IMG/VR virus record: IMGVR_UViG_3300045988_183585
Coordinates: 1 to 64,000 of that record
Length of the DNA: 64,000 nt
Strand: one strand, 5' to 3'
Source of the DNA: a virus
Shown here: piece after piece, positions 1 to 64,000 of the stretch
Layout: the number at the start of each line of letters is the position of its first letter
How positions within the stretch are numbered: the stretch's first letter is position 1
Notes under the pieces: model-generated
What the model was told of the DNA's origin: nothing
The model's input: the letters and a program-made list of their open reading frames with translations, nothing else
Database searches by the model: none
Position numbers and translations under genes: made by a program

Positions 1-3000
1 GGAATGGTTCAGTGTGGACAGCAACTAAGTATGATTCAAACAGGGTTCTGCCGAACTTTGATGACTTCACGTTCAGCCTGCCGGGAGTTACTACCATTCA
101 AAGCGGCTATAATTTGACAATCAATGCTACAGCCGAGGCTGCTAAGAGTATGCTAAACGGTATTGCGTCGTATGCTTCTGAGGGCAATGTGATTGACCCC
201 GATAGCGTCAACGCCTATGTTCTTGTCGCTGGCGGAGACAAGCAGGACTGCGTTGCTCTGAATGGTTGGCCTGACCCTGTTACGGCTTACGTCAGAGCAA
301 AGGTCACGAAGACCACCGGCGACCTGACCATTGCCAAGACCTCTGAGGATGGCAAGGTCAGTGGCGTGAGCTTCACCGTGACCGGTCCCAACGGTTTCAA
401 TAAAACCGTGACGACTGCTGCCAACGGCAAAATCACCATTGCTGACCTGCAGCCCGGTACGTACACCGTGACAGAGAAGATGTCGGATAACTACATTCCG
501 ACGACGTCTCAGACCGTGACCATCGCAATCGGAGACGTCAAGACAGTGAGCTTCAACAACGTTCTGAAGAAGGGCACTGTCAAGATTACAAAGATGTCTG
601 AGGATGGTCAGGTTGCCGGTCATACCTTCCGGCTGTCCGGCACTTCCGCCGCCGGTACGTCCGTGAACATGACCGCTACTACCGATGCGAACGGCGTTGC
701 CACTTTCAACAACGTTCCCATTGGTAAGAACTACAAACTTGAGGAAATCAATACCGCTGCAAAGTATGTGGTTCCTGAAGTTCAGGCTGGTGTTGTCGTT
801 GAGTACAACGCCGCCACTGAAGCCAAGTTCGAGAATAAGCTGGCTCGCGGTAATCTGAAAATCACGAAGACTTCCGAGGATGGCTTCGTGTCCGGTATGA
901 CTTTCCGCCTGTCCGGTACTTCCATCTCCGGTGCGGCTGTCAACGAGACAGCTACCACCGATGAGAACGGTGTGATTCTGTTCAAGGATATCCTTATCGG
1001 TAACAACTACACCGTGCAGGAAATCAATACCGCTGAGAGATACGTCGTTCCTGCCATTCAGGAGGGTGTGACCATTTCTCTGAACAAGACGACAAGCCTG
1101 CAGTTCGAGAATAAGCTGGCTCGCGGCGCCGTTGAGGTCAAGAAGACCTCTGAGGACGGCAAGACCGCTGGTATCACGTTCCGGCTGTACGGCACGGCCA
1201 TCAATGGTGAGACCGTTGATATGACCGCTGTTACTGACGCAAACGGTATTGCTACTTTCAATAACGTTCTGATTGGCAACAATTACAGCGTTGAAGAAGT
1301 CAACACCGCTGCGAAGTACGTTGTTCCTGAGGTAAAGGCTGGCGTCAAGGTAACGCTGGGCAACACCACTGATGTGGAAGTCTACAACAAGCTCAAGCGC
1401 GGCGACCTGCGCGTGACCAAGACATCCGAGGATGGTTTAGTCGAGGGCATTACTTTCCGTCTGTACGGCACTGCCATTTCCGGCGATGCTGTGGATATGA
1501 CCGCTACCACCAACGCTGACGGCGTTGCCATCTTCAAGGATGTCCTGATTGGCAACAACTACACGCTGGAAGAGGTCGATACCGCTGTGAAGTACGTCAT
1601 CCCCGCTGTTCAGGAAGGTCTTGTGGTCGAGTACCAGAAGACGACCGATACGGCTGTGAGCAACGTACTGAAGAAGTGGAAGGTCACTGTCAAGAAGACC
1701 GACTCCGAGACCGTTGACATTCCTCGCGGCGATGGCGTTTTCGAGGGTGCTGTGTATGGTCTGTATAAGGGCGACGAGCTGGTGAAGGAGTACGTCATCG
1801 GTAAGGACGGCACGTTCACGACCGACGAGTACATCTGCGGCTACGATTACACCATCCGTGAAATCAAGGCTCCTACCGGCTATCAGATTGACGAGACCGT
1901 GTATCCCGTTGGTACTGAGCCTGAGAACTACACCATTGAGCACAACTCTGCTCCTCTGATTACCTCTGTTGAGGTCATCAACCGTGGTACGTTCGCTATC
2001 ACCAAGTTCATCTCCGATGGCACTTCCGGCCCCGCTAAGTTCGAGGGCGGCGCTGAGTTCATCTACTGGCTGCAGTCTGCTGGCTCCTATGAGAACGCCA
2101 AGGAGGACGAGCGTGGTACGCTGACCACCAATGAGCTGGGTTACAGCGGCAAGTCCATCGAGCTGCCTTACGGCACCTATGTGGGGCGTCAGACCAAGGC
2201 CGGCGACAAGGGCGCAGGCCTCGCACCTGAGTTCACCGTTCTGGTTGGCGAAGTTGACCGTGACCATCATGATTTGGCTGTCAACAACGGCCCCATCACT
2301 GCGTATCTGCGCGTTGTGAAGGTCGATGAGCTTGACGGCGAGGTCATTCCTTGGGGCGGCGCGAAGTTCCAGATTTACGACCCTGACGGGAACAAGGTGT
2401 CCCAGAAGGTCACTTACCCCACGGTAACTTATATTGATACATTCGAGACCAATGATGAGGGTTATTTTGTGACCCCGCTGGTTCTGCCTTACGGCGAGAA
2501 CTATCATCTGGTCGAAATCGTACCCCCGAAGGGTTATGAGCTGATGGATACCCCGATTACCTTCAGCGTTACGCCCGATACCATTTCTCTGGATGCCGAG
2601 ACCGGTCTGGTGACTGTGAATATCATCGCCGAGGACGAGGCGGTGACTCCCAAGGTCAAGACTACTGCAACCGACAAGGAAGGCAACAAGGAAATCGTTC
2701 CGTCCACCACCGTCACTATCGTCGATAAGGTGGAATGCACCGACGTTATCCCCAACAAGACCTATACGGTCGAGGGATATCTGGTGGTTAAGTCCACCGG
2801 CGAGCCTCTGCTGGACGCCGAGGGTAATCGCATTACCGCCTCTAAGACCTTCAAGGCTGAGGCCGACTTCACTGGCTTTGTGGAGCTGGAGTTCACCTTT
2901 GATGCGTCTCTGCTGGGTGGCGAGTCCATCGTTGTTTTCGAGGACCTGAAGCGCGGCAACCGTGTCGTTGCTACCCATGCTGACATCAACGATGTTGACC

Positions 3001-4685
3001 AGACCGTTGTAATCCTGAACCCCAAGATTGGCACCACGGCCAAGAACGCTGTTGGCGGCAAGGAGTTCATGCCTCTGGCTGATGTGGTTCTGGTGGATAC
3101 CATCTCCTACGAGAATATGCCCGTGGGTAAGGAGTTCATCGCTATCGGTACGCTGATGGATAAGTCCACCGGCAAGCCCGTTACCGATGCCAACGGCGAC
3201 CCCGTTACCTCTTACAAGGTGTTCACTCCCGAAGCTGCCACTGGTACGGTGGATGTGAAGTTCGTCTTTGACGCTTCCAAGCTGGCCGGCAAGTCTCTGG
3301 TGGTATTCGAGCGTGTGTATCTGGGCAACGAGATTGTTCCCGGCGACTCCAATAAACCCGTGTTTGTGAGTCACGAGGATATCAACGATGAGGGGCAGAC
3401 CGTCACCATCGGCGTTCCCGAAATCGGTACAAAGGCCGTGAACAACGCCACCAACGGCAAGACCCTCGACCCCGAAGCCCGCGCTGAAATCAAGGATACC
3501 GTGTCCTATAAGGGCCTGATTGCTGGCGAGAAGTACACTGTTTCCGGTAAGCTGATGAACAAGGCTACCAACGAGCCCCTGAAGGATAAGGACGGAAAGG
3601 AAATTACCTCCTCCGTTACTTTCACCGCTGAGGCGTCCAATGGCACTGTTGACGTGTTCTTCGTGCTCGATGCATCTCTGCTGCGGGGCCAGTCCATCGT
3701 TGTGTTCGAGTCCCTGCAGTACAAGGACATTGAAATCGCAGTTCACGCCGACATCGACGATGTTGACCAGACTGTGACTGTCAACAGCCCTGAAATCAAG
3801 ACCACCGCTAAGAACGCTGCTGATGGCAAGAAGGAATTCTGGGCCTACAGCAAGGTCGAGCTGGTCGATACCGTGTCCTATAAGGGCCTGATTGCCGGCA
3901 ATAAGTACACCGTAATTGGTAAGCTGATGGACAAGGCGACGGGTGAGCCTATTCTGGGCCGCAACAACAAGGAAATCACCGCCACTACCGAGTTCGAGGC
4001 CAAGTCCTCTGACGGTACTGTGGATGTGAGCTTCGTGTTCGATGCCTCCATTCTGGGTGGCAAGACGCTGGTCGTGTTCGAGACTCTGACCCGCAATGGC
4101 ACTACGGTCGCTACGCACACCGACATCAACGATGTTGACCAGACCGTGACTATCAAGCGCATCCCGACCTATTCCGGTCCGAGCATCTCTACGACTGCCA
4201 CCTTCGACGGCAAGGACAAGAAGAACTCCGTGGCTGGCAAGAACGTGAAAATCGTGGACACCGTCAACTACACCGGCCTGACTGTGGGCAAGACCTACGT
4301 GCTGGTTGGTACGCTGATGGATAAGGATTCCGGTGTTGCCCTCAAGGACAATAAGGGGAATCTGGTAACGGCTACCACGACCTTTACGCCCAAGTCCTCC
4401 AACGGGGCTGTGAATGTTACGTTCAAGTTCGACGCATCCAAGCTGAAGGACCATGCGCTCGTGGTGTTCGAGACTCTGTATGAGGGTCGTGCTGAGGCGG
4501 GTAATGTCATTGCTACCCACAACGACCTGATGGACGGTGCTCAGACTGTGTACTTCCGCGATAGCGTCCAGACCGGCGATGAAGGCATCGGCCTGTGGGC
4601 TATGCTGAGTACGTTCAGTGCCATCGCTTGCTGCGCTACGGCGATGTTCATGTTCCGTCGCAAGAAGGAGCAGTTCGCCGAGTAA
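1..4685 (+). CDS. cell-wall-anchored surface adhesin, 5'-truncated by window edge: Cna-B-type repeats followed by VaFE/TQXA (Thr-Gln ester) repeats; C-terminal hydrophobic anchor plus basic tail
   Basis: Frame open from nt 1. ~92-aa KTSEDG..FTVTG modules repeat ~5x. A second module type carries (L/I)VVFE and INDVDQTV motifs 5x. An RGD motif is present. The tail GLWAMLSTFSAIACCATAMFMFRRKKEQ follows a degenerate sorting motif (SVQTG). Confidence 0.8.
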   Translation, partial: NGSVWTATKYDSNRVLPNFDDFTFSLPGVTTIQSGYNLTINATAEAAKSMLNGIASYASEGNVIDPDSVNAYVLVAGGDKQDCVALNGWPDPVTAYVRAKVTKTTGDLTIAKTSEDGKVSGVSFTVTGPNGFNKTVTTAANGKITIADLQPGTYTVTEKMSDNYIPTTSQTVTIAIGDVKTVSFNNVLKKGTVKITKMSEDGQVAGHTFRLSGTSAAGTSVNMTATTDANGVATFNNVPIGKNYKLEEINTAAKYVVPEVQAGVVVEYNAATEAKFENKLARGNLKITKTSEDGFVSGMTFRLSGTSISGAAVNETATTDENGVILFKDILIGNNYTVQEINTAERYVVPAIQEGVTISLNKTTSLQFENKLARGAVEVKKTSEDGKTAGITFRLYGTAINGETVDMTAVTDANGIATFNNVLIGNNYSVEEVNTAAKYVVPEVKAGVKVTLGNTTDVEVYNKLKRGDLRVTKTSEDGLVEGITFRLYGTAISGDAVDMTATTNADGVAIFKDVLIGNNYTLEEVDTAVKYVIPAVQEGLVVEYQKTTDTAVSNVLKKWKVTVKKTDSETVDIPRGDGVFEGAVYGLYKGDELVKEYVIGKDGTFTTDEYICGYDYTIREIKAPTGYQIDETVYPVGTEPENYTIEHNSAPLITSVEVINRGTFAITKFISDGTSGPAKFEGGAEFIYWLQSAGSYENAKEDERGTLTTNELGYSGKSIELPYGTYVGRQTKAGDKGAGLAPEFTVLVGEVDRDHHDLAVNNGPITAYLRVVKVDELDGEVIPWGGAKFQIYDPDGNKVSQKVTYPTVTYIDTFETNDEGYFVTPLVLPYGENYHLVEIVPPKGYELMDTPITFSVTPDTISLDAETGLVTVNIIAEDEAVTPKVKTTATDKEGNKEIVPSTTVTIVDKVECTDVIPNKTYTVEGYLVVKSTGEPLLDAEGNRITASKTFKAEADFTGFVELEFTFDASLLGGESIVVFEDLKRGNRVVATHADINDVDQTVVILNPKIGTTAKNAVGGKEFMPLADVVLVDTISYENMPVGKEFIAIGTLMDKSTGKPVTDANGDPVTSYKVFTPEAATGTVDVKFVFDASKLAGKSLVVFERVYLGNEIVPGDSNKPVFVSHEDINDEGQTVTIGVPEIGTKAVNNATNGKTLDPEARAEIKDTVSYKGLIAGEKYTVSGKLMNKATNEPLKDKDGKEITSSVTFTAEASNGTVDVFFVLDASLLRGQSIVVFESLQYKDIEIAVHADIDDVDQTVTVNSPEIKTTAKNAADGKKEFWAYSKVELVDTVSYKGLIAGNKYTVIGKLMDKATGEPILGRNNKEITATTEFEAKSSDGTVDVSFVFDASILGGKTLVVFETLTRNGTTVATHTDINDVDQTVTIKRIPTYSGPSISTTATFDGKDKKNSVAGKNVKIVDTVNYTGLTVGKTYVLVGTLMDKDSGVALKDNKGNLVTATTTFTPKSSNGAVNVTFKFDASKLKDHALVVFETLYEGRAEAGNVIATHNDLMDGAQTVYFRDSVQTGDEGIGLWAMLSTFSAIACCATAMFMFRRKKEQFAE
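300..1690 (+). repeat. tandem coding repeats (~276 nt each) encoding Cna-B-type domains of the adhesin
   Basis: The KITKTSEDG..FRLSGT/FRLYGT protein blocks recur, with recurring nucleotide strings (aagacctctgaggatggc, ttccggctgt). Confidence 0.55.
2650..4560 (+). repeat. tandem coding repeats (~370 nt each) encoding VaFE/TQXA ester-bond domains
   Basis: Five modules share TTAKNA..GxKYTVxGxLMDK..FDAS.LxGxxLVVFE..H.DINDVDQTVT. Confidence 0.55.
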
Positions 4686-4721
4686 GCACATCCCCACCTG
4701 AGCAATCACTCAAAGTGAATT

Positions 4722-4758
4722 CAGGGGCGCAGACCTTGTGCCTGCGCCCCTGATTTTG
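4722..4758 (+). terminator. intrinsic terminator after adhesin gene
   Basis: Inverted repeat caggggcgcag / ctgcgcccctg followed by attttg. Confidence 0.6.
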
Positions 4759-4810
4759 CAAAAATAAAAAAGCAGGGGAGCAGACCTCCCCAGAAAGAGA
4801 GAACAGAACT

Positions 4811-5173
4811 ATGGATTTTTCTTTTGGTGTGAACGGAAGTGACGCTATTGTCAACGGCGTTGAGTCTTTTTCCACGGGAACTTTGCTTGCACTGACCGGA
4901 TGGCTTATTGTTTTGGCAATCGTCTTATACCTCGTCCTCTGCGTAGGCGCGGTATTCTCCATTATTGGTCTGGTGCGAGGCATTAAGGCAAACAACAAAA
5001 CTGCCATTATCCTTGGCGGCGTAGGTGCTGGCTGCTGTGTAATTGGAGCCCTTGGTGTGCTCATGCCAATCTTTGCCATCGGAGGATTGGTCTGCGGAAT
5101 TATTTCATTCAAGAAGAGTAAAAACACCACTGAAAAGCCTCAGAAGGAGAGCAAAGAGCATGAAGTATTGTAA
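4811..5173 (+). CDS. small membrane protein (two TM hairpins, DUF4190-like)
   Basis: ORF with hydrophobic segments and an AGGGGAG RBS-like sequence upstream. Confidence 0.5.
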   Translation: MDFSFGVNGSDAIVNGVESFSTGTLLALTGWLIVLAIVLYLVLCVGAVFSIIGLVRGIKANNKTAIILGGVGAGCCVIGALGVLMPIFAIGGLVCGIISFKKSKNTTEKPQKESKEHEVL

Positions 5174-5471
5174 CAACTGAGGCAAGGAAGTTCTGGATAA
5201 TGCCATTATTTGCCCTTTCTGCGGCTGCGCCGTGGCGAGCAAGAATGTTGAGGTGGACACGCCTTCTACCGGCCTGAACATCCTGTCTTTCCTCATCCCT
5301 CTGGTCGGCCTGATTCTGTTCCTGTCATGGCAGAATACCACGCCTATTAAGGCCAAGGCGGTCGGCAAGTGGGCACTGATTGGCTTCTGCGTGGCTGTCG
5401 GTCTGAGCATTATCGGAGCCATCGTATCCGGTGCGCTGCTTTCCAGCGTTGTTGGTGGATGGTACAACTGA
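5160..5471 (+). pseudogene. zinc-ribbon plus membrane-domain protein interrupted by an in-frame TGA at 5178-5180 (MKYCNN*GKEVLDNAIICPFCGC...); the downstream part (5232-5471, GTG start) is still an intact ORF
   Basis: Translating from ATG 5160 gives a CxxC...CPFCG zinc ribbon in which a TGA sits at the first Cys position of the CxxC pair. The reading frame is unchanged. Confidence 0.35.
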
Positions 5472-5532
5472 TACAAGCGAATAAATTTCAGCAGGGGAGA
5501 AGGATAGCTTTCTCTCCTGCTTTCATAAGTAG

Positions 5533-6249
5533 GTGAACTATATGAACGAATACATTGATACAGAAAAAGACTGTGAAGAAAGCGAAAGGCGATTTCGACG
5601 TTTTTTGCTTATTACGGTCGTTGCCATTGGATGTCTACTGTTAATAATACTTTTGCTTTTTGCCGACCGTTACAACTGGTTAGATTTTCTTGCTATCCCT
5701 CTAAAAGATATGGCAAGGTTTGTTCGCCGTAATTTGTCGTATATTGTAATAGGCTTTTTCTGTGCAGCGGCTCTTTTTGCTCTATTTGCTTGCGACATTG
5801 CAAGTACGAAATATGCAAACAAAAAACGTGCAGACATTGAACGCAATGTGTCTGGGAGTATCCCTATACCCCTTAATGATTTTATTTACGACTGGAATTC
5901 GCTCCCATCAAATTACAAAAAGAATGCACTGTATGACCTTTCTCAATACGGTTACAAGTACGTCTATTTATCTGGTATATACGTCATTGCGGAACGTAAT
6001 GATGAGGCACAAAGTCTTGTTCCAATTTTCGTAGGCTCTTCGTTCGTAGGTGCCTGCTGCTCCCGTGCTTATGCACGGCTTTCTGGGTTCACAGACAAAA
6101 CTCCTTATGGTCGTTCACCAGTTGCATCAGACAAGGACATCTATATTATATTCATTCCATGCCAAAAAGAATTCGCATCTGAAGTGAAAGCTGATATTGT
6201 TTCATACCTTGCTGAAGCATACACTCATATTCCGGATAGCGGTAAATAG
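5533..6249 (+). CDS. membrane-anchored hypothetical protein with GIY-(x12)-IFVG motif (possible GIY-YIG-like domain)
   Basis: Two N-terminal TM helices. The C-terminal domain contains LSGIYVIAERNDEAQSLVPIFVGSS. This stretch is lower in GC than its neighbours. Confidence 0.5.
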   Translation: MNYMNEYIDTEKDCEESERRFRRFLLITVVAIGCLLLIILLLFADRYNWLDFLAIPLKDMARFVRRNLSYIVIGFFCAAALFALFACDIASTKYANKKRADIERNVSGSIPIPLNDFIYDWNSLPSNYKKNALYDLSQYGYKYVYLSGIYVIAERNDEAQSLVPIFVGSSFVGACCSRAYARLSGFTDKTPYGRSPVASDKDIYIIFIPCQKEFASEVKADIVSYLAEAYTHIPDSGK

Positions 6250-6279
6250 TTCTGGAAATATGTTCGATTTTGTAGTACA

Positions 6280-7836
6280 ATGGAGATGCGAGAAAATAAA
6301 AGGGGACTATTCACAATGGCAATGGATGCAGATTACACCCTCGTAAAAAAGTGGCGCAACTGGTTCGACCGGAAATACGGCGACGGTTATGGGCCAGCAA
6401 ACCTATTACAGCGGAGGACTATGAATACTGCGGTCGTCACTGTGAGTACACTGCAAAATATTCCTTTTGCTGAGTTATCTTCTTCGCTGTACTTCTTTTG
6501 TAGTGATATAGAGAGCAAGGAGTTCTCTCGTCTGTATGAGTCTCAGGTGGAGTTGGCCGGTGCCAACCCTGACAAGTTCATCAAGGGCCTTCATAGCTTT
6601 TTCAATACCACGGCCAAAAGAATCAAAAACGAATCCGAATACGCCCTGTTCTTTGATTTTCTCATGGCTGCATCTCGCCTTCTTTTTACCGCAAAGGAAG
6701 AAAAGCAATCTAACATCAACATTGATGTGGTGTACTGTTACTTCAGTATCCTCCTTCAGCAGACGGAATACCTGCGTCCAGATAAGTTCGACTTAACCAA
6801 AGTCGTCTGCGGTTTGAAAACGACCGGCGAACTGTTGGTCATGGAAGATACCTACCCCTTCTTGGATAAGCCTGCTTTTGAGTTGGAGCGCCGGCATCTT
6901 GATGGAAAGGTTCATTCTCCTATGGAACTGGACGCCCAAATCAAGGAAATCTATGGTAAATGGGGATATGACTACATCCAAAGCACAGATGATTTGGAAC
7001 TCTATACGCAAGTAGACAGAATTTTTTCCAATCAGATTGCGGGCATGGCTGCGCTCATCAACGAATACACCTTCGACATACTCCCACAACACCGCTTTTC
7101 TGCTATCGCAAATAAGTTCTTTTCTATTGTTGCGCTGCCCGTGATGATGCCTGATGAGATGCATGAGCTGCTGCGGACGAAACGAAGTTCGACGCTTCCT
7201 GCCAACGGCGCAGTTTTTGAATTTGCAAGCGAGAAGGATATCATCCGGAAAGTCTTGCTCAAGGAAACTCTATACGGCGATTCCATCTATATGCTTTACC
7301 GTCTGGACACCTGTGAGGGAGACTTGAGCGGGTACTATGATACTAAGACAGGGTTCTTCTTTTCGGTTTTCCTCGATTCAGAGGACAGAGTCATCTACGG
7401 GAACATAAGGCGGCTCGTTTTAACTCTCTATGCCTGTGCCGTAACACGTAAGGGCCCAGAACTGCTGGCGAGCCTGAGTGAACACATCAAGTACCTGTCC
7501 CTCGACGAAAAGGGTATTCGAAAGTTTGAGGATGTGTCCATAAGCTACTACGGTCGCGGAGGACGCCTCAGGAACGTCTACGACGGCACGGAAGCGACGG
7601 GGAAGGGTGGATATGCCCGCAAGGGCGACGAAGCCTATGAGGAGTCCCCCAGAGCCATTCAGGGCTTTATCCGCAAGGTGGGGGAGGGGAGGACACCCTC
7701 CCGCGAAGCTGTAGAGTATGCGGAGGCGCTTGGCTACTCTCTTGCGCCTGATGAGACTTATGTCCGCCCATTCATCCGGCGTGTTTTGCGTTTGCGGCAG
7801 AAGCCTGATAGAGAGGATACGATAACAATAAAATGA
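6280..7836 (+). CDS. hypothetical protein
   Basis: 518-aa ORF with no recognisable motifs; RBS and stop codon look normal. Confidence 0.55.
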   Translation: MEMRENKRGLFTMAMDADYTLVKKWRNWFDRKYGDGYGPANLLQRRTMNTAVVTVSTLQNIPFAELSSSLYFFCSDIESKEFSRLYESQVELAGANPDKFIKGLHSFFNTTAKRIKNESEYALFFDFLMAASRLLFTAKEEKQSNINIDVVYCYFSILLQQTEYLRPDKFDLTKVVCGLKTTGELLVMEDTYPFLDKPAFELERRHLDGKVHSPMELDAQIKEIYGKWGYDYIQSTDDLELYTQVDRIFSNQIAGMAALINEYTFDILPQHRFSAIANKFFSIVALPVMMPDEMHELLRTKRSSTLPANGAVFEFASEKDIIRKVLLKETLYGDSIYMLYRLDTCEGDLSGYYDTKTGFFFSVFLDSEDRVIYGNIRRLVLTLYACAVTRKGPELLASLSEHIKYLSLDEKGIRKFEDVSISYYGRGGRLRNVYDGTEATGKGGYARKGDEAYEESPRAIQGFIRKVGEGRTPSREAVEYAEALGYSLAPDETYVRPFIRRVLRLRQKPDREDTITIK

Positions 7837-7842
7837 AACAAG

Positions 7843-7880
7843 GAGAGCAATCCGGTCGGGTTGCTCTCCTTTATTTTGAA
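7843..7880 (+). terminator. intrinsic terminator
   Basis: ggagagcaa..ttgctctcc hairpin followed by a T-run. Confidence 0.5.
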
Positions 7881-7930
7881 AACAATGTATTCATATAATA
7901 TATCACATTATTAAGTTGTTAAAAAAAAGG

Positions 7931-8515
7931 TCAATCGTCTTTTTCGTATACGATTACACCGATACTTGAGATATCCTGAGCGAAGTTCGCGTATTCGTTC
8001 TGGATGTACGTTTCAGCCTTCTGGCGAGACCAGTTGAACTCGTTGCAGACATCCGTCACAAAGTCAGCACGATTGAGGTAAATCCGGCTAATCGGAGTGA
8101 CGACGAGATTCTTGCGGCGAAAATCCCACATAAGCAGGATTTCTCTTGCGGAGAAGGGCCGCCCAATCCCTTCCTCCTCAGGTGTGAGTTTATGCTTTGA
8201 GCTCACGCCATAAATCTCTTGGTTCTTGGTTAGTGTCTTTAACCGGAGTTCAATCATATCAAGAAGACGTTTGACTTCTTCGGGGTCTTCATCGGTGGAA
8301 AACTCAATCACGGACAGGCCAATGTCCATGAGGGAAAGAGAGTCTTTCACGGATGCTTTGATTGACTCGCGTACAGCCGGCTCGTCCGACCCAGTAAATT
8401 TAGCGAGGTCATCGACGAGCGCATCGTGGGGTGCATCGCTTGAATGTTTTCCGTTGTTTGCTTGGTGTCGCGGGGTTCCATGTCCGTTGTTCATACTGCT
8501 GTTATTCTGCGCCAT
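7931..8515 (-). CDS. hypothetical protein
   Basis: The ORF-track first M is TTG immediately after GGAGGAGG. The likely start is the ATG of MAQNN at 8515, with the RBS 11 nt upstream. Confidence 0.5.
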   Translation of the reverse strand: MAQNNSSMNNGHGTPRHQANNGKHSSDAPHDALVDDLAKFTGSDEPAVRESIKASVKDSLSLMDIGLSVIEFSTDEDPEEVKRLLDMIELRLKTLTKNQEIYGVSSKHKLTPEEEGIGRPFSAREILLMWDFRRKNLVVTPISRIYLNRADFVTDVCNEFNWSRQKAETYIQNEYANFAQDISSIGVIVYEKDD

Positions 8516-9052
8516 CTTAATTCCAACCTCCTCCTGCAATTCATGTGTCAGCGCGTTTGTTCCTCTCTACCCAATACCGATGCCACACATTTGAAATGCG
8601 GACATTCGAACTCCAAATCTGTCTGCTGGAAGATTTGGTGAAATATTAAAAACAGTGCTGGTACGGCCTTGTTTTCTCTGCCGCAAAAAGAATCCGTTCA
8701 GTGTCTCGGTGCATCTGCGGCAGGAAAAGCGGCCTGCCAACACTGTTTTTTGTTCTCGCACACTATACCACAATGCAATAATAATGTCAAGCCTTTACGC
8801 ACAAAAATGTTGTGAAATTCAACAATTACGCCTTGTCGTTTTGACGAATAAACGTGAGATTTTATTGTGCAGAATGACGTTAAATTGTGCGGGCCCCCGT
8901 CATTTCAAGCCGCTTTTTCCTCCACTTTTCCCCACTTTTTTACTAATTTTGCTACAAAAAAATATTTTTCATTTTCGGCTGCTCGTACCTTTGTTTTGTC
9001 TTGTGTGTTGTTTTTCCTTACCCACTATATATTGATATGCCGTCTCAATAAC

Positions 9053-9081
9053 TTGACATTTTTTTACACTCATGCTAATAT
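9053..9081 (+). promoter_or_regulatory. sigma-A-type promoter upstream of topoisomerase III
   Basis: TTGACA - 17 nt - TAATAT within a ~590-bp AT-rich non-coding stretch. Confidence 0.5.
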
Positions 9082-9125
9082 AGAGTTACAGATAGCGATA
9101 GAAGGCGAAAAAAGTCGTCACATTT

Positions 9126-11423
9126 ATGGAAAGGTCGTGTTCTCACATTAAACTAATACTGGCTGAGAAGAAACAGCTTGGTGATTTGATTGCTCAAGCT
9201 ATCCCCGGCACGGCACGTTCCGACCGTGGCGCTACCGTAAAAGGTGAGTATGTCATCGTGTGTTCTCAGGGACACCTATTGTCTTTGAAAGAACCTGAAG
9301 ATTACGATGCCGCTTTTGGTAAGTGGGATTTGTCTGCACTGCCCATATACTTTCCCAACTGGCAGGCCAAAATCAAAGAATATAATGGCAGGGGAGTGAA
9401 CCCCAATGAGCGCGTTGCCCGCATTGGCGAGCTGCTAAAACAGTGTAGCTGTGTTATACACGCTGGCGACCCTGACGAAGAGGGACAGCTCCTTATTGAT
9501 GAACTGCTTCGCTGGCATCACTATCGAGGGCCTGTCTACCGTCTGGCGACAGGTGACACATCCATTCCTGCGTTGCAGCGTGCGCTCAATAACCTCAAAG
9601 ATAACCGTTCCTTTGAGAACATGGGGTGGTCTGCCTATGCCCGCAGCGTTGCGGACCTGATGGTTGGCGTCAATATGAGCCGCTATTATTCTTTGGTCAA
9701 TAATGCTTCGCTGACGGTTGGCCGTGTGCAGTCCCCGACGCTGGGGCTCGTGGTAGAGCGTGATAAGCTCATTGAGAACCACGTAAAGACGAAATACTAT
9801 GAAGTCATGGCAAACACCTCCGTTGCGGGTAAAGTCATTGAAGCGAAGTACAAGCCAAAGAAGGATGACCCTCATCTGGCCGACGGGCTTATCTTGGATA
9901 AGCCTTACGCAGAGAGTAAGGCTGCGATGGTTGCGGGAAAGCAGTTCTCTGGAGCGACTATCACGAAGAAGGTCTCCAAAGAGCAGCCGCCGCTGCCGTT
10001 CGATATGTTGGAATTGCAGGGCTACTGTCTGAAGAACTTCGGCTATAAGCTGGATGACACAATGGAAATCACACAGTCCTTGCGTGATAACTATAATGCC
10101 ATTACCTACAACAGAACTCAGGTGCGCTACCTCCCCGAAAACTACTTTGCGGAAGCACCTGCCACGTCCCGTACTGTCATCGCAAACATCAACACGGTAG
10201 GGAAGGGCAACTTCAATCCCATTCAGGGCATGGACTTCAAGACGAAGGGCCGCTGCTTCGATGACTCTAAAATCGAAGCCCATTTTGGAATCATCCCTCA
10301 GAATGTAAGCCTCGACCTCAATAAGATGACGGAGCGGGAACGGAACGTATATCTTGCAATCTGCAAGTATTACCTTATCCAGTTCTTCCCGCCTGCCGAG
10401 AAGGAAACTACAAAGCTGGCCGTTCCCCTGCCGGACGGCGCCACATTGGAGGCTTCCAGCACTGGCGTCCTGAAGCCCGGTTATCTGGTGATGATGCGCG
10501 AGGGTGTTGATACACCTACGGCATTGAGTATGATACCTGCCGGCAGCTACGACGCCTTTGTTTCTGATGCTCAGGTTTTGGAGAAGGAGACCAATCCGCC
10601 TCCGCGTTATACCCAGTACACGCTGGCGAAGGACATGAGCCGTATCGCCAAATATGTGACCGACCCTTTCATCAAAAGCACGCTTCTCAAGAAAGATGCT
10701 GACGTGGAGGAGAATAACGGTGCCATCGGAACCAGTGCGACCCGCGACCAGATAATCTCCGGACTTATCTCCAGAGGTTTTTTACAGGAAAAAGGGAAGT
10801 CCCTTATCTCGACACCTCTCGGACGCGAGCTGTATCGCATTCTTCCTGACGCTCTTCGTGGTCCTGACCTTACCGCTTTGTGGTGGGTCATTCAGGAAGA
10901 GATACATGAGGGGAAGGCAACACCGGAAAAGCTGGAACAGAACGTTCTCGCTATGCTCAAGGATTTCTTGCAGCAGCCGCATCCGAAAGTTGACCCCAGC
11001 ATTATCCCGACTCGAAAGGGCTATACACCGATTGGTGTGTGTCCCCGCTGTGGCGGGAACATCATCGAAGGAAAGATTGGCTTCGGTTGCTCCAACTGGA
11101 AAAACGGTTGTAAGTTTACCATCTGGAAGAAGCCCAAACCTTCACTGTTCCAGCACATTACCTTTACCGAGAAGGATGTCAAGAACTTTCTCGACGGCAA
11201 GCCCGTCCACAAGACGAAGCTGACCAAGAAGGACGGCGGCACGTTCGCCGCAGACCTCGTGATGGATGATAGCCAGCGCAGCGATTGGGGACCGAACTTC
11301 ACGCTTCAGTTCAACAATACCAAGCCTGCAGGTACGTCCTCGCGTTCTGGCAGCGGCAGCCGTTCCGGTAGCCGCAGCACATCGCGCAGCAGCTCTCGTG
11401 GCCGGCGTTCCGGTCGTAGGTAA
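9126..11423 (+). CDS. topB: DNA topoisomerase III (type IA) with C-terminal zinc ribbon and SR/RGG-rich tail
   Basis: Toprim KLILAEKK. Motifs HAGDPDEEGQ and GRVQSPTL (the topo IA signature). C-terminal CPRCGG..GCSNW..GC. The tail is SSRSGSGSRSGSRSTSRSSSRGRRSGRR. Confidence 0.85.
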   Translation: MERSCSHIKLILAEKKQLGDLIAQAIPGTARSDRGATVKGEYVIVCSQGHLLSLKEPEDYDAAFGKWDLSALPIYFPNWQAKIKEYNGRGVNPNERVARIGELLKQCSCVIHAGDPDEEGQLLIDELLRWHHYRGPVYRLATGDTSIPALQRALNNLKDNRSFENMGWSAYARSVADLMVGVNMSRYYSLVNNASLTVGRVQSPTLGLVVERDKLIENHVKTKYYEVMANTSVAGKVIEAKYKPKKDDPHLADGLILDKPYAESKAAMVAGKQFSGATITKKVSKEQPPLPFDMLELQGYCLKNFGYKLDDTMEITQSLRDNYNAITYNRTQVRYLPENYFAEAPATSRTVIANINTVGKGNFNPIQGMDFKTKGRCFDDSKIEAHFGIIPQNVSLDLNKMTERERNVYLAICKYYLIQFFPPAEKETTKLAVPLPDGATLEASSTGVLKPGYLVMMREGVDTPTALSMIPAGSYDAFVSDAQVLEKETNPPPRYTQYTLAKDMSRIAKYVTDPFIKSTLLKKDADVEENNGAIGTSATRDQIISGLISRGFLQEKGKSLISTPLGRELYRILPDALRGPDLTALWWVIQEEIHEGKATPEKLEQNVLAMLKDFLQQPHPKVDPSIIPTRKGYTPIGVCPRCGGNIIEGKIGFGCSNWKNGCKFTIWKKPKPSLFQHITFTEKDVKNFLDGKPVHKTKLTKKDGGTFAADLVMDDSQRSDWGPNFTLQFNNTKPAGTSSRSGSGSRSGSRSTSRSSSRGRRSGRR

Positions 11424-11461
11424 TCTGCGTTCCTATCAATGCTGTATCGTCATATCGTGAT

Positions 11462-11500
11462 TGACATTCTATCATACTTTGTGGTATAGTACAAGTGTTC
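11462..11500 (+). promoter_or_regulatory. promoter (TTGACA - 18 nt - TGnTATAGT)
   Basis: gtgattgacattctatcatactttgtggtatagt upstream of the hydrolase gene. Confidence 0.5.
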
Positions 11501-11520
11501 CAATTAACAAAAATTCACCA

Positions 11521-11534
11521 GAACATTTGTTCAA
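11521..11534 (+). promoter_or_regulatory. candidate LexA/DinR (Cheo) box
   Basis: GAACATTTGTTC fits the Firmicutes SOS box GAAC-N4-GTTC, just downstream of the promoter. Confidence 0.45.
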
Positions 11535-11624
11535 GATGCTTGTTATTTTCCTGCAATTTTCGATAGGAATAACAAGATTCTTGTTATTGTGCTGTACCCC
11601 GTCCTCTTTTATAGGAGGTGAACT

Positions 11625-12173
11625 ATGGACGGGCGAACCCATACTTTTGCCGGTTACACGGCTGGCCTGCTGCTTGTGCAGGCACAAATCAACGGATTGT
11701 TCGAGCTTCCGGCGCCGGAGGGGTTACTTCCGGCCCTCGGAGTGGTCGGGCTGTCCATGGCAGGCTCTCTCGCGCCTGACATCGACCTTCCGTGCAGCAA
11801 GGCGGGGCGTAAGAATAAACCCGTCTCCGCTGCCGTAAACGCCCTCTTTGGGCATAGGGGTATCACTCATGCTCCTTTCATTTGGGCGGCCTTGTACGCA
11901 GCCCTGAGGCTGTTTCTGGGCATTGAATGGCTGCCCTATATCCTCGCGTTTGTAATTGGTGGAGCAACTCATATCTTGCTCGACCTTTTCAACAAAGCCG
12001 GCGTTCCTCTTCTTTGGCCGATTTCCCACCGCTTCTGGATTTTCGGCATCAAGACCGATGGTGCATCTGGACATACTTTCTCGTTCATTTTGGCGTGTGT
12101 TGCCATTCTCTGTACTGTCAGTTTTGTCTACGAGTCCGGCGATTTTTTCAAGGAGGCGATTAGATTTGTGTGA
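11625..12173 (+). CDS. membrane-bound metal-dependent hydrolase (YdjM/DUF457-like)
   Basis: HRGITHA and GATHILLDLF motifs; multiple TM segments. Members of this family are SOS-regulated in other bacteria. Confidence 0.55.
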   Translation: MDGRTHTFAGYTAGLLLVQAQINGLFELPAPEGLLPALGVVGLSMAGSLAPDIDLPCSKAGRKNKPVSAAVNALFGHRGITHAPFIWAALYAALRLFLGIEWLPYILAFVIGGATHILLDLFNKAGVPLLWPISHRFWIFGIKTDGASGHTFSFILACVAILCTVSFVYESGDFFKEAIRFV

Positions 12174-12222
12174 GTCAACAAATGATACACGTAAGTCAGA
12201 AAACGTGCAGTGGGGCGAGCGC

Positions 12223-12873
12223 ATGGCGACCTATGTAGGTCTTATGAGGTGGAACGGCTACTCTGTTCAGGAGATTGCCGAAAATCTCAACATCTCTCGC
12301 CAGCAGGTGTATCTGCACCTGCAGAAAATTCCCTTTCCCAACGAGAAGGCAAGGCGGTATCCCCGTCCTGTTCTGGATGAGGAGCAGGTACGTGCTGTCA
12401 TCAGTTACTTTGCCACCAACAAAGATTCATCTGTCACCGCTGCTGCGGAGGCAACTGGAATTTCCCTGTCCGATGTTACGATGCTCTGCAACAACATTCG
12501 TGGCGCACACTCATGGTATTTCAGCGAAGGGTATCCCCTCATTGCGGATTATCTGAACAAGGAGGGAGTCACGCTGGATTATCTGGAGCAGCTTGCAGGC
12601 GTGCAGGGCCTTGCTCAGTATTTGTTCTCCACATACCCCTATAAGGAGATGCCCCAGTCCCGTGCAAAGGCAGTTGCGGCGGTTATCGACGTTCCTGTGG
12701 AGAAGATGATGGCAGTCGCATTTGCATCCTGCAACATGGCAAATGGAATGGCTACTCCTGAGGAAATGGCCTTGGTTATTGGTTCCGTGACTGGTCGTGA
12801 AGCGAATACTCGTCTGTTCTATCGCGGACGCCGCATCGCACCCTCGCGGTCTCGTATTGGAGGTGATGCATAA
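12223..12873 (+). CDS. HTH-domain hypothetical protein
   Basis: YSVQEIAENLNISRQQVYLHLQK is a helix-turn-helix. The start is chosen at ATG 12223 (a GTG at 12205 is also possible). The longer track ORF overlaps the upstream gene. Confidence 0.5.
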   Translation: MATYVGLMRWNGYSVQEIAENLNISRQQVYLHLQKIPFPNEKARRYPRPVLDEEQVRAVISYFATNKDSSVTAAAEATGISLSDVTMLCNNIRGAHSWYFSEGYPLIADYLNKEGVTLDYLEQLAGVQGLAQYLFSTYPYKEMPQSRAKAVAAVIDVPVEKMMAVAFASCNMANGMATPEEMALVIGSVTGREANTRLFYRGRRIAPSRSRIGGDA

Positions 12874-13409
12874 TGTCCGACAAAAACTCCGTGTGCAATT
12901 ATGACGAGCACCTCGACGAAGAACACCCTTATCCCGCAGCTCTGCAGCAGATGACGACCAAAGGCCTGTTGATGGCTGGAGCTATTGCAGTCATTCTGAT
13001 TGCGACCCTCGTACTTCAGAAAACACATTTTGCATCCATGATTCCTTTTGCCTGTGCCATTCTTCTGCTGGCCGCATATGTGGTCTACACTGCACTGCAC
13101 CTGCGGACAGAATGGGAGAACGGTGATATCATCTGCCATGTGGCTACGTGCCGTTCTGTACGGTCGCGGAATTGGCCGCGTGACAGCAAGGAAGTCATCT
13201 TTGTGACTGGAGAGGACGAGGAACAGGAAGCTCATGTGTTCAATCTTCCTGACCGGAAGAACAAAGACCTGTTCCCCGGCTTCAAATATACCATCTACGT
13301 CCGCGCCAAAGATGCTACGCGCCTTCTGGCCTATCAGGAAATTTACGTTCCTGCGGATGCCAAGGATACCGAGGAAGTCAAAGCGGAACTGAACTCTCGT
13401 GACAACTAA
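12873..13409 (+). CDS. membrane hypothetical protein
   Basis: The ATG overlaps the upstream stop (TAATG). Two TM segments. Confidence 0.5.
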   Translation: MSDKNSVCNYDEHLDEEHPYPAALQQMTTKGLLMAGAIAVILIATLVLQKTHFASMIPFACAILLLAAYVVYTALHLRTEWENGDIICHVATCRSVRSRNWPRDSKEVIFVTGEDEEQEAHVFNLPDRKNKDLFPGFKYTIYVRAKDATRLLAYQEIYVPADAKDTEEVKAELNSRDN

Positions 13410-13411
13410 AC

Positions 13412-13440
13412 AGCCGGCCCTAAAGGGCCGGCTTTCTTCA
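13412..13440 (+). terminator. intrinsic terminator
   Basis: agccggccc taaa gggccggct followed by ttcttc. Confidence 0.6.
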
Positions 13441-13446
13441 AGCATA

Positions 13447-13478
13447 TAAAAGAAAAGCCCCCGCCGATAGGCGAGGGC
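13447..13478 (-). terminator. intrinsic terminator for the minus-strand gene
   Basis: GC hairpin (gaagccctcgcc / ggcgggggctt) plus a T-run on the minus strand. Confidence 0.5.
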
Positions 13479-13490
13479 TTCCGATTTGGC

Positions 13491-13943
13491 TTAATACAGT
13501 GTGTAGGGATTGGCGTTTTCGGGAGTCTCTGTAGGTTCATCGGCTTCCGCGATTTCCTCTGCGGATTCGCCGTCAGCGGTATCGTCCTCATCGGCATCGG
13601 AAGCCTCAGCGGTGTCCTCGACGGGTTCTGCTGCGGAAGTACCAACGCCCCAGTTGAGGATGGCTTCATCCTCGTCAGAAAGGGCGATACGCTGCTTTTC
13701 GGCGGTGTCACGAATTTTCTTGACCATCTTATCGCGGTAAGCCTTAATAGCGCCCTGAATACGGGTAGCAGCCTGTTCATCAACGACGATTGCGGGCTTC
13801 TTGCGGCTCTTTGCGGATACTGTAAAGGCGTTATCCTTTGCGGCAATATCCAGCATAGTATTGATGTCGGAAACGGCTTTCAGGCCGTCCGTGACCTGCT
13901 GGAGCGCCTGCTGCTGCTTAGAATCACTGATAATAGCGGGCAT
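13491..13943 (-). CDS. hypothetical protein with acidic C-terminus
   Basis: Start moved to MPAIISD. AGAAAGGAGAG RBS at the proper spacing. Confidence 0.55.
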   Translation of the reverse strand: MPAIISDSKQQQALQQVTDGLKAVSDINTMLDIAAKDNAFTVSAKSRKKPAIVVDEQAATRIQGAIKAYRDKMVKKIRDTAEKQRIALSDEDEAILNWGVGTSAAEPVEDTAEASDADEDDTADGESAEEIAEADEPTETPENANPYTLY

Positions 13944-13962
13944 ATTTGCTCTCCTTTCTCTT

Positions 13963-14652
13963 TTACGTCGCAGGAACTGTGGTGTCAACAGCACCGTCGG
14001 CGTTTTCGATGACCTCGCTCATATCGGCGAGGAAGTAGATGTCATTCTCAGCATCATAGTCGATGTGGGCAACGACTGTTCCCAGCTCTTCGCCAGTAAC
14101 CTTATCGCAGACCTTGATGGTCAGCGTTTCAGAACCGGAGTCGCCATCCACAAGACTGGAGTCCTGCCATGCCACCCCGTAGTTGTCTACGTCGTGATAG
14201 ACGGCATCCACACCCATGATGTCTTCATACCACTGGAAAGCAGCGATGCTGTTGGTATCCATGGCGGGGAAGTCGGCCAGCTTAACAGTGGCGAGTTCCA
14301 TCGGGGTAGAATACTGAGGGAACATCATGCGCTCGGCTTCGATATAGAAAACCGCGCCGTTGGGGTTGGAACAGGTGGGGTTCAGGTAGACGGCGTTGGA
14401 GCCTGCGTCCTTGTCGCCCATGCCCAGCGTGACCTCGTAGCCAGACTGCAGGGTGCAGGTCAGCTTCACGTCGTTGCGGTACTTTCCATCACCGATATAG
14501 CCCTTGGTATCCTCCATACCATCGGGAATAGGTTCGGGATTTTCCAGATTGTACTTCGGGTCGTCAGCGGGATTGTCTCCGTTCTTCTTTCCGCAGCCGG
14601 CGATAGTCAGCAGCATCAGCGCAGCCAGCACCAAGACAAGATACTTTTTCAT
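13963..14652 (-). CDS. lipoprotein
   Basis: Signal peptide MKKYLVLVLAALMLLTIAGC with lipobox. Confidence 0.65.
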   Translation of the reverse strand: MKKYLVLVLAALMLLTIAGCGKKNGDNPADDPKYNLENPEPIPDGMEDTKGYIGDGKYRNDVKLTCTLQSGYEVTLGMGDKDAGSNAVYLNPTCSNPNGAVFYIEAERMMFPQYSTPMELATVKLADFPAMDTNSIAAFQWYEDIMGVDAVYHDVDNYGVAWQDSSLVDGDSGSETLTIKVCDKVTGEELGTVVAHIDYDAENDIYFLADMSEVIENADGAVDTTVPAT

Positions 14653-14674
14653 GTTTTTGTCCTCCTCAAAACTT

Positions 14675-16168
14675 TTACTGCACAGGGTCAGTGTTCTGTA
14701 CGGTGTTATCTCCGCAGAGGATACGGTCTACGAACTGGCAGATGTTGAGCTGTGCGGCACGTTCGGGAGTGTTGGCTTCCAGTTCCTCCAGCAGCTCCAC
14801 GGTCGTTACTGTGCCGCTGGTGAGCGTCACATCAGCGCCCGTGACCATTGCTGCATCATACACGGTGGCAGCCTTCTCTGTCATACGGAAGCGTACGATG
14901 GTGGGAACCATCTTTGCAACACTGACATGGTTCTTCACATACTGGCTCAGTTCGCCCTGCGGGATAGCACCCAACTTGGCGTATACATCATACAACAGGG
15001 TGCCGTCGGAGTTCAAGAGGTCACTGACAACAGCTTTCAGCTTGATGGTCTCATGCCGACGATTATGCTCGTCTTTCTCGCTGATGGTGTACTCGATAGT
15101 GGGGTCATCTGCATACAGCTCCTCGCGGAGAGCGGCGTTGTTATCGTCCACAGTGCGGGTGATAGTGATGACCGCCTCACGACCGAACATCAGGAAACTG
15201 GTATCATCTTCCCACAGGTAATCGCGGACATCCTCGCCATCCTCAGCCAGCCAAGGATTTGCAGCAACGGAAGCTCCTGTAGTGCTGTTGACGCTGAACT
15301 GGTCGATACGAAGGATTTGACCGGCGCCGATATACTCGGTGGCATACTTCCCGACGACTGTGTTCGCCATTTCAACGTTGCACAACTTGGAGCCGATAGC
15401 TACAGCACAGTTGTAGACGTCAGCGGGAATGGTAGCCACGGCCAGATTGTCCTTGGAGAACTGCGTCCCCGGCAGGACATCGTCCGTGACCTGAATGACC
15501 TGAACACTGTCGCCGTGTACGTAAGACGTGGTAACAGTCGTACCATCGGAACGCTGAAGCACTGTGGGGTACTGATAGCCGATAGGCGTAGACCGGTTTG
15601 CCAAAATGGAATATACACAGAAAGCGATAGCTCCACAGGCGACTACAGCCACGACGGGCAGGACAACCTTCTTCATAAAACGCTTGAACGGGCTTACAGG
15701 CACCATACTGGTTCCAGCAGCATCACTGGCGGATACGGTAGGCTTACGCTTTTTCTTCTCCTCACGTTCCCGCTGCTTCTCGGCTTTCAGACGCTCCTCC
15801 TCCTGCCGCTTCAGCTCACGCCAGTCAGGGGCGTCAGCCGTACCTGAGGAGGGAGGCGTCGGTTCAGACTTCGGAGGTTCAGGCTTCTTTGCGGGCTCTT
15901 TCTTGGGAGGTTCCTTCTTTTCAGGGGGAGCAGGGGGAGGGTCATCTCCTCCATTGGTTGCGGGTACAACGATGGTCGTCTGCTTCTTTGCGCTGCCGAC
16001 ACGTCCGGTCAGCTTACCGTTATCGTCGCACTCATAGAAGCGACTGTTGGCATCATCGAAATATCCGGTGCAGACGTTGCCGGCGCCCAGCTTGAACTGA
16101 CGTTTGGGCAACTTGGTGATTTGTGCGACTTCCTCTGCAGTGAAAGTCCACGTGTTATCTCGTGCCAC
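14675..16168 (-). CDS. single-pass membrane protein with Pro/Lys-rich and charged coiled linker
   Basis: PPPAPPEKKEPPKK linker, TM VVLPVVAVVACGAIAFCVY, large extracytoplasmic domain. Confidence 0.6.
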   Translation of the reverse strand: MARDNTWTFTAEEVAQITKLPKRQFKLGAGNVCTGYFDDANSRFYECDDNGKLTGRVGSAKKQTTIVVPATNGGDDPPPAPPEKKEPPKKEPAKKPEPPKSEPTPPSSGTADAPDWRELKRQEEERLKAEKQREREEKKKRKPTVSASDAAGTSMVPVSPFKRFMKKVVLPVVAVVACGAIAFCVYSILANRSTPIGYQYPTVLQRSDGTTVTTSYVHGDSVQVIQVTDDVLPGTQFSKDNLAVATIPADVYNCAVAIGSKLCNVEMANTVVGKYATEYIGAGQILRIDQFSVNSTTGASVAANPWLAEDGEDVRDYLWEDDTSFLMFGREAVITITRTVDDNNAALREELYADDPTIEYTISEKDEHNRRHETIKLKAVVSDLLNSDGTLLYDVYAKLGAIPQGELSQYVKNHVSVAKMVPTIVRFRMTEKAATVYDAAMVTGADVTLTSGTVTTVELLEELEANTPERAAQLNICQFVDRILCGDNTVQNTDPVQ

Positions 16169-16195
16169 GGGTATCTACTTCCTTTCTTTCTGGTT

Positions 16196-16633
16196 TTACA
16201 TATTCTGACCGCCGTTGCTTCCAGCGGAGGGAAGAGGATTTTTCCGGAACGGGTCAGGGCCGGGGTAGGGGCCTTTGTACTCTGTGGGGTCAAAAGCCAA
16301 AATCGCATAGACGATAGCAGGGAACAGAGCCATCCAGAGTACCATTTTCGGCCTGTGGTAGCTGGTAAACCCCTGATAGTCCACACCAAACATGGATACG
16401 AACTTCACCCACGTTACGATGGTCAGGACGATGTTTACGATAGGCACCAGCATCAGCCACACGTAACGGGTATGTCCATAAGTGGAATAGAACAGGCAGA
16501 AGATATTGTAAATCGGCGTAAAGCCGGCCCAGATGGGATACCCTGCCTTCTTCAAAATGAATGCGTTGAGGAGGTAGATAACGATGATGTTACCTACGGT
16601 CCACACCGTTTTGAATTTTTCATAGCTGCTCAT
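16196..16633 (-). CDS. polytopic small membrane protein
   Basis: Four hydrophobic helices. Confidence 0.55.
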   Translation of the reverse strand: MSSYEKFKTVWTVGNIIVIYLLNAFILKKAGYPIWAGFTPIYNIFCLFYSTYGHTRYVWLMLVPIVNIVLTIVTWVKFVSMFGVDYQGFTSYHRPKMVLWMALFPAIVYAILAFDPTEYKGPYPGPDPFRKNPLPSAGSNGGQNM

Positions 16634-16663
16634 AGTAATTGTCCTTTCAATAGTTGGTTAAGT

Positions 16664-16897
16664 TTAGAATAGCGTGGTGAGCCAGCCGATGATTGTGTAG
16701 AAAATGTTGGGTACGAGGAAATACAGACCAGCCAGCACTGCAACGATGGTCAGCGCAATAGACAGTCCCTTCCTGACGACCTTACGTGCCACATACAGAG
16801 CGGCAATCAGTACCAGCAGGCTCACAATTTGCGAAGGTGTAAGTGACAAAACCCAGTCTCTTACAATTTCAAATTTTTTGACAAGTTTTTCAAGCAT
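16664..16897 (-). CDS. small membrane protein
   Basis: Start moved to MLEKLVKK. Two TM helices. Confidence 0.45.
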   Translation of the reverse strand: MLEKLVKKFEIVRDWVLSLTPSQIVSLLVLIAALYVARKVVRKGLSIALTIVAVLAGLYFLVPNIFYTIIGWLTTLF

Positions 16898-17100
16898 AAA
16901 TAAGCACCTCCGCTTGCAGGTATCTTTAAGGACAACATTCCCCAAATGCCCTTATTACCTGCATTTATTACATATTCTATATTACCACATTCGAACATAT
17001 TGTCAAGCAATTTAGCCTGAGTTGACTTGACATTTTTTTATATTCGTGTTATAGTAGAATCATAAAAACACCTCTTGCAGAAAGGACGAATTAGGACATT

Positions 17101-17892
17101 ATGGCTAAGAAACCAAAGAAGAAACAGACAAACATGAATGTCGTTCGCGGCTTGCTCGCCTTCTTGGTAGCAATCGCAGTGTTCTATGGTGCGAAGCTGA
17201 TTCCTCAGCTTACGAACACTGCCAATCCCGATACCAACCCTCCGTATAGCGATACGCAAGGGAGTACCCAGACAGGGTATTCGACGGAGTTCTCGTTGGA
17301 CGACATAGAGCCATTCAGCGGAGAGCCGTACACCGTTGTGAACGGTGATGTACCGTACTTCACCGAGGACGACATCACTACCGAGCCTTTCGAGCTGTTT
17401 ACTGACTTGGACGACCTCGGACGCTGCGGACCGGCCTACGCAAATGTGTGCCAAGAGCTGATGCCTACGGAAGAACGCGGGTCTATCGGTTCCGTGAAGC
17501 CGTCAGGCTGGCACCTGAACAAATACGACTGCGTGGATGGCAAGTACCTCTACAATCGTTGTCATCTGCTGGGCTATCAGCTTACCGGCGAGAACGCCAA
17601 CGTCAAGAACCTCATCACCGGAACCCGCTACCTCAATGTAACTGGTATGCTGCCGTTTGAAAACGAGATTGCTGATTATGTTCACGAGACAAACAACCAC
17701 GTTCTGTATCGTGTGACTCCCGTTTTTGAAGGCGACAACCTTGTGGCAAACGGCGTCTTGATGGAAGCTCTCTCCGTTGAGGATGATACCATCGAGTTCT
17801 GTGTGTTTTGCTACAACGTGCAGCCCGGTGTCAAGATTGATTACGGCACCGGCCTCAACTGGGCGGACGCGGAATACTCCGCTGAAAACTGA
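17101..17892 (+). CDS. membrane-anchored DNA/RNA non-specific endonuclease (EndA/DNA-entry-nuclease-like)
   Basis: N-terminal TM, then YNRCHLLGYQLTGENANVKNLITGTRYLNVTGMLPFE, resembling the active-site region of this nuclease family. Confidence 0.6.
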   Translation: MAKKPKKKQTNMNVVRGLLAFLVAIAVFYGAKLIPQLTNTANPDTNPPYSDTQGSTQTGYSTEFSLDDIEPFSGEPYTVVNGDVPYFTEDDITTEPFELFTDLDDLGRCGPAYANVCQELMPTEERGSIGSVKPSGWHLNKYDCVDGKYLYNRCHLLGYQLTGENANVKNLITGTRYLNVTGMLPFENEIADYVHETNNHVLYRVTPVFEGDNLVANGVLMEALSVEDDTIEFCVFCYNVQPGVKIDYGTGLNWADAEYSAEN

Positions 17893-17918
17893 CTATAAAG
17901 AACAAAGGAGAAAGAACT

Positions 17919-19355
17919 ATGTTTGACCTGCTCTTTGGGAACAAGGCTGTTCTCGTTCCCGCAATTATCGTGATTGCGGTCCTCATCATCTGTATTCTGG
18001 GGTACATCAAGGCACCGCCCGATATGGCGTATATTATCTCTGGTCTCCGCAAGAAGCCCAAAATCCTCATTGGTCGTGCTGGTGTCCGTGTTCCGTTTCT
18101 GGAGCGCGTCGATAAGCTGATTGTCCGTCAGATTTCCGTGGATATCAAATCCGATGGCTACATTCCCACACTGGACTTCATCGGCGTTGATGTGGATGCC
18201 GTTGCCAAGGTCCGTGTTCGGACGGATGATGAAGGCATTAAGCTGGCTATGCGGAATTTCCTGAACATCACTGATGCCCGTGGCTTTGAGCAGGCGATTT
18301 CGGACTCTCTTCAGGGAAACATGAGAGAGATTATCGGTACTATAACGCTCAAGGAAATCTGCAATGACCGCAAGAAATTCGGTGATGAAATCCAGTCAAA
18401 GGCGCAGGTTGACATGAATGCGTTGGGTATCGAGATTATCTCCTGTAACATCCAGCGTGTAACCGACGAGAAGGGTCTTATCAATGCTCTGGGTCAGGAC
18501 AATATGAGTCAAATCCAGAAAAATGCTTCTATCGCCAAAGCCGAAGCGGAGCGCGATATTCAGATTGCTCAGGCGGAAGCGGCTCGTCAGGCGAACGAGG
18601 CGCAGGTTGCATCCGATACACAGATTTCTATTCGGAAGACCGAGCTGGCTATGAAGCAGGCCGAGCTGAAGGAGACCTCCGACATCAAGAAGGCTGCTGC
18701 CGATGCTGCCTATAAGATTGAGGAGCAGAAGCAGCGCCGGAGCCTCGATATTGCTTCTACCGATGCCGACATTGCGAAGCGCGAGAAGGAAGCAGAGCTG
18801 GCCGAGCGCGAAATCACGCTGCAGGAGCGTCGGCTGGATGCTGATATTCGCAAGAAGGCAGATGCCGATAAGTACGCTGCCGAAAAGAAGGCCGAAGCAG
18901 AGCTGTACGCTCGCAAGCAGGAAGCCGAGGCCAAGCGCTTCGAGCAGGAGCAGATTGCCGAAGGTATCAAGGCCGTTGGTGCCGCAGAAGCCGAGGCTAT
19001 CAAGGCCAAGGCTCTGGCCGAAGCGGAGGGTATCGACCGTAAGGCTGAGGCCATGAAGAAGTATGGTGAGGCCGCAGTGGTCGAGATGATTATGAACGCG
19101 CTTCCCGAAATCGCCAAGAACGTGGCTGCACCTCTCACTAATGTGGATTCTATTACCATGTACGGCGAGGGCAACAGCACCAAGCTGATTGAGGACATCG
19201 TTTCTTCTACCACTCAGGTCTCCAACGGTATGCTGAATGGTCTGGGTATCGACCTGCGGAGCCTGCTGGCCGGCTTTGTCGGTGGTAAGGTCGCAGTTCC
19301 CGCATCTGCTTCCAGTGTTGAGCCTACTGCCGTTACTGAGGGCGACACCGAGTAA
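17919..19355 (+). CDS. flotillin / SPFH-domain protein
   Basis: N-terminal TM, SPFH core, then a long Ala/Glu/Lys-rich coiled coil (AEAERDIQIAQAEAARQANE...). Confidence 0.85.
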   Translation: MFDLLFGNKAVLVPAIIVIAVLIICILGYIKAPPDMAYIISGLRKKPKILIGRAGVRVPFLERVDKLIVRQISVDIKSDGYIPTLDFIGVDVDAVAKVRVRTDDEGIKLAMRNFLNITDARGFEQAISDSLQGNMREIIGTITLKEICNDRKKFGDEIQSKAQVDMNALGIEIISCNIQRVTDEKGLINALGQDNMSQIQKNASIAKAEAERDIQIAQAEAARQANEAQVASDTQISIRKTELAMKQAELKETSDIKKAAADAAYKIEEQKQRRSLDIASTDADIAKREKEAELAEREITLQERRLDADIRKKADADKYAAEKKAEAELYARKQEAEAKRFEQEQIAEGIKAVGAAEAEAIKAKALAEAEGIDRKAEAMKKYGEAAVVEMIMNALPEIAKNVAAPLTNVDSITMYGEGNSTKLIEDIVSSTTQVSNGMLNGLGIDLRSLLAGFVGGKVAVPASASSVEPTAVTEGDTE

Positions 19356-19397
19356 GTATAATATCCCGCCGTAGGCACTCCCTGCGGCGGGTCATAC

Positions 19398-19486
19398 GGA
19401 GAGATGGCTGAGTGGTCGAAAGCACCGGCCTTGAAATCCGGCGATGTCAAAAGCATCCGTGGGTTCGAATCCCACTCTCTCCGCCA
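19398..19486 (+). tRNA. tRNA-Ser (anticodon UGA), long variable arm, encoded CCA
   Basis: GGAGAGA acceptor stem pairs with TCTCTCC. Anticodon loop is CTTGAAA. T-arm is GTGGGTTCGAATCCCAC. 3' end is GCCA. Confidence 0.85.
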
Positions 19487-19644
19487 AAGAAAATAAGTAC
19501 GGACGGTATAACCGGAATTTACGTCTGTGGAGACAAAATCTGTCGCTGAAGCAGGAACTTGCCATGGCTGAACACCGCGTGAGAGGCGGTACAGCACCGA
19601 GGCAGGAGTGCCGTGGGGGAACATGAGCAAGCGTACAAAAATCG

Positions 19645-19866
19645 GTGGAATGGCAGGTGACTTATGAATGGCAGACTATTTCAAAGTTGTATATTCGCGG
19701 GAGCTTTCCTCAGAATATTGACCATGCTTGCCCCGGCTTTACGGAGAAGCACCCTTCTTGGATGGTAGACCTGTCAGAATGGAAGCTCGTCGAAGATGTC
19801 CATAGCCTCCATTCCCGCAATGTATCGAAATTTGTGAGATGGTATGCTCAGAAGGAGGCGTCCTAA
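19645..19866 (+). CDS. small hypothetical protein
   Basis: ORF with no strong RBS; first of four co-oriented small ORFs. Confidence 0.3.
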   Translation: MEWQVTYEWQTISKLYIRGSFPQNIDHACPGFTEKHPSWMVDLSEWKLVEDVHSLHSRNVSKFVRWYAQKEAS

Positions 19867-20085
19867 ATGGAAGCTACACCTGCCATAACCTCACGGTTGC
19901 CTTATAGACATTGTGCCAAGTGCGTCAACCGTATCGTACTTCACGCATTCTCCGAAAGCCATTGTCTCGAATGCGGCAAAGTCATCATCTGCTTTAATAC
20001 CCCTGCAGACTCGCTTTGTCCTGAATGTGCCATCAAACTGAACCGCTGCATCCATTGCGGCGTTGAACTGGATAAGGAGGATTAA
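19867..20085 (+). CDS. Cys-rich zinc-ribbon protein
   Basis: AGGAGG RBS. Four CxxC pairs (CAKC, CLEC, CPEC, CIHC). Confidence 0.5.
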   Translation: MEATPAITSRLPYRHCAKCVNRIVLHAFSESHCLECGKVIICFNTPADSLCPECAIKLNRCIHCGVELDKED

Positions 20086-20088
20086 ATC

Positions 20089-20361
20089 GTGCGTAACATT
20101 GTCATCATTAAGCACCCCAAGTGCCCGCAGACATTCCTGTTTTCCGTCCCTGACGGATGTGAGCTCCATACCGGAGATTTCGTGACAGTGGACACAAAGA
20201 AGGGTAAGACCGTTGGCATCTGCGCCTCGGACAGCTTCTCCGTTCCTGAGAGTGCTTTGAAGCACATCGTTACTGCTTTTGGCGGTTCTGAGCCCCTGCG
20301 TACAGTTGTCGGTATGTTGGAGGAGCGCCCGCTGGTCAGCGCTGTTAAGGAGGCATCTTAA
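20089..20361 (+). CDS. hypothetical protein
   Basis: GTG start 3 nt after the previous stop, with a GGAGG RBS. Confidence 0.45.
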   Translation: MRNIVIIKHPKCPQTFLFSVPDGCELHTGDFVTVDTKKGKTVGICASDSFSVPESALKHIVTAFGGSEPLRTVVGMLEERPLVSAVKEAS

Positions 20362-20564
20362 TGGCCGCCGGCAAACAGCGTGCAGGCGCCGACCGACGCT
20401 ATATCGTCTTCTGTACCGCTTGCGGGCAGGTTGCCCCACTGACCGATAAGGTGGATGTGGATGGACACCTCATGTACGACTGGCACCGTCCTTGTCCTCG
20501 CTGCGGCAAGGAGGAGTGGGCGACACGATTCATCAACCCCATCGGCACCACAACCAAAAAATAA
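20361..20564 (+). CDS. small zinc-ribbon protein
   Basis: Start overlaps the upstream stop (TAATG). CTAC..CPRC. Confidence 0.5.
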   Translation: MAAGKQRAGADRRYIVFCTACGQVAPLTDKVDVDGHLMYDWHRPCPRCGKEEWATRFINPIGTTTKK

Positions 20565-20569
20565 GCAAA

Positions 20570-20601
20570 GGCGGCTCTGCATCTGGCAGAGCCGTTTTTC
20601 C
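20570..20601 (+). terminator. intrinsic terminator
   Basis: ggcggctctgc atctg gcagagccg followed by tttttcc. Confidence 0.6.
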
Positions 20602-20823
20602 ACTTCTTCCACACAGCTTTCCACAATATATTGTATGTATGCCATTTCTCTACACAATATGCTATATATTCCCATTTCCCACACCCGTTTGCAGTTTGCG
20701 AACACGGAATGTAAAGTGCAAATGTGAGTTTGCGTATCTCTTTGCTTATTTGCCCAATCTCTTAGCTTTTTCCTTGCAATTTAGTTTGGTTTGTCGCAAG
20801 TTGGTTGCAACCTTGAAAAATAA

Positions 20824-20854
20824 GCAAAAAGCACCTCTCAAAAGAGAGGTGCTT
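20824..20854 (-). terminator. intrinsic terminator of minus-strand unit A
   Basis: agcacctctc aaaag agaggtgct, flanked by A/T runs. Confidence 0.6.
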
Positions 20855-20860
20855 TTGTGT

Positions 20861-22225
20861 TTAGAATTTGAGTTGCTCTTCAGTTATTTTTGCGATTTGC
20901 GGCAACTTGCGAGCTTCTTCGGTACGGAGCTGGAACATATCCAACTCATAATTACCGAGCCGGACGCGGTCAAGCCCATCAGCGTCTTTGAAAATATCAA
21001 AGAGTGTTTTGACGCGCAGCGCATCCTGCCTATCCCTCCAGTGTTCCGAGATGAAGTCGTAGCCTTCCTTATCGGGGCGGCAGTGATACTCCATCAGAAA
21101 CAGTGTGATGGGGTCTGTATCAGGATATGCTTCCTGCAGCATCCTTGCGCTCTCGCCACCGTGTGTATTATCCTCGGAATCGCTACGTCTGCCTGTGTCG
21201 TGATACAGTGCAGCCTCAATCAGAATTTCCTTGTCTTCCAAGTCCAGACCCTTCATATATGCCAACAGCATACACATGAACAGGACACGGCCAGCATGAG
21301 CCTTTCCGTGTAGTTTGCTTGCCATTTGGAAAGGAACGGCATCATAGTCGGCAGTCCTCTGATAGAGCCAGAAGTCATCTATCGCGCCGTCATCCACGGC
21401 CTCATTGAGCCAGTCGATACCATAGAGGGGAAAGTCTTCAACCTCCTTGATGTCATCAGGAGATACGATAATTTCAGCCTCCACGCCTTCGAAATACTCA
21501 ATGACAGAGGCTTTTTCGACTGTAGCCCGAAATACCTTCGCATTGTCAGACGGGAAGCGTGTGGCGAAGAACACGGCCACGGCAGGGTCCAGCGTCCAAG
21601 AGAATGCCTCCTCCAGACTTGCGCTTTCATCGCCGGCGCCACGGTAGACCGTCAGGGTGTCGGGATACTTCTTGAGTCCCTCCTCCGTTGCCTGAATCTG
21701 TTCCGGTGTTTTCATGCTCTTGAGCTTCAGTATGCCGTCCCGTCCAAGTGCGGAGCATCCGTAATCGGAAAAAGGGTAGACATCATAGAACAGTTTGTAA
21801 GCGCCATCAAAGCCCTCATCAACGAGCTTCTTCAGATACTCTATCCGCATCCGGTCGTTGAGTGCCGTGATGATGAAGCTACAGTTGCCTGAAGCAATTT
21901 TCTCCTTCAGTTGCTCAACAGCCCCTCGGATTTCAGGTGTTTTATCCTCGCCGTCGGCTGCCATTGTGAGACTGTGGCAGGGGAATATGACCTTATCCTT
22001 ATCCCAGTAATAGAACGGGGTGAAGCCGCAGCCATAGTAGAGGTTCTTAATGATGTCGTCGGTCAGATGAAACTTCTTCCGCAGTTCATCGGCTGTATAG
22101 AGCGCCATATAGCCGTTCCGACTGGCAATCGCCTTTGCTTTCTCTGATGTGACAGACGCAGCAGGGAGGAGGTTGCTGAACGATTCGACATTGCGGGATT
22201 TCATCACCACATCAGCGATGTTCAA
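20861..22225 (-). CDS. HD-domain phosphohydrolase with large unknown N-terminal domain
   Basis: C-terminal H..HD..H..D motifs (HGKAHAGR, ALYHDTGRR, DADGLDRVRLG). Start set at the second TTG, 9 nt after AGGAGG. Confidence 0.65.
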   Translation of the reverse strand: MNIADVVMKSRNVESFSNLLPAASVTSEKAKAIASRNGYMALYTADELRKKFHLTDDIIKNLYYGCGFTPFYYWDKDKVIFPCHSLTMAADGEDKTPEIRGAVEQLKEKIASGNCSFIITALNDRMRIEYLKKLVDEGFDGAYKLFYDVYPFSDYGCSALGRDGILKLKSMKTPEQIQATEEGLKKYPDTLTVYRGAGDESASLEEAFSWTLDPAVAVFFATRFPSDNAKVFRATVEKASVIEYFEGVEAEIIVSPDDIKEVEDFPLYGIDWLNEAVDDGAIDDFWLYQRTADYDAVPFQMASKLHGKAHAGRVLFMCMLLAYMKGLDLEDKEILIEAALYHDTGRRSDSEDNTHGGESARMLQEAYPDTDPITLFLMEYHCRPDKEGYDFISEHWRDRQDALRVKTLFDIFKDADGLDRVRLGNYELDMFQLRTEEARKLPQIAKITEEQLKF

Positions 22226-22421
22226 ACTTTTCAACCTCCTTCAACAATTTCTCTATCACTTCGGCAGCATCAGCTTCAAGGCTGTTAATGTTGCAGGCCC
22301 CGTCCACATCTCGGTATTTGCATCGCTTATCGCCGCAACCGAAGTTGTCTTCAGCGTCCGTGCCGTAGCAGCGGAGTCTTTTGACAACTCTCAGCGCGTC
22401 GCTTTTTAGCTTTGCCGTCAT
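22212..22421 (-). CDS. small 4-Cys protein
   Basis: CYGTDAEDNFGCGDKRCKYRDVDGAC. Overlaps the HD gene start. Confidence 0.35.
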   Translation of the reverse strand: MTAKLKSDALRVVKRLRCYGTDAEDNFGCGDKRCKYRDVDGACNINSLEADAAEVIEKLLKEVEKFEHR

Positions 22422-22445
22422 CGCGTTTTCTCCTTTCTTTTTTGG

Positions 22446-23492
22446 TCAAGCTCGAATGTATCGTGCCTTTTTGGACATTCCGATACGTTTAATGCTTCCT
22501 TCCTTCACCATGTGTCCCAGCACAGCTTCCACAGTGGACGGGCTGACATCAGGATGAATGGCACATATCTCTGCTTTGGAAATTGGCATCAGGCTGCCAA
22601 GTACCGTAGCTTCGATTCGCGTCATCTTCGTGATTTTCTTCCCATTGACGACTGCAAACCGCTTATCCAACTCCTTATAGCACTGATACAGTATGGACAA
22701 GAAGTTTTGAATAAATGGCGCATAGTCGTTGTTGTTCTCCATCCAGCCCTTCGAGGATTGCTCCAGTGCGTCGTAATAATACGCCTTGTGCTGGTTGATT
22801 TGTTCCTCGAAAGAAATGTACTTTCCTACATCGAAGCCGTTTTTGTAGAGCAGCAGAAGTGAGAGCAACCTCGACATTCTGCCGTTGCCGTCACGGAATG
22901 GATGGATACAAAGGAAGTCCAAAATAACGCAGGGAATAAGAAGAAGCTGGTTGATATTAGAGTTGGAACAGGCATCCAAATAGGCCAGTTCCAGTTGCTC
23001 CATAGTAGCCGGTGTCTCTGCCGCAGGTGTGGGACGAAACCTCACACGCCGCGTGCCATCCGCCGCGACTTCCAGAATCACATTGTCATCCGTTTTGTAC
23101 TGCCCACCGTTCTCGTCGCCTGCGACTGCCATCATGGTTTCATGGAGCCGCAGAATGTCAGGAACGCCGAAAGACAGGTACTCATATCCTGAATGCACAG
23201 CGTTGAGTGCATCTCTGTATCCGGCAATTTCCGCCTCATCATGGTTCAGAGGCGCACTGCTGTGGTTTACGATTTCCGCAATGCGCTTGTCGCTGGTCAC
23301 AATGCCCTCAATGGCGTTGGAGCTCTTTACTGACTGAACTCGCGCAATGGATTCCAGTTCAGTGAAGACTTTTCCAAACTCCTGCTTACGGAAGCCGGCT
23401 TCAGTACGAAGAGAGTAGATTTTGCTCGTGATGTTCACAAGGCTTGCAGGAAGCAGCCCGTTATCGAGGAAAGAATAATCAAACTTTCTCAT
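22446..23492 (-). CDS. Fic/DOC family protein
   Basis: HPFRDGNGRMSRLL is the canonical Fic motif. Start moved to MRKFDYSF, with an AAAGGAG RBS. Confidence 0.85.
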   Translation of the reverse strand: MRKFDYSFLDNGLLPASLVNITSKIYSLRTEAGFRKQEFGKVFTELESIARVQSVKSSNAIEGIVTSDKRIAEIVNHSSAPLNHDEAEIAGYRDALNAVHSGYEYLSFGVPDILRLHETMMAVAGDENGGQYKTDDNVILEVAADGTRRVRFRPTPAAETPATMEQLELAYLDACSNSNINQLLLIPCVILDFLCIHPFRDGNGRMSRLLSLLLLYKNGFDVGKYISFEEQINQHKAYYYDALEQSSKGWMENNNDYAPFIQNFLSILYQCYKELDKRFAVVNGKKITKMTRIEATVLGSLMPISKAEICAIHPDVSPSTVEAVLGHMVKEGSIKRIGMSKKARYIRA

Positions 23493-23567
23493 AACACCAG
23501 CTCCTTTCTGCACATTATTATACATCATTATATGCAGAAAATCAACTCCTTCCTGCAGCAAATGGGC

Positions 23568-23804
23568 TTAAAGAACAACATCAGCAAGAACTTCCTTGGA
23601 AACCGTGTTGTTCCACATCCGCACACTTTTCCTGATACTGCTGGCATAGATTTTTGTGCCGGCATAGGTCTTCAGGTTTGCGTGGAACGGAAACCCCTTT
23701 TTGCAACTCTGACATACAGCCTTACAATCGGGCTTGCCACAGTGGGAATACAGCTTGATTTTGCCACCACACACAGGGCAGGGAGCAATGTAACCTAAAT
23801 CCAT
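23568..23804 (-). CDS. small zinc-ribbon protein
   Basis: CPVCGG..HCGKPDC..CQSC. Start at MDLGY, with a GGAGA RBS. Confidence 0.5.
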   Translation of the reverse strand: MDLGYIAPCPVCGGKIKLYSHCGKPDCKAVCQSCKKGFPFHANLKTYAGTKIYASSIRKSVRMWNNTVSKEVLADVVL

Positions 23805-23822
23805 AGTATTATCTCCTTTCAA

Positions 23823-23850
23823 GAAGAGCCACCCCGAAGGGTGGCTCTTT
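23823..23850 (-). terminator. intrinsic terminator
   Basis: agagccaccc cgaa gggtggctct. Confidence 0.55.
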
Positions 23851-23858
23851 AGTTGTAG

Positions 23859-26087
23859 TTAGACCTTCAGCCGTTTCTTGACGATTTTGACCATTGCCTT
23901 GGGGAAGGTGGACAGGTCAGTAATGTCAAGGAACTGGTCGCCGTAAATCTTCTTGAGGTACGCTTTGTCGTCGCCGATAGCTGCTGCAACAATCTCAACA
24001 CCGCGCCGGCGATTGCGGGCTACGATGTCTTTGATGTCCTTCGCCGCAGAATCTCCACCATAGGAATCATCATTCGGCTTGCCGTCCGAGATGATAATGA
24101 GGAGCTTCGTGCGCTCAGGTCTCGCATTCAGCAGGTTCGCAACGACCTCCAGAGCTGCACCGTCACGGTTACAACCTCCGGTGGAGAGCTTGGCAAGGCG
24201 ATACTTGTCACGCTTACCAGCCTTCAGGAAGTCCGTATAGACGAACAGGTTGACCCTACCATGCATGGTCACGTTGTGGCCGTACACAGCGACAGGAACA
24301 TGAACACGCTCTGCATAGTCATGCAGGAGCATGGTGGCCTTCATAGCGGCGCCCATGCGCTGTCCGCACATGGAGCCGGACTGGTCAACGAGAACAGCCA
24401 CGGCCATGTCAGGCAGGTCCTGCGGCAGCTTGGTGTCGCTGAAGTACCGGCAGTCGGGACGCCACATATCATTGGCTACGATATCTCTACCGTACATCCG
24501 ATTTCTGCGGACATCGCCATCTTGCAGGTCTTTCAGTTCCTGCTGCATCAGCTTCGCCAAACGCTTGGAATACTGTTTCACATCCTCCATCATTTCTCCG
24601 TAGAGCTTGATGTTTGCGGGTGTTACTTCAACCTCGCGTTTGACGTCGATTTTATGACCCTTGTGCGTGGAGCTGCGGTCCATGATGTCAACATCAGCGA
24701 TGATTTGGGACTTCAAATCCTGTTCCATCTGAGCTTCGGCCATGTCACCGGCAACGGAGGAAATGATGGTCTGCAGAACATTTGCCAACATATTGTCAGC
24801 CTGCTCCTGCTTCTCATTCTTATCCTTTCCATCGCCGTTCTTACCAGCCACAGCAGCGGGAACGTTGCCCTTATTGGCATCATTACCGCCGGAACCGCTG
24901 CCGCCCTTTTTGCCCTTTTTCTTACCAGCAGACTGAGCATCCTTGGTAGCTTGCTTGGCTACGTTGGAAGCCTTCTGGTTCTTGGGCATCTGAGAGCCGC
25001 CGCCATTCTGTGCGGCCTGAGCGATTTGCTGGAGCACCTGCTGAATGGCATTTGCGCTGGGCTGGGAGACACCTCCGCCGCCCTGCTGGTTCTGGCTGTT
25101 TTGACCGCCGCCGGAGTTGCCGCCGGAAGAGGACTGGCCCTGCTGCCCCCCCTGACCGTTCTGGTCGGAGCCGGACTGCTGACCTTGCCCCTGCTGGCCT
25201 TGGCCTGCCTGAGCATTCTGCTGCTTGTCACACTTATCTATTGCATCCTTGATGTAAGGCCACATAAAGAGAAGCATCACATTGATTTGAGCATACAGCT
25301 CTTTAGGGTTATCCGTGTTGGTGGCAAGCTCAATGGCCTGTGAGATGTCTGTCAGCTTCTTGGCGTACTCATTGGTATAGAGCGTCTGCTCATCCGCAAC
25401 GAGAATTTCACCGAAGCGTGCGAACTGGAGAACGAGGCTTGTCATGATAGACAGCGGCTCATTCTTGTTATTCGTATAGCCTTCCAGCGTGTGAAGCTGT
25501 CCCTGAAGGGAAGATGCTGCCATCTCAATACCACGTGCAACAATGCCGCCGTAGTAGTCGCTCATACGCTCCTCGTCGTGTGCGTCGATGATGCAGTTGA
25601 CGAGTTCGTCCCGCAGCGACTTGAACACCTTGCGGTATTCAGGATGCTTCAGCGCCTCCTTCATCTCATCCAGTTCTGTCTCGTCGTCCGGTTCAGGCAT
25701 CCGTCCGTAGAGTGTGCCGTTCTCTTCCAATTCCTTGTCTGCCAACGCATCGGCGCGGAAGTCGTGGAATCGGATGTGGGCCAACTCATGATAGACGATA
25801 CCCATAACCGTTGCGAATCGTGAGGAGGGGAGCTTATACCACGTGATGACACTATTCGCCGTATTCTGATAAAGATTATTCCCATCAGTACAGGCGGTGA
25901 TGTCTGAGTTTGGGTTATGCATCAGAGAAACGGAGATGTGCTTGTCAAGGTCCTTCGTCATCGAATCGACTGTCGCCTGCACATGACTCCGAAACGCTTC
26001 ACTGGTGTAGATGTCAGCATCCGTGAGCTTCTCGCTCATTTCATTGGCACCCACACGGATTTGCCTCCAGATAGATTTCTGGTCCAT
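23859..26087 (-). CDS. vWA-domain protein with N-terminal HExxH putative metallopeptidase region (DUF2201-like) and Q/G-rich linker
   Basis: YHELAHIRFH (HExxH motif). Low-complexity QGQQGQGQQSGSDQNGQGGQQ linker. C-terminal VLVDQSGSM is the vWA MIDAS motif. Confidence 0.75.
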   Translation of the reverse strand: MDQKSIWRQIRVGANEMSEKLTDADIYTSEAFRSHVQATVDSMTKDLDKHISVSLMHNPNSDITACTDGNNLYQNTANSVITWYKLPSSRFATVMGIVYHELAHIRFHDFRADALADKELEENGTLYGRMPEPDDETELDEMKEALKHPEYRKVFKSLRDELVNCIIDAHDEERMSDYYGGIVARGIEMAASSLQGQLHTLEGYTNNKNEPLSIMTSLVLQFARFGEILVADEQTLYTNEYAKKLTDISQAIELATNTDNPKELYAQINVMLLFMWPYIKDAIDKCDKQQNAQAGQGQQGQGQQSGSDQNGQGGQQGQSSSGGNSGGGQNSQNQQGGGGVSQPSANAIQQVLQQIAQAAQNGGGSQMPKNQKASNVAKQATKDAQSAGKKKGKKGGSGSGGNDANKGNVPAAVAGKNGDGKDKNEKQEQADNMLANVLQTIISSVAGDMAEAQMEQDLKSQIIADVDIMDRSSTHKGHKIDVKREVEVTPANIKLYGEMMEDVKQYSKRLAKLMQQELKDLQDGDVRRNRMYGRDIVANDMWRPDCRYFSDTKLPQDLPDMAVAVLVDQSGSMCGQRMGAAMKATMLLHDYAERVHVPVAVYGHNVTMHGRVNLFVYTDFLKAGKRDKYRLAKLSTGGCNRDGAALEVVANLLNARPERTKLLIIISDGKPNDDSYGGDSAAKDIKDIVARNRRRGVEIVAAAIGDDKAYLKKIYGDQFLDITDLSTFPKAMVKIVKKRLKV

Positions 26088-26109
26088 GCGTCATTTCTCC
26101 TTTCTAAAT

Positions 26110-26532
26110 TCACTTGTGCCGGTTCTTGAAAATCTCAACGGTAAACTCAAGGCAGAAATCTGCCACCTGCAAACGGTCTTTAGGATTGCCAGTGAACACG
26201 GGGTCAATACCGTTGGCGACAGCCATTCGGTTGAGAATGCCGCATCCAGCCATAGCTGCCTCGTGTGCCGACCGGCGTCCCGCGTCGATAGTCTGCAGCG
26301 TGTCGATGAGGTCTTCGCCTTCGAGACGATTATGGGCGATGATGATGCGAGTTTCGCTCATATCAACGGTCGTCACATAGTCGAGGAAAGCACCGGCGCA
26401 GCGCCGTTCGATGTTGTCGAGCATCTTATCAGCGTACTGGACGCCGTTTTTGATGCACTCACCGACCTTAGCGCAAAGCGCCTTATAGCTCTCGTGATTA
26501 AAGAACTTGGCGTTCTCATAGTTGTGAGTCAT
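26110..26532 (-). CDS. hypothetical protein
   Basis: Start moved to MTHNYENAK, with an AAAGGAGAAAACATC RBS. The longer track ORF overlaps the upstream gene. Confidence 0.5.
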   Translation of the reverse strand: MTHNYENAKFFNHESYKALCAKVGECIKNGVQYADKMLDNIERRCAGAFLDYVTTVDMSETRIIIAHNRLEGEDLIDTLQTIDAGRRSAHEAAMAGCGILNRMAVANGIDPVFTGNPKDRLQVADFCLEFTVEIFKNRHK

Positions 26533-26611
26533 GATGTTTTCTCCTTTCTTGCTTTCGGTCCTGAAAGCAAGAAAAGAGGCTCCATGCCTCTCTTCTCCTT
26601 TCAGGACAAGC

Positions 26612-28489
26612 CTATGCCACCTTGCTGATGACCTGCGCCGCATTGGAACGAATCTCGTTCTGCTCGACGGGGTCATTCGTGCATTTGGCGATGAGGCACG
26701 TGTCAATGTAATCTTCCAAATGAGCCATGTATCTGTCGTCACACTGCACGCAGCAGACGAGAGACTCCAGCTCGCAAATAGTGCAGGAACCTTCCGTGAT
26801 TTCCTTGTCGGCGCAGTAGCTCCGAATCTGCTCAAACACGTCGTACAGAGCGTTCAGCGTCTTGTCGTCACGGCTCCAGCCGGTGTTGTACTTGATGCGC
26901 TCCAGCATAGCCTGCTTTTCGATTTCAGTGCTGTCGAAAATCATCCGGCAACGCCGAATAACAGACTGGTCGATGGGGCGGCAGGAAGCATAGCCGACGT
27001 TATCCGTGAATACCACAACGGCATCCTTCTGACGATACGTGAAACCGCCGTCCACCAGCGGAATCATAGCACCCGGCAGGTCGTACTGGTTCAGTGCGAC
27101 CATAACGCCGGAGTCCTTGATACGGCTGATTTCCTGAATCTCGCAGATGTAACCGCGAGAAACGGCTTTCACGAAAGCGGACTCGACCACCTTCACAGGG
27201 GAAGTGCAGCCGGCGCGGGCAACCAACAGCTCAGAATACTTTGCGAAGCATTCCTCAGATGTGATGCCCGTGCCATCCTCGCCCGTCATGGTCGTCCACG
27301 CGGATTCGGGGTCGAAGGAAATCTCATCGAACGTGGGAAGTTCTCCACGCGCCGCATCCACGGGATTGCAGGGGACGAACTCAGAAATCAGGTCCTTCGC
27401 CAGCATATCGGTATGGCAGGTCAGCTCCAGCCGAGGAGTGTGCAGGATGCACGCCAGAACCTTCGTGCCGGTAGACTTACCGTAACCGGTAATGCCGCGC
27501 CACAGGAAGTTGCGGAAGGGTACGCGCATATTGGACGTAGCGACGATTTTGTCGGCCATCTCGATAACCTCAGGCTGAACCTTGAAGTCATCATCGAAGG
27601 TGGGAATCAGCAGTTCCTCGTCGGGCGTCCACGGGTGTGCGTCAGCCCACGCTGCGTATCTGAGCTTGGCAGCCTTCACGGTCATGCCCTTGGTAGAGCT
27701 TGAGGTGCTGTTGGCGGCCATTGTGCCACCGATGATGGTAGGTGTGCCGACAATGATGGTGCCGTTGAAAGCGCCGTTGTTGACCTTCTGCCGCGTCAAC
27801 GTATCCATGTTCCCGTTCTGGACGTTCAGCGGGACTTTGCCCGTCTCACAGCCATAGTAGAACATATCACTGAAGATATACAGATAGTTGAAGGCGGTAG
27901 ATGCTTCCACCATGTGAGCGCCCCAATCAGCGGGGTACTTGGCGCACAGGGCGAGAATCTCGTCACGGACGGTCTTGAGTTCCGAGTTGTCATCCACGAC
28001 AGCCAACTCCGGTGCCTCGTAGTAGAGGGACAGGACTTGGGGTGTCATTGCCAGCATAGCGCCGCTGAGGTCGATGTCGTCAGACTCAGAACCGATAGAC
28101 GGAGTACCCGCCCACTGGCCGGAAGGCATCGTCACGGCGGCACCCAGTTTACCGACAGAAGGCGCATTGGTCTGGAACACCGTTTTATAGGTGAACAGCA
28201 ACGTCTTCACGGTCGTGCCGGTAGAGTTGTCGCGGAACTCAGCGCTCCACAGATTGTCAGAGACCTGCAGCAGAGCATAGTCCTCAACAAAGCCGGGGAT
28301 ACCCAGATATGCCAGAAATGCTCTGGTTGCATAGGCGTGCAGCGTAGATTGCCCCTTCATAGACGGTCTCTGCGGCGCATTCCACTTGGAGAACGTCGTC
28401 GTGCTGCGGTTAGGCATTTGGTTCAGCCCGAAGGGGAGGGTACTGATGTCGAACCCTTTCTTACTTCTGAAGAGTACACAATTTGCCAT
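26612..28489 (-). CDS. MoxR-like AAA+ ATPase with ~330-aa uncharacterised N-terminal domain
   Basis: Walker A GITGYGKST. MoxR-type Walker B / sensor region YICEIQEISRIKDSGVMVALNQYD. The start is the ATG after the conserved cassette RBS. Confidence 0.75.
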   Translation of the reverse strand: MANCVLFRSKKGFDISTLPFGLNQMPNRSTTTFSKWNAPQRPSMKGQSTLHAYATRAFLAYLGIPGFVEDYALLQVSDNLWSAEFRDNSTGTTVKTLLFTYKTVFQTNAPSVGKLGAAVTMPSGQWAGTPSIGSESDDIDLSGAMLAMTPQVLSLYYEAPELAVVDDNSELKTVRDEILALCAKYPADWGAHMVEASTAFNYLYIFSDMFYYGCETGKVPLNVQNGNMDTLTRQKVNNGAFNGTIIVGTPTIIGGTMAANSTSSSTKGMTVKAAKLRYAAWADAHPWTPDEELLIPTFDDDFKVQPEVIEMADKIVATSNMRVPFRNFLWRGITGYGKSTGTKVLACILHTPRLELTCHTDMLAKDLISEFVPCNPVDAARGELPTFDEISFDPESAWTTMTGEDGTGITSEECFAKYSELLVARAGCTSPVKVVESAFVKAVSRGYICEIQEISRIKDSGVMVALNQYDLPGAMIPLVDGGFTYRQKDAVVVFTDNVGYASCRPIDQSVIRRCRMIFDSTEIEKQAMLERIKYNTGWSRDDKTLNALYDVFEQIRSYCADKEITEGSCTICELESLVCCVQCDDRYMAHLEDYIDTCLIAKCTNDPVEQNEIRSNAAQVISKVA

Positions 28490-28694
28490 GGTCTTTTTCT
28501 CCTTTCTCCCTGCCTGTAATAAGGACTTACGGGAATCCAAAAAATGTTATATATAGAAAAAGACAGTCACTTCCCAGAAAAGGGAAGTAACTGTCTTGAT
28601 TCTTTGTGGTGACTTGAAAACGGAGATAATCTCCTTTATAAAAATAGCTTCGTAATTATAATTCTATACTACCACAGTTTGATATTTTGTCAAT
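28490..28694 (-). promoter_or_regulatory. reiterated promoter-leader cassette, copy A
   Basis: Minus strand: TTGACA - 16 nt - TGgTAGTAT, GGAGATTATCTCC palindrome, covarying hairpin plus U-run, conserved CCCGTAAGTCCTTAT..GGGAGAAAGGAG, then ATG. Confidence 0.6.
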
Positions 28695-28706
28695 CGCTTT
28701 TGCTGT

Positions 28707-28737
28707 AAAAAAAAGAAGCTCCCGAAGGAGCTTCTTT
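28707..28737 (-). terminator. intrinsic terminator ending unit B
   Basis: agaagctcc cgaa ggagcttct flanked by T/A runs. Confidence 0.6.
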
Positions 28738-28835
28738 TGAAAAAATGTGGTTTGTCTTGAAGCGAAAGAATCAAAGGATTTTTGCTCGGACGGGGGTATT
28801 TAAGATTTGATGTGTTTTCCCACAAAACTTAATTT

Positions 28836-30320
28836 TCAGGCAGGGATAAAAACCATGCCAACATTCTTTGCGAGAAGCGCACATCTCTTTGTTAAAACCC
28901 TTGCTCCTTTCGTAGAATTGTAATAGTTCGGTGTACCATTGTTCCGTCCTGATGAGCCCTGAAAGACGCCAACAGCCCCATCAAAATCCATCACCGCACC
29001 CGGCATGATACGAGCCATGTCCTTGTACTGGGGCGAGTGGGGCCTTACGGTGAGCTGCGATACCGCAGCGTCGCCGTAAGCCTCGCGGAACTCCTCCAGA
29101 CTATCGGACTTTTGCTCAATGGCCTTATGCCGGTTTGCTGCAACGACCTTGCCATCCAGAAGGTACTTCCGGTCAACCATTTGGCGGATGCAGGATTGCC
29201 GGTCGTGCCGACGGAACTGCTTCAGCTTAAAGGGTTCGACAGGTGTGGAGACCGTCGTATCCGCATCCAAAATGGAACACGCAACACAGTAGGCATCCGT
29301 GTAATGTTCTTTCGGCACGTTCTTGGCAATACGGAAGCCCTTGGTGGACTTACCATCCGTGGCATAGACATCGTAGGGAGTCTCTTCACCGAGGTACTCC
29401 ATCAGGAACGGGATAATCTGATTTAACACACTCAGGGCGTGGTACTTTTTATTCATACCGCCCTTGCTTGTGACCAGCTTCTCCGCCCACGCCTTGTCCT
29501 TGTGGACGAGGGCGTGATGCCTCTCGCAAAGCCCGCACCGGTTTGCCAGCGTCTCGCTTCCACCCTTATGGCGTGGAACAACGTGGTGATAATGGTCAAT
29601 GGGCTTCTTGCAGAACAGGCAATGTCCGTCCTGCTGTGCGTACACCGCATCCTCCACGGAACCCAGTCCGCACAGCGGACCCTGCTGGTATTCCCACCGA
29701 CGGATATTGGGATTATCCATCGCCATGAAAGCAAAGCGGTTTAGCTCCACTACCACCTTTGTGATGGGTAGAACCTTTGCAATCTTCGCAATCAGGTTAA
29801 TGTGGGTCTGCAGCAGGTGATTTGCTGTAGGTGTCAACCAACCCGCAGGGCGGCTGCGGTTGTTGAACCGCGCCTCCTTATTGCGGATATGGTGGCACAC
29901 AATGGGTGTACTGTATCCGGGGAGCAATCTCTCGACAGAACCCTCGGCGATAGTGGTTCCTGCAGCCTTCGCACGACGCTGACGCTTCCTGCGCCGGTCC
30001 AGCGTACGATGGTTTCTCCGAAACGCAGCACGCTTCTTCATCAAGAGAGGTACTTCCTTGTTGCGAGTCTCCAGATGTGCGGAGAACACGCACTGGCCGT
30101 CCTCCTTGACGACAGCAACGCCGATATTCGTCCTGCCGGGGTCGATGCCAAGAATCAGGTCTTGGGTAACATCAGGGGTATCATAGTTCAACTGGATGGT
30201 AAACGGGGTAGTGCAAACAACTCGTGCTTTCTTCTCCTTCAGGAGAAGGCGCACATAGCAATAGCGAGTTGTCGGCATCAAAGGTTTACCGTCTTTGTTT
30301 TGCACATAGACCATTGTCAT
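28836..30320 (-). CDS. iscB: IscB RNA-guided nuclease (PLMP domain, split RuvC with inserted HNH)
   Basis: GKPLMPT (PLMP domain). LGIDPGRTNIGVAV (RuvC-I). R-rich bridge helix RRNHRTLDRRRKRQRR. HNH CLFCKKPIDHYHHVVP..N..CGLCERHH. VVVELN (RuvC-II). HYTDAYCVA (RuvC-III). Confidence 0.9.
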   Translation of the reverse strand: MTMVYVQNKDGKPLMPTTRYCYVRLLLKEKKARVVCTTPFTIQLNYDTPDVTQDLILGIDPGRTNIGVAVVKEDGQCVFSAHLETRNKEVPLLMKKRAAFRRNHRTLDRRRKRQRRAKAAGTTIAEGSVERLLPGYSTPIVCHHIRNKEARFNNRSRPAGWLTPTANHLLQTHINLIAKIAKVLPITKVVVELNRFAFMAMDNPNIRRWEYQQGPLCGLGSVEDAVYAQQDGHCLFCKKPIDHYHHVVPRHKGGSETLANRCGLCERHHALVHKDKAWAEKLVTSKGGMNKKYHALSVLNQIIPFLMEYLGEETPYDVYATDGKSTKGFRIAKNVPKEHYTDAYCVACSILDADTTVSTPVEPFKLKQFRRHDRQSCIRQMVDRKYLLDGKVVAANRHKAIEQKSDSLEEFREAYGDAAVSQLTVRPHSPQYKDMARIMPGAVMDFDGAVGVFQGSSGRNNGTPNYYNSTKGARVLTKRCALLAKNVGMVFIPA

Positions 30321-30485
30321 GTGCGCTCATCTCCTTTCAGTAGTGTCTCACCTCCAGAGGAGGCGGTAGTGTCTCCCTTACCTCGGCGTATGCTTGGCAG
30401 AGCTGCGAGCTGGGAAAACCCGCAGGTGCATCCGTACCCTCTATCTGAGGGACTTACATACGTCGGTGTGGCTGTGACTATTAGA
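30321..30485 (-). ncRNA. candidate omega-RNA scaffold region upstream of iscB (within IS left end)
   Basis: A ~165-nt non-coding stretch between the left inverted repeat and the iscB start. This is where IscB omega-RNAs are encoded in known systems. No structure was verified. Confidence 0.3.
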
Positions 30486-30503
30486 CTTTTGTGGGGTTCC
30501 ACA

Positions 30504-31574
30504 TCAAATCTTAAATAGCCCTCGGACGGTATAGGTGAACGGAGCTACCCCATCATCCGAACTCTTATCCCACGATTCCTTGATTTCGTTGATGGGTACA
30601 CCTGCCACACGACGCCAAGCGACGTCATCGGCGAAACCATCAATCATCGGGATGTCCTCCAGAAGCGCATCAAGCGCACCGCCTTGGCGCAAGTCAATGT
30701 ACTTCGGATTGAGCATAACTGCTCCCTCAGAGAGCAGCATACGCGCCCAGAGCTGGTATTCCAGCGACCAACGGGACGTTTCCGTCGGCAGGTCGCCATA
30801 CAGCTCATCCAGTTTCCGCAGGATGGAAGCGCAAATCACACAACCTTCAGGATGTCCGTGATGCGTACCGAGATACGGCAGCTTTGCAAAGAACAGAGGA
30901 TTCCCAGAATACTCATCTTCCGCATAGGCGTAAAACGTCAGCTTCATGTCAGCCGCCGCGAAGAACCGGTCAGGAAGGATGTCCTTCACTTTGCAGTTGC
31001 TCCAGACGACATCATCCGAAAGGAATCTGAAGCCGAGAGGCTCCGTTCTTTCCGGTGTGAGGTACTTCCACGCCATATGGCGAACGAGGGCAACGAGCCC
31101 CAGCTCATGCCGCAGCGTCGGCACATCGTCAAAGATTCTGCGGATGTTTGCCCGCAGCTTCTCTTCGCTTCGTTCCACGCACTCGAAAAAGAGCTTACAG
31201 GACGACCCGTTCGTGAACACAACGCTCAGTGTCACGAGCCAAGGTGCGAAATCATCAGGCTTCAGAACATACTCTTTCTGCCCAGTACAGGCGACCGGCA
31301 CAAACCAACCACCCGCACGAGTTTCGCTATACGAAGCGTCCTCCGCAGCATAGGCGGTTGTTCTGAAGGCATCGTCGGTGTCCTTATCAGGAATATCAAT
31401 GGTATCGCCCTTGCAGATATACTTGAAGGGGACATACATTTCCACCTCTCTAATGCCGTCGCCATCTGCATCATCCGTATCACGGCAGTAACGCACGATA
31501 TGGACCAATACGTTCTCGTCGCAGTGCAGCTTTCGCTTATTCGAAATCAGATTATCCATGTTTTCTCCTTTCAC
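30504..31574 (-). CDS. hypothetical protein, paralog A of a tandem pair
   Basis: Shares PLFFAKLPxLG..PEG..LxKLDExYGDLPxxTxxWxLEYQLWARMLLxEGAVMLNPK with the next gene. Its last ~4 codons and stop lie inside the IscB left inverted repeat. Confidence 0.6.
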   Translation of the reverse strand: MKGENMDNLISNKRKLHCDENVLVHIVRYCRDTDDADGDGIREVEMYVPFKYICKGDTIDIPDKDTDDAFRTTAYAAEDASYSETRAGGWFVPVACTGQKEYVLKPDDFAPWLVTLSVVFTNGSSCKLFFECVERSEEKLRANIRRIFDDVPTLRHELGLVALVRHMAWKYLTPERTEPLGFRFLSDDVVWSNCKVKDILPDRFFAAADMKLTFYAYAEDEYSGNPLFFAKLPYLGTHHGHPEGCVICASILRKLDELYGDLPTETSRWSLEYQLWARMLLSEGAVMLNPKYIDLRQGGALDALLEDIPMIDGFADDVAWRRVAGVPINEIKESWDKSSDDGVAPFTYTVRGLFKI

Positions 31575-31576
31575 CT

Positions 31577-32614
31577 TCAGCCAGTTACGATGCAGGTAAA
31601 AGCCTCATCGCCGGACTCACTCATGTCATTCTCCCACGCCTCGGCGATTACGCTGATAGGTGTTTTGACAGCCTTTGCCCACGCAATACCGTCACCGCTG
31701 TCTTTCAGCATTTTATTACCGAATGCCAGCGTTATGAATTCGTAGGAGCAGTCGGGGAGGTCGAGGTGCTTCGGATTCAGCATGACCGCACCTTCTGCCA
31801 GCAGCATACGAGCCCAAAGTTGATACTCCAGTGCCCATTTTTCTGTGTCTTCAGGCAGGTCGCCGTACATCTCGTCCAGCTTCTGCAGCAGTTCTGCGAT
31901 TGCAGCACGTCCCTCAGGCTTGTTGTACCGTTCGCCCAAATCGGGCAGTTTGGCAAAGAACAGTGGGGACGCTGAATACTCGCCGTCGGAATAGGCGAAG
32001 AACGTCAGCTCCATGGCAGGGGAATTGAAGAACTTCTCAGAAAGAATGTCCTTCACACCGCACTGGGTGAAGTTTACGCTGTCCGAAATGAGGCGGAAGC
32101 CGAACTGCTCCGTCCACTCGCGGGTAAGGTCTCTCTTTGCCATGGCTGCAACTATGCCGGAATGCCGTCCGCAGGTGTTTTTCGGCTCAACACGCGGCTC
32201 AAATCTCGCCCGCATATTGTTGACGATAGCTTCAGTATCGTTGAGGACACTCTCAAAAAGCAGCCGGCAGCCGCGCCACGCTCCTTCGTCGGTGACGGAA
32301 AGGCTGATGATGTAGGGGGCAAAATCGGCGGGATGGAGAACCATTACCGTCTTGCCGCCGTCCTCAGTGACCTTCACAGACCAACCGCACTCGTTCCCGT
32401 ATCGCTCGTTCTTCTTGAACGAAGCATTTGTGAGAACGGAAAAGTGCAGCTCGTGACCATCGCTGAAGACGCTCACAGAATCGCTCTTGCGGATGTCCTT
32501 GAAAGGAACGAAGGTGGTCTCGAATCTGTCGTACTTAGGGTTGTGGCGGTAGACCTTAACCAACGTGTTCTCGTTGCAGAAGGATGCAGCGGCTCTGATA
32601 GATGTATTACCCAT
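31577..32614 (-). CDS. hypothetical protein, paralog B of the tandem pair
   Basis: See paralog A. It ends ..FTCIVTG, whereas A ends ..FTYTVRGLFKI. Confidence 0.6.
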   Translation of the reverse strand: MGNTSIRAAASFCNENTLVKVYRHNPKYDRFETTFVPFKDIRKSDSVSVFSDGHELHFSVLTNASFKKNERYGNECGWSVKVTEDGGKTVMVLHPADFAPYIISLSVTDEGAWRGCRLLFESVLNDTEAIVNNMRARFEPRVEPKNTCGRHSGIVAAMAKRDLTREWTEQFGFRLISDSVNFTQCGVKDILSEKFFNSPAMELTFFAYSDGEYSASPLFFAKLPDLGERYNKPEGRAAIAELLQKLDEMYGDLPEDTEKWALEYQLWARMLLAEGAVMLNPKHLDLPDCSYEFITLAFGNKMLKDSGDGIAWAKAVKTPISVIAEAWENDMSESGDEAFTCIVTG

Positions 32615-32647
32615 AATTTTTCTCCTTTCTTTTTGAAAAAAAACAGC

Positions 32648-32866
32648 TCAGATTTTGTCGAAATCATCGACGCCCGGAACGAGCGACAGCGTGCGTCCAT
32701 TATCCCAACGCATATGAATCTGGCCGTTATCGTCCACATAAGTGACTTTACCGGTCGTGCCGTCTGCCACAGGAAACTTGCTTTCGTCCATGTGTTTCAG
32801 TCTGATTCTTGTGCCTTCGGGATACTCTGTCCTGATGGATGCGATTTCCGCAGTGCTGTATGCCAT
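32648..32866 (-). CDS. small hypothetical protein
   Basis: 72-aa ORF with an AAAGGAG RBS. Confidence 0.5.
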   Translation of the reverse strand: MAYSTAEIASIRTEYPEGTRIRLKHMDESKFPVADGTTGKVTYVDDNGQIHMRWDNGRTLSLVPGVDDFDKI

Positions 32867-32933
32867 TTGAAATTCTCCTTTCTTTTTTGTGAAAGCAGGG
32901 GAGAGGCAGAGTGCCTCTCCCGCAGGCTTTGAT

Positions 32934-33101
32934 TTAACCGGTTATGACCGCTACAATAACCAAAACAATGGTGAGCGCAATAGTACCAAAGGCAGCCGGA
33001 AGCATTTCTGGCTGGTCTGATTTTTTTGCGGCTATGACTGAGACGACCATTGCGGCGATGATAAGAACGACATAGGCTATAAACAAGGGGTTCGTCAGCA
33101 T
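32934..33101 (-). CDS. small membrane protein
   Basis: Start moved to MLTNPLF. Two TM helices. Confidence 0.4.
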   Translation of the reverse strand: MLTNPLFIAYVVLIIAAMVVSVIAAKKSDQPEMLPAAFGTIALTIVLVIVAVITG

Positions 33102-33126
33102 TTTGAACACGTCCTTCTCACCTCCG

Positions 33127-33288
33127 TTAATACCACCGAACAAGTGCGAACAGTTCCACCATAATAACGCCCACAGAAACGCTGCAGATGATTGGCGGTA
33201 AGAGGTCCTGTGTGTCCAGTCTCCTTATGCCAAGGAATATGCCGCACATCACGAGAATGGTCAGTGCAAAGTAAAGAATAATCGACAT
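33127..33288 (-). CDS. small membrane protein
   Basis: Start moved to MSIILYF. Two TM helices. Confidence 0.4.
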   Translation of the reverse strand: MSIILYFALTILVMCGIFLGIRRLDTQDLLPPIICSVSVGVIMVELFALVRWY

Positions 33289-33293
33289 TAGAG

Positions 33294-33935
33294 TTACTCC
33301 ACCTCGCTCTTTTCCAGCTCGGAAAGGTTGTCGCATTCAAATCCGCAGGTCATGCAGTGATATGAACCGTAGGGGTCAGACGACTCGTAGATGTTAGATT
33401 CGATTTCGTCGTTGATATTTCCGAGGAAATCTCCCGTTTCGATGTCAACCAACACATCAATGTGGAGGACCTGATGACCGGAGAAGGATACGCCGCCACA
33501 GTTGGGGCAGCAGCGGGTATATGCCTTCTGCTCCCGCTCTGATGTACCAGATTCGATGTCTTCAAACGCTTCGGCAAGCGTGAGAAGCATCTCGTCGATT
33601 TCCTTAGCGTCATCGACAAGAATCGACAGCTTCGGAACGCCGGACTCACCTCTCATAGAAGCCTCTGCGAACAGTCCAACGTGTTCGTCGATGTCAAAGT
33701 CATCGTAGACACGGCGCACCGCAGCAGCCACACCGTCGCTGAAGTCATCGTCGGCGTACAGGTCGAAGGAATAGTCCTCGCCGGCAGGCGACCCCTGCCT
33801 GAAGGTGAATACTCCGCAAACCTTGTTCTCGTCGATGACCCAGCCCAGTGCTTCTGCCTTTTCGCGGTAGTTGGACGGAATCAGGTCAGGAACGCTGGTC
33901 TCGACCTCCGCAGCGTTTTTTTGGTTATTCTCCAT
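33294..33935 (-). CDS. acidic hypothetical protein with two zinc-ribbon motifs
   Basis: Start at MENNQKN, with a GAAAGGAGAACAAATC RBS. CCPNCGG and CMTCGFEC. Confidence 0.55.
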   Translation of the reverse strand: MENNQKNAAEVETSVPDLIPSNYREKAEALGWVIDENKVCGVFTFRQGSPAGEDYSFDLYADDDFSDGVAAAVRRVYDDFDIDEHVGLFAEASMRGESGVPKLSILVDDAKEIDEMLLTLAEAFEDIESGTSEREQKAYTRCCPNCGGVSFSGHQVLHIDVLVDIETGDFLGNINDEIESNIYESSDPYGSYHCMTCGFECDNLSELEKSEVE

Positions 33936-33960
33936 GATTTGTTCTCCTTTCTTTTTTTCG

Positions 33961-34749
33961 TTAGGCTTCGACACCGAACACCTTTTTGCAGATGGAATGA
34001 ATAGCCACGAACTGTTCCTGAAGCTGTGCCGGCACGAGGGAGACGGAGAGACCGGCATCGCGCCATACACTTTGGCCTGCGAATGCTTTGTCCCACAGTT
34101 CTCCGCGTTCATGCTGTGCCTCCATCAGCCGTTCGTTCTGCTCTTCCTCTGTGCGCCCAGAAACAATATATTCCTGTGTGAACGCATCAAAAGACGAAGT
34201 GCTCATTTCCGTCTGGTCGGTGTACTCAAAGCGGGGATATGTGGAGTCGATGAAACGGGCTGTCTCTCTGGTGAGATTGAACCCTTTCATGTAGGTACTG
34301 CCATTATCGCCCTTGAGGAACAGCAATGATGCCTGCCAATCACGGGAGACGATTTCGTAGATTTCAGTGATAACGTCGAGCAGATTTCTCTTCTGCTCTA
34401 CTGTCAATGAAATCTTCCGTTTCTGTGCCTCATTCTGCAGAATCTGTTCCGCAGAGCTTTTGGCGTTATCCGTCATCGTGAAAGATGGCGTCCAATCGTA
34501 CATCAAAACGCACTTGTGAACGACGTTCGCGGCGATTGACGCAAAAACAGGCCTGAGTTCCTCGACATTCTCTACAGACTTTTTGGCGAAGATGATAGCG
34601 AGCTGGCAGAAATCGAGCGAGTTGTAGACAGCGTCCACGAAGGACTTCTGCTGCACTTCCCGAATCTCATTGCCGAGCTTGACCAACTCCCCGATGTCGG
34701 TAGAGTTGATACGCCAAGCGTCAAAGATTTTTGTACTCATTTCAGGCAC
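33961..34749 (-). CDS. hypothetical protein
   Basis: 262-aa ORF. Confidence 0.55.
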   Translation of the reverse strand: MPEMSTKIFDAWRINSTDIGELVKLGNEIREVQQKSFVDAVYNSLDFCQLAIIFAKKSVENVEELRPVFASIAANVVHKCVLMYDWTPSFTMTDNAKSSAEQILQNEAQKRKISLTVEQKRNLLDVITEIYEIVSRDWQASLLFLKGDNGSTYMKGFNLTRETARFIDSTYPRFEYTDQTEMSTSSFDAFTQEYIVSGRTEEEQNERLMEAQHERGELWDKAFAGQSVWRDAGLSVSLVPAQLQEQFVAIHSICKKVFGVEA

Positions 34750-35105
34750 CCGCCTTCCTTGAGAGTGTCCATGACCTTCTCCAGCACGGTCAACGGGGCG
34801 TTGAAGCCGAAGTCGCCAACGGTTCTGCGAAGAGCTATGAGCAATTCCGCCTGATGGTGATAGTCCTTGGCAGCCTGTTCCGTCTGATACAGCCGGTAAT
34901 CTGTACTCCAGTACATGGAGTTCTGCTGGAAGTAGGGATTTCTGTTCGCATCTTCGGAAGGAGCCTTGTAGTATCGACAGTCTCTATTGTCTGTCAGCCA
35001 CTTGGTTCCAACCTTGACCGTGACCTCATCCACCACCTTTCCGTGCCGCCGTTCGGCATTACTACCGATAATAGGCACGCGGTAGAGTCTCATCTCAACA
35101 GCCAT
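34737..35105 (-). CDS. hypothetical protein
   Basis: 122-aa ORF. Confidence 0.5.
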   Translation of the reverse strand: MAVEMRLYRVPIIGSNAERRHGKVVDEVTVKVGTKWLTDNRDCRYYKAPSEDANRNPYFQQNSMYWSTDYRLYQTEQAAKDYHHQAELLIALRRTVGDFGFNAPLTVLEKVMDTLKEGGCLK

Positions 35106-35304
35106 TGTTCTTGCTCCTTTCTTCGTCCGTCAACCCGCCATCCACAGCCATGTCCGTCAGCGTATTGATGACGCTGGTAAGGCGCTGTGCGAACGGGGTG
35201 TAGGGATTCGATAACTCACTGCGGCGTTCCATCAGAATCGCCATAGCGAACTGAGCGTCATTGACGTTCTTCAGTTCCTCGATAGTCCAACGATGCTTAC
35301 TCAC
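35095..35304 (-). CDS. hypothetical protein
   Basis: 69-aa ORF overlapping both neighbours by a few nt. Confidence 0.45.
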   Translation of the reverse strand: MSKHRWTIEELKNVNDAQFAMAILMERRSELSNPYTPFAQRLTSVINTLTDMAVDGGLTDEERSKNNGC

Positions 35305-35606
35305 TTCTGCTCACCTCTCTTCTTCATTGCTGCCGCATATGCGACACCCAGTGCGAACTCCATGGACGTAATCACCTCGGCGACAGTGGGCGCGGGCTTG
35401 CTCAAATCACGGGCATAGCCACGCCGGTCGTTCAGGTGGGTGGTCAGGGTATCGCGCACCTTACCGCAGACCTCCGGTAGCTCCAGTAGCTTGCTCAGTG
35501 CGTCGTTGACCTCACGGGCAGGCATCTTGTTGGAAGGGTTGAACAGCAGCTCGTTCCGATACGTGGACAGAGTGCAGTCGATGAAATGCAGCGTAGATGT
35601 ATTCAT
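35301..35606 (-). CDS. hypothetical protein
   Basis: 101-aa ORF. Confidence 0.45.
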   Translation of the reverse strand: MNTSTLHFIDCTLSTYRNELLFNPSNKMPAREVNDALSKLLELPEVCGKVRDTLTTHLNDRRGYARDLSKPAPTVAEVITSMEFALGVAYAAAMKKRGEQK

Positions 35607-35639
35607 AATAATTTCTCCTTTCTTTTGAAGTCGATTGCA

Positions 35640-35822
35640 TCAGCAGCCATCAGCAGGGTAGGGCGGGATGGTAACGGACAGGTTGTAGATGTGGTTGCCG
35701 CAGCGAACACACTCGGCATCCTTGTCCCACAACCCACGTTCCTTCATGCCGCGCACGCTGCCCGTACAGTGAATGGACGGGTGCGTGTCTCGCTCATGTT
35801 TGGTGAGCTTCTTGTACTTCAT
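35640..35822 (-). CDS. small Cys-containing protein, first gene of unit B
   Basis: The start directly follows the cassette RBS GAAAGGAGAAACACC. Confidence 0.4.
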   Translation of the reverse strand: MKYKKLTKHERDTHPSIHCTGSVRGMKERGLWDKDAECVRCGNHIYNLSVTIPPYPADGC

Positions 35823-36001
35823 GGTGTTTCTCCTTTCTTTGTTGTCGAAAAATGCAATAAATATATAAAAAAAGACAGCTACCCCAAGATTGGGATAACT
35901 GTCTGAATTTATGTGGTGACTTGGAAAACGGAGATAATCTCCTTTATAAAAATAGCTTCGTAATTATAATTCTATACTACCACAGTTTGATATTTTGTCA
36001 A
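35823..36001 (-). promoter_or_regulatory. reiterated promoter-leader cassette, copy B (lacks the CCCGTAAGTCC segment)
   Basis: Same TTGACA/TAGTAT promoter, palindrome and covarying hairpin as copy A. Confidence 0.6.
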
Positions 36002-36050
36002 TCGTTTTAGGTATCAAATTGCGTTTACTCTATTTGCACTGTTTTTTGAT

Positions 36051-36164
36051 TTTAGTCGGGATTTCCGAATTTTCAAATTGCAATTTTAGTCGGGAAATCA
36101 GAGTTTTAAGAACTAAACTTTAGTCGGGAAAAACCGAATAAAAATTTGAGATTTTAGTCGGGAG
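36051..36164. repeat. four direct repeats (iteron-like) of TTTAGTCGGGA at ~34-bp spacing
   Basis: tttagtcggga begins at ~36051, 36085, 36119 and 36154. These lie immediately upstream (on the minus strand) of promoter copy B. A half-copy ttttagtcg abuts promoter copy D at ~46702. Confidence 0.6.
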
Positions 36165-36255
36165 AACAGGAACAAACATAGTCCATGAAAACCGCATAAC
36201 CAAGCCATTTTCGAGCGTTTTCTTTCTTTCAAATTCAGCGAAAATTGAGAAAAAA

Positions 36256-36284
36256 AGAAAAGCCCCCGAAGGAGCTTTTCTTAG
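36256..36284 (-). terminator. intrinsic terminator ending unit C
   Basis: gaaaagcccc cgaa ggagcttttc followed by a long T-run on the minus strand. Confidence 0.55.
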
Positions 36285-36316
36285 TGGAAAAATCAGTGCT
36301 TTGCTGTGAAAAGTTT

Positions 36317-37723
36317 TCAGGAAAGATGCTCACCCATGAACTTGGCAAAATCATCCCAGAATCCGAAAAAACGATTGCGGATAAGAGTGGGGCGATTGCC
36401 GGCAGTGATATGTCCATCGGTTTCTTCGGCATTCAAGATGCCCCAGAGCTTAACAAGCAGCAGCTTGTACTCAGCGCTCTTTAGAACGATGTGCTGGTCC
36501 TCAACCATATTGTCCCAAAGAGTCCGCAACATCTCACGGTCCTTTGCCTTGGCAAAATCAGCCGTTCGGCAGTACAGCCAAATGGTCTTGAAGTCCCAGA
36601 AGGCTTCACTTTCCGATGACTCCTCCTTGGAGGTATTCTTGCCGCCAGTGACTTCCTGCTTCTTGCCATCGACATCAATGACAACGCCAGTATCGGAGTT
36701 ACGTGCAATAGCATGGATACGCAAGTCCTCGATGAGATTGGTCAGCGCCAAATTCAGGAGCACGTTCCAGTAGCCGTTCATGCTCATGGAAGAAAACCGA
36801 CTAAAGTCTCTGTCATGGATGATTTCAGGGATAGCTTCGACGAGGCAGTGCAGATTCCCCAGCCGCGAAGAGACGCGGTTGAAATCCGCAACGTCCATGG
36901 CAAACAGGTCGCCCTCGTAACCGAGTGCCTTCGCCAGACCGCCAGAGACCTCGTAGTGCTTCTCCACGTGGATGAGGTCGTCCCCATCGTCATCCTCGCC
37001 GGCACTGTCATCCGTGCCTAAATCGGTGAAGAAAGCAACGACTCCCTCAGGAGTCCACGAGTGTGTCGCATCCTCCCGAAGCGCGTTGAATACCCGAACA
37101 GCCAGATTGTTGTTGCCCTCACACACGGCGAGAATCTCGTTCCATGTGTACGAGGCAAACGGTGCCACGCTGCAGTCCTTTCCGGTGATGTAGCAGACCA
37201 AATCAGGGAAGGTCGCCGCATTGTAGACATTGATGTAGCCGTTCAGCCACTTTCCGTCTTTACCAAACGGCTTACCATCCTTTTTACTGCAGATGCCCAT
37301 GACCAGCAGGAGGTGAAGCTCCAGCATAGACAACGGAATGAGCTTCTCTTTGGTCTGATGCAGCCGTTCACGGATATAGAGCTCCGCCAGTTCCGTGGCA
37401 GTCACATTCACGACAGAGCCCTTCTCAGCCTCGGCAAAGAAAACGTCGCTCGCCCCGGAAGTAGGCAGCACGTAGCAGCGTTCTTTTACATAGGCCCGAA
37501 AAACGTTGTCATAAATCTTGATGCCCTTCTTCTTTTTTTCGTCGCTCTCAACCGGAACGAACCGGCAGGACATTTGCCCGAAAACATCATTCTGCATGAT
37601 GTCCTCGTAAGCCTTTGCGAAGTCGATGAGGTCGCCATCCACCACGATACGGTGGTCGCCTTCCATCTTTTCCAGTCCCTTTTCAGGAAATCCAAATAGG
37701 GAGTTGTAGCAAAACTGATTCAT
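36317..37723 (-). CDS. hypothetical protein
   Basis: Start at MNQFCYN, with a GAAAGGAGAAAAAAAGA RBS. Confidence 0.6.
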   Translation of the reverse strand: MNQFCYNSLFGFPEKGLEKMEGDHRIVVDGDLIDFAKAYEDIMQNDVFGQMSCRFVPVESDEKKKKGIKIYDNVFRAYVKERCYVLPTSGASDVFFAEAEKGSVVNVTATELAELYIRERLHQTKEKLIPLSMLELHLLLVMGICSKKDGKPFGKDGKWLNGYINVYNAATFPDLVCYITGKDCSVAPFASYTWNEILAVCEGNNNLAVRVFNALREDATHSWTPEGVVAFFTDLGTDDSAGEDDDGDDLIHVEKHYEVSGGLAKALGYEGDLFAMDVADFNRVSSRLGNLHCLVEAIPEIIHDRDFSRFSSMSMNGYWNVLLNLALTNLIEDLRIHAIARNSDTGVVIDVDGKKQEVTGGKNTSKEESSESEAFWDFKTIWLYCRTADFAKAKDREMLRTLWDNMVEDQHIVLKSAEYKLLLVKLWGILNAEETDGHITAGNRPTLIRNRFFGFWDDFAKFMGEHLS

Positions 37724-37746
37724 TCTTTTTTTCTCCTTTCGATTTT

Positions 37747-38331
37747 TCAATAGAACACGCCGACTTTCAGCGCCTCAATAGGCAGGGAAAACTCCGGGCC
37801 CGCCTCACCGTTGGAATCTGTGGCATACAGCCACGCCGCCGCAACGCCGTTTTCATCGACGCCGGTACGTACCACAGTGACGACCTCGCCATCACAGCAG
37901 CAAAGCATACCTTCGCTGTTGAATAGCTCATAGTAAGTCGGTTCGCTGCCGTCAGGGAAGGTCTCAACTTCCAGCTTATTGGGCGCTACGCTCATATTGC
38001 AGTCATTGATGACCTTCAACGAGATACCGATGCGCTCGCCGGCCTTGATGGTCCATTCACTGCAGGAAGTGGGTTCGCCGGAAAGTGAAAACCGCTTTGT
38101 TTTCCCTTTCGTTTGGAAACCCTTCTCGGCTTCATCCACCTTCTTGCGGATGGCACTGAACATGGCATTGACCTGTTCTTCTGTGTAGTATCCGCTATAA
38201 CGGGTAGACAGGCACTCCAGCATATTCAGACTCTCCAAAACACGCTCGACACGCTTTTCGGCGGTTCTGATGAACATATCCCGTTTTGCCTTGGCGATTT
38301 CTTCGGCGGAACGAGTTGCTTTACGTCCCAT
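37747..38331 (-). CDS. hypothetical protein
   Basis: 194-aa ORF. Confidence 0.55.
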   Translation of the reverse strand: MGRKATRSAEEIAKAKRDMFIRTAEKRVERVLESLNMLECLSTRYSGYYTEEQVNAMFSAIRKKVDEAEKGFQTKGKTKRFSLSGEPTSCSEWTIKAGERIGISLKVINDCNMSVAPNKLEVETFPDGSEPTYYELFNSEGMLCCCDGEVVTVVRTGVDENGVAAAWLYATDSNGEAGPEFSLPIEALKVGVFY

Positions 38332-38347
38332 AATTTTTCTCCTTTCT

Positions 38348-38581
38348 TCACCAGTCGTCGCCCGTGCATTCCCGCAGGATGACGAGCTTTGTGTTCACAA
38401 CCTTACAGTCGCAATAGACTTTGAGCCTTTCACCAAGCAAGTCCTTGAGTTCCGGCGTGGGTGGCAGTAATGTCGGCTGGATGCAGCCGCACTCGCTCAT
38501 TGCCAGAAACGGAGCGTCGGGAGGGAAGATTGGCCGCTGGATTTTGACTTTGTATACGCGGTCATCAGCCTTCTTACTCAT
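38348..38581 (-). CDS. small hypothetical protein
   Basis: Start at MSKKADDR, with GGAGG 6 nt upstream. Overlaps the upstream gene's 3' end. Confidence 0.4.
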   Translation of the reverse strand: MSKKADDRVYKVKIQRPIFPPDAPFLAMSECGCIQPTLLPPTPELKDLLGERLKVYCDCKVVNTKLVILRECTGDDW

Positions 38582-39380
38582 GGACGACCTCCACTTCCGG
38601 CACATCGAAACGACTGTCTTTATACAGTGTGATGTCGTTTTTGACCAGCCGAATCGACGTGACCAGTGAGGTGAGCTCATGCGCCCCTGCCCACTTCTTC
38701 TCGAAATCCATCAGCGTATAATCGCCATTTACATTCGAGAAGGGAATGGACAGAATTTCACTTCCCGCATCGTAAGAAACGGCGGGTACGGTAGCAGCCA
38801 GAGCGTCCCAATCCTCACGCAGCATACGCTGGACGTTCTCACAGACGGAGTTGAAGAAGTTTGTACCGCAAGAGCCACGGGTTGTGAAATCGAAATACAG
38901 ATAGCTTACAAAGCCATCCATCGTATTCAGCCGCACTTCTGTCGTGAATCGCTGCTCGGCATTGCCGGCCCCGATGACAGGAGTCTCACAGCGAGGCAGC
39001 CAGCATCGTGCCTCAGGGTTTTTGTAGATGATATAGAAGCACTCAATATCACCATACGACCCGTCAGGCAGGGAAGACACGCAGTTCTTCGTCGCCAGAT
39101 ATTTCGCACACGGTGCAAACAGCAACGCATGGAAAATCTGTTTTTCCTCAGAAACACCCTTGTCGCACTGCAGCGCTGAAACCAGCTCGCCGGTCTCGAC
39201 GATGCGGTAGCCCGCCATGAGTCCCGTAGTGGGCAGACAGTCCATCACATACTCGCGGTCGTCGATGCGAAAACTATGCAGTGCAAACGACGGAGTTCCC
39301 GGCGCAGCCTCATGGATGCGAGGGTCGAGGAACTCCGCGATTTCACGATGCAAAATAGGCATCTCGATTGTCCTTTTCAT
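38574..39380 (-). CDS. hypothetical protein
   Basis: 268-aa ORF. Confidence 0.55.
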   Translation of the reverse strand: MKRTIEMPILHREIAEFLDPRIHEAAPGTPSFALHSFRIDDREYVMDCLPTTGLMAGYRIVETGELVSALQCDKGVSEEKQIFHALLFAPCAKYLATKNCVSSLPDGSYGDIECFYIIYKNPEARCWLPRCETPVIGAGNAEQRFTTEVRLNTMDGFVSYLYFDFTTRGSCGTNFFNSVCENVQRMLREDWDALAATVPAVSYDAGSEILSIPFSNVNGDYTLMDFEKKWAGAHELTSLVTSIRLVKNDITLYKDSRFDVPEVEVVHE

Positions 39381-39448
39381 AGCTTTGCTCCTTTCATCCC
39401 CTGCGTCCCCTCAAAAGTGAGGACGCAGGGGCTTGTGTTATTCGAAAA

Positions 39449-39757
39449 TTATGCTTCACGCACGGGCGGCCACACATAGTTGAACGGAAACATCCCGCGA
39501 TACTTGTGCGAAACCGCCCGCTTTGCGGCCTCAGCGCTCTTGTATCCATAGCCCTGCGCGTCATCGTAAATGATGCCGATATTCTCGGCATCCACTACGA
39601 TATAGCGGAACAATGCCTCCCCATCGTAACGATGCGGGTACAGCCTCGCAGAGACAACACAAGGTTTCGGGTCTACCACCGCAATGGGCAGCAACGTGAC
39701 AGTGCCGCAAATGGCGTTCTTGAGATAACGCTTGTCAGGGAATCTCAGAAGGCTCAT
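39449..39757 (-). CDS. hypothetical protein
   Basis: 102-aa ORF. Confidence 0.5.
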   Translation of the reverse strand: MSLLRFPDKRYLKNAICGTVTLLPIAVVDPKPCVVSARLYPHRYDGEALFRYIVVDAENIGIIYDDAQGYGYKSAEAAKRAVSHKYRGMFPFNYVWPPVREA

Positions 39758-40179
39758 GCCTCATCACCGCCGCTGACCGCCTCGTAGTTGAGACGCGCCT
39801 GCAGGATGTTCAGCACTTTCTCGACGGCGTTCTGCCACGTGGAGTTGACGTCATTGTTGCAGTCGGCATCGTGCTCAAACTGAGCGACGATATCGTTCAG
39901 CACATAGTTCGGAGACTCCTCATCGACCAGAGATACCGGCTCAGTGTCACCGAACTTTTCCTTGAAGCTCTCCAGCTTCTCGGCGTCGTCCTCGTTATCA
40001 GGGTCGAAGTCGCTGACGTCGAAGCCCAGATACGTGCAGAGCTGGCCTTCCGCATCCATCAGCCGGTAGTATCGCTCCTGTTCGCGGTATGCGGTCTCCA
40101 GCTCGCTGCGGGTCAGCTCGATTTCGACAGTGATAGTGGCCTTGGGGTCGGGAATCGGAATATTACGGGTGATAGTCAT
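39754..40179 (-). CDS. acidic hypothetical protein
   Basis: 141-aa ORF. Confidence 0.5.
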   Translation of the reverse strand: MTITRNIPIPDPKATITVEIELTRSELETAYREQERYYRLMDAEGQLCTYLGFDVSDFDPDNEDDAEKLESFKEKFGDTEPVSLVDEESPNYVLNDIVAQFEHDADCNNDVNSTWQNAVEKVLNILQARLNYEAVSGGDEA

Positions 40180-40212
40180 GTTTTTTTCTCCTTTCTTTCA
40201 AAAAGCTGGCGC

Positions 40213-40656
40213 TCAGGCCAGCAGTGACATACCAAGCCGAACAGTCTTCAGAGGAAACTGGTCGGCATCGAGACGGAATGTTGTGCCGCAGTCGGAGCAA
40301 CGTGCTTCGGGACCGTAGGCACTTCCGTGCTTCGGGCCGAACTTCAGGCTTCCGCAGATGGGACAGGTGGCACAGAGCAGAGTCGCTCCTCGTACCTGAA
40401 TATCCAGAACGCTGGTGCCGGCAGGTGAGTTCGTCCAGCCCGCCAGATAAGCAGGGGAGACGCCCAGCACCTCAGCGAAGCGTTCCAAAGTCTTCAGGGG
40501 GATATTCTCCACTCGCCCAGACTCATACTTGTAGATGGTCTGCGGTGTCACTTCACACCGTTCTGCAAGCTGGCTCTGGGATAGTTCCAGAGACAATCGT
40601 GCATTCTTGATGCGGACAGCAGCAAGCGGCAGGGAAGTGGTCTGAGAAGTGCTCAC
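40213..40656 (-). CDS. XRE-family HTH regulator with C-terminal zinc ribbon
   Basis: LSQSQLAERCEVTPQTIYKYESGR is a helix-turn-helix. C-terminal CPICG..CSDCG. Confidence 0.65.
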   Translation of the reverse strand: MSTSQTTSLPLAAVRIKNARLSLELSQSQLAERCEVTPQTIYKYESGRVENIPLKTLERFAEVLGVSPAYLAGWTNSPAGTSVLDIQVRGATLLCATCPICGSLKFGPKHGSAYGPEARCSDCGTTFRLDADQFPLKTVRLGMSLLA

Positions 40657-41276
40657 ACCGCATCTCCTTCCTCAAAGGGCTGCCAATAAGCAGTCATCTT
40701 GTAGAAGGAAATGAACGGCTTCTCCAATCCGTTTGCCTTGGCAAATGCTTTCGCTGCCGCCTCGTCCTTGAATACGATGGAGTCCTGAATACACTCGTTG
40801 AAACGAATGCTGTAGGAACCCACAGAAGGGACAACGGAGAGGTCGATACCAAGCGTCTTATCCTGCTGGTTCAGCAGAAAGACGTAGGTACAGAACACGC
40901 TCTTGACCTTCTCCAACATACCGGTGTCCTCGATGTCGATGCCACGGGACTCGTACACCTCTGCGATGCGCTCATAGCCCATCTCTTTGAAAGCCTCGCG
41001 GATGCGGGGGTCAAAGCAGAAATGGGTGACACGCAGAATCTCGCCCTCCAGCTTCATAATCCGGTCGTCGATGGGGACGTCCTGATTAAAGGCGGAGCAG
41101 GCATCTTTCGCAGCGTGTTCCAGCCAGTTGGTAATACCATCAATGTTCCTCCCCGCAGCGGAGATGATTTTCTTGATGGGGATTCTCACAATCTTGTTCA
41201 CAACAAGATTGCAGAAGGCCAGATAGAAGCCGGTCTCGTTCAGTGCTTCAACGACCGTCTTGAAGTTCTTGGTCAT
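40653..41276 (-). CDS. hypothetical protein
   Basis: 207-aa ORF. Confidence 0.55.
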   Translation of the reverse strand: MTKNFKTVVEALNETGFYLAFCNLVVNKIVRIPIKKIISAAGRNIDGITNWLEHAAKDACSAFNQDVPIDDRIMKLEGEILRVTHFCFDPRIREAFKEMGYERIAEVYESRGIDIEDTGMLEKVKSVFCTYVFLLNQQDKTLGIDLSVVPSVGSYSIRFNECIQDSIVFKDEAAAKAFAKANGLEKPFISFYKMTAYWQPFEEGDAV

Positions 41277-41318
41277 GGTGCTTTCTCCTTTCTTCTTGAG
41301 TATAGCGTGCGGGAATGC

Positions 41319-41882
41319 TCAGACACGGTCGTGTACGCAATCACCATTCCCATCCATCACAGAATCGTGCTGGAGGAAGGTGTCGTGGTACAGTGCCTTG
41401 CCAAACGCCTTGCAGACGGGGCATTCCCAGCTCACCTCCGTACCATCGTTGTAGTCGATTTCACGGTCGCCCTGATATTCGACCTCGGCGCCACACACGG
41501 GGCAGACGTCCTCCTCATCGCCGTTGGGGTGCAGGAATGGGATACGCTTGCCCTGAGGGTCGGTGAAGGGAACGACTATGCGCTGAATAACGGCCAACAG
41601 AACGTCGATGTCGGCGTTTGCCATCATCAGCGCGATGCGTCCGACCTCCAGCTTGAAGTCCTCGGAAAAGATGTTCCCTTGGATAGTCGCCGCGATAGCC
41701 GCAGGATGCGCCATGGCCGCGACGGTATCACGTCCCAGCGAAATGAGGGCGTTGAGTGCCATAATGAACACGGTATGACCGGATTCGGTATAGGCCTTAT
41801 CAAGCTCCTCATAGGCGGTGGCATCGTGATTCTTACGACGCTGTGCGTCCAAACGGGCAATTTCATTAGGATAGTCAGTCAT
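41319..41882 (-). CDS. hypothetical protein with C-terminal zinc ribbon, first gene of unit C
   Basis: CPVCGA..CPVCKA. The start follows the cassette RBS. Confidence 0.55.
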   Translation of the reverse strand: MTDYPNEIARLDAQRRKNHDATAYEELDKAYTESGHTVFIMALNALISLGRDTVAAMAHPAAIAATIQGNIFSEDFKLEVGRIALMMANADIDVLLAVIQRIVVPFTDPQGKRIPFLHPNGDEEDVCPVCGAEVEYQGDREIDYNDGTEVSWECPVCKAFGKALYHDTFLQHDSVMDGNGDCVHDRV

Positions 41883-42082
41883 GAATTTCTCCTTTCTCCC
41901 AGCCTGTTATAAGGACTTACGGGAACACAAATGTATGAAAATATATAAAAAAGACAGCTATCCCCGAAAAAGGATAACTGTCTGAATTTACGTATGGTGA
42001 CTTGGAAAACGGAGATAATCTCCTTTATAAAAATAGCTTCGTAATTATAATTCTATACTACCACAGTTTGATATTTTGTCAA
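41883..42082 (-). promoter_or_regulatory. reiterated promoter-leader cassette, copy C
   Basis: Same elements as copy A. The hairpin is agacagctatcc ccgaaaa aggataactgtct, with compensatory changes relative to other copies. Confidence 0.6.
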
Positions 42083-42096
42083 TGATTCTGTGGGTA

Positions 42097-42124
42097 AAAA
42101 AAAGAAGCCCTTTCGGGCCTCTTT
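42097..42124 (-). terminator. intrinsic terminator ending unit D
   Basis: aagaagccc tttc gggcctctt plus an A/T run. Confidence 0.55.
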
Positions 42125-42126
42125 AA

Positions 42127-42348
42127 TTACTTCTTAGAGCGCTTTTCCATCTTTGCTACAAGTTCAGCAAGCTGCTGCTTTGTCTCGCCTCGGACGATTC
42201 CCTCGAAAATTTCCCACACGCCATCCTTGCGTTTGTAAACTGCTGTCTGTGGAGCTTTCTCCTTGCGGGCAGTCGTAACCTCGTTTTCAGTGATGTCGGG
42301 AGGTGAGCCCGCTATTTTGCACCATGCGCGGATATATGGATAATCCAT
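42127..42348 (-). CDS. small hypothetical protein
   Basis: Start at MDYPYIRAW, with an AAAGGAAG RBS. Confidence 0.45.
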   Translation of the reverse strand: MDYPYIRAWCKIAGSPPDITENEVTTARKEKAPQTAVYKRKDGVWEIFEGIVRGETKQQLAELVAKMEKRSKK

Positions 42349-42350
42349 TC

Positions 42351-43070
42351 TCACAGACTTCCTTTCGGTTTGATTTTCGGCGCATACATATCTTTGCCCT
42401 GCTTTTCGTAGAAAAGCGTCTGCGTTTTGTTTGTCCCATCAGGTCTGATGTTCTGATACGAAGGATGCTTTGGAAAAGCTGCCATCAGCTTTCTGAACCG
42501 CGCCACCGCCTCTGAAGGCTTGCATTTTGCGGCCACATAGTAGTTCAACGGGCTTGCCTGCCCAAATGTCATAACTTCGGAATGTGGGCGCTTCATCATC
42601 TCAATGACCTCGTCCGTGAAAGCCCCACGGATTGAATCCGGTGTCTTGGTGCCATCCTCGTTGGCATAGGCCTCCAGATTCATTTTATCGAAACGAATAA
42701 TGGGGTCGATGATGTGCTTGCCATCCACGACAACAAAGCTGTGGTGGGTAGGGACGGCATCGCCTACGAATAGCCAGCCGGCATACGGCACGGCGTTCTT
42801 CACGCCTGCGGCAGCCAGAGCGTCCAGTATGCGCTGGGTGTTCTGATAGCAGTAGCCAACATCGACCTCCGTGGCATCGAAGGTCTGACGGATGGTGTCG
42901 GTCTCTGTACCTGAGGGGAAGGGACGTGTGTTGTCATAGCTAAATACTTCCATTGTCCCTGTCAGCGGATACATCTGCGAGGGTATTTTAATAGGTTTTT
43001 CGCTGAATGATGGGTTGGTGTAGATAGCGTGAGAGCGTAACACCTCAAGGCTGCTTTGGTTATTCTGCAT
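42351..43070 (-). CDS. hypothetical protein
   Basis: 239-aa ORF. Confidence 0.55.
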   Translation of the reverse strand: MQNNQSSLEVLRSHAIYTNPSFSEKPIKIPSQMYPLTGTMEVFSYDNTRPFPSGTETDTIRQTFDATEVDVGYCYQNTQRILDALAAAGVKNAVPYAGWLFVGDAVPTHHSFVVVDGKHIIDPIIRFDKMNLEAYANEDGTKTPDSIRGAFTDEVIEMMKRPHSEVMTFGQASPLNYYVAAKCKPSEAVARFRKLMAAFPKHPSYQNIRPDGTNKTQTLFYEKQGKDMYAPKIKPKGSL

Positions 43071-43218
43071 TTAGGTCCTCCATCATCTTTGCTACTGTCT
43101 CGTAGGGCCCGCGTAGGTCTTTGTCTTGTTCAGACAGGCTCATTGCAGCAACGGTCGTTTCGTTCGGGACCTCAGCGATATCGTCGATTGTAGGGTTAGG
43201 CTTTATAGACATATTCAC
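43060..43218 (-). CDS. small ORF (~52 aa) below the ORF-track cut-off, overlapping the downstream start
   Basis: GTG/ATG start with AGGAGG 8 nt upstream. Product MSIKPNPTIDDIAEVPNETTVAAMSLSEQDK... Overlaps the next gene by ~11 nt. Confidence 0.3.
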   Translation of the reverse strand: MNMSIKPNPTIDDIAEVPNETTVAAMSLSEQDKDLRGPYETVAKMMEDLNAE

Positions 43219-43336
43219 GCTTATATCCTCCTATTACTCTTGTTTTCATTATAGCTCATTTGTTCATTTCCGTCAAACAAAGCCTGAAAAAAGGGCTACC
43301 ATAAAGGTAGCCCTCAGACGTTGTAAAAATCTCCTT

Positions 43337-43951
43337 TCAGGGGCGAATTGCATCAACGCAGCCATTTGTCTCCTTGCTTAAAGTAGACAGCGTTTCGTTA
43401 CAAGCCGTATCTGCACCCTCTAAAATCAATCGCAAGAACTCGCTGAGTTCTTCTGATTGGTGTTTAATAGATTGGTACAATACTGTTCTTTTCGCACCTT
43501 CCCCTGTCACTTTGCACTTTGCTTGCACTTTCACCAAAGCGATAACTCGCTCAAACACCTCATCAAGATTCTCTCTCGTAAGTGCTTTATAGATGTTATC
43601 CTTTTGGGAATCTTCAAGCGGTTCCACAGCATTTCGACAGGACTCATATATGACTTTTGCCAGTTTTCTGGGGCTTGCACCAGACAGCTCATCAGCCCGC
43701 GCAAGAGCATCATTACTGAGCCCAAGCAAATAATCTGAAGAAATATAGTAGATTTCCGAGATTCGCTTGAGATATTCCCCGCTGGGAACGACTTTCCCTT
43801 GACGCCACTTCGCAATTATCGCCGCCGAAACATTGAGCTTTGTGGTTGCCGTTGCTGATGTATCACCGTTGGCAGCCATCAACGCACGGAAACGTTTACC
43901 GAAAACCTTAGCCGTCTCTTTTTCAAAGTTTTCCATCTGTACCTCCATCAA
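43337..43951 (-). CDS. XRE-family HTH regulator
   Basis: The HTH region ends ..YYISSDYLLGLSNDAL. The start is either M1 or M6 (MENFEK, with a GGAGGT RBS). Confidence 0.6.
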   Translation of the reverse strand: MMEVQMENFEKETAKVFGKRFRALMAANGDTSATATTKLNVSAAIIAKWRQGKVVPSGEYLKRISEIYYISSDYLLGLSNDALARADELSGASPRKLAKVIYESCRNAVEPLEDSQKDNIYKALTRENLDEVFERVIALVKVQAKCKVTGEGAKRTVLYQSIKHQSEELSEFLRLILEGADTACNETLSTLSKETNGCVDAIRP

Positions 43952-44400
43952 AACGGCAAATCAACAGGCCCATCTGTCAGAGATACAGATACGCTCTCAG
44001 TAGCGGGCTTCTGCTGCATCGCCTTCAGAATAGCGTTCTGTTGCTGCAGCAATGCATTCTGTTGGGCAATGAGAGAATTCTGCTTTGCTATGAGCTGCAG
44101 CGCCGAGTTGTAGAAGGCTCGTGCGGGAACAGCCGGATATGCCGCCTCATCGGGGATGTCTTTTATCTGCTGGGTCTCAGATTGACCCAGCAGATAATCA
44201 ACAGAGACATTGTAAACATCCGCAATTTTAGCGAAGTAATCAATGCTCGGCACGATACGCCCACGCAGCCACGTTGAGACAGCTTCCGGAGCGACACCGA
44301 TAATCCTTGCAGCTTCCGTCACGGAGTCGCCGTTGTCTTCCATCAAAGACGTAAAACGTTCGACAAAAGACTTTTTGAGCTTTTCCAAAAAGGCATCCAT
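43948..44400 (-). CDS. XRE-family HTH regulator with Q-rich coiled C-terminus
   Basis: Start at MDAFLEKL. HTH EAARIIGVAPEAVSTWLRGR. ..NVSVDYLLGQSE. Confidence 0.65.
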   Translation of the reverse strand: MDAFLEKLKKSFVERFTSLMEDNGDSVTEAARIIGVAPEAVSTWLRGRIVPSIDYFAKIADVYNVSVDYLLGQSETQQIKDIPDEAAYPAVPARAFYNSALQLIAKQNSLIAQQNALLQQQNAILKAMQQKPATESVSVSLTDGPVDLPF

Positions 44401-44414
44401 TGTGGGCACCTCCC

Positions 44415-45263
44415 TTACAGGCAGACAGTAGTTTCCGCTGAGACCCGAATGACACGCAGAGTGCAAAGGTCCATATCTGGATAGAAGTCCATCACCGTTT
44501 TCCGCAACTCATCGAGAGTCTTGAAATCCCTGTCAATGAGCAGAACAGGACCGCTGGTATCGTACCAGTTATCCTCGTTTTCCTCGGAATAGATATCTTC
44601 ATCTTCGTCGATGGTGCCGCAGTAAATCTGAGCGTCTCTGACGTAGGGACTGTCCGTGAAGACCATATACCGTCCAGCCTCAGAAGTCTTGTCCGCGACG
44701 CTGGCCGTGCAGCCCGCATCGCACTTGCTGCAGAAATCGTCGCAGCCATCCTCGTGGATACGCGGCGCGGCGCCGGTAATGAACGGAGCACGGCAAATAC
44801 CGGAAGCATCCGCAAAGGCGCACAACTCAGAGTCGCACTCGCAGCACAGCTCGTTCCGATAAGTCAGAGTAGCGATGGTAGCTGTGTTGTCCTCGCCATG
44901 ACCGTAAAGCAGCGCAGCGATGCCCTTGGAATAGCGTTCATCGAACCAGTGCCAGATGTCTTCACGAGGAGTGCCGGCGGGGAAGTGGAGGAACGCATCC
45001 TCCATCTTCTCGGTGTCCGGATTCATCGGGACATCCGTGAACTCATCCCACAGTTTTTCCAGCTCGGCGTCTCGCTGCTTCAGCGGCATGAACTTCACCG
45101 TCTCAACCTGTCCCTCCAGCGAAGCGACACGCTTATTCAGCTTATCGTATTTGACGGCGTGGGCGCAGTTGGCATCGGGGAAGTCGCGGTTATAACAGAC
45201 ATCCTTGCAAAAGTAAGTGGCAGGGCAGGTCCTGCAGCGGGTCTTTGTATTGTGCTTGGTCAT
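44415..45263 (-). CDS. Cys-rich hypothetical protein
   Basis: Numerous Cys pairs (CRTCPATYFCKDVC, CCECDSELC, CSKCDAGC). Confidence 0.55.
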   Translation of the reverse strand: MTKHNTKTRCRTCPATYFCKDVCYNRDFPDANCAHAVKYDKLNKRVASLEGQVETVKFMPLKQRDAELEKLWDEFTDVPMNPDTEKMEDAFLHFPAGTPREDIWHWFDERYSKGIAALLYGHGEDNTATIATLTYRNELCCECDSELCAFADASGICRAPFITGAAPRIHEDGCDDFCSKCDAGCTASVADKTSEAGRYMVFTDSPYVRDAQIYCGTIDEDEDIYSEENEDNWYDTSGPVLLIDRDFKTLDELRKTVMDFYPDMDLCTLRVIRVSAETTVCL

Positions 45264-45315
45264 GTGTTTTTCTCCTTTCTTTCTTCGTCCAGAATCGACA
45301 CTAAACTACACGTTT

Positions 45316-46497
45316 TCAGGCGTGAGTACCGCCCTTGGCCGCGTCACTGATAACCTTCCGTTCTGCCTCCGTGAGCAGCGCATCATCGTCGTTCTCACGA
45401 TGGCCGGCGTTCCAGCTCACACTGGTGGACTCAGTATGCAGGACATTTTCGATGAGGGTGACTGCATTGTCAGCGAAGTTCTCCAAATCTGCATTGGAGA
45501 ATGCGAACGGAACCAGCTTCTCAATGATGACATCGAAGGAACCATCATCATAGGTGAATGTGCCGGCGCCGCTGCCGAAGTTCGCTTTCAGCGCCGTGCG
45601 TACCTCAATCATATCGGCGGGACGGGGGAACGCGGCTCTCAGCCAAAAACGCATCTTGTCCTGTCCGGAAGCCTTGTCGTAGTAGACATAGCACTGGCAC
45701 TTATCGCCGCAGATATCCCGCACGCGGATGTCGGCATTTTCGTCAGAGGACGTGTTTTTGGAGGTGGAATCGGTGCTTTTCAGCTCCACGAATGTGGCAT
45801 CACTCTCCATGTGCTCACTCAGCCACTCGTCGATGTTATCGACCTCGCCGGAGGGAACCTCGACGATGTAGGCAGGACCCACATTGGGGTAGACCTTAAA
45901 GCGCATGGCATCCACATTCCGCCCACCAGCAGGAATCTGTACGGACGCCTGCTTACCGTCGATGGTGCCGAACTGTGCCTCGAACATACTGATATAGCTG
46001 CTGATGTGCTGGAACTGATAGCCGATTTCGGCGGTGTAGTTGGAGGTGAAGCAGTAAAGTGCGTGGCCGATACCCTGACGGGAAATCCACCACGAAATCT
46101 TCTTGTTCACCCCGTTACGCACCGGCGTGAAGTTGTAGAGTCCGTAGGCGAAAGGGATGCCAACATGGACAGCACCACTCTGCGTCTGACCCTTTACGGG
46201 CAGCTCGTCCCACGCATCGCTTGCGTTCACGAAACGTCCCACGAGGACGTCCGCGCTGCACGCTGCGATGAGATTTGCTTCGCAGGGTTCGATACCGACC
46301 AGCTTCGCATACACAGCCTCATCAGCGGCGTTCACCTCATGGAGACCGACAACAGCCGGTACGAATGTACCATCACCGTTGGTAGCTGCCATCATAACAG
46401 CAAAACCATCCTTGGTGATTTTGCCGTTGACGATAACTTCCTCACGGATAGCCTCCATGTTTTCGCCAGTGTGCTCGAAGATAACTTTGGTTTTCAC
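45316..46497 (-). CDS. hypothetical protein, first gene of unit D
   Basis: GTG start 8 nt after the cassette RBS AAAGGAGAAACAA. Confidence 0.6.
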   Translation of the reverse strand: MKTKVIFEHTGENMEAIREEVIVNGKITKDGFAVMMAATNGDGTFVPAVVGLHEVNAADEAVYAKLVGIEPCEANLIAACSADVLVGRFVNASDAWDELPVKGQTQSGAVHVGIPFAYGLYNFTPVRNGVNKKISWWISRQGIGHALYCFTSNYTAEIGYQFQHISSYISMFEAQFGTIDGKQASVQIPAGGRNVDAMRFKVYPNVGPAYIVEVPSGEVDNIDEWLSEHMESDATFVELKSTDSTSKNTSSDENADIRVRDICGDKCQCYVYYDKASGQDKMRFWLRAAFPRPADMIEVRTALKANFGSGAGTFTYDDGSFDVIIEKLVPFAFSNADLENFADNAVTLIENVLHTESTSVSWNAGHRENDDDALLTEAERKVISDAAKGGTHA

Positions 46498-46698
46498 TTG
46501 TTTCTCCTTTCTCCCTGCCTGTAATAAGGACTTACGGGAACTCAAAATGTATGAAAATATATAAAAAAGACAGCTACCCCAAGATTGGGATAACTGTCTG
46601 AATTTACGTATGGTGACTTGGAAAACGGAGATAATCTCCTTTATAAAAATAGCTTCGTAATTATAATTCTATACTACCACAGTTTGATATTTTGTCAA
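46498..46698 (-). promoter_or_regulatory. reiterated promoter-leader cassette, copy D
   Basis: Near-identical to copies B and H. Confidence 0.6.
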
Positions 46699-46716
46699 TC
46701 GTTTTAGTCGAAAAGA

Positions 46717-46742
46717 AAAGCGCCCCGTCAGGGACGCTTTTC
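46717..46742 (-). terminator. intrinsic terminator ending unit F
   Basis: aaagcgcccc gtca gggacgcttt. Confidence 0.55.
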
Positions 46743-46767
46743 GCAGTAGATGATTCTCCTTTCACAA

Positions 46768-48789
46768 TTAACGCGCTTCAAGCAGCTTCTCAATGTCAAA
46801 ATCCTTGATGATGTACTCATCAGGATTTGCGACGACTGCATCGTACTCCTCACGGCTTTGGAAGCTGTCAATGACTTTCTTTTCAGCGTTACTCAAAGCA
46901 TCATACGGCTTGGTGCCGTAGTCAGCAGGCAACCAGCCGCGATTCATTCCGACGAAGATATTGAGCCGGTCGATGAGCAGCTTGGCGGAGTCCTTGAACT
47001 TCAGCTTCAGAATGCCCTTCTTATAGAAGGAACCAGTAAAGAACGTGAATGCGATGCTCTTACCGACGCTTTTTCCGCTCGTGACATTATCGTTGACAGC
47101 AGTCATCGGGTCAATAGAGTTAGGTGTATTCTTGCCACCGTTGAGAAGATACAGAGCGCGTTCCATATCATTCACCACATATGCGGCTTTATCCTGATTG
47201 AAGTCGTCTCTATAGCGGTCGAAGACGTAGGAATACATAGAGAGCTTCGGGAATGCCAAACGGAACCCAGCGGTCTGTTTCTTGTCGAAAGAGCAATATT
47301 TCTGGGTGTTCTCACTTGATAGCGTGTCCGCATCGTAATCGTACACATCATACCGTTGCCTACTTCCCATGCTCCCCAGCCTATCGAACAGGTTCAGCAG
47401 GGAAGTGGTGCAACCTCTACGCAGCTCCCGCCGAATATCCTCCATTACAGTCCTCACAGTGTAGTCGTTGAGGTCGTAATCCTTCAATTCAGCACGACGA
47501 CGCTTGTAGTCTTCTTCCATGTTGGCAGGCATCAGACCGATGTTCGCGGCTTTGTGGATGAAAGTGTCCCAGTAACTTGCGCGGATACTTTCCAAGCACG
47601 CCATTCGAAGTTCAACGCCGGAATCCCTCCAAGGATGGTCGTCCACGGCCAGTTTGACATAGGGCTGGTCGTAACGCTCAGAGCCGCTCATTATAAAGGG
47701 CTTAACCTCTTCGTAGGAGCCAATGAAGGAGTTGCAAATACGAGCCTTGAGCTCAAACTCCTCAATGATGTCCTGCGGAAACTTCTTCCGCCAATCGGGA
47801 AGGAACGGCTTCTGTACCTCGTAGTCGCGCAAAGTCGTAAGATTCTCACTCAACACATCCGCCTCATTTCTGCTGTTTGCGTTCGACGGCTTGACATTGA
47901 CATGGATGATGACCCACTCAGGGGCCGTCCGTCTCGTTCTGTCACGCTTGAACTCCTTTTCCACATAGAACATAGAGGCATTGATTCTCTTCGTTTCCAG
48001 CATATAAGACAGCGAAGTGTCTGCAGCCAGTGTGGAGTAGGGAAGGATGGCGAGAAGCTGACCACCGCATTTCCGCAGCATGGTCAAAGATTTGCCAATC
48101 CATCGCGCAGCGAAAGCAGGGGAGACCGCCGATGTGTGGGCGAACATGATGAGGGGATAGGGTTTCAGTGTGTTGAACTTTGCAAAGTCGTCGTAGACGA
48201 CACGGATGCCTTCTTCCTTCAGCGTTTCCGCCACACAAACATCTTCTACCACGGTATCCAAATACTTTTCACCGTAATATGCGCTTTCGTGCTGCCAGAC
48301 CTTGTTCTTGTTTCTGTACCAGCCGGCAAAGCGGCGGAAGCACTCGTGAAGCTGCAGCTCACTCATGTCCCCGCAAATGGGGTTCAGAATGTCGCCATCG
48401 CGCACGGCAGACCAGTCCACCATGCGGAGTGCCTTACCGCAGACGTAAGGGGTGAGAGTTTCAGGTGCGGTGGCGTACCGCTGCCTGACCTTGGGCGCGG
48501 ACTTCTCGTAAGTGCCCACGCCGTCGCGTTCGAACCAAGCTCTGAACTTCTCCTTCGCTCCTGCGATGGTAGAAGATTGGCTGCCATAGATGTACTCGCC
48601 GCGAGTCCAATAATCAGTGCCGCAATGGGCGAACCGATATGCCATATAGTTCTTGGTGTCATCGCGGAAGTTATCTTTGTTCTCAAGGATGTACCCCACA
48701 TTCATACCCTTGTAGTAGATGTCCGTTACGGTATCTTTGTATCCGGAATTCTTTCCGGGGGCTAAAAAGGACAGATGAATTCTACTCAT
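46768..48789 (-). CDS. large hypothetical protein (possible degenerate SAM-MTase motif I, DILNPICGDMSEL)
   Basis: 674 aa. Start at MSRIHLS, directly after a partial cassette RBS. No NPPY-type motif was found, so the MTase assignment is weak. Confidence 0.55.
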   Translation of the reverse strand: MSRIHLSFLAPGKNSGYKDTVTDIYYKGMNVGYILENKDNFRDDTKNYMAYRFAHCGTDYWTRGEYIYGSQSSTIAGAKEKFRAWFERDGVGTYEKSAPKVRQRYATAPETLTPYVCGKALRMVDWSAVRDGDILNPICGDMSELQLHECFRRFAGWYRNKNKVWQHESAYYGEKYLDTVVEDVCVAETLKEEGIRVVYDDFAKFNTLKPYPLIMFAHTSAVSPAFAARWIGKSLTMLRKCGGQLLAILPYSTLAADTSLSYMLETKRINASMFYVEKEFKRDRTRRTAPEWVIIHVNVKPSNANSRNEADVLSENLTTLRDYEVQKPFLPDWRKKFPQDIIEEFELKARICNSFIGSYEEVKPFIMSGSERYDQPYVKLAVDDHPWRDSGVELRMACLESIRASYWDTFIHKAANIGLMPANMEEDYKRRRAELKDYDLNDYTVRTVMEDIRRELRRGCTTSLLNLFDRLGSMGSRQRYDVYDYDADTLSSENTQKYCSFDKKQTAGFRLAFPKLSMYSYVFDRYRDDFNQDKAAYVVNDMERALYLLNGGKNTPNSIDPMTAVNDNVTSGKSVGKSIAFTFFTGSFYKKGILKLKFKDSAKLLIDRLNIFVGMNRGWLPADYGTKPYDALSNAEKKVIDSFQSREEYDAVVANPDEYIIKDFDIEKLLEAR

Positions 48790-48835
48790 TATTTTCTCCT
48801 TTCTCCCAGCCTTTAAGGTCTTATGGGAACAAAAT
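48790..48835 (-). promoter_or_regulatory. partial cassette copy E (RBS-proximal segment only, no promoter or hairpins)
   Basis: CCCATAAGACCTTAAAGGCTGGGAGAAAGGAGAAA on the minus strand, within an operon. Confidence 0.4.
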
Positions 48836-48855
48836 GGTGACATTGAAAGTTACCT

Positions 48856-49899
48856 TTAATGCCGTTTTCGGTCTTCCACAATCGCAGAAAGTGTCTCATC
48901 AATCGGTAGCTGAATCACTTTCCCTGACAGCGGTCCGTCTTCGTCCACGCAGCGAACCACAATAGGATAGGTGCGTGCGTTGGGCTGGATGCCGATGATA
49001 ATATAATCATGGTCAACCACAGAAAAAAATTCCCGGTACGCAATGTCGATACCTCTCCATGTAAGCCAGTGTTGGATGTGTGACTTATTTCTGTAAAAAG
49101 CAGCCTCCTCGTCTCGTTCCTTTTCCAGAGCCAGCGCATCCTTGTCTTCATACTCTTGCTCATAGAGGATTTCGGACATCTTCTCACGGAGAATACGAAC
49201 TTCCTTGTGGTCAGACCCGTTTCCGATGCGCCGCCCGACGACATATTTCTCCGGGCGGTATTTATCGGCGGCGGCAAGTTCGTATTCGTACCGTCCCATT
49301 TTGAACACGATACCGAAATCACTCGGCTTCAACTTGCGCTTAGTTGGAACATTCTGCTGTAGGTCAGCGAGGCAAGCACAGAAGGCATCCCATTCGAATT
49401 TCTCGGTGGGAATACTTTCGTCATCGTAGTGGGATGTACGGTAAAACCGACACTCGAACTCATCTGCCAGCCCCACCGTCTTGCCAGCAAATCCTCTCGC
49501 TTGGGGGAGTTGCCTTTCAGTAACACGGACCGTGTCTCTCGACAAAACGACAGACCTCGTACCAAACTGTGATGCAACGTGCTGAATACATGGGAGCACA
49601 TCACGGAGAATAAGCTCGCGGCACACCTGTGAGCAGTAGGATTTATCCACTACAACACGGATTAAGACGACAACAGCGTTGTTGCCGACCTTCTTAATGC
49701 GGGCACTGTCTTGACGCTTAACATTGAAGCGACCTGTGCCGAAGGGGTCTTTACAACAGTATTCCTTGTCCTTCAGCGCTTCCTCCACGGAGTCCAGCAG
49801 CATATCACGAATCTGTTTGTCCATACCTTTTTCAAAAGGGATGGTCAGGTTGTCGTCGCTCCAGTTTCCGGACTTGTTGATGAGGGTTTGTGTATCCAT
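48856..49899 (-). CDS. P-family paralog 6 (uncharacterised; YCCKDPFG / IPTEKFEWDAFC / YREFF motifs)
   Basis: See the paralog-array finding. Confidence 0.65.
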   Translation of the reverse strand: MDTQTLINKSGNWSDDNLTIPFEKGMDKQIRDMLLDSVEEALKDKEYCCKDPFGTGRFNVKRQDSARIKKVGNNAVVVLIRVVVDKSYCSQVCRELILRDVLPCIQHVASQFGTRSVVLSRDTVRVTERQLPQARGFAGKTVGLADEFECRFYRTSHYDDESIPTEKFEWDAFCACLADLQQNVPTKRKLKPSDFGIVFKMGRYEYELAAADKYRPEKYVVGRRIGNGSDHKEVRILREKMSEILYEQEYEDKDALALEKERDEEAAFYRNKSHIQHWLTWRGIDIAYREFFSVVDHDYIIIGIQPNARTYPIVVRCVDEDGPLSGKVIQLPIDETLSAIVEDRKRH

Positions 49900-50016
49900 G
49901 TTTTTTTCTCCTTTCTTCTTTTTTACGGAAGTTCAGTCGGCGATGAACGCTGCTCTGTCCAAACCGCACAGGGCAGGGCGGGGGGAGAGGCAAAGCCTCC
50001 CCCGCTGCTTGATACT

Positions 50017-51135
50017 TCAGCCCGTTTCCCGCGCCTGTGCAACGTAGTCCAGAAGCTCCCAGCCAAAGGGAAAGACGTGCCCGCAATCGGGGCTTCCATC
50101 CTCAATACAAACAGCAGAAAATTTCCGCGTTCGTCCGTTGGGATAAATGGCCGTAAGCATAAAGCTCTTTCCGCTGACATCGAAAATCTCTTTGTACGAG
50201 AGGGTTTTAATGCCTGCAGCGGCCAGTTCATTGTCAACGAGAGGTACATTCTTGAGGAATGCCTCCTCCTCATCTTTCGCTGTTTCCACGGCGATGGTTT
50301 CTTCGTCCTTTCCTTCCTGCTCAAAGAGGGCCTTTTCTACATCCACCCGAAACAGGCTTTCCTCCTCGCCGGCTTTTTCGCCGGTCTCGCGTCTCACCAA
50401 AACGCGGGTGAATGGAGTTTCAGCGTCTACGCCAATAATGCGGACTGTTGCGTCGTTTCCCGTGCCCAGTGGGTACTGGAACGCCTTACCGAAATCCTCT
50501 GCGAGAAGGTCTCGCTTTGGCTTCTCGCCCTGCTTGCGGGCGGCGGCACAAAGTTCATCCTGCCGCTGCAAACGCACACAACGGCAGTACGAATCCCAGA
50601 TGATTTTATCGTTGGGAACCATACTGCTGTTCGCATAGACCGAGTGGAAGAACCTCACAGAGAACCAGTATGGTTGAGGTTCACTTTGGTTTCCGCTTTG
50701 AGCCGAGATGCCAAAGATTCTTCCGTCTGACGTACGAATACTGTTCGGCTTCACTGTGTAGCGAGCAGACCAGCGAGACGCAACACTCGACACGACCGGT
50801 TCAAATTCGGACATGATATAGTCTCGAAAAAGACCGCTCAGGCGCAGGACTTGCCCTCGTTTCTCGTTCAGCAGCAGGCCCACCACAAACTCTGTAAAGT
50901 ACGGACTTGCGGCTTCGTTAGGAACCAGCTTGCAAAAACGTGAAGGAGGTGTACCACAGCGCCTTACGCCGAAAGGGTCTCCATCACAAAAATAGTCGTC
51001 AGAGAACTTCTTTGTAATGGAATCAATGAGGTCGTCGTGCAAATTTTCTGCTACGGAATCGTGGGCACAGTAAGTGTCGTTTTTCAGAAAAGGACTCTGC
51101 ATTACTGTATCCAGCTTTTGACTGAATGCGCTCAT
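50017..51135 (-). CDS. P-family paralog 5
   Basis: Start at MSAFSQKL after the cassette RBS. YFCDGDPFG, VPNDKIIWDSYC, EEAFLKN, YKEIF, FGWELL. Confidence 0.65.
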   Translation of the reverse strand: MSAFSQKLDTVMQSPFLKNDTYCAHDSVAENLHDDLIDSITKKFSDDYFCDGDPFGVRRCGTPPSRFCKLVPNEAASPYFTEFVVGLLLNEKRGQVLRLSGLFRDYIMSEFEPVVSSVASRWSARYTVKPNSIRTSDGRIFGISAQSGNQSEPQPYWFSVRFFHSVYANSSMVPNDKIIWDSYCRCVRLQRQDELCAAARKQGEKPKRDLLAEDFGKAFQYPLGTGNDATVRIIGVDAETPFTRVLVRRETGEKAGEEESLFRVDVEKALFEQEGKDEETIAVETAKDEEEAFLKNVPLVDNELAAAGIKTLSYKEIFDVSGKSFMLTAIYPNGRTRKFSAVCIEDGSPDCGHVFPFGWELLDYVAQARETG

Positions 51136-51340
51136 ATAACAAAATCGTCTCCTTTCCCCCTGCCTCAGATAAGGACTTATGGGAACATAAAATATATAAA
51201 AAATATAAAAAAAGACAGCCACCCAAGATTGGGGTAACTGTCTGAATTTACGTATGGTGACTTGAAACGGAGATACTCTCCTTTATAATAATAGCTTCGT
51301 AATTATAATTCTATACTACCACAGTTTGATATTTTGTCAA
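51136..51340 (-). promoter_or_regulatory. reiterated promoter-leader cassette, copy F
   Basis: Slightly diverged copy. The palindrome is GGAGAtACTCTCC. Confidence 0.55.
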
Positions 51341-51366
51341 TGATTTCAGGCAAAAGAAAAGCGCCC

Positions 51367-51390
51367 GTAGGGGCGCTTTTCGGTCGTAAG
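51367..51390 (-). terminator. intrinsic terminator ending unit G
   Basis: aaagcgccc gtag gggcgcttt. Confidence 0.6.
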
Positions 51391-51400
51391 GTCTCTCCTT

Positions 51401-52489
51401 TCAGGCGGGAAATCTGTGTGCGCTGATAATGCGGAGCAGCTCCCAGCCAAAGGTCTTTTTGTGAGCCTTTTCCTTCCCCTCATCATCGTCAAGACAAATG
51501 GCCGTGAAGACGTGCTTTCGTGCCTTGGGGTGGATGGCGGTGATGACATAGCTGCAGCCGCAGAAGTCGAACATCTCACGGTAGACGATGTCGATGCCTT
51601 CCTCGTCGAGTCGGCGTTGTATGACCTGCTTGTTCTTGTAGAACATAGCCTCCTCTTCCTTGCCTGACTCAATATGCTGGTCAGCAGCCATGCTGTCCTC
51701 AATATCACGCAGAATCTCTTCCACGCGGTTGAAAGGCCATTCAACGGTCTTGCCGGGTTCCTTGCCGTCCATCTGGCGGAGGGATACTCCGATGGGGAGG
51801 CTATTTTTGTCGATGCCCTCGATACAGTAGGTCGTTTCAATATAAGAGAACAACCTGCCGTAATCGGAATACTTCAGTTTATAGACCGGCTGCATGATAG
51901 CTTTATCCGCTTTGTGAAGCCTGAAGTGTTCCTCCCTCTGCCGGCAGAAGGCATCCCAGATGATTTTGGAATCAGGAATATCCTTGTCGGCATAGTAGGA
52001 TGTCCGATAGAAGGCAAAGGAAAACTTTGCAACATAGGTTTTCTCGACTCGCGGCAAAGAATCAGGCTTTTCATTTGAGTAGACGCTCTTCGACATACTG
52101 GCCCAGTCCGGCTGAATACGTGGTACAGTACCCAGCACCTGTTTCGGTGCAAATACACGAGCACTGTGCTTCGCCGCAGCCTGCTTCGCAGCAGCCATGA
52201 CATCATTATACATATCCGTCCAACAGAGCTTCATCCCACGCTTATTATCTGCGAAGAGCATATTGTTGAGGCAGATTGCAAGCGATACATGGGTGATGGT
52301 TGCGGCTCCGCCGGATACGTAGCAAATGTTGATGCGGCGGTTGCCACAGCGAGCCTCGCCAAAGGGGTCCTTGCAACAGTAATCCTTGTCCTTCAGCGCT
52401 TCATAGACGTAGTTGCATAGTGTCGTACAGAGGGATGAACCCTCTGTGCGTCCTATGTCGGCTGCGGTGTCAATGGTTTTCAAATCCAT
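51401..52489 (-). CDS. P-family paralog 4
   Basis: YCCKDPFG, IPDSKIIWDAFC, EEAMFYKNK, YREMF, FGWELL. Confidence 0.65.
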   Translation of the reverse strand: MDLKTIDTAADIGRTEGSSLCTTLCNYVYEALKDKDYCCKDPFGEARCGNRRINICYVSGGAATITHVSLAICLNNMLFADNKRGMKLCWTDMYNDVMAAAKQAAAKHSARVFAPKQVLGTVPRIQPDWASMSKSVYSNEKPDSLPRVEKTYVAKFSFAFYRTSYYADKDIPDSKIIWDAFCRQREEHFRLHKADKAIMQPVYKLKYSDYGRLFSYIETTYCIEGIDKNSLPIGVSLRQMDGKEPGKTVEWPFNRVEEILRDIEDSMAADQHIESGKEEEAMFYKNKQVIQRRLDEEGIDIVYREMFDFCGCSYVITAIHPKARKHVFTAICLDDDEGKEKAHKKTFGWELLRIISAHRFPA

Positions 52490-52510
52490 AGCTTTCTCCT
52501 TTCTTTGTTT

Positions 52511-53548
52511 TTAAGCTCCCCGACCGCTGCGGTCGGCGATGATTCTGTCGATGACCTCTTTATACATGAACATGACCTTATCACCGACAGCTTTGCCTTC
52601 CTCGTCCTCAACACAAATAGCGGTGAAGACATAGAGACTTTGTGCATTCGGCGTGATAGCGGTCAAGGCGTAGGTACGCTTGGCGTACTGGAACATTTCA
52701 CGATACATGAGGTCTACACCGTCACGGGCGAGGGCAGCTTTAATGCAGTCCTTGCCTTCGTAAAAATCAGCTTCCTCGTCCTTCGCAGCTTTCAGCTTTC
52801 GTGCGGGTATGTCGGCATCATCATCAAAAAGAGGCCTCCGAAGATTTGTCAACGGAACCACGATGATGCCTTCGTCTCCTGTACTTCCCGCAGGCTGCAG
52901 TCGCACGTCCAAATAACTGAACTCGTCCGCAAAGCCAACAATACGATACATGGCACCCTCATAGAGAAACTCACGCTCATAATCGGTTGCTTTTAGCGGA
53001 TAGAAAGGCATATGAGGAGGGCCGCTGGTGCGTCCTTTTTCATCTTCAATATCCTCTTGCAATCGCAGGCATCGGGCATCCCAGACGATTTTCTCATCAG
53101 GTACGTTGGGGTTGTTGTGGTACGGCGTCCGGATGAACTCGATACCGAACACCGCAAACCTGAATCTCCGTCCAGCGCCATTGCGCTTTGTTCCGAACGA
53201 CGGCTTTTGTACGAAAATTCGCGCCTTATACGTCTCCGCCACATACCACAAAGCCGCCTTAATATCATCGCGCATCTCACCAACACATGACTCAACGTAC
53301 TTGTGATTGTCTGCGTCTACGATGAGGTTGAGTGTGACTTCTGTGATATTAGCTTTTTCGTACGATACCTTGCACGGGTGGGGAAGGTCGGGGTCATTTC
53401 CGTAGCGTTCTTTTCCGAAGGGGTCTTTACAGCAATAGGCCTGTCCCTTCACATTGAACTCAACAACCTGTTTGATGAACTCACAGAGCCCATTCTTGCT
53501 GGTGATTGTTCCCGCACCAACGGTGGTGTCAAGTGTGTGCAGGTTCAT
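52511..53548 (-). CDS. P-family paralog 3
   Basis: YCCKDPFGKERYG, VPDEKIVWDARC, EEADFYEGK, YREMF. Confidence 0.65.
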   Translation of the reverse strand: MNLHTLDTTVGAGTITSKNGLCEFIKQVVEFNVKGQAYCCKDPFGKERYGNDPDLPHPCKVSYEKANITEVTLNLIVDADNHKYVESCVGEMRDDIKAALWYVAETYKARIFVQKPSFGTKRNGAGRRFRFAVFGIEFIRTPYHNNPNVPDEKIVWDARCLRLQEDIEDEKGRTSGPPHMPFYPLKATDYEREFLYEGAMYRIVGFADEFSYLDVRLQPAGSTGDEGIIVVPLTNLRRPLFDDDADIPARKLKAAKDEEADFYEGKDCIKAALARDGVDLMYREMFQYAKRTYALTAITPNAQSLYVFTAICVEDEEGKAVGDKVMFMYKEVIDRIIADRSGRGA

Positions 53549-53565
53549 AGCTTTTCTCCTTTCTT

Positions 53566-54585
53566 TCAGCGTTTTCCTCCATCGCGTTCGGCACGAATCG
53601 CCTCAATGACATCTCCAAACGAGAAGAACAGGACATCATCAAAGGTTTCACCGGATTCATCCACACGGACAGCACCGAAGATATCCTTTACTTTGGTGGG
53701 TATGATGCCGACCAGTGCGTAGGTCAAGCCATCAAGCTCAAACATCTCACGATACATCACGTCCACGCCAACACGGTCCAGTAGAGCTTGGATGTGCTTC
53801 TTATTTTCATAAAAAGCAGTTTCCGTCTCCCTTGAAACACTGACATTCTGCATTTCTGCAAGGTACAGGGCGTGTTCAACGAGGGACAAAGATACCTCCA
53901 TGGTATCGCCTTTATCTTGACCGTCTACACCTTGCACGAGTACCTCGTCCATGCTGTTTTCACCCATTCCGATGATACGATACAGGGAGCCTCCGAGAAG
54001 GAACACTCGCCCGAAATCGGAATTTTGAATGGTGTAATCAGTTTTCTGGCCGGCAGCAAATCGCGTATCCCGAATCTTACCGCAGCGTTTACACCAAATG
54101 TCTCTGTTGGCATCCCAGATGATTTTCTCATCAGGAATGCCGGTATCCTTGGCGTAGGGCGTTGATATGATGTAGACGTATAATGCGGCTGATTGGAATA
54201 AGGCGCCTGAACGAGCACCCATTGCCGCAGAGCAAAACGGCTGCTTCTTGATGATAGCTCGTGCCGAGTGCTTGCTTGCAATAGGTTTTATTGCAGCGCT
54301 TACGTCCCTCAGAATGGCCGCAGCCACGTCACGAGGCAGCGGGTTTATTCCGTAGCCGCCATCCAACGCAATGTTGATGACCAACTTTAAGATGTTGTAC
54401 TCCTTACCGAAGACATAACACATATCCCCAGCATCAGCACCGTAGCGCCTTTTACCGAACGGGTCTTGTCCACAATAGGTCTTGTTCCGAAGAGTGTATT
54501 CAAGCCCTGTGCGAATGTCTGTCAACAGCAAATCGGAGTCGATTTGTTCAGCACCGTATGCGGTGTCCAGAGCATCTAAATCCAT
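53566..54585 (-). CDS. P-family paralog 2
   Basis: YCGQDPFGKRRYG, IPDEKIIWDA, ETAFYENK, YREMF. Confidence 0.65.
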   Translation of the reverse strand: MDLDALDTAYGAEQIDSDLLLTDIRTGLEYTLRNKTYCGQDPFGKRRYGADAGDMCYVFGKEYNILKLVINIALDGGYGINPLPRDVAAAILRDVSAAIKPIASKHSARAIIKKQPFCSAAMGARSGALFQSAALYVYIISTPYAKDTGIPDEKIIWDANRDIWCKRCGKIRDTRFAAGQKTDYTIQNSDFGRVFLLGGSLYRIIGMGENSMDEVLVQGVDGQDKGDTMEVSLSLVEHALYLAEMQNVSVSRETETAFYENKKHIQALLDRVGVDVMYREMFELDGLTYALVGIIPTKVKDIFGAVRVDESGETFDDVLFFSFGDVIEAIRAERDGGKR

Positions 54586-54697
54586 AGCTTTCTCCTTTCT
54601 TTTTTGCTTTCAGCAGGTCAGGCAGCGACACACACTGCTGCACCGCCGTCCGAACCGCGCAGGACAGGGGAGAGGCAGTACCCCTCCCGTGCCTGAG

Positions 54698-55882
54698 TCA
54701 ATCAGGGTCCCTGCATTCCGCCATGAGTTCGATGAGGTCCCACCCGAAAAGAACACGGTGTCCATATTCGGGGGAGTCTGCATCACAGCAGACAGCACCA
54801 AAGATGTTTGTCCGTGCATCCGGAAAGATTTCGGTAAGCACAAAACTTGTACCGAGCGTATCGAAAATCTCTCTGTAGGTTACATCGAGCTCTTTCCACG
54901 CTTCAAGCATTTCAGCCCAAGACGACATACTCGTCTGCCGTGAGTGGGCCATGCGTTTTGTGAGACTTATTTTGTTCTTGTAAAACAAAGCCTCCTCATC
55001 TTTAGCCTTCAGCACCGTCAGCACTGTTTTGTCTTCGAAGTCATCTTCGTAAAGTGCAAGTTCAATGTCCTTAGCCCTCACATCTACCTTTTTGCCAGCG
55101 TTTTTCCCCTTGACGTATTCGAGTACGACGGAGGAATTGGGCTTCTCATGGTTGATGCTGAGAATCCGGACAATGGGGCTGCGAGGTTTCCCCGGCTTGA
55201 GGGGGAATTCACGACCGAAGTCCGCTGCACACAGCTCGTGCTTCGGAAGCGACTCTTTGCTTACTCTCCGGTCAACCATTGCCTTTCGACAGTAGGCATC
55301 CCAAAAGATTTTCTCGTCTGGAATCTCCGGATTGTCGAAATACGTCGAGTGGGCGAAGGTGAAATCAAAGTGAAAGAGGGGAAATGCAGCTCCATTAAGG
55401 GTGAACCGTCGTTTCTCTCTGCCTTTCACAAAGCAACGTGCTGACCACTGTTCAGCGGCTACCTTTACGGCCCGTTCCAACTTTTCCTGCAGTTCGTCTA
55501 TAAACGTCGGCTGCGGGGCCCCCATCTGTGACAGCTTTTCGAGAAGCGGTGACAGCTTTTCGAGAAGCAAGATGTTCACAGAATAGTGTGTGAGATAGAA
55601 GCATTCATCGTCATCGGAGACTTTGATGTCTGCCAGCGCATCAGGAAAATCACTTCCGTAGGATACATAAGTCTCTGTTGTCCGGCAGAATGTAGTTGGG
55701 TCAATACCCAAACGCTTCACTCCAAAGGGGTCTCCCTCACAGTCAGGTTCATTGCTGAACGCCTTTTGGACGACATCAATGATTGTGTCACGGATATTCT
55801 CCATGATGATAGCATTGGCGTGATACTTTTCGTGCTTGAGGATAGGTCTTGGAACCATCGTGTCAATGGCACGCAAATCCAT
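54698..55882 (-). CDS. P-family paralog 1, first gene of unit G
   Basis: DCEGDPFGVKRLG, IPDEKIFWDAYC, EEALFYKNK, YREIF, FGWDLI. Confidence 0.65.
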   Translation of the reverse strand: MDLRAIDTMVPRPILKHEKYHANAIIMENIRDTIIDVVQKAFSNEPDCEGDPFGVKRLGIDPTTFCRTTETYVSYGSDFPDALADIKVSDDDECFYLTHYSVNILLLEKLSPLLEKLSQMGAPQPTFIDELQEKLERAVKVAAEQWSARCFVKGREKRRFTLNGAAFPLFHFDFTFAHSTYFDNPEIPDEKIFWDAYCRKAMVDRRVSKESLPKHELCAADFGREFPLKPGKPRSPIVRILSINHEKPNSSVVLEYVKGKNAGKKVDVRAKDIELALYEDDFEDKTVLTVLKAKDEEALFYKNKISLTKRMAHSRQTSMSSWAEMLEAWKELDVTYREIFDTLGTSFVLTEIFPDARTNIFGAVCCDADSPEYGHRVLFGWDLIELMAECRDPD

Positions 55883-56082
55883 GTTTTTCTCCTTTCTCCC
55901 CGCCTACAAAGAGGACTTATGGGAATCCCAAATGTATGATAATATATAAAAAAAAGACAGCCATCCCAAGATTGGGATAACTGTCTGAATTTATGTGGTG
56001 ACTTGAAAACGGAGATAATCTCCTTTATAAAAATAGCTTCGTAATTATACTTCTATACTACCACAAACAGATACTTTGTCAA
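55883..56082 (-). promoter_or_regulatory. reiterated promoter-leader cassette, copy G
   Basis: Same architecture as copy A. The -35 is TTGACA and the -10 region reads tggtagtatagaagtataat. Confidence 0.6.
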
Positions 56083-56099
56083 TGAATTTAAGGCGAAAA

Positions 56100-56128
56100 A
56101 AAGAAGCTCCCGAAGGAGCTTCTTTCAA
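56100..56128 (-). terminator. intrinsic terminator ending unit H
   Basis: agaagctcc cgaa ggagcttct. Confidence 0.6.
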
Positions 56129-56139
56129 AATTGTTGTAA

Positions 56140-56643
56140 TTATTCGGTTTTCACAGCCGGCGTGGTGACACCATCGAAGATATTGCCGATGACACGGTAT
56201 TTAGTGCCGAGCAGCTTGCAGAACGGTACGAAATGGCCGTTATCATAGGCTTCATCCATCAGCTCTGCCGCTGTCTTCGTCTTCAGAGACTCATTCACCA
56301 GCAGGCCAAAGGAACCGTTGCGGAACACGACTGTGTGCTCGTTAAAACGAGCCGTGGGGTGGAAGCCCTCAAAAGTCTCCACAATGTCTCCCTCGAATAC
56401 CTTGGTTCCATCCTTGTCGTCGATACCGGTATACTGCGTAACGGTATCCGCGTAGACACCGCAAACGTCGCGGCTTTCAGCCGTGTCGGACAAGTACGTG
56501 TAGATGATGGCGAAGTCCTTCGGGCTATTATGGGGACGTGCGGCGCCCCCGTAAACCCAAATTCCCGGCAAGGGTGCTCCGGTTGCCATGCGAACTTTCT
56601 CACCATGCCGCCGAATCTGGCCGCGAAACAGAATTTCTTTCAT
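56140..56643 (-). CDS. YopX-like protein
   Basis: MKEILFRGQ.. opening and a GNIFDG region, typical of the phage-associated YopX family. Start has a GAAAGGAGAAAAAACA RBS. Confidence 0.5.
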   Translation of the reverse strand: MKEILFRGQIRRHGEKVRMATGAPLPGIWVYGGAARPHNSPKDFAIIYTYLSDTAESRDVCGVYADTVTQYTGIDDKDGTKVFEGDIVETFEGFHPTARFNEHTVVFRNGSFGLLVNESLKTKTAAELMDEAYDNGHFVPFCKLLGTKYRVIGNIFDGVTTPAVKTE

Positions 56644-56664
56644 TGTTTTTTCTCCTTTCATTTT

Positions 56665-56967
56665 TCAATACATCCCATGGAGCTTTTTCCACTTGGCTTT
56701 ATCCATCCAAGGACCGTCGAAGCTGTCGTCCACACATTCAGTACGGAGACAGTTGGGGCAAACGAGACAGTCCACAGCCCGCCGAATACGACCGGTCTTG
56801 AAACGCACCCCATGCTGGATGATTTCTTCCTCCTCCACGAAGTAGCTCGGTTCAAGCTCGCAGCCACAGGTGCCGCAGATGCCGAATGGGTTCGTATCGC
56901 CCTTGTAGGTGCCGTTCTGCTTCTGGATGTTTTCCTGAATCACCACACGATAATCTGTCGCAGCCAT
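56665..56967 (-). CDS. Cys-rich small protein
   Basis: CGTCGC..CLVCPNC. Confidence 0.45.
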   Translation of the reverse strand: MAATDYRVVIQENIQKQNGTYKGDTNPFGICGTCGCELEPSYFVEEEEIIQHGVRFKTGRIRRAVDCLVCPNCLRTECVDDSFDGPWMDKAKWKKLHGMY

Positions 56968-57701
56968 CAAGATTGCACCTCCTCAAATTCAATGACCCAT
57001 ACCCACGGGTTCCCGTCCCACTTGGACAGGACCTTGTGTTCGGGAATCGTGCTGTCCCACAGCTTGATAAACTTCTCCTGAAGGGACGTGGTGTTCTCGC
57101 CGGAGGTACTGTCACAGGTGATGCCCTCCTTAGTGAAGTCCTCGTCCTTCATGTCATTCAAATGTTCCAACCGCACATCCGTCACACGCAGGAAAATGCG
57201 TGCCGCCTCTTTGGGCATATGAATGGACGGTGTCCAGCGAATGAGGGAACTCACCTCAGGGGAGTTTTTCAAATCCTCATCCGAATAATCGGCCTTGTAG
57301 AGCCAGCGGTTGAAATCGCAGGCACAAGTCGTCTCACGGACATACAGGATATCGCCCTTATCAAACGGGGCGCGAAAGCTGCGGATGACAGCATCCGTAT
57401 CAGCAAAGGCTGCCACGAGACGCCCATCACCGTCACGGTACAGACCTTCCGCTCGTTTGCCGGCGAAGTGAAACGCACCACGGCGTGTTACCGTCTTGCG
57501 CCCCTCGCGGATGGCACGTACCATCTCGCCGTTGAACAGGATAGGCTTCGGCTTCTTGTCCTTGAAGATGTCGGGGTCATAGTGGACACCGGCTTTCTCG
57601 CGCAGCTCCTTACAGCGGGAACCTCTGTAGATGCTGGTATCGCACTCTCTGACAGGGCAATTCGTGAAGCAGGCGCTTCTGTCCTCGGTAGGCTTTGTCA
57701 T
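56967..57701 (-). CDS. ASCH/PUA-like domain protein
   Basis: KPILFNGEMVRAIREGRKTVTRR resembles the ASCH-domain N-terminus common in phage-borne proteins. Start at MTKPTED, with an AAAGGAG RBS. Confidence 0.45.
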   Translation of the reverse strand: MTKPTEDRSACFTNCPVRECDTSIYRGSRCKELREKAGVHYDPDIFKDKKPKPILFNGEMVRAIREGRKTVTRRGAFHFAGKRAEGLYRDGDGRLVAAFADTDAVIRSFRAPFDKGDILYVRETTCACDFNRWLYKADYSDEDLKNSPEVSSLIRWTPSIHMPKEAARIFLRVTDVRLEHLNDMKDEDFTKEGITCDSTSGENTTSLQEKFIKLWDSTIPEHKVLSKWDGNPWVWVIEFEEVQS

Positions 57702-57721
57702 GTTTTTTCTCCTTTCTTCTT

Positions 57722-58273
57722 TCAACTGCTCCAGCGCATCCATTCAGGTACAGGTCCGTAGCCGCGCTGCGCTTGCGGGGCAGCAGGGTAGGGGTACGGT
57801 CTCGCTCCTGCTACATGAGCCACAGCAACCGTTCCGCAGCCGCCGGACGGTGTCCTGTACTGCCGAATCGCCGGCGCGTACAGGAACCCGTCTACAGCTT
57901 GCCTTACGGTCATAGCCGAAAACTTCGGCGCTCTCCAGCGATGCTCCTTCGAGTAATAGATTTCACGCACTCTGCACGTTGCGACCGTGACAGGGACACG
58001 TGGGTCATCTACTGTGTGCTCACAGACAATAGCAATAGATGTCTTGCCAACTCTGGCCGCATCTTCAACCATTCTCTGCAATGCAAGGCGCTGGCCGTAG
58101 GGCATAGCAGCATCACGGTGCTTTACTTCGAAAAACACATATCCCTTATCATGATATTCGATTAGTCCGTCGATATCGGTAGGGTAGAGGTTGTGCTTGT
58201 TTTCGATGGTCATGCCCGTGAAGCTGATGAGCTGTTTCATCCTCGTGGGAAATTTAATGTAGTCCTTCCTCAC
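57722..58273 (-). CDS. hypothetical protein with PD-(D/E)xK-like motif
   Basis: DIDGLIEYHDKGYVFFEVK. GTG start 7 nt after AGGAGG. Confidence 0.4.
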   Translation of the reverse strand: MRKDYIKFPTRMKQLISFTGMTIENKHNLYPTDIDGLIEYHDKGYVFFEVKHRDAAMPYGQRLALQRMVEDAARVGKTSIAIVCEHTVDDPRVPVTVATCRVREIYYSKEHRWRAPKFSAMTVRQAVDGFLYAPAIRQYRTPSGGCGTVAVAHVAGARPYPYPAAPQAQRGYGPVPEWMRWSS

Positions 58274-58305
58274 GGGTGTTTCCTCCTTTCTTTGAGGCAT
58301 CCCCC

Positions 58306-58638
58306 TTAGCGGGGGATGCCCTTGCCGTTTTTCAGCATCGAAATGACCTTCGCAGCAACGGCATCGTCGGCTACAAACTGGTTATAGCCGTTCTTCAGAC
58401 TGTTGCTGGAAAAGTCCTTTGTGTCCTTGGCGTAGCGGCACATAGACTGGCTGGAAATCGGGCCGTAGATGGAGTGCTCGGTGTTTACGTAGACACAGCT
58501 ATCGCCGCAGGTCACGAAACCGGAGCATCCGCGCCGCTGCCCATTGACAGCGATATTCTTCAGTTCGACCTTGATTTCCATACCGTGCTGCTCCGCCAGT
58601 GTGGTGAGGCTGTTTTTCAGCTTAGTTGCAAACAACAT
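58306..58638 (-). CDS. hypothetical protein
   Basis: 110-aa ORF. Confidence 0.5.
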   Translation of the reverse strand: MLFATKLKNSLTTLAEQHGMEIKVELKNIAVNGQRRGCSGFVTCGDSCVYVNTEHSIYGPISSQSMCRYAKDTKDFSSNSLKNGYNQFVADDAVAAKVISMLKNGKGIPR

Positions 58639-58641
58639 AGC

Positions 58642-59271
58642 TCACACCGCCTTTCGTTCCACCCAGACATCGCCCCGCTTTGCACACTCGTAGTGGTAGG
58701 GGCAGTCGTAGTGGGAATCGCAGCCTTCATCAACGAAGGTCTGGCAGGTGGCGCAGTCCAGATTGTGATGCAGCAGCCGCCGGATAACATCCCGTGCATT
58801 AACGGTTTCGACCGCAAGGTAGGAAAAGGCTCTCGCCTTGACGCTTGCGTCGTGCTCGTCCGTATAGTAGAGAGAAGACGCACAGAGAACCTTTGCTCCG
58901 AACACATGGCGGCACTCCTCATTGGAGAGCATCTCGCCGACGAACGGGAAAAGCCCGCGTCTGGCTCTGAGCTGATTGCTGACGAAAGCGTGTGTGTTCT
59001 TCGCCAGCTCCACGCCCTCATGAGCCTCCTCCAGTGTGTCGAAGGACAACGCACACACATCCACCAAAGAGCTTTCGCCGACAGGGGAGTGGTTCACATA
59101 GAGCATCACGTACTTCTTGCTGGGCAGAGTCGCAGTTCTTGCTGCATCCTCGCCCTTGAGACACACATAACGCGCCACGTTGTCGTTCCAAACGAACTGC
59201 TTACAGGAAGCACAGGTATTCTCCGGCTTGTCACATCCGGATTTTGTCTCAACGACCTTGATGTTTGCCAT
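58642..59271 (-). CDS. Cys-rich hypothetical protein, first gene of unit H
   Basis: Start at MANIKVV after the cassette RBS. Confidence 0.55.
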   Translation of the reverse strand: MANIKVVETKSGCDKPENTCASCKQFVWNDNVARYVCLKGEDAARTATLPSKKYVMLYVNHSPVGESSLVDVCALSFDTLEEAHEGVELAKNTHAFVSNQLRARRGLFPFVGEMLSNEECRHVFGAKVLCASSLYYTDEHDASVKARAFSYLAVETVNARDVIRRLLHHNLDCATCQTFVDEGCDSHYDCPYHYECAKRGDVWVERKAV

Positions 59272-59472
59272 AGTTTTCTCCTTTCTCCCAGCCTTTTGTA
59301 AGGACTTACGGGAACACAAAAATGTATGAAAATATATAAAAAAAGACAGCCACCCCAAGATTGGGATAACTGTCTGAATTTATGTGGTGACTTGGAAAAC
59401 GGAGATAATCTCCTTTATAAAAATAGCTTCGTAATTATAATTCTATACTACCACAGTTTGATATTTTGTCAA
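59272..59472 (-). promoter_or_regulatory. reiterated promoter-leader cassette, copy H
   Basis: -35 tgtcaa at ~59467-59472 (plus coordinates). -10 atacta at ~59445-59450. Palindrome at 59401-59413. Hairpin at 59345-59376 with an A-run at 59338-59344 (a U-run in the RNA). Confidence 0.6.
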
Positions 59473-59498
59473 CTATATACACAAACTAAAAAAAAGAA

Positions 59499-59524
59499 AA
59501 AGAGCCGCCGAAGCGACTCTTTTT
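59499..59524 (-). terminator. intrinsic terminator ending unit I
   Basis: agagccgc cgaa gcgactct plus a T-run. Confidence 0.55.
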
Positions 59525-59536
59525 CCGTTGCAAAGT

Positions 59537-60502
59537 TTAGTTTTCGATGAATATGGGCGTCATATCCTGCACGCAGGTGTAGCGGCCACGAAGAGCGTCG
59601 ATTTTTGCCTGAGCATCCTCGAAGGTAGCAAACTTCTGTGCGGAAGAGACAAAAGAGGTTATGTGCATCCTGCTGCGGCTGATTTTCTCCAAATACTTGC
59701 CGGAAAAACCGCCTTTGGCGAACATCACCGCATAGGGTTTCGGTGCCATCAGCTTGTCTGTGGCGGGTTTGACTTCCAGATTGAACCTCTGAAACAGGTC
59801 TCCGAGCTGTTCGGACGCATCTTCGGCGCTGGTAAACAACAGTGCATCGCACGCTTCCTTCACATAGTGGACCGTTCTTGAACCTCCGAACTTCTCGAAC
59901 CCGCTTACGTAGCCATAGCTACGATGCTTCAGCACGACAGGCCCATCCACAGCCTTTGTATTCTTCGGGGCGGGGCGCAGGCGTTCGCCGCGCCGCGTTC
60001 CGCTGAACGACATGAAGATGTAGTGGTCCTCGTGGTCTTTCAGCATCTCACGCGCCTCATCCAGCCAGACCTCCAGCTCGTCCGTCGTTCTGACGTACTT
60101 CCACAGAAGGTGCTCACCGGAGGTGTAGGGCATCAGCGTTACGTTCAGGTCATTGACGCCGGGGTTGCCTGCGAGGATGTCCTCCAAAGAGGCGGCGTCC
60201 TTCACCGCACGAGCGAACCACTTCCGTGTCTGAGCCCCGTTGAGCCACTTGCTGCCGTACACCATGCACTCGGTATCGTTCTCAGCGAAGGTGTCATTTA
60301 TCTTCGCCATGAACTCTTCTTCCGGCAGCTCCAGAGCGTTACGGCCCATCATAATGAACCAGTGACGCTCACGCACTTCACGGCGTTTGGAGTTTTTATC
60401 GTAGATAACCTCGGTGCAGTTGTTGCTGCCGCCCAGTGCCAAAGGAATGATGCCGCGAGTCGTCTTGATGAACGTGCGAGAATCAATGATAGTGTATCCC
60501 AT
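59537..60502 (-). CDS. hypothetical protein
   Basis: 321-aa ORF. Confidence 0.55.
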   Translation of the reverse strand: MGYTIIDSRTFIKTTRGIIPLALGGSNNCTEVIYDKNSKRREVRERHWFIMMGRNALELPEEEFMAKINDTFAENDTECMVYGSKWLNGAQTRKWFARAVKDAASLEDILAGNPGVNDLNVTLMPYTSGEHLLWKYVRTTDELEVWLDEAREMLKDHEDHYIFMSFSGTRRGERLRPAPKNTKAVDGPVVLKHRSYGYVSGFEKFGGSRTVHYVKEACDALLFTSAEDASEQLGDLFQRFNLEVKPATDKLMAPKPYAVMFAKGGFSGKYLEKISRSRMHITSFVSSAQKFATFEDAQAKIDALRGRYTCVQDMTPIFIEN

Positions 60503-60533
60503 GATTTTTCTCCTTTCTTTGCATGAAGCAGCC

Positions 60534-60803
60534 TCACATCACACCATCGTCAACGACATCAATAAAACCGTATTTCAGGCTGTCGTTAATGCCGTGAACG
60601 CTGTGCCCGTTATCGAAATCCTTGCGGAGCTGAGAAGCAGAGGTCTTGGCATCGCCTTCGCCATACTCGAACATCTCAGTCTCGACGCAATTCGACACGA
60701 TTTTCTTCAGCTTTGTGTGAGAGGTCGTTGCAGCGACCAAGCGCATGGAGTCTCTTGACTTCCATGCATCGCAGGAAAACACGATGTAAATTGGCTTATT
60801 CAC
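60534..60803 (-). CDS. hypothetical protein
   Basis: 89-aa ORF. Confidence 0.5.
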   Translation of the reverse strand: MNKPIYIVFSCDAWKSRDSMRLVAATTSHTKLKKIVSNCVETEMFEYGEGDAKTSASQLRKDFDNGHSVHGINDSLKYGFIDVVDDGVM

Positions 60804-61383
60804 AGTCCTTGCTCCTTTCTTTCCGGCCTTTACGGTCGATTTCAGCCACAGGATAGGGCGATGCCTTTCTCATGTTGCTGTCCATGATTCTCATTACATG
60901 AATGAGCATCTCGGAATAAGCACGATGCATCGTCTCGTAGCGGGCACGCCATGTATTATCATCATTGTCGTTGACGCGGGAACTCAACCCCATGCTGTAA
61001 TACAGCGCAGAGTCGATATCCACCATCTCCGCATCTGTCAGGTGGCAGATGTATGCTCCCAGCTCGTTCGTGGAGACTGCCATCGGCTGCTCACACAACG
61101 CCGTGCTGGGGCGGCTGGTGCTGGTGATGAGTACATGAGATGGAAGCTGCATCTTCGGGGAAGACGTGGTAAACACGACCTCCACGACGCTGCTGTACCG
61201 GTTCAGGTCGTCAGCGGATACGACGATAGCGGGACGATGGCCTCTGATAACAGAGCTGTTAGAGGGCTGGCCGTCCTTGTCTCTGAACTGACTTCCTCCC
61301 GGTGCCCAAGGAGAATAAATCTCAATCTCTTTGGCATTGACCCAGAACACATCACCCCTGCGGATGATGCCTTTTCTACCCAT
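60796..61383 (-). CDS. MazF/PemK-like toxin domain protein with ~70-aa C-terminal extension
   Basis: RRGDVFWVN..GSQ..RPAIVVSADDLN..VVEVVFTTS fits the PemK/MazF core. Confidence 0.5.
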   Translation of the reverse strand: MGRKGIIRRGDVFWVNAKEIEIYSPWAPGGSQFRDKDGQPSNSSVIRGHRPAIVVSADDLNRYSSVVEVVFTTSSPKMQLPSHVLITSTSRPSTALCEQPMAVSTNELGAYICHLTDAEMVDIDSALYYSMGLSSRVNDNDDNTWRARYETMHRAYSEMLIHVMRIMDSNMRKASPYPVAEIDRKGRKERSKDCE

Positions 61384-61591
61384 AGATATGGACCTCCTTT
61401 CCGTCAGAATTGGTCACGCACAGGGGAACGCCGAAAAAAGACAGAACCGACTCAATCGGCTCTGTCTCCATGCAGCCAAGGTGACAACGCTTATTTTCGT
61501 AGGTCGCCTCGACATATTTCTCGTTCACCATGATGGGTTCGTGGCAAATGCAGCATTCGCCGGCGTAACGAATTTTCTTTTTTACTTTCAC
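61376..61591 (-). CDS. small zinc-finger protein (possible cognate antitoxin)
   Basis: CCICHEPI..CHLGC. Overlaps the toxin start by 8 nt. Confidence 0.4.
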   Translation of the reverse strand: MKVKKKIRYAGECCICHEPIMVNEKYVEATYENKRCHLGCMETEPIESVLSFFGVPLCVTNSDGKEVHIYG

Positions 61592-61612
61592 AATGAATTT
61601 ACTCCTTTCTTT

Positions 61613-61816
61613 TCAATGTTGCCGAGACAGTGTTACGGCTGCTTGCTGGCGTCGTCTTTCACAGATTTTTCGCTGCTCTTCGATAGCTTCGTGAGCCTTC
61701 GCAATACACTGCTTCGCACGCCTATCCTGTTCAGAAGAGAAAGAGGCATAGCGCTCGGAGTAGACGGAATCCATACGCTCGGCTCTCTCGATTAACTCAT
61801 ACAGCGGTGTAGACAT
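61613..61816 (-). CDS. small hypothetical protein
   Basis: 67-aa ORF. Confidence 0.4.
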   Translation of the reverse strand: MSTPLYELIERAERMDSVYSERYASFSSEQDRRAKQCIAKAHEAIEEQRKICERRRQQAAVTLSRQH

Positions 61817-61832
61817 AGCTTCTCCTCCTCGT

Positions 61833-62105
61833 TTATTGAATGTTCATGCCTACAGCGCGAGGCCCTTCTTTGGACCAAGTTTCCTTGAGCCAGTGATAGG
61901 TGATTGTGCTATCTTCAGGACTCTTGTCTGGATAACAGGGAAGGTATGCTGCGGAGTACAAATCTCTGCATTGACTGAAATACACATGATTCCAGTCAGC
62001 CCACACATCGCCAAGAGAACTGATAGCTCGCTTGAACGACCGAAAGCTCTGCGGCGTGTGAACTACGATGGCATTTGCTCCGTTCCACTTTCCATTCCAC
62101 ATCAT
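61833..62105 (-). CDS. hypothetical protein
   Basis: 90-aa ORF. Confidence 0.45.
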   Translation of the reverse strand: MMWNGKWNGANAIVVHTPQSFRSFKRAISSLGDVWADWNHVYFSQCRDLYSAAYLPCYPDKSPEDSTITYHWLKETWSKEGPRAVGMNIQ

Positions 62106-62368
62106 TGCGCTTCACCTCCGCGATACGAAGGTCTCCGCTTGGACCTGAACGGCGGCATTATCGGTGCGTTGTAGCTGGTCAGCTCACCAGTCAACTTCAC
62201 GGGCACACAGGCGAGCAGACCTCGCTGCTGTCTGTACTGATGCGCCAGATTGTTGCGGGCCTGACGCTCCGATACGGCCATGGTCGTACCACCCCACTTA
62301 TTCGTGGAGATGTCGTCATATACACGGATAGGGCCGAGGTAGCGATAAACCTTTTTTGGCTGTGCCAT
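62102..62368 (-). CDS. hypothetical basic protein, first gene of unit I
   Basis: Start at MAQPKKV after the cassette RBS. Confidence 0.45.
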   Translation of the reverse strand: MAQPKKVYRYLGPIRVYDDISTNKWGGTTMAVSERQARNNLAHQYRQQRGLLACVPVKLTGELTSYNAPIMPPFRSKRRPSYRGGEAQ

Positions 62369-62549
62369 AGTTCATTTCTCCTTTCTTTTTCTTGTAAAAT
62401 GTATGAAAATATATAAAAAAAGACAGCCATCCCGAAAATGGGATAACTGTCTTGATTACGTATGGTGACTTGGAAACGGAGATAATCTCCTTTATAAAAA
62501 TAGCTTCGTAATTATACTTCTATACTACCACAGTTTGATATTTTGTCAA
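62369..62549 (-). promoter_or_regulatory. reiterated promoter-leader cassette, copy I (short form like copy B)
   Basis: Hairpin agacagttatcccattttcgggatggctgtct, with compensatory changes. Confidence 0.6.
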
Positions 62550-62567
62550 TTCTTTTTGGGCTTAAAA

Positions 62568-62600
62568 TATGAGGACGGATACTATTTGCATCCGTCCTCG
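62568..62600 (-). terminator. intrinsic terminator after the low-GC gene
   Basis: gaggacggat actatttgc atccgtcctc. Confidence 0.55.
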
Positions 62601-62605
62601 TTTGC

Positions 62606-63799
62606 TTAACTGTTTTTCAACTCGTACTCATACTGCGATACCCAGCAGTCGCAAAGTGCGTCAGAGATGATTTCATCTCTCTCTTCGCCGTTTTCGACCA
62701 TCAAAAGGGCAGACAGCGTTTTCCTTGCATTATCATCCAACTTTACTTCTTTTGTCCGCTTTTCTGCGTCCGGCGTGTTTGTTCTGACCAGAATGGTGTT
62801 ATATCTTGTGTAGTCAGGTGCTACAAAATAGTCTACCGCCATATTGAGCCCGATACTCAGTATCATCAGATTTCCAGTCGTTCCAAGCGGTTCTTTTTCC
62901 TCTTTTTTCTTCTTTTTGGGTTTCAAAGGTTCTCCAGCAATATCACAGAAAATAGCTTTGTCCGCTGCAGCAATCGCCTCGTTGGTAACATTGTAACATC
63001 TGTCAGAATAAATACGAAGCTGAGAATTCGCTTCTGTTCCGAATAGGGTTACTGCGGTGGAACAATCGTCTTCCATCTTTTCTTTCAAACGTTTTATATA
63101 CAATTCTTGGAAATCGACCGGAGCACCTTTGCTGTTTCTATAAACAAAATTGTTTTCTTTGAAACCATCCGCTGTACCCTTTATCATATAACGGTCTTTT
63201 GCTTCGCAGTTAGCCTGAATTTCCGACTGAATTTCGCGTGATTCGGCATAAGGCATAGCTGAAATTTGAGTAAACAGACAGGAATAGATGTTTGGCAGGT
63301 GGATGGGCGCACATTCATCGCCGAACAGAACTTTTTCACATGACCTATCTAAGAAAAAGTACGCCAATTTATACAAGCCCTCAACAGAGACATAAAATCC
63401 TTCCGGTGCTTTTCTGTTTACCTGTTTTCCTGCATCTATTCCGTTGATTAAAAGTTCATACGGACCAACGACCGTAGGAGTTCCTTCATCCGGTTCCCTG
63501 AGTCGTGTCATCTTCGATTCATTTACGCCGATTTCTGTCGCAAGGCCTCTCATATTCCACGAACCATATAGACGAGGGGCTTTAGTGATGGAATACAACT
63601 CCTCATAAACTCTTGCGGAAACAAGTCTGCGAACATTTGTCAGCTCCGTGCTAAACTCAGTATAGTTTTCATACGTCGAATTCCGAGGTATTCGGTTAGT
63701 GGAATTTAACTCACTATTATAAGAATAACGAGTATTCAAGGTCTCAGCCCATTTTTCGCAGTCGATGTAGGCGTCCATTGTATTATTTATTCTTTTCAA
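62606..63799 (-). CDS. hypothetical protein, markedly lower GC than the rest of the island
   Basis: 397-aa ORF in an AT-rich stretch. No recognisable motifs. Confidence 0.55.
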   Translation of the reverse strand: MKRINNTMDAYIDCEKWAETLNTRYSYNSELNSTNRIPRNSTYENYTEFSTELTNVRRLVSARVYEELYSITKAPRLYGSWNMRGLATEIGVNESKMTRLREPDEGTPTVVGPYELLINGIDAGKQVNRKAPEGFYVSVEGLYKLAYFFLDRSCEKVLFGDECAPIHLPNIYSCLFTQISAMPYAESREIQSEIQANCEAKDRYMIKGTADGFKENNFVYRNSKGAPVDFQELYIKRLKEKMEDDCSTAVTLFGTEANSQLRIYSDRCYNVTNEAIAAADKAIFCDIAGEPLKPKKKKKEEKEPLGTTGNLMILSIGLNMAVDYFVAPDYTRYNTILVRTNTPDAEKRTKEVKLDDNARKTLSALLMVENGEERDEIISDALCDCWVSQYEYELKNS

Positions 63800-64000
63800 T
63801 CTTCATCCGCCTCCATTCTTGCGATTTTTTCCTTGAATTTTTTTACGGCATTTCTGAATGTTGTTTTGTTGGCAGGAGACATGAAATAATAAGCGTCTAT
63901 AATGTCTTCTGTCGTTGCGTTTTCCGCATACAATCGCAGTGTGCTTGGCATTCCCATTAGCCAGTGCAATGAGGTTCCAAACGCTTTCGCAATTTGTGGT

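Follow-up and report, generated by a model that had tools for sequence, protein, structure and literature searches.

Repeated regulatory sequences that head separate operons are known from several mobile elements. The EGeRS1 and EGeRS2 repeats define establishment regulons on pLS20-family plasmids of Bacillus (PMC8708921, PMC6294495), PeSL cassettes occur in T4-type phages (PMC2839356, PMC4122927), and repeated Frpo/ssi promoters precede operons in plasmid leading regions (PMC11541004). Gram-positive conjugative elements also commonly employ processive antiterminators of both the RNA and the protein kind (PMC8191782, PMC11658703).

A preliminary description of the present locus reported co-oriented units headed by one promoter-leader-RBS cassette and held that no such organization had been described. 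The co-oriented units were borne out; the claim of novelty was wrong, the EGeRS, PeSL and Frpo/ssi repeats being close precedents. EGeRS is a close analogue of the cassette, and PeSLs share its logic (strong sigma-70 promoter, stem-loop, SD, flanking ORFans, shuffling). Repeats of this kind are already known; what is unexplained is an obligatory leader terminator without a built-in antiterminator.

Cassette copies and anatomy

The window (the whole stretch of DNA analysed, 64,000 nucleotides) holds eight full cassette copies, all co-oriented on the minus strand, on which a repeat finder and an nhmmer profile agreed. The exact 33-nt core occurs at 28643, 35951, 42032, 46648, 51290, 56032, 59422 and 62499, with 0 occurrences expected by chance (100 shuffles). 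Taken from the -35 box up to, but not including, the start codon, the copy spans lay within a few nucleotides of those first reported, and the single promoterless fragment was likewise confirmed. Pairwise identity over this span was 78-94% (median 85%), so that the earlier figure of 85-95% was about right, and rose to 87-100% in the first 95 nt (promoter and 5' leader).

62369..62549, minus strand: cassette c62, subtype without hairpin 3; -35 62549-62544; -10 62527-62522; hairpin 1 62490-62478; leader terminator 62453-62415; RBS 62384-62377; ATG 62368
59272..59472, minus strand: cassette c59; -35 59472-59467; -10 59450-59445; hairpin 1 59413-59401; terminator 59375-59338; hairpin 3 59312-59287; RBS 59284-59277; ATG 59271
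55883..56082, minus strand: cassette c55, spacer variant (AAGTATCTGTTTGTGG); -35 56082-56077; -10 56060-56055; hairpin 1 56023-56011; terminator 55986-55948; hairpin 3 55923-55898; RBS 55895-55888; ATG 55882
51143..51340, minus strand: cassette c51; -35 51340-51335; -10 51318-51313; hairpin 1 51281-51269; terminator 51243-51207; hairpin 3 51183-51158; RBS 51155-51148; TTG 51142
46498..46698, minus strand: cassette c46, chimeric copy; -35 46698-46693; -10 46676-46671; hairpin 1 46639-46627; terminator 46599-46563; hairpin 3 46538-46513; RBS 46510-46503; GTG 46497
41883..42082, minus strand: cassette c41; -35 42082-42077; -10 42060-42055; hairpin 1 42023-42011; terminator 41983-41947; hairpin 3 41923-41898; RBS 41895-41888; ATG 41882
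35823..36001, minus strand: cassette c35, subtype without hairpin 3, adjoining terminator replaced by an upstream iteron-like array; -35 36001-35996; -10 35979-35974; hairpin 1 35942-35930; terminator 35904-35867; RBS 35836-35829; ATG 35822
28490..28693, minus strand: cassette c28, terminator stem sequence different with pairing kept; -35 28693-28688; -10 28671-28666; hairpin 1 28634-28622; terminator 28597-28557; hairpin 3 28533-28508; RBS 28505-28498; ATG 28489
48789..48838, minus strand: promoterless hairpin 3 and RBS module before a DUF4942 (methylase-associated) gene, matched by nhmmer at model positions 199-253 only
46649..46672, unstranded: 24-bp imperfect palindrome ATAGAATTATAATTACGAAGCTAT, candidate operator

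The predicted promoter is near-consensus sigma-A with an extended -10 (TTGACA-16-TGgTAGTAT), and an independent consensus scan also calls it. It is followed by a near-invariant, weakly structured leader of ~65 nt, in which an SD-like AAAGGAGA lies inside a 5-bp hairpin (hairpin 1), and then by a strong intrinsic terminator, in most copies a small bulged hairpin directly next to the SD (hairpin 3, missing in c35 and c62), a strong SD and the start codon. The palindrome ATAGAATTATAATTACGAAGCTAT spans the predicted start site in every copy, and its columns are invariant. The promoter spacer varies in diverged copies, which weakens a model with the operator in the spacer.

The preliminary description also placed an intrinsic terminator upstream of each copy. 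This was clear, with the terminator directly adjoining, in six copies; the hairpin before c62 has a weak T-tail, and that of the unit preceding c35 is displaced.

62571..62599, minus strand: unit-end hairpin upstream of c62
59495..59526, minus strand: unit-end terminator upstream of c59
56096..56126, minus strand: unit-end terminator upstream of c55, GAAAGAAGCTCCTTCGGGAGCTTC plus T-run (coordinates derived from fold output)
51356..51381, minus strand: unit-end terminator upstream of c51
46715..46742, minus strand: unit-end terminator upstream of c46, A-run before and T-run after
42096..42124, minus strand: unit-end terminator upstream of c41
36255..36282, minus strand: terminator of the unit preceding c35, ~250 nt from the c35 promoter, displaced by the iteron-like array
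28707..28738, minus strand: unit-end terminator upstream of c28
20827..20856, minus strand: listed part

Given its flanking A-run and T-run, the terminator upstream of c46 may be bidirectional.

Selection on the leader terminator

The leader hairpins, with stems of 12-16 bp, predicted stabilities of -17 to -24 kcal/mol and T5-8 tails, rank among the leading entries of the terminator lists, as the unit-end terminators do. Across 48 distinct copies the 12-bp terminator helix was 99.8% paired and 7 of its 12 pairs had changed on both sides, a compensatory score reached in 0 of 500 shuffles; in slid control helices, only 46-59% of cells were paired. This covariation supports a genuine, selected terminator-type structure, and G.U pairs place it on the sense strand. 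Compensatory changes were also seen in hairpin 1 of the diverged L102 copy (GGAGA/UCUCC to GGAGC/GCUCC) and at two pairs of the inner helix of hairpin 3. No alternative antiterminator fold was conserved across elements, and no Rfam family matched the cassette even at E<=1.

We counted 226 copies, and wherever a contig held several they shared one strand. Of the 196 that could be assessed, 186 (~95%) had an SD and start codon 149-215 nt beyond the core, and the first genes fell into 14 families. The earlier-named counter-scenario of a generic MITE unrelated to gene starts was tested and rejected on this gene-proximal placement and single orientation. The architecture is kept with unrelated sequence in the distant relatives L051, L052 (2 copies), L054, L066 (3 copies), L067 and L068. 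The cassette was absent from 185,579 reference genomes; the element, which is uncultured, is common in human-gut metagenomes.

The element and its accessory arm

The locus had been taken for an island in a host genome, which the comparisons do not support: it forms a long arm of a conjugative plasmid-like element of ~190 kb, and each such element has at least 13 cassette copies. The backbone encodes giant sortase-type TED/TQ/SpaA adhesins of the thioester/TQ type (1,876 and 2,321 aa), a type IA topoisomerase and YdjM; it shares synteny with contigs on which genes for ParA, TrbC and integrase are found. Topoisomerase homologues occur on >5,000 plasmids, 87% of them predicted conjugative, versus 49 phage records at lower identity. 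On its cassette strand, a 134-kb relative that also bears cassettes has genes for a T4SS coupling protein (E=1.7e-41) and a CHAP hydrolase, and these, together with the backbone, identify a Gram-positive conjugative element. Because no relaxase or oriT was located, leading-region status is unproven.

The element could instead be a jumbo phage, with the cassettes serving as promoter/terminator modules that depend on host RNAP and act early, within a hyperplastic early region, as Gram-positive counterparts of the T4-type PeSLs whose logic they share. IMG/VR files the contigs as viral, and all exact matches lie in such contigs (up to 192 kb); YopX and HNH/RRXRR-type genes are found in the arm, ERF in relatives, and a tRNA gene also fits. 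We nevertheless consider this reading improbable: neither the 64 kb nor ~1 Mb of related loci yielded virion, terminase or phage replication genes, the backbone, its synteny and the relative's transfer genes point the other way, and there is precedent for conjugative megaplasmids of gut Bacillota being misfiled as huge phages (PMC12934698).

20861..64000, minus strand: co-oriented arm of accessory operons (ORF list and SD-aware gene calls)
40213..40656, minus strand: HTH_3 (Cro/CI-type) regulator with C-terminal zinc ribbon, in the c41 unit (phmmer versus 434 Cro, E=2e-5)
43337..44400, minus strand: tandem HTH_3 regulator pair in the c46 unit (43948-44400 and 43337-43936)

The arm runs past the right end of the window and ends at an HD-domain gene. 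Its Pfam and PHROG content comprises HTH_3 regulators, RRXRR/HNH, MazF-like, Fic, DUF4942, AAA_5 with VWA, YopX, DUF4314, DUF3232, HD and many unknowns; c28 heads an AAA+/DUF3232/VWA operon and c55 four tandem paralogous genes. The classic establishment genes ArdA/ArdC, SSB and PsiB were not detected in the window.

Three HTH_3 regulators are encoded within cassette-driven units. The region of the c41-unit regulator is 94-97% identical in relatives at the nucleotide level, and this protein is a candidate common repressor of the cassettes; segment 43088-43948, in the c46 unit, is missing from related loci. Together, the three regulators and the start-site palindrome make the single-factor control suggested earlier plausible. 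A repressor acting at the palindrome would parallel Reg/EGeRS2 on p576 and the Aca/acr promoters.

A model for the regulon and its alternatives

The repeats probably serve as control regions heading the units of an accessory regulon of many operons, of a putative "establishment" or anti-defence type, on this conjugative plasmid-like element of gut Clostridia. Each head, lying behind the preceding unit's terminator, would recruit host RNA polymerase, and the ~13-14 units would answer together to any factor that binds the sequence they share at promoter and start site; the leading candidate is an HTH_3 repressor encoded inside the units and acting at the palindrome over +1. Since no competing antiterminator fold exists, most transcripts would halt by default at the leader terminator, ahead of the bulged hairpin usually present and the SD and start codon, so that operon expression would equal the read-through fraction. 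Read-through might reflect constitutive leakage, given a very strong promoter, or might depend on an antitermination factor; the leader terminator would also shield neighbouring units from one another. The strength of the promoter, the efficiency of termination and the timing of expression are in silico predictions here.

It is wasteful to set a strong terminator ahead of genes driven by a strong promoter unless termination is relieved, and the leader may be a dedicated antitermination switch, at which either an element-encoded trans factor of the N/Q/ConAn1/LoaP kind or the RNA of the leader, in the manner of put/canT/EAR, modifies RNA polymerase at the invariant 5' leader and lets it pass the leader terminator. 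Expression of the accessory units would then be limited to a particular state, such as the period right after transfer. We hold this possibility tentatively; it refines the regulon model rather than excluding it. Besides default termination with no conserved cis antiterminator fold, it would account for a leader whose first ~65 nt are nearly invariant whereas the terminator stem drifts with compensation. The order of promoter, short leader and terminator mirrors lambda PR'-qut-tR', a perfect TATAAT near positions -1 to +5 recalls a sigma-dependent pause element, and Gram-positive conjugative elements often carry processive antiterminators (PMC8191782, PMC11658703). Transfer genes of the L102 relative use the cassette promoter hexamers without a terminator; the promoter is thus not specific to accessory units, and the terminator adds a separate control layer. 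However, none of the 53 arm proteins matched ConAn1 (PF17362), Q-type, NusG-like or other antiterminator families, the leader's single 5-bp hairpin is far simpler than put, EAR, canT or conAn2, and the TATAAT at +1 is not kept in distant relatives with the same architecture.

It is unlikely that the cassette is primarily the gene for an abundant ~100-nt RNA acting in trans, for example through an anti-SD UCUCCGUUUUCC or as an SD mimic, with downstream expression as incidental read-through. Small RNAs classically show such a layout, a mostly weakly structured A/U-rich region (here 46-77 nt) before a strong terminator that ends in a long U-tail, and the MFE fold pairs the invariant segment with the RBS region. 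The invariant segment is predicted to pair more strongly with the RBSs of hairpin 3-bearing cassettes (-13.9 to -15.1 kcal/mol) than with internal RBSs (-9.65; p=0.004, the copies being homologous and thus not independent observations), but the extra complementarity is missing in c35 and c62 (-8.3) and the anti-SD motif is absent from distant relatives. That 95% of copies are precisely placed ahead of an SD and start codon speaks for operon expression as the function under selection. The high copy number and the mosaic junctions, and the similar repetition of leading-region Frpo elements before operons (PMC11541004), could be taken to indicate a selfish MITE-like element, an integron-type attC cassette system or a Frpo-type single-stranded-DNA promoter, a reading that is already contradicted and deserves very little credence. 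The repeat lacks terminal inverted repeats, keeps strictly to one orientation and a gene-proximal position, and does not occur in the reference genomes; an integron integrase is absent and the repeat has its own promoter; and, as single-stranded DNA, neither strand's fold makes the -35/-10 region duplex.

Recombination at the repeat

In related genomes an identical upstream unit is joined to different downstream units, always with the junction inside the cassette. The repeat is thus also a recombination substrate, and the cassette-wise assembly proposed earlier fits these data. Under the regulon model, the ~200-250 bp of homology at each boundary would allow homologous recombination to delete, insert and swap self-sufficient units between variants. 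The c46 copy is chimeric: as far as hairpin 3 it resembles the copies of L020/L009 and, from the RBS on, that of L005. Comparison with 50 related loci gave no match of >=1 kb to the segment headed by c51 (48836-51148). The alignment breakpoint at the promoterless module is 48836, and in all related genomes the DUF4942 gene is preceded by this hairpin 3 and RBS module, with differing genes upstream.

The cassette and its parts

The repeat family set out in the preliminary description is real, since its eight co-oriented copies were confirmed with a repeat finder, by alignment, with an exact core and with an nhmmer profile. Repeat families of seven to eight copies span 28.5–62.6 kb of the window, and alignment of the eight copies (c28, c35, c41, c46, c51, c55, c59 and c62, named by kb) shows long stretches of invariant columns. 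The core, an exact 33-nt stretch inside the cassette, occurs eight times in the window, on the minus strand every time; shuffles predict none. The nhmmer profile also bore out the promoterless copy, a 3' fragment at 48789–48838 that stands apart from the eight full ones. Pairwise identity among the eight cassettes is 78–94% (median 85%) from the -35 box to the start codon, and 87–100% over the first 95 nt. The cassette is A/T-rich, ~200–250 bp long, and composed as follows (minus strand):

Preceding unit's terminator: clear at six copies; with a weak T-tail at c62 and ~250 nt away at c35
Predicted promoter: TTGACA-16-TGgTAGTAT, called independently by a consensus scan
Predicted start: AGAAT-TATAAT over the start, within a 24-bp imperfect palindrome
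Leader: near-invariant, with the 5-bp hairpin 1 (AAAGGAGA-uua-UCUCC) and CAAGUCACC
Leader terminator: hairpin of 12–15 bp, -17 to -24 kcal/mol, then T5-8 and ATATAT
Spacer: A/U-rich
Hairpin 3: small, bulged (conserved C(A/G)UAAGU), present in six of eight copies
Shine-Dalgarno (SD) sequence: AAAGGAGAAA, then the start codon

Matches to consensus at 10 of the 12 hexamer positions and in the extended -10 predict recognition by sigma-A, and the start-site palindrome, ATAGAATTATAATTACGAAGCTAT, is a candidate operator. A second promoter proposed between terminator and RBS (TTGGGG-16-TATATT) is weak and without conservation in relatives. A leader peptide was ruled out, the SD-like AAAGGAGA being followed by no start codon; by inspection, the geometry and length of hairpin 3 are unsuitable for a K-turn or RNase III site.

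Directly after the leader terminator, all cassettes have a TTTTT(T)ATATAT(A) tail that is kept between elements with otherwise unrelated cassettes (e.g., window 46555–46568 and, in related loci, L052:9712–9724 and 14198–14210, L054:9962–9974, and L066). This tail might act as a second weak -10, as an RNase site or as a tract that enhances termination. Plus-strand antisense promoter-like sites lie within the leader (window 46640–46667, 51262–51289 and equivalents): TTGAAA-16-TATAAT, which scores 11/12 in c51 and whose predicted overlap with the sense RNA is only ~20 nt, and TTTATA-16-TATAAT, which makes use of the palindromic AATTATAATT. Several unit-end terminators appear bidirectional, and short antisense RNAs across the promoter are conceivable.

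Covariation and folding of the leader terminator

The attenuator-type hairpin proposed earlier holds up. Among 48 distinct copies the terminator helix is 99.8% paired and both sides have changed in 7 of its 12 pairs; its covariation score was reached by 0 of 500 shuffles, and slid controls pair in only 46–59% of cells. At the sequence level, covariation strongly supports the predicted helix, and its G·U pairs show that the structure belongs to the sense strand. Two pairs of the hairpin 3 inner helix are compensatory; hairpin 1 is invariant in the lineage and reads GGAGC/GCUCC in one diverged copy.

The leader plus 5' arm of the terminator folds weakly in most copies (-2 to -10 kcal/mol), the exception being L054 with its own long leader hairpin (-39.0); in a few other copies the 5' arm is partly paired. 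Because leaders mostly fold weakly before the 3' arm exists, these models suggest that termination would be the default. Folds of window and relative copies contained no conserved alternative pairing rivaling the terminator, and the cassette lacks the competing antiterminator pairing of riboswitches, zipper-type and other cis attenuators. In Rfam the cassettes had no family match, even at E≤1; only the tRNA passes the gathering threshold.

As to how polymerase passes the leader terminator, one tentative answer, possible though somewhat doubtful, is that read-through requires an antitermination factor or an RNA-polymerase-modifying leader, which would refine the reading favored below. In the arm (the co-oriented accessory operons, window 20861–64000, minus strand) no such factor was found, the part of the element examined being about one-third: no Q or other antiterminator Pfam family was found among the 53 arm proteins or the proteins of the left arm on the backbone side, and ConAn1 (PF17362, pXO2-34) had no match among the 53. 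It is also possible that an anti-SD/SD fold operates, in which UCUCCGUUUUCC pairs with GGGAGAAAGGAGA; this pairing is worth -13.9 to -15.1 kcal/mol in the six window cassettes with hairpin 3, versus -9.65 at internal RBSs. We give the fold little weight because the copies behind it are non-independent, because it fails at c35 and c62, and because distant relatives lack it.

Gene context of the cassettes

The co-oriented, cassette-headed units described earlier also hold up on a larger sample. Among 226 copies, no contig has copies on both strands. Where enough downstream sequence was available, an SD and start codon lie 149–215 nt downstream of the core in 186 of 196 copies, and the hairpin and T-run are kept in 181. 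MITEs carry terminal inverted repeats, occur in both orientations and insert without relation to gene starts. The scenario of a generic MITE, named earlier as one that would undo the interpretation, is rejected, given that the 226 copies are co-oriented within contigs and 95% lie 149–215 nt before a start codon. Integron cassette arrays have an IntI integrase, attC sites and promoterless cassettes; this alternative was likewise rejected, as no integrase was found in the arm and every repeat has its own predicted promoter.

The first genes behind cassettes fall into only 14 families, in agreement with ~13–14 units per element. Arm genes include those for three HTH_3 regulators, RRXRR/HNH, MazF-like and Fic proteins and a DUF4942 methylase-associated protein, together with AAA_5 with VWA, YopX, DUF4314, DUF3232 and HD; the majority are unknown. 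Relatives have RecD2-like and RecG-like helicases among their unit genes. The gene content of cassette units is accessory. All three HTH_3 genes sit within cassette-driven units:

40213–40656, HTH_3 gene
43337–43936, HTH_3 gene, second tandem paralogue
43948–44400, HTH_3 gene

Exchange of units at the cassette

The suggestion that units are assembled by recombination at the repeat is supported by shared upstream flanks with different downstream units, by a chimeric copy and by breakpoints at cassette edges. Flank clustering showed that, across genomes, one upstream unit is joined to different downstream units with the junction within the cassette (U10 to D1 or D10, U11 to D6 or D7, U7 to D11 or D7, U4 to D1 or D7, U2 to D4 or D10). 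Alignment breakpoints coincide with cassette edges at 28.79, 46.74, 48.84 and 51.15 kb, and c46 is a chimera with its crossover at the RBS end. A promoterless module of hairpin 3 plus RBS precedes the DUF4942 gene in every genome compared, while the upstream genes differ. The window is 93–99% identical to IMG/VR contigs in a mosaic pattern, and many short contigs end at the repeat. Segment 48836–51148 had no match ≥1 kb among the 50 related loci compared.

The RRXRR/HNH gene (28836–30320) is ~86% identical to its relatives, versus ~95% for its flanks, and occupies different units in different genomes; this endonuclease gene is probably independently mobile. A homing endonuclease tied to the cassette was rejected, as the gene adjoins the cassette, directly upstream, in only two of four contexts.

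The same architecture in distant elements

Distant elements were reached through homologues of the gene that opens the c28 unit. Upstream of these homologues, and at other operon heads of the same contigs, the following order recurs:

Unit-end terminator
Promoter-like TTGAC(A/C/G/T), a 16–17 nt spacer and a -10 mostly with extended TGg (TGgTAnnAT)
Leader of 46–77 nt, A/U-rich, with an AUAAAG(G/U)A-like motif
Strong hairpin, then U5-8, then AUAUA in all copies except one
Second hairpin (optional), then the SD

The carriers are L051, L052 (two copies), L054, L066 (three copies), L067 and L068. Their cassettes are unrelated in sequence and homogenized inside each element. The TATAAT at about -1 to +5, found in every copy of the window lineage, is missing in L052, L054, L066 and L067. 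That the architecture is kept across elements whose proteins share only ~38% identity suggests that attenuation of transcription is a general layer of control in Gram-positive conjugative elements, unstudied so far.

Locus L102, from a cassette-bearing relative, holds a T4SS cluster (a TrbC-like small ORF, a 720-aa protein without Pfam match, a CHAP hydrolase and a coupling protein). Its transfer genes have promoters with the same hexamers and an AGAATT discriminator, followed by different leaders without a strong terminator:

L102:325–352, minus strand, TTGACA-16-TAGTAT-AGAATT
L102:9095–9122, minus strand, TTGACA-16-TAGTAT-AGAATT

Therefore, the promoter module is element-wide and the leader-terminator module belongs to the accessory units. 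Relatedly, a chromosomal-looking homologue of the AAA+/VWA operon (L065:5715–6005) has a promoter and then a leader terminator before its first gene, so that attenuation of this operon may predate capture by mobile elements; this chromosomal homologue is itself uninformative on mobile elements.

The carrying element

The idea that the region is an island in a host genome was not borne out; we read the element as a ~190-kb conjugative plasmid-like replicon. The core recurs in IMG/VR contigs of 181–192 kb in many copies (at least 13 in one contig), co-oriented throughout, and in at least 120 stretches of human-gut metagenomes from many samples. Two patterns of the core gave 0 matches in 185,579 reference genomes, and blastn of a cassette found none in annotated phage and plasmid collections, including 72,556 PLSDB plasmids.

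IMG/VR loci of the element are abutting tiles. Two giant surface adhesins are encoded on the backbone side:

Window 12–4685: adhesin, really 1,876 aa; a thioester TED domain, then TQ-ester and SpaA domains
Ahead of it: second adhesin, 2,321 aa, with 18 TQ-ester domains
L056:151–7116 and 8906–14536: coordinates of the two adhesins in that locus

The left arm also encodes a type IA topoisomerase, YdjM, an HTH_23 protein, a non-specific endonuclease and an SPFH/flotillin protein. The topoisomerase-YdjM-HTH order and three more genes are syntenic with a 207-kb contig which, with other relatives, has ParA, sortase, integrase, ERF, DUF3854 primase-like and TrbC pilin genes. Homologues of the topoisomerase are found in >5,000 plasmids (35–41% identity), 87% of them predicted to be conjugative; only 49 phage records match, at ≤31% identity. 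A 134-kb metagenome contig with exact cassette cores and 76–88% identity to window units encodes, on the cassette strand, a T4SS coupling protein (E=1.7e-41), a CHAP/lysozyme hydrolase and a large protein without Pfam match. No T4-like or other virion genes were found in the 64 kb or in about 1 Mb of related loci, and the element tiles examined revealed no relaxase or oriT. From the backbone, the synteny, the spread of the topoisomerase and the T4SS genes of the relative, we take the element to be a large Gram-positive conjugative plasmid-like replicon.

The ~180–192 kb 'viral' contigs (e.g., 3300029310_000398, 3300045988_183936, 3300030040_000294) are most likely conjugative plasmid-like elements, and elements of this kind have been grouped with huge phages before, as the 'Hodor' megaplasmids show (PMC12934698). 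The coordinates of the window on contigs suggest that the arm wraps round contig ends, which would fit a circular replicon. Protein homologues with a name are few and indicate Clostridia (Oscillospiraceae, Lachnospiraceae, Eubacterium); pMMCAT, once considered as the identity of the element, is wrong because it is a Bacteroidales plasmid.

Comparison with described systems

The preliminary description knew of no described element with this organization. Precedents do exist, in the EGeRS repeats (PMC8708921, PMC6294495) and the PeSLs (PMC2839356, PMC4122927); the former, which belong to the establishment regulons of pLS20-family plasmids, come closest. The cassette shares the logic of both systems but departs from them in sequence and components. 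New relative to both are the obligatory intrinsic terminator inside the transcript and a different, much larger class of element.

EGeRS1 and EGeRS2 are repeated ahead of four to five clustered variable operons (PMC8708921, PMC6294495). EGeRS2, from p576 (pLS20 family clade II), combines a strong sigma-A promoter with Reg operators, the repressor gene lying inside one operon (Val-Calvo et al. 2018, PMC6294495; 2021, PMC8708921). A regulon of this type is switched on only transiently in the recipient once transfer has occurred. Like EGeRS2, the cassette is a conserved sequence with a (here predicted) sigma-A promoter, repeated upstream of clustered co-oriented variable operons. Also alike are the mostly unknown or anti-defence genes, the Gram-positive conjugative plasmid as carrier, the regulator gene inside an operon and operon content that is mosaic between related plasmids. 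The repeat likewise lies directly before the operons' RBS, and a relative of the present element carries conjugation genes. Similarity >60% to p576 EGeRS2 was not found, as cassette blastn had no match in the 72,556 PLSDB plasmids; the TTATCCCnnTTATCCC dual-motif operators of EGeRS2 do not occur next to the cassette -35 or +1; and no ribbon-helix-helix Reg homologue was detected, the regulators found here being HTH_3. For the p576 Reg heptamer TTATCCC the cassette has a match only within the terminator stem, judged coincidental because that stem covaries. EGeRS2 has four copies, versus eight in the window and at least 13 per element here, and lacks, unlike the cassette, an obligatory intrinsic terminator between promoter and first gene; its host is Bacillus, whereas the element here (~190 kb) points to gut Clostridia. 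EGeRS1 of pLS20 resembles the cassette in being long, conserved, rich in inverted repeats and directly upstream of the RBS, at about five establishment operons. It blocks upstream read-through in an orientation-dependent manner (PMC8708921), the role that, by analogy, would be expected of the leader terminator. EGeRS1 is 420–750 bp, GC-rich and folded into complex multi-branch structures, with no constitutive sigma-A promoter (PMC8708921); the cassette is A/T-rich and ~200–250 bp long, and has one simple terminator besides its consensus promoter.

PeSLs (promoter-early stem-loops) are mobile regulatory cassettes of T4-type phages (Arbiol et al. 2010, PMC2839356; Comeau et al. 2014, PMC4122927). 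Both PeSL and cassette are intergenic composites of a stem-loop terminator, a strong sigma-70-type promoter and an SD, and both border non-essential ORFan units that recombination between copies deletes, inserts or swaps, with chimeras marking the crossovers. In PeSLs, recombination between flanking copies also forms mini-circles. PeSLs are ~100 bp long and more loosely conserved, and occur in Gram-negative lytic myoviruses. Their stem-loop lies upstream of, within or just after the promoter and stops upstream transcription; the cassette differs by a second strong terminator ~65 nt into the transcript and by its carrier, a conjugative plasmid-like replicon. The hyperplastic region of a T4-like myovirus does not describe the present location, since the backbone and a relative are conjugative.

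The lambda PR'-qut-tR' (Q) and N/nut modules place a constitutive strong promoter, a short leader and an efficient intrinsic terminator before genes, an order also seen in the cassette, whose lineage further has a -10-like hexamer in the initially transcribed region and a small leader hairpin. The lambda module is single-copy per phage versus at least 13 copies here, no Q or N homologue was found among the 53 arm and the left-arm proteins, and the pause-like TATAAT is not kept in distant relatives.

Gram-positive conjugative operons are controlled by (anti)termination through conAn (pLS20), canT (Tn916) and the zipper-type attenuator cATT (pLS20), whose terminators insulate against unwanted transcription; each acts once, heading a single long conjugation operon, and uses large structured RNAs (conAn2, ~280 nt; a 456-nt leader) or an alternative antiterminator fold (PMC8191782, PMC11658703, PMC13401043). 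conAn consists of the ConAn1 protein (PF17362) and then the large conAn2 RNA (PMC8191782). The cassette, predicted to be a further layer of this kind, has in contrast a short, weakly structured leader and is repeated at every accessory operon. Frpo/ssi elements, in which ssDNA folds to a duplex -35/-10, are repeated before anti-defence/establishment operons in plasmid leading regions (PMC11541004), and share with the cassette the repetition of homologous regulatory elements ahead of co-oriented conjugative-plasmid operons. ssDNA folds of both cassette strands gave three hairpins only, with the promoter region unpaired; the cassette is therefore not of Frpo type.

Proposed function

We think it probable that the cassettes head the operons of an accessory regulon under common control, with a shared regulator at the start, an attenuating and insulating terminator, and unit exchange through repeated homology. 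Host sigma-A polymerase would initiate at every cassette head, at a rate set by a shared regulator, probably a unit-encoded HTH_3 protein at the start-site palindrome. The repeat, its structure and its context are observed, and we infer the activity, the timing and the identity of the regulator. The leader terminator would attenuate and insulate each unit, and the repeated homology would permit exchange of whole units. A bolder reading, which we consider unlikely, is that the invariant ~65-nt leader and obligatory terminator form an undescribed factor-dependent or transfer-triggered switch, acting via attenuation, antitermination or a leader-derived sRNA family, which would gate the whole anti-defence/establishment regulon and which a large undescribed family of gut-Clostridia conjugative megaplasmid-like elements would have in common, each element with its own sequence.

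If the cassettes are regulon heads, the ~14 units define a regulon of mostly unknown genes, a natural place to search for Clostridia anti-defence/establishment functions, as EGeRS sequences did for the establishment regulons of Bacillus plasmids. Human-gut metagenomes commonly contain the element, yet it is missing from reference genomes and filed as a virus. The cassette is also an example outside T4 phages of regulatory repeats that serve as linkers in modular gene shuffling, and a compact, portable promoter/insulator part for gut Firmicutes genetics.

Additional features of the window

Segment 43088–43948, which holds the second tandem HTH_3 paralogue, is missing from related loci spanning the region and was recently duplicated or inserted in this variant. 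The c55 unit (51401–55882) consists of four tandem paralogous genes (362, 345, 339 and 394 aa) with no Pfam hit; a fifth related gene lies at 48856–49899 (repeat families D6–D8), and these paralogues are a locally amplified family. At 36051–36163 (minus strand), between the terminator of the previous unit (36282–36255) and the c35 promoter, an iteron-like array has four exact copies of TCCCGACTAAA with a strict 34-bp period, the only place in the window where it occurs; possible roles for the array are those of a centromere, iterons, an oriT accessory or operators. A tRNA-Ser(TGA) gene (19398–19486) lies between the two convergent arms, and is followed by three small plus-strand ORFs (19867–20564) and convergent terminators.

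What the first reader, a model, noticed from the sequence alone, without database searches (positions are those of the whole stretch)
20861..28694. Operon of MoxR-like AAA+ (novel N-domain), vWA/HExxH-metallopeptidase, Fic and HD proteins plus zinc ribbons: candidate NTP-dependent conflict/defense module
One cassette promoter drives the whole unit. First gene is a 625-aa ATPase whose C-terminal half is MoxR/AAA_5-like but whose 330-aa N-terminal half is unrecognised. Next come a 140-aa hypothetical, a 742-aa vWA protein with an HELAH metallopeptidase-like N-region and a Q/G low-complexity linker, and a zinc-ribbon protein. Then follow a Fic (AMPylase-type HPFxDGNGR) protein, a 4-Cys mini-protein, and an HD hydrolase with a large unknown N-domain. 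MoxR-vWA pairs coupled to effectors are known in conflict systems, but this exact gene set and the N-domains look undescribed.
Basis: inference. Interest (0 to 1): 0.6.

Follow-up and report, generated by a model that had tools for sequence, protein, structure and literature searches.

The report
Composite plasmid operon: MoxR–vWA pair plus cargo
The seven genes are real and share one promoter, but only the ATPase–vWA pair travels together in other genomes. The unit looks like one operon of a probably conjugative gut element's newly-arrived-DNA ("establishment") gene set, not a new seven-gene defence system.

Summary
All seven minus-strand genes exist as described (20861-28489). They lie behind a promoter/leader cassette (28540-28735) that recurs eight times in the window.

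The conserved unit is only the AAA+ ATPase plus the vWA protein, adjacent in 38/38 informative related loci.
- The vWA protein has an intact MIDAS motif and an invariant N-terminal HExxH…DxHDE region.
- A MoxR plus metallopeptidase-vWA pair was already described in jumbo phages.
- CobS/CobT membership fails.

DUF3232 is lineage-specific and hypervariable. The Lar-like zinc ribbon, class II Fic, 4-Cys peptide and HD protein occur only in this element lineage. They form a cargo block with its own promoter-like site and terminator.

The HD protein's "unknown N-domain" carries conserved YRG / SWT / ExE motifs. It is therefore probably an ADP-ribosyltransferase fused to an HD phosphodiesterase, and it occurs elsewhere without the ATPase or vWA.

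Context points to a conjugative element rather than a phage: thioester/TQ adhesins, a topoisomerase, and TrbC pilins in relatives. The repeated cassettes resemble the pLS20 establishment regulons.

Verdict: a new variant of a known kind, of moderate interest.

The parts
28540..28735 (-). Regulatory cassette. It comprises the upstream terminator, an invariant promoter (28661-28693), a conserved leader, and an RBS region ending at the ATPase ATG.
   Evidence: There are eight copies in the window. The promoter 33-mer is identical at 6 sites plus 1 with one mismatch, with 0 expected by chance. The cassette sits at the same distance upstream of the ATPase in all 7 same-lineage loci.
28560..28597 (-). 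Terminator-like hairpin inside the leader (16-bp stem plus a T-run), between the promoter and the ATPase start.
   Evidence: The stem is kept through compensatory changes between cassette copies.
26612..28489 (-). 625-aa MoxR-class AAA+ ATPase (CbbQ/NorQ-like core from about residue 290) with a private N-terminal domain (1-285).
   Evidence: - AF2 model pLDDT 93.
- Profile against PDB: midasin 6e-11, CbbQ 1.4e-6, CobS 0.24.
- Walker A is invariant. Walker B reads ExQE, with D replaced by Q.
- The N-domain finds only 14 relatives among 1.84 billion representatives.
26110..26532 (-). 140-aa DUF3232 protein inserted between the ATPase and the vWA gene. It is specific to this lineage and hypervariable.
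   Evidence: - Pfam DUF3232 at 1.1e-15.
- PDB 2rdc, an uncharacterised protein, at 5e-8.
- Present only in the window lineage and L009.
- A 68%-identical allele sits between a 100%-identical ATPase and vWA gene in L001.
23859..26087 (-). 742-aa vWA co-chaperone. It has an N-terminal HExxH…DxHDE domain, a Q/G-rich linker, a helical segment and a C-terminal vWA domain with MIDAS DxSGS.
   Evidence: - Pfam CobT_C at 3.3e-12 and VWA at 3.3e-10.
- PDB CobT at 4.5e-11 and NorD at 3.7e-8, over the vWA domain only.
- H100, E101, H104, D168, H170, D171, E172 and D568, S570, S572 are invariant in six homologs down to 26% identity.
23823..23850 (-). GC-rich hairpin just after the vWA stop codon, with a weak T-tract. 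It marks the boundary between the core and the cargo block.
23568..23804 (-). 78-aa zinc-ribbon protein, weakly Lar-like.
   Evidence: PHROG 599, 'Lar-like restriction alleviation', at 5.4e-6. Pfam Lar_restr_allev scores 18.3 bits, below the cutoff of 28.6. Cys pattern.
23517..23545 (-). Promoter-like site TTGATT-17-TATAAT in the 75-nt gap before Fic.
   Evidence: This is a consensus match only.
22446..23492 (-). 348-aa class II Fic protein (SoFic-like), with the active-site motif, an N-terminal inhibitory motif and a C-terminal region.
   Evidence: - Pfam Fic at 2.1e-15.
- PADLOC SoFic at 7.6e-35.
- NCBIfam SoFic equivalog scores 37.6 bits, far below the cutoff of 550.
- HPFRDGNGRMSR at residue 197 and SNAIEG at residue 58.
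22212..22421 (-). 69-aa 4-Cys protein of unknown function, tightly coupled to the next gene.
   Evidence: No family hit.
20861..22234 (-). Three-part protein of about 447-457 aa. It has an N-terminal domain, a putative R-S-E ADP-ribosyltransferase domain (about 175-260) and a C-terminal HD phosphodiesterase (about 290-447).
   Evidence: - AF2 model pLDDT 95.
- YRG, SW and ExE are at least 90% conserved in 78 homologs and in standalone ~220-aa relatives.
- Weak hits to the ART toxin TreX (E 0.11) and to ADPrib_exo_Tox (one member, 0.0014).
20827..20856 (-). Strong intrinsic terminator closing the unit, 5 nt after the HD gene stop codon.

Best explanation
The region is a composite operon on a large, probably conjugative, element of human-gut Clostridia. 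It is one of about eight co-directional operons that each start with the same promoter/leader cassette. That layout matches an establishment-type regulon, expressed to help the element settle in a cell.

The operon has two parts of separate origin.

(1) A conserved machine.
- A MoxR-class AAA+ ATPase, inferred to form a hexamer, works with a vWA adaptor.
- The adaptor's MIDAS site would grip a client protein. Its N-terminal HExxH domain would bind zinc and cleave or otherwise process that client, in the manner of CbbQ-CbbO, NorQ-NorD and CobS-CobT.
- In this lineage a small hypervariable DUF3232 protein is inserted between the two genes.

(2) A lineage-specific cargo block of independent host-modifying enzymes.
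- A Lar-like zinc ribbon.
- An autoinhibited class II Fic AMPylase.
- A 4-Cys peptide.
- A putative ADP-ribosyltransferase fused to an HD phosphodiesterase.

Shown here: gene content, motifs, folds, neighbourhood statistics and the repeated cassette.

Inferred: hexamer formation, protease activity, the client, timing of expression, and that the element is conjugative.
For: Core pair.
- The ATPase and vWA genes are adjacent in all 38 loci with enough sequence. Partners downstream fall into three types and differ between them (contexts).
- The ATPase fold matches CbbQ and NorQ. The vWA domain matches CobT and NorD.
- HExxH, DxHDE and the MIDAS motif are invariant.
- The same architecture, MoxR plus metallopeptidase-vWA, is described in jumbo phages (PMC7824862).

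Cargo status.
- The nearest diverged relative, L009 (67% ATPase identity), has ATPase-DUF3232-vWA followed by different genes.
- HD-protein homologs lie in other mobile contexts without the pair.
- A hairpin and a promoter-like site mark the junction, and a terminator marks the end.

Element type.
- The window and its flank carry TQ/SpaA/thioester adhesins and a topoisomerase.
- Relatives carry TrbC/T4SS pilin, ParA, integrase, an ERF-like protein, a primase-like protein and SSB next to the pair.
- PHROG matches are scarce and mostly to families of unknown function.

Regulon.
- Eight near-identical cassettes precede eight operons.
- This parallels the EGeRS-preceded establishment operons of the pLS20 plasmid family (PMC8708921).
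Against: - No relaxase, coupling protein or T4SS ATPase was found within the 64-kb window, and IMG/VR files the contigs as viral. So neither conjugation nor a 'leading region' position is shown for this element.
- The pair also occurs in ordinary chromosomal contexts in Lachnospiraceae, together with a DUF4116 repeat protein. Its basic role may therefore be housekeeping rather than conflict.
- Walker B Asp is replaced by Gln across the family, so ATP hydrolysis is not assured.
- The HExxH domain matches no peptidase family.
- The ART assignment rests on motifs and two weak hits. Pfam, PDB profile and Foldseek searches did not confirm it.
- Co-transcription of all seven genes has not been tested.
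Confidence: 0.55

Rival explanations
1. This is the first reader's view: one integrated NTP-dependent defence system. The MoxR-vWA pair would sense an invader and release or activate the Fic and HD effectors to abort infection.
For: - The genes share one strand and one cassette promoter.
- The Fic protein hits the PADLOC SoFic model at 7.6e-35.
- vWA-MoxR conflict systems with effectors are known (PMC7159879).
- The DUF3232 allele is hypervariable between invariant neighbours.
Against: - The effectors are not co-conserved with the pair: 0 of 31 loci outside the window lineage, apart from one weak Fic match 3.5 kb away.
- HD homologs occur without the pair.
- No VMAP, iSTAND, FtsH or beta-propeller third component was seen, and no effector is fused to the vWA protein.
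- PADLOC has no hit for the ATPase, vWA or HD protein.
- The junction carries its own hairpin and promoter-like site.
Confidence: 0.08
2. The pair is a CobS/CobT-type cobaltochelatase motor, an auxiliary metabolic gene pair that boosts cobalamin synthesis together with host CobN.
For: - Pfam CobT_C at 3.3e-12 and PHROG 17276 'CobT' at 6.5e-10.
- The best PDB sequence hit of the vWA domain is CobT.
- Distant phage homologs are annotated as CobT.
- The cobST-in-viruses hypothesis is published (PMC8651126).
Against: - The TIGR01651 CobT equivalog scores 23.8 bits against a cutoff of 759.
- The similarity covers only the vWA domain.
- The ATPase profile matches CobS at only E 0.24, against midasin at 6e-11 and CbbQ at 1.4e-6.
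- No CobN or cobalamin genes appear in any neighbourhood.
- The same source notes that phage 'cobT' is often annotated as a peptidase instead.
Confidence: 0.04
3. The pair is an assembly chaperone for a large structure of the element, such as the conjugative pilus, T4SS, adhesins or a virion. The HExxH domain would process structural proteins, and the other genes would be unrelated cargo.
For: - In type B relatives the pair lies a few genes upstream of TrbC pilins and large T4SS-like genes.
- Jumbo-phage MoxR/metallopeptidase-vWA pairs and the ATV MoxR-vWA pair are proposed or shown to act in virion or tail assembly (PMC7824862).
- Giant adhesins lie nearby.
Against: - In the window the pair sits in the cassette-regulated array of unknown genes, not next to structural genes.
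- Chromosomal copies have no such structures nearby.
- The immediate type B neighbours are ERF-like and primase-like DNA-establishment genes.
Confidence: 0.18
4. The pair is a housekeeping metallocentre or protein-remodelling chaperone of Clostridia that mobile elements have borrowed. It would have no conflict role.
For: - Type A loci sit in conserved chromosomal contexts, always with a DUF4116 repeat protein.
- The closest structural relatives, CbbQ, NorQ and CobS, all mature enzymes.
Against: - The N-domain evolves very fast and is private to the family.
- The family recurs on mobile elements with varying partners.
- The DUF3232 alleles are hypervariable.
Confidence: 0.12

Closest known systems
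MoxR AAA+ / vWA adaptor pairs that remodel a client: CbbQ-CbbO, NorQ-NorD, CobS-CobT
   Same: - The adjacent partner is about 700 aa with a C-terminal vWA/MIDAS domain. It is most similar to CobT and NorD.
- A long linker separates the N-domain from the vWA domain.
   Different: - The ATPase has an extra ~285-aa private N-domain and a Walker B D→Q change.
- The partner's N-domain carries HExxH…DxHDE.
- No Rubisco, NOR or CobN client gene is nearby.
- Scores are far below the CobS/CobT equivalog cutoffs.
MoxR plus metallopeptidase-vWA pair of group 2.2 jumbo phages (Iyer et al. 2021, PMC7824862)
   Same: The two-gene architecture is the same: a MoxR ATPase next to a vWA co-chaperone with an N-terminal HExxH-type domain, encoded on a mobile element.
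   Different: - Here it occurs in Clostridial, apparently conjugative, elements and chromosomes, not T4-like phages.
- Direct homology of the N-domains was not tested.
- The DUF3232 insert and the ATPase N-domain are not described there.
vWA-MoxR ternary conflict systems (Kaur et al. 2020, PMC7159879)
   Same: A MoxR-vWA chaperone core sits next to enzymatic effector-like genes.
   Different: - There is no VMAP, iSTAND, FtsH or beta-propeller third component.
- No effectors are fused C-terminally to the vWA protein.
- The effector genes are not co-conserved.
- The hosts are unicellular gut Clostridia.
Establishment regulons of pLS20-family conjugative plasmids (EGeRS1/2; Val-Calvo et al. 2021, PMC8708921)
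   Same: Several co-directional operons of highly variable, mostly unknown genes are each preceded by a near-identical structured regulatory sequence. A methylase-like gene is among them.
   Different: - The cassette here is shorter, about 200 nt against 420-750 bp. It contains a canonical promoter plus a terminator-like leader.
- No sequence relationship was tested.
- Conjugative transfer of this element is not shown.
SidE-family effectors of Legionella (mART plus PDE domains)
   Different: - The domain order is reversed.
- There are no DUB or coiled-coil parts, and no ubiquitin in the hosts.
- The ART fold itself is unconfirmed.
SoFic / class II Fic AMPylases
   Same: It has the Fic motif HPFRDGNGR, the inhibitory motif SNAIEG placed N-terminal of it, and a PADLOC SoFic hit at 7.6e-35.
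   Different: The NCBIfam SoFic equivalog scores 37.6 bits against a cutoff of 550. It sits on a mobile element behind an establishment-type promoter rather than in a host defence island.

Membership tests
MoxR-class AAA+ (AAA_5; CbbQ/NorQ/CobS/midasin clade) | AAA+ fold closest to MoxR members | tested here: met
   [not shown]
MoxR-class AAA+ (AAA_5; CbbQ/NorQ/CobS/midasin clade) | Walker A GxxGxGK[ST] | tested here: met
   GITGYGKS at residue 332. G337, K338 and S339 are invariant in 112 sequences.
MoxR-class AAA+ (AAA_5; CbbQ/NorQ/CobS/midasin clade) | Walker B hhhhDE | tested here: not met
   The family reads E-x-Q-E. Q452 aligns to the Walker B Asp of midasin, while Glu453 is kept.
MoxR-class AAA+ (AAA_5; CbbQ/NorQ/CobS/midasin clade) | Pfam AAA_5 at or above the gathering score | tested here: not met
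   19.8 bits against a cutoff of 22. A few homologs carry a precomputed PF07728 hit.
MoxR-class AAA+ (AAA_5; CbbQ/NorQ/CobS/midasin clade) | Adjacent vWA/MIDAS partner gene | tested here: met
   38 of 38 loci with downstream sequence.
CobS/CobT aerobic cobaltochelatase | CobT equivalog score (TIGR01651) | tested here: not met
   23.8 bits against a cutoff of 759, and the match covers only the vWA domain.
CobS/CobT aerobic cobaltochelatase | ATPase specifically CobS-like | tested here: not met
   No NCBIfam hit. The profile against PDB gives CobS E 0.24, versus midasin 6e-11 and CbbQ 1.4e-6.
CobS/CobT aerobic cobaltochelatase | CobN or cobalamin-pathway genes associated | tested here: not met
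   None appears among the Pfam-annotated neighbours, or in the window scans.
vWA-MoxR ternary conflict systems (Kaur 2020) | Conserved third component (VMAP, iSTAND, FtsH or beta-propeller) | tested here: not met
   The operon proteins have no such Pfam hit. The third genes in relatives are a DUF4116 protein, unknown ~300-aa proteins or DUF3232.
vWA-MoxR ternary conflict systems (Kaur 2020) | Variable effector domains fused C-terminal to the vWA domain | tested here: not met
   The vWA domain is the C-terminus in all six aligned homologs.
MoxR + metallopeptidase-vWA pair (jumbo phage type, Iyer 2021) | vWA co-chaperone with an N-terminal HExxH domain next to a MoxR ATPase | tested here: met
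   H100, E101 and H104 plus D168xHDE172 are invariant down to 26% identity. Adjacency is shown.
MoxR + metallopeptidase-vWA pair (jumbo phage type, Iyer 2021) | Homology of the N-domain to the phage metallopeptidase domain, and peptidase activity | not tested
Pfam gives no peptidase hit, and hhalign to a DUF2201_N protein is negative.
Fic/DOC AMPylase, class II (SoFic-like) | Fic motif HxFx[D/E]GN[G/K]RxxR and a Pfam Fic hit | tested here: met
   HPFRDGNGRMSR at residue 197. Pfam Fic scores 57.8 bits against a cutoff of 24.
Fic/DOC AMPylase, class II (SoFic-like) | Inhibitory [ST]xxxE[GN] motif N-terminal of the Fic core | tested here: met
   SNAIEG at residue 58.
Fic/DOC AMPylase, class II (SoFic-like) | SoFic equivalog score | tested here: not met
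   NF046030 scores 37.6 bits against a cutoff of 550. The PADLOC SoFic HMM does hit, at 7.6e-35.
R-S-E clade ADP-ribosyltransferase | Arg, Ser-x-[ST] and [QE]xE catalytic motifs in order on beta-strands | tested here: met
   YRG, SWT and ExE are at least 90% conserved in 78 fused homologs and 20 standalone homologs. They lie on predicted strands 183-190, 202-204 and 244-247.
R-S-E clade ADP-ribosyltransferase | Significant sequence or fold match to a known ART | tested here: inconclusive
   - TreX toxin at E 0.11.
- ADPrib_exo_Tox in 1 of 32 members at 0.0014.
- Nothing.
HD-domain phosphohydrolase / phosphodiesterase | H…HD…D metal ligands and the HD fold | tested here: met
   [not shown]
Lar restriction-alleviation protein | Pfam Lar_restr_allev at or above the gathering score | tested here: not met
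   18.3 bits against a cutoff of 28.6. PHROG 599 hits at 5.4e-6.
Establishment regulon of a conjugative plasmid (pLS20-type) | Several operons each preceded by a near-identical regulatory sequence | tested here: met
   Eight cassettes on one strand across 28.5-62.6 kb.
Establishment regulon of a conjugative plasmid (pLS20-type) | Element is conjugative and the genes are expressed early in the recipient | not testable with these tools
   Only indirect evidence is available: adhesins and a topoisomerase here, and TrbC pilins in relatives.

The most novel reading that the evidence does not exclude
Two linked possibilities remain open.

(a) The seventh protein may be a SidE-like two-step enzyme. 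An R-S-E ADP-ribosyltransferase would mark a host target with NAD+. The fused HD phosphodiesterase would then convert or cross-link the mark (phosphoribosylation), or destroy nucleotide immune signals.

(b) The MoxR/HExxH-vWA machine, with its hypervariable DUF3232 subunit, may be an ATP-driven protease that removes a recipient-cell defence protein during establishment of the element.

Either would be a new class of anti-defence mechanism carried by very prevalent human-gut mobile elements.
Probability: 0.12. Interest if true: 0.75.

Novelty: new variant of a known kind. Interest (0 to 1): 0.4.

Why it matters
- The element is very common in human gut metagenomes. The exact ATPase sequence is indexed in 539 blocks of the assembly collection.
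- Most of its genes are uncharacterised. Placing this operon in a cassette-controlled regulon gives a concrete, testable frame for dozens of them.
- The strictly conserved MoxR/HExxH-vWA pair is a tractable two-protein machine whose client is unknown.
- The putative ART-HD fusion, found across Firmicutes mobile elements, could extend SidE-like or signal-degrading chemistry beyond Legionella.
- The seven-gene set should not be entered into defence-system catalogues as one system.

Tried and rejected
- Near-identity DNA searches of the operon against the phage and plasmid collections found nothing.
- A tblastn of the ATPase against plasmids found only an unrelated Enterococcus AAA protein.
- An Rfam scan found only the tRNA, so neither the cassette leader nor the RNA upstream of IscB matches any known family.
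- hhalign of the vWA family against a neighbouring DUF2201_N/vWA-like protein aligned only the MIDAS stretch, so the HExxH domain is not DUF2201_N.
- Relaxed Pfam scans of the vWA N-domain, the ATPase N-domain and the type B partner proteins gave nothing. The exceptions were DUF4116 for the type A 252-aa partner and a weak Toprim hit for the 485-aa partner.
- Four further attempts to confirm the ART fold failed or were swamped by HD hits: a Foldseek PDB search, a Pfam scan, a PDB profile search and a homolog search for annotated relatives.
- The 'phage' record MT835792, which holds a related pair, showed SSB, ligase, a histidine kinase and transporters, with no phage hallmark among the ten ORFs scanned.
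- One look-up of a window protein failed because my chosen start codon was not on record.

Full report
**Observation**

Seven minus-strand ORFs fill 20861-28489:

| Gene | Coordinates | Size | Family evidence |
|---|---|---|---|
| AAA+ ATPase | 26612-28489 | 625 aa | Pfam AAA_5, 19.8 bits (cutoff 22) |
| DUF3232 protein | 26110-26532 | 140 aa | Pfam DUF3232, 1.1e-15 |
| vWA protein | 23859-26087 | 742 aa | Pfam CobT_C 3.3e-12, VWA 3.3e-10 |
| Zinc ribbon | 23568-23804 | 78 aa | PHROG Lar-like, 5.4e-6 |
| Fic | 22446-23492 | 348 aa | Pfam Fic, 2.1e-15 |
| 4-Cys protein | 22212-22421 | 69 aa | none |
| HD protein | 20861-22204/22234 | about 447-457 aa | Pfam HD, 22.9 bits (cutoff 22) |

The 'cassette promoter' is real. 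The 33-mer TTGACAAAATATCAAACTGTGGTAGTATAGAAT at 28661-28693 is identical at six sites, differs by one mismatch at a seventh, and has a more divergent eighth copy. No match is expected by chance.

**Operon anatomy**

The cassette (28540-28735) has five parts in order:
- the terminator of the upstream operon;
- the invariant promoter;
- an invariant leader with a small hairpin;
- a 16-bp terminator-like hairpin with a T-run (28560-28597), whose stem is kept by compensatory changes between copies;
- a conserved segment predicted to pair with the RBS.

Inside the unit, gene gaps are short, with two exceptions:
- a GC hairpin directly after the vWA stop codon (23823-23850);
- a 75-nt gap before Fic that holds TTGATT-17-TATAAT (23517-23545).

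A strong terminator follows the HD gene (20827-20856). Co-transcription of all seven genes is plausible but not shown. The sequence suggests a core and a separately promoted downstream block.

**What is conserved**

I compared 41 related loci from viral contigs, metagenomes and GTDB genomes. The ATPase is followed by the vWA gene in every locus with enough sequence, 38 of 38. Everything else varies, in three patterns:
- Type A: Lachnospiraceae, Eubacterium and Roseburia chromosomes. The pair is followed by a 252-aa DUF4116 repeat protein.
- Type B: integrated or plasmid-like elements of Oscillospiraceae and Pseudoflavonifractor. The pair is followed by a ~300-aa protein, an ERF-like protein and a Zn-ribbon/Toprim-like 485-aa protein, then TrbC-type pilins.
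- Type C: the window lineage and L009. DUF3232 is inserted between the ATPase and the vWA gene.

The zinc ribbon, Fic, 4-Cys and HD genes appear only in the seven near-identical copies of this same element. L009 is the nearest diverged relative (67% ATPase identity). It has ATPase-DUF3232-vWA followed by HEPN/nucleotidyltransferase and other genes instead.

**The core pair: the ATPase**

- The AF2 model is confident (pLDDT 93).
- The family profile hits midasin (6e-11) and CbbQ (1.4e-6), but CobS only at E 0.24.
- Walker A, the sensor region TDN and the RR pair are conserved.
- The Walker B Asp is replaced by Gln in at least 90% of 112 sequences (ExQE). I could not judge what this does to hydrolysis.
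- The N-terminal ~285 residues are predicted to fold, as a four-strand sheet plus a helical bundle. They match no Pfam or PDB sequence.
- The N-domain is poorly conserved. In an exhaustive search of 1.84 billion representatives it finds only 14 proteins, almost all from the same ATPase family or short sequences likely to be fragments.
- Its fold could not be compared on its own, because whole-model searches are dominated by the AAA+ core.

**The core pair: the vWA protein**

- It matches CobT and NorD only across the vWA domain.
- Across six homologs down to 26% identity, several positions are invariant: HExxH (H100, E101, H104), D168xHDE172 and the MIDAS DxSGS motif.
- The N-domain has no Pfam match and is not DUF2201_N.
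- The architecture is already in the literature. Iyer et al. 2021 reported MoxR plus a vWA co-chaperone fused to an N-terminal metallopeptidase domain in group 2.2 jumbo phages, and proposed an assembly and processing role (PMC7824862). Another paper notes that phage 'cobT' is often annotated as a peptidase (PMC8651126).
- Membership of true CobS/CobT fails. TIGR01651 scores 23.8 bits against a cutoff of 759, and no CobN appears nearby.

**DUF3232**

This protein has a solved but uncharacterised relative, 2rdc. In locus L001 a 68%-identical allele sits between a 100%-identical ATPase and vWA gene. It is therefore a locally hypervariable component.

**The cargo block: Fic**

- It is a class II Fic. 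It has the inhibitory motif SNAIEG at residue 58 and a canonical active site.
- It hits the PADLOC SoFic model at 7.6e-35, but not the NCBIfam SoFic equivalog, where it scores 37.6 bits against a cutoff of 550.

**The cargo block: the HD protein**

- The model is very confident (pLDDT 95).
- The 'unknown N-domain' contains, at about 175-260, the motifs YRG, SWT and ExE. They are at least 90% conserved in 78 homologs and lie on predicted strands in the order expected for R-S-E ADP-ribosyltransferases.
- The same ~100-residue module occurs alone in ~190-230-aa proteins that keep the motifs. It matches two PHROG families of unknown function.
- Direct confirmation is weak: TreX ART toxin at E 0.11 and one ADPrib_exo_Tox hit at 0.0014. 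Further Pfam, PDB and Foldseek attempts were negative.
- I rate the ART call at about 0.6.
- Full-length homologs occur in other mobile contexts with no ATPase, vWA or Fic gene. One context is ligase/UvrD/metallophosphatase. Another is a run of small genes in the Bacillus cereus group next to DUF3846.

**Element and regulon**

IMG/VR lists the contigs as viral, at 113-192 kb, but the content points elsewhere:
- giant TQ-ester/SpaA/thioester adhesins;
- a topoisomerase, a DNA/RNA endonuclease, flotillin, PemK, YopX, DUF4314 and a DUF4942 methylase-like protein;
- few PHROG matches, mostly to families of unknown function.

Relatives of the pair sit beside TrbC pilins, ParA, integrase and SSB. 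No relaxase or T4SS ATPase lies in the window, so conjugation is inferred rather than shown.

The eight cassette-headed, co-directional operons closely parallel the 'establishment regulons' of pLS20-family plasmids. There, multiple operons of variable and mostly unknown genes are each preceded by a near-identical structured regulatory sequence (PMC8708921). The cassette is confined to this element lineage.

**Mechanism proposed**

The first step below rests on shown facts. The other three are inferred.
1. Shown: one promoter/leader cassette sits upstream of the unit, and its leader contains a terminator-like hairpin. This implies conditional read-through.
2. Inferred by analogy with CbbQ-CbbO, NorQ-NorD and CobS-CobT: the ATPase forms a ring that engages the vWA adaptor. 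The adaptor's MIDAS site binds an acidic residue of a client.
3. Inferred from the invariant motifs: the HExxH…DxHDE domain binds metal and cleaves or processes that client. DUF3232 may tune specificity or act as a decoy.
4. Inferred: the cargo enzymes act independently on host targets, Fic by AMPylation and ART-HD by ADP-ribosylation plus phosphodiester hydrolysis.

Because the pair also lives in ordinary chromosomal contexts, its ancestral job may be housekeeping remodelling that mobile elements later recruited.

**Verdict**

The sequence observation stands. The interpretation as one new NTP-dependent defence module does not. The CobS/CobT cofactor reading is also rejected.

What remains is a new variant of a known MoxR/metallopeptidase-vWA pair. 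It is embedded, together with unrelated cargo effectors, in a cassette-controlled regulon of a very prevalent gut element.

The most interesting loose ends are the putative ART-HD fusion, the hypervariable DUF3232 protein and the repeated leader. Interest is 0.4.

Noticed in passing
window 28540-28735, 35848-36043, 41929-42124, 46545-46740, 51187-51382, ~55890-56130, 59319-59514, 62396-62591 (minus strand): There are eight copies of a ~200-nt regulatory cassette. Each has an invariant promoter, an invariant leader, a terminator-like hairpin with compensatory changes, and a segment predicted to pair with the RBS. Each copy heads a co-directional operon. No Rfam family matches. The layout resembles the EGeRS establishment regulons of pLS20 plasmids and suggests antitermination or attenuation control.
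   Followed up: partly
window 28794-30520 (minus strand; ORF 28836-30320): A 1.73-kb insertion carries an IscB-like gene: RRXRR at 3.5e-50 plus HNH, 494 aa, with an N-terminal 'KPLMPT' stretch. About 200 nt of upstream non-coding sequence could encode its guide RNA. The insertion is absent from otherwise ~99%-identical contigs (L014-L016). It lies between the preceding operon's last gene and the cassette.
   Followed up: partly
window 26110-26532; L001 11956-12378: The DUF3232 gene is locally hypervariable. A 68%-identical allele lies between a 100%-identical ATPase and vWA gene in another copy of the element. L009 carries a third allele. The central and C-terminal motifs stay fixed.
   Followed up: partly
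window 20861-22234, residues ~175-260; proteins P0207-P0230: The YRG/SWT/ExE module of the HD protein also exists as standalone ~190-230-aa proteins with no Pfam annotation. It may be an unrecognised ART-like family (PHROG 4776 and 25265, 'unknown function').
   Followed up: partly
window 26612-28489, residues 450-453: The Walker B motif reads E-x-Q-E across the whole ATPase family. The Asp is replaced by Gln, and there is an invariant Glu two residues upstream. This is unusual for MoxR-class AAA+ proteins.
   Followed up: partly
window 30504-31574 and 31577-32614; 48856-55882: There are tandem arrays of paralogous ~340-400-aa proteins with no Pfam or PHROG match (repeat families D14-D18). Another copy of the element (L050) has different content in this part of the array and lacks the runs of ~340-400-aa genes.
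   Followed up: no
window 12-4685; L049 1-9144: Giant surface adhesins carry repeated TQ-ester, SpaA and thioester (TED) domains (1511-3788 aa). This is typical of Gram-positive mating or adhesion proteins.
   Followed up: no
window 19398-19486 and 19867-20564 (plus strand): A tRNA-Ser(UGA) gene and three small plus-strand ORFs, the first and third Cys-rich, lie just beyond the operon terminator. Other copies of the element have an extra 725-aa and 132-aa gene pair here.
   Followed up: no
L005/L008/L027-L037 (type A loci): In Lachnospiraceae and Eubacterium chromosomes the ATPase-vWA pair is always followed by a 252-aa DUF4116 repeat protein. This is a candidate third subunit or client of the chromosomal version.
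   Followed up: partly

Follow-up and report, generated by a model that had tools for sequence, protein, structure and literature searches.

The locus on the minus strand at 28794-30520 of the window (the whole 64-kb stretch of viral DNA that was analysed) raises the question of what kind of transposon carries its IscB nuclease, and how an element without a transposase of its own is moved. The literature casts IscB as a passenger of IS200/IS605 transposons that depends on a Y1 transposase for its movement, has no inverted repeats and leaves no duplicated target, and the same model underlies the "restorative homing" account of how transposons keep RNA-guided nucleases. We describe the nuclease, the boundaries of the element, its insertion site and relatives, and its guide RNA, and then compare its ends with those of known transposon families.

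The first-pass annotation had recognised the hallmarks of IscB in a 494-residue open reading frame, and this assignment holds. The minus-strand iscB gene (28836-30320), defined from the ORF, Pfam, NCBIfam and an alignment with OgeuIscB, matches Pfam RRXRR (E=3.5e-50), scores 233.8 bits against NCBIfam NF040563 (guided_IscB, cutoff 175), and aligns over its full length with the OgeuIscB structures 7xht and 7utn (E~1e-198, roughly 60% identity). The RuvC-I Asp, RuvC-II Glu, HNH and RuvC-III motifs are conserved in this alignment, leaving the catalytic motifs (D/E/H/D) intact, and the protein combines a score above the curated family threshold with PLMP/RRXRR, a split RuvC, the bridge helix and HNH. 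It belongs to the same protein clade as OgeuIscB of the OgeuIscB-omegaRNA structures (PDB 7xht, 7utn, 8csz), while the window element forms a separate lineage whose terminal inverted repeat (TIR) and stem-loop 1 have diverged (GGCTATTTAAGA... here versus GGCTCTTCCAAC... there). The TAM-contacting residues are, by alignment, partly unlike those of OgeuIscB.

The mobile element is 1727 bp long (~1.7 kb) and is composed of an omega-RNA scaffold of ~200 nt, the 494-residue IscB and TIRs of 34-35 bp. The inverted repeat that had been proposed at both ends is borne out by arms at 28793-28827 and 30487-30521, which are 35 nt long and 86% complementary; an 18-nt core of the TIR occurs exactly twice in the window versus 0.05 occurrences expected. 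The left TIR (GGCTATTTAAGATTTGATGTGGAACCCCACAAAA, 30487-30520, minus strand) is conserved at ~60 related copies, and the right TIR (28794-28827, minus strand, reverse complement GGGTATTTAAGATTTGATGTGTTTTCCCACAAAA) ends 8 nt past the iscB stop codon. Both element ends adjoin a 9-bp direct repeat without mismatches (CCGTCCGAG read on the minus strand, CTCGGACGG on the plus strand), at 28785-28793 and 30521-30529. Because this repeat adjoins the TIRs, the element is bounded at 28794 and 30520, versus 28798-30518 in the first pass, in which this target-site duplication (TSD) had gone unseen.

The element lies in the 3' end of the host gene 30504-31574 (minus strand), inserted 13 nt upstream of its stop codon. 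As the annotation had stated, the left repeat overlaps the final codons of this gene; the last four codons are replaced by the insertion, which changes the C-terminus from ...VRAKIL* in the uninterrupted orthologue to ...VRGLFKI*. This orthologue is the relevant comparison, rather than the paralog that had served as yardstick before. The identical site is empty in five related contigs (L147, L149-L152), where the junction reads ...TATACCGTCCGAG|CAAAAATCC... and the 9-mer is present once; the empty-site sequence for the window copy is TTCACCTATACCGTCCGAGCAAAAATCC. The left TSD copy (30521-30529, minus strand) falls within the host gene 3' end and is single-copy in the empty allele, and the right copy (28785-28793, minus strand) is identified both as a direct repeat and by comparison with the empty allele. 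No promoter-like site was seen between the host gene and the left end of the element, and transcription reading into the element probably originates in the host gene. Downstream, outside the element, an inverted repeat at 28711-28738 (minus strand) forms the terminator hairpin of the host operon. The description of 28794-30520 as a minimal IscB/OMEGA element whose ends are inverted repeats, placed in the 3' end of gene 30504-31574, is supported and held against both refutation tests set in the first pass.

Searches for further copies of the repeat and for empty sites, both proposed in the first pass, returned ~60 other copies flanked by the same repeat as well as empty sites for this insertion and others. 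Both TIRs are found at 62 related loci, and close relatives with the same TIRs occupy ~40 other insertion sites in independent assemblies, with up to three or four copies per contig and with occupied and empty forms that differ precisely at the element boundaries. In a set of 40 unique flank pairs, perfect repeats of 9 bp were found at nine sites, of 8 bp at five and of 7 bp at one, versus 2 repeats of at least 7 bp in 6284 mismatched flank pairs used as a control. Reconstructed empty sites for six other insertions were found in related loci at 100% identity. The duplicated sequences are unrelated to one another, and the left flanks show no conservation in their final 4-5 nt. In roughly half of the flank pairs no TSD is present, for which recombination between copies is the proposed explanation. 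Copies tend to be co-oriented with host operons: within 40 nt downstream, the iscB strand carries an RBS-like motif at 18 of 39 sites, versus 1 of 39 when mirrored. A longest-open-frame test is uninformative in this GC-rich DNA.

The OgeuIscB-type relatives carry the TIR GGCTCTTCCAACTTWATGGTTG and 8-bp TSDs in four of four cases, perfect in L063, L064 and L164. In L164 the TIRs are perfect over 22 bp, and the protein shares 87% identity with the OgeuIscB-derived sequence in the PDB. A viral scan with this TIR returned one IscB locus and nothing else. In the genome collection, a scan with an 18-mer of the TIR gave 21 matches versus ~17 expected by chance, all solo and unrelated except for one of 24 nt in Dysosmobacter segnis. 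Neither the element against phages nor the TIRs against plasmids gave a blastn match. A candidate 2.6-kb element in L144 (1064-3711) was rejected, with three mismatches in its second arm and a cargo of unrelated secreted proteins.

The omega-RNA scaffold (30321-30520, minus strand) was delineated by alignment of relatives and by its MFE fold (-65.3 kcal/mol, z = -2.57), and extends for ~200 nt up to the iscB RBS/ATG. An omega RNA had been expected in the ~165 nt between the left repeat and iscB; the region is indeed structured and covarying, but the RNA exceeds that interval and begins at the left-repeat base 30520. The 5' strand of stem-loop 1 (SL1, the guide adaptor hairpin; 30476-30520, minus strand), defined by the MFE fold and covariation, is the left TIR. 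Its outer stem is 91% paired with two compensatory pairs, and it corresponds to the OgeuIscB hairpin G1:A43-U14:A30 (~43-45 nt). A conserved core stem (CACC-stem-CCAG-stem-GCUCUG; 30397-30429, minus strand) shows compensatory changes at six pairs. The covariance-model search that had been suggested found a local match to the Rfam HEARO model RF02033 (33 nt, model positions 93-127, 17.7 bits, E=0.1), short of the gathering score of 83; the RNA has the core motif in common with HEARO but is either too diverged from the model or differently built. The covariation and anatomy of the conserved region are those of a cognate structured omega RNA directly upstream of iscB with a predicted guide 5' of the scaffold.

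In OgeuIscB, the scaffold is 206 nt long and has the guide immediately 5' of its G1, the TAM is NNRR and a match of ~14 bp is required (PMC9640706). The window RNA follows the same plan, with a ~200-nt scaffold upstream of iscB, the CACC/CCAG/GCUCUG core and a guide drawn from DNA outside the element; scaffold nt 1 was set by applying the published numbering (G1:A43-U14:A30) to L063 and L164. Since the guide adaptor hairpin takes its 5' strand from the left TIR, the flank should serve as the guide, and by analogy with OgeuIscB we predict a 17-nt guide, CACCTATACCGTCCGAG, in the host DNA 5' of scaffold nt 1 (30521-30537, minus strand). This 17-mer is followed by CAAA in the empty allele, fitting NNRR, and by GGCT in the occupied allele. 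Across insertion sites, the TSD is followed by NNRR in 10 of 16 cases tested (11 of 17 counting L164), whereas RR occurs at a frequency of 0.29 in the background (p~0.006); purine-rich ribosome-binding sites confound this enrichment.

The ends of the element resemble those of the ISL3 family, for which published ends read GGCTCTTCG... with 8-bp repeats (PMC6305408, PMC11448079). The element tip GGCTCTTC is identical to these published ends. ISL3 TIRs are 15-39 bp long and start with GG, typically GGCTCTT; the corresponding sequences are GGCTATTT.../GGGTATTT... here and GGCTCTTCC... at the tip of the OgeuIscB-type relatives. The ISPpu12 inverted repeat (GGGTATACGGATTTAATGGTTGAT) has TTAATGGTTG at nt 13-22 in common with the element and matches it at 15 of 22 positions overall, and ISEfa11 and ISEfa5 start with GGCTCT and are flanked by 8-bp TSDs. 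In an ISL3 family from the human gut (Pfam DDE_Tnp_ISL3, 1.2e-61), the ends are GGGTATATAACTTTAATTGTGG, which agree with the right TIR of the element at 15 of 22 positions, and 8 of 11 sites show TSDs of 8 bp. The inner motifs TTAATGGTTG and TGTGG have the same spacing from the tip in the element, ISPpu12 and the gut family. The ends compared were those of ISArsp7, the Microcystis ISL3 element, ISPpu12, ISEfa11, ISEfa5, ISKpn25 and the gut family; on AT-rich flanks, ISL3 ends were placed by motif-anchored and homology-boundary analysis, the automatic inverted-repeat finder having given spurious ends. The assignment is based on TSD length and on the similarity of ~22-bp ends, which agree at 15-17 of 22 positions. 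Every ISL3 element checked has an 8-bp TSD, whereas the window copy has 9 bp, as do most window-type copies (nine sites, with 8 bp at five).

Beyond these sequence features, ISL3 elements and their MITEs (ISPpu12, ISEfa11, ISArsp7, the Microcystis ISL3-MITE) share with the element a GGCT(C/A)TT or GGGTAT tip and the TTAATGGTTG/TGTGG register, and with part of its relatives the 8-bp TSD; the family tolerates passenger genes, as in ISPpu12, and has trans-mobilised non-autonomous derivatives. The window element is unlike them in having no ISL3 transposase inside or nearby, in the mostly 9-bp TSDs of its window-type copies, in a cargo that is an RNA-guided nuclease, and in a left TIR that doubles as part of a functional RNA.

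The absence of TnpA noted in the first pass was confirmed: neither a Y1 TnpA nor a DDE transposase is present among the 20 large and 75 mid-size ORFs scanned in the window. No transposase was found in 47 clusters of neighbouring ORFs (330-620 aa) around ~100 copies, where TnpB and a serine recombinase alone turned up; IS605-family TnpB genes lie near IscB copies in some contigs. The neighbours of distant relatives include no relevant transposase, although an unrelated DDE_Tnp_1 is present in L088. A tblastn search with ISPpu12 TnpA against 1.24 Mb of sequence gave no ISL3 homologue, and an ISL3 profile scan of IMG/VR placed none on an IscB-bearing contig among 80 loci examined of 176 found. 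Because no transposase was found, we infer mobilisation by an ISL3 enzyme in trans.

With inverted-repeat ends and an 8-9-bp target duplication, the element is probably moved by a cut-and-paste-type, ISL3-like transposase encoded elsewhere, and an enzyme with a Y1 mechanism would leave a different record. ISC elements have neither TIRs nor TSDs and insert in or beside a fixed 4-bp target via a Y1 transposase (Kapitonov 2016; PMC4810608). IscB elements of the ISC and IS200/IS605 type are like the window element in being short (1.3-1.7 kb), IscB-only, non-autonomous and multicopy with a structured 5' RNA, and the published model of IscB elements (PMC4810608, PMC9640706) would have single-stranded DNA moved by a Y1 TnpA in trans, with the apparent inverted repeats being subterminal hairpins recognised by TnpA. 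The small imperfect hairpins that both element ends also hold, and the nearby TnpB genes mentioned above, would fit such a model. IS200/IS605 elements, however, have asymmetric ends without TIRs, whereas the ends here are true inverted repeats of 22-35 bp (35 nt at 86% in the window copy, a perfect 22 bp in L164); the annotation was right that inverted ends are unusual for IS200/605, and the TSD makes the point decisive. Where Y1 enzymes insert beside a fixed 4-5-nt motif without duplication, perfect 7-9-bp duplications are found here at 15 independent sites of unrelated sequence, with single-copy empty sites, no conserved 4-5 nt in the left flanks and no fixed target motif. Together with the lack of Y1_Tnp among the window ORFs scanned, this makes a Y1 TnpA of IS200/605 very improbable as the mover. 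Chance or an assembly artefact around an immobile iscB gene would be compatible with the single copy in the window and nothing further, and is negligible given the same ends at ~40 sites in independent assemblies with exact presence/absence boundaries.

A mover from another DDE family with 8-9-bp duplications (IS6/IS26, IS1, IS256, IS1595), or from an undescribed one, would produce the same design of ends and is an unlikely alternative. By the ISfinder family tables, TSDs that vary between 8 and 9 bp fit IS1 or IS256 better than ISL3, and an ISL3 gene was not found near any copy. IS6-family ends also start with GG and have 8-bp TSDs (PMC6807381 table). The identity of the tip GGCTCTTC to published ISL3 ends and the spacing of TTAATGGTTG and TGTGG from the tip, as in ISPpu12 and the gut ISL3 family, argue against these families. 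We also considered that IscB and its omega RNA insert themselves, a staggered cut being filled in to give the duplication so that no separate transposase is needed. The lack of a transposase near ~100 copies would suit this idea, and the RNase-H fold of the RuvC domain is one that DDE enzymes also have. The guide, however, is set by the old flank, and insertion sites are unrelated in sequence; an IscB staggered cut was dropped as the source of the TSD because insertion sites do not match previous guides. Perfect ISL3-like TIRs suit the needs of a DDE transposase rather than a nuclease, to our knowledge IscB has no strand-transfer activity, and self-insertion is highly improbable. Site-specific recombinases and casposases were set aside on TSD length and target diversity.

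We therefore favour, with a probability of about 0.6, a non-autonomous DNA transposon that has IscB and its omega RNA as sole cargo, depends for its movement on a DDE transposase acting in trans, likely of the ISL3 family, and spreads further by homing. Such a transposase would make staggered target cuts, and most likely comes from an ISL3 element elsewhere in the host, because TIR tips, inner motifs and 8-bp duplication match real ISL3 elements. Read-through from the upstream host gene would yield an omega RNA with a flank-derived 5' segment of ~17 nt (CACCTATACCGTCCGAG). IscB with this guide is predicted to cut the empty allele, in which CAAA supplies an NNRR TAM, and to spare the occupied allele with its GGCT. 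Repair by recombination from an occupied copy would then convert empty plasmid or phage copies, resulting in homing, or drive.

DDE-borne TnpB and Fanzor (IS630-linked TnpB; Altae-Tran 2023) likewise place an OMEGA nuclease within symmetrical inverted ends, with the same ends flanking solo nuclease copies, but differ in having the guide at the 3' end. We found no published report of IscB in a DDE-type inverted-end transposon; such associations are reported for TnpB/Fanzor only. Overall, the nuclease is known and the type of vehicle is new.

There is about an even chance, in our judgement, that the whole OgeuIscB clade left IS200/605 for ISL3-type DDE transposons, merging the transposase-binding left TIR with the guide hairpin to give an RNA-guided gene drive. 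The clade, including the genome-editing enzyme, would then be a MITE-like passenger in which each new insertion automatically reprogrammes the guide to its new flank, with nuclease-driven conversion of empty gut plasmid and phage copies. The clade of the best-studied IscB bears the footprint of a different transposase class, namely TIRs, 8-9-bp TSDs and exact empty sites, and one transposon end doubles as a segment of a functional guide RNA. For engineering, this explains why the OgeuIscB scaffold starts with GGCUCUUCC... Natural pairs of occupied and empty alleles allow the predicted guide and TAM to be read off, and so make the homing or drive hypothesis testable.

The inverted repeat that the first-pass annotation had described at both ends of the element is real: its arms (28793-28827 and 30487-30521) are 35 nt long and 86% complementary, and the 18-nt core occurs exactly twice in the 64 kb, against 0.05 occurrences expected. 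Directly adjoining both arms is a perfect 9-bp direct repeat, CTCGGACGG on the plus strand (28785-28793 and 30521-30529), which was overlooked in that annotation and which places the element proper at 28794-30520 (1727 bp). On the minus strand the layout is TATA, CCGTCCGAG and the left end GGCTATTTAAGATTTGATGTGG, followed across the element by the right end CACATCAAATCTTAAATACCC, CCGTCCGAG and CAAAAATCC. Using the reconstructed empty site CCGTCCGAGCAAAAATCC as an IMG/VR query, the empty site of the window copy was found in five related contigs, which contain the 9-mer once (GCTCCGTTCACCTATACCGTCCGAG joined to CAAAAATCCTTTGATTC) and closely match the window flanks on both sides over roughly 90-110 nt, with scattered substitutions. 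These empty alleles bear out the proposed insertion into the 3' end of the host gene (30504-31574, minus strand), whose uninterrupted product ends in FTYTVRAKIL and whose window product ends in FTYTVRGLFKI.

The 494-aa product of the iscB ORF (28836-30320, minus strand) was correctly identified as IscB. Pfam RRXRR covers the N-terminal 214 residues (E 3.5e-50), and the protein scores 233.8 bits (cutoff 175 bits) against NF040563, a curated equivalog model in NCBIfam that represents IscB as an RNA-guided endonuclease. The OgeuIscB structures 7xht, 7utn and 8csz align with it end to end (E about 1e-198), and the catalytic motifs are kept, including the RuvC-I aspartate (GIDPG), the RuvC-II glutamate (VELNRF), the HNH motif (HHVVPR...CERHHALVH) and RuvC-III (HYTDAYC). 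Because the structures match end to end, while annotated iscB genes of plasmids and phages are just 27-32% identical, sequence comparison assigns the window protein to the OgeuIscB clade specifically.

The search for further end repeats and empty sites that accompanied the original observation yielded both. Among relatives of the window IscB, 84-94% identical and taken from metagenomes and IMG/VR, 62 loci at many different sites have both repeats, 1.66-1.74 kb apart. Of 40 unique flank pairs, 9 have perfect repeats of 9 bp abutting the ends, 5 have repeats of 8 bp and 1 has a repeat of 7 bp, whereas mismatched left/right flank pairs, used as a control, gave at least 7 bp in just 2 of 6284. For six other insertions, the left flank, one repeat and the right flank are found joined at 100% identity in other related contigs, and the window itself has a further empty site (51388-51418, 30/31 identical), at which the related contigs L049, L046 and L100 carry an insertion of this element family. 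The window element and its relatives are genuine insertions, with target duplications of 8-9 bp. Sites without a repeat often have one flank in common with another site (L112, L036, L069, L032/L038; L153-L162), as expected from recombination between copies on multicopy replicons. Replicons carry up to three or four copies, and at these same loci left and right flanks from different insertion sites are newly paired, a pattern that points to inversions or deletions through recombination among the copies of one replicon.

Relatives nearer OgeuIscB, which share about 60% identity with the window protein and about 70% with the PDB sequence of OgeuIscB, are likewise bounded by terminal inverted repeats (TIRs), here GGCTCTTCCAACTT(A/T)ATGGTTG, with target-site duplications (TSDs) that are perfect over 8 bp at loci L063 (GTCAGCAA) and L064 (ATATTAGG). 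Of the natural relatives with both ends readable, P0064 is the closest to the PDB sequence (87% identity); its element is 1729 bp long, the 22-bp TIRs are perfect, and 8 bp of target, TTTTTGAG, are duplicated (L164, L166, L167).

An omega RNA upstream of iscB, as had been anticipated, is supported by an alignment in which the 200 nt from the left terminus to the ATG are conserved in both the window-type and OgeuIscB-type groups, and in which RNAalifold finds a core stem with six compensatory pairs (e.g. CUGCGGG/CUCGCAG, CCCGGGA/UCCCGGG and UUUAAGA/UCUUAAA). In the covariance-model check, the core stem (CACC-stem-CCAG-stem-GCUCUG) is the sole part to match the Rfam HEARO model, and its score of 17.7 bits (E 0.1) falls far short of the gathering score, 83. 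The window region folds at -65.3 kcal/mol (z = -2.57). Nucleotides 1-45 form a hairpin with the left TIR as its 5' strand; over a varied set of 21 sequences the outer stem is 91% paired and shows A-U to C-G exchanges. In the cryo-EM structure of OgeuIscB, the 206-nt scaffold begins with a "guide adaptor hairpin" (G1:A43-U14:A30), the guide sits immediately 5' of G1, and about 14 TAM-proximal matches are needed with the TAM NNRR (PMC9640706). When L063 and L164 are numbered in this way, the 14-pair hairpin is recovered exactly, starting at the first G of the TIR, and therefore scaffold nucleotide 1 is the first nucleotide of the transposon. By this anatomy, the guide is predicted to be flanking DNA, including the TSD.

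IscB elements were originally described as lacking TIRs, as inserting without duplication within or beside fixed 4-bp targets, and as being moved by Y1 transposases (PMC4810608), so the view that inverted ends are unusual for IS200/IS605 was well founded. A 2026 review gives the same account (PMC13565253), and DDE, tyrosine-recombinase and Cas1 associations are listed for TnpB and Fanzor only (PMC13565253; PMC10691335). The window element family differs in having TIRs, TSDs and flanks with no common fixed tetranucleotide, which makes an IS200/IS605 assignment very unlikely. The element and the scanned window ORFs encode neither a Y1 nor a DDE transposase, in agreement with the reported absence of TnpA. 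Our full-text literature search found no paper linking IscB to ISL3 or to TIR/TSD elements.

The ends resemble those of the ISL3 family. ISArsp7 (ISL3) has the IRL GGCTCTTCGCGGTTGGTGGTGAAT and an 8-bp repeat (PMC6305408), and Microcystis ISL3 elements, with a MITE mobilised by them, begin GGCTCTTCG and have 8-nt repeats (PMC11448079). ISPpu12 on pWW0, annotated "ISL3-like element ISPpu12 family transposase", has inverted repeats GGGTATACGGATTTAATGGTTGAT and GGGTAAGCGGATTAAATGGTTGAT, and shares TTAATGGTTG at nt 13-22 with the OgeuIscB-type TIR (15/22 overall). ISEfa11 and ISEfa5 start GGCTCT(A/T)T and have 8-bp TSDs, and the ISKpn25 IRR starts GGCTATTTG. A human-gut ISL3 family abundant in IMG/VR (Pfam DDE_Tnp_ISL3 1.2e-61, with ISL3 zinc ribbon and HTH) is bounded by GGGTATGAAACTATAACTGTGG and GGGTATATAACTTTAATTGTGG, with perfect 8-bp TSDs at 8/11 sites; its IRR is identical to the right TIR of the window element (GGGTATTTAAGATTTGATGTGT) at 15/22 positions, compared with 17/22 between its own two ends. 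Passenger genes are possible in ISL3 elements (ISPpu12a). In this gut family (L189-L254, e.g. L192 ~494-2818), tandem subterminal repeats ATAACTTTAAnTGTGG are present at the left end, and a region of variable length (0.35-0.9 kb) separates that end from the transposase gene. At L225 ~3399(-), 0.6 kb from an ISL3 element, GGCTCTTCCAGATTAGATCTAG has the OgeuIscB-type TIR tip as its first 10 nt and may belong to the end of a different element.

The search for a cognate transposase came up empty in 47 clusters of neighbouring ORFs (330-620 aa) and, by tblastn with ISPpu12 TnpA, over 1.24 Mb of retrieved sequence; of the 80 viral ISL3 loci retained (176 found), none lies on an IscB-bearing contig. 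Because of this, and because window-type duplications are mostly 9 bp rather than 8 bp, we can only infer mobilisation in trans by an ISL3-family enzyme, with a probability of about 0.6. The same two observations favor the main rival, movement by a DDE transposase of another family, against which stands the likeness of the ends to ISL3-family ends; the identity of the transposase is the weakest link of the ISL3-like description. The DDE_Tnp_1 gene of IS4/IS5 type directly upstream of a truncated (301-aa) IscB relative (L088 1342-2658 and 3052-3957) is probably an unrelated IS insertion.

No promoter-like site is found upstream of the left end, and at 18/39 sites the iscB strand has, within 40 nt, an RBS-like motif belonging to a downstream gene (mirrored configuration, 1/39). 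On these grounds, read-through from the upstream host gene would yield an omega RNA starting in the flank; past the right end come the host operon terminator (28711-28738) and the next promoter. The predicted guide of the window copy is CACCTATACCGTCCGAG. In the empty alleles (L147, L149-L152) this 17-mer precedes CAAA, a fit to NNRR, and in the occupied allele it precedes GGCT, which does not fit; at the right junction the match is limited to the 9-bp TSD. Cutting is thus predicted to be confined to empty copies, and repair from an occupied copy would spread the element. Of the 16 sites tested, 10 have NNRR directly after the TSD (background RR frequency 0.29, p about 0.006; 11/17 with the later-found L164), an enrichment confounded by purine-rich ribosome-binding sites. 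From the anatomy of RNA and element, we infer these steps as the most likely mode of action.

The window resembles a conjugative plasmid or an ICE-like replicon from gut Firmicutes. Among its products are a T-Q ester adhesin, topoisomerase III, Fic, CobT/VWA together with an AAA partner, DUF4942 and a MazF-like toxin. Relatives of the window are catalogued in IMG/VR. The host gene and its neighbor (31577-32614, minus strand) are adjacent paralogs of about 350 aa without Pfam or NCBIfam matches. Another series of ORFs, 340-400 aa long and likewise lacking Pfam matches, spans 51401-55882, and the single member compared (51401-52489) is unrelated to the pair. Solo copies of the left-end hairpin (TIR and pairing partner, 45-50 nt), without iscB or right end, lie just after host stop codons at L141 ~1152(-), L142 ~4323(-), L120 770(-), L139 4513(+) and L144 1064(+); no TSD was seen at these five, which may be deletion remnants or tiny MITEs. 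A solo 24-nt exact left-TIR match, GGCTATTTAAGATTTGATGTGGAA (L011 7043-7066, Dysosmobacter segnis NZ_JACOQI010000012.1), is intergenic between a TetR-like and an SLH-repeat-like gene (identities judged by eye), with no partner found in the 8 kb of sequence covered. Five clustered motifs of the TTTTGTGGGA / TCCCACAAAA type, corresponding to the inner part of the TIR, lie between genes at L121 4360-4540 and may serve the host replicon as an array of binding sites. At L024 2742-3794 and 3786-5528 (also L042-L044, L097, L098, L102, L111), a sister IscB element and the 3' end of a TnpB-like gene (OrfB_IS605) overlap; the target of this element, GCCTCCGAG then CAGAA, resembles CCGTCCGAG then CAAAA in the window, while the upstream genes are unrelated, which hints at a target preference.

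The minimal IscB element with inverted-repeat ends recognized in the first-pass annotation is thus supported by its TIRs, empty sites and RNA; a better description is a cassette of OgeuIscB-clade IscB and omega RNA carried by a non-autonomous transposon of TIR/TSD (ISL3-like) type. IscB itself is known; its carriage with omega RNA on such a transposon is new as far as the searchable literature shows, and the left end serves both as TIR of the transposon and as 5' strand of the omega-RNA hairpin.
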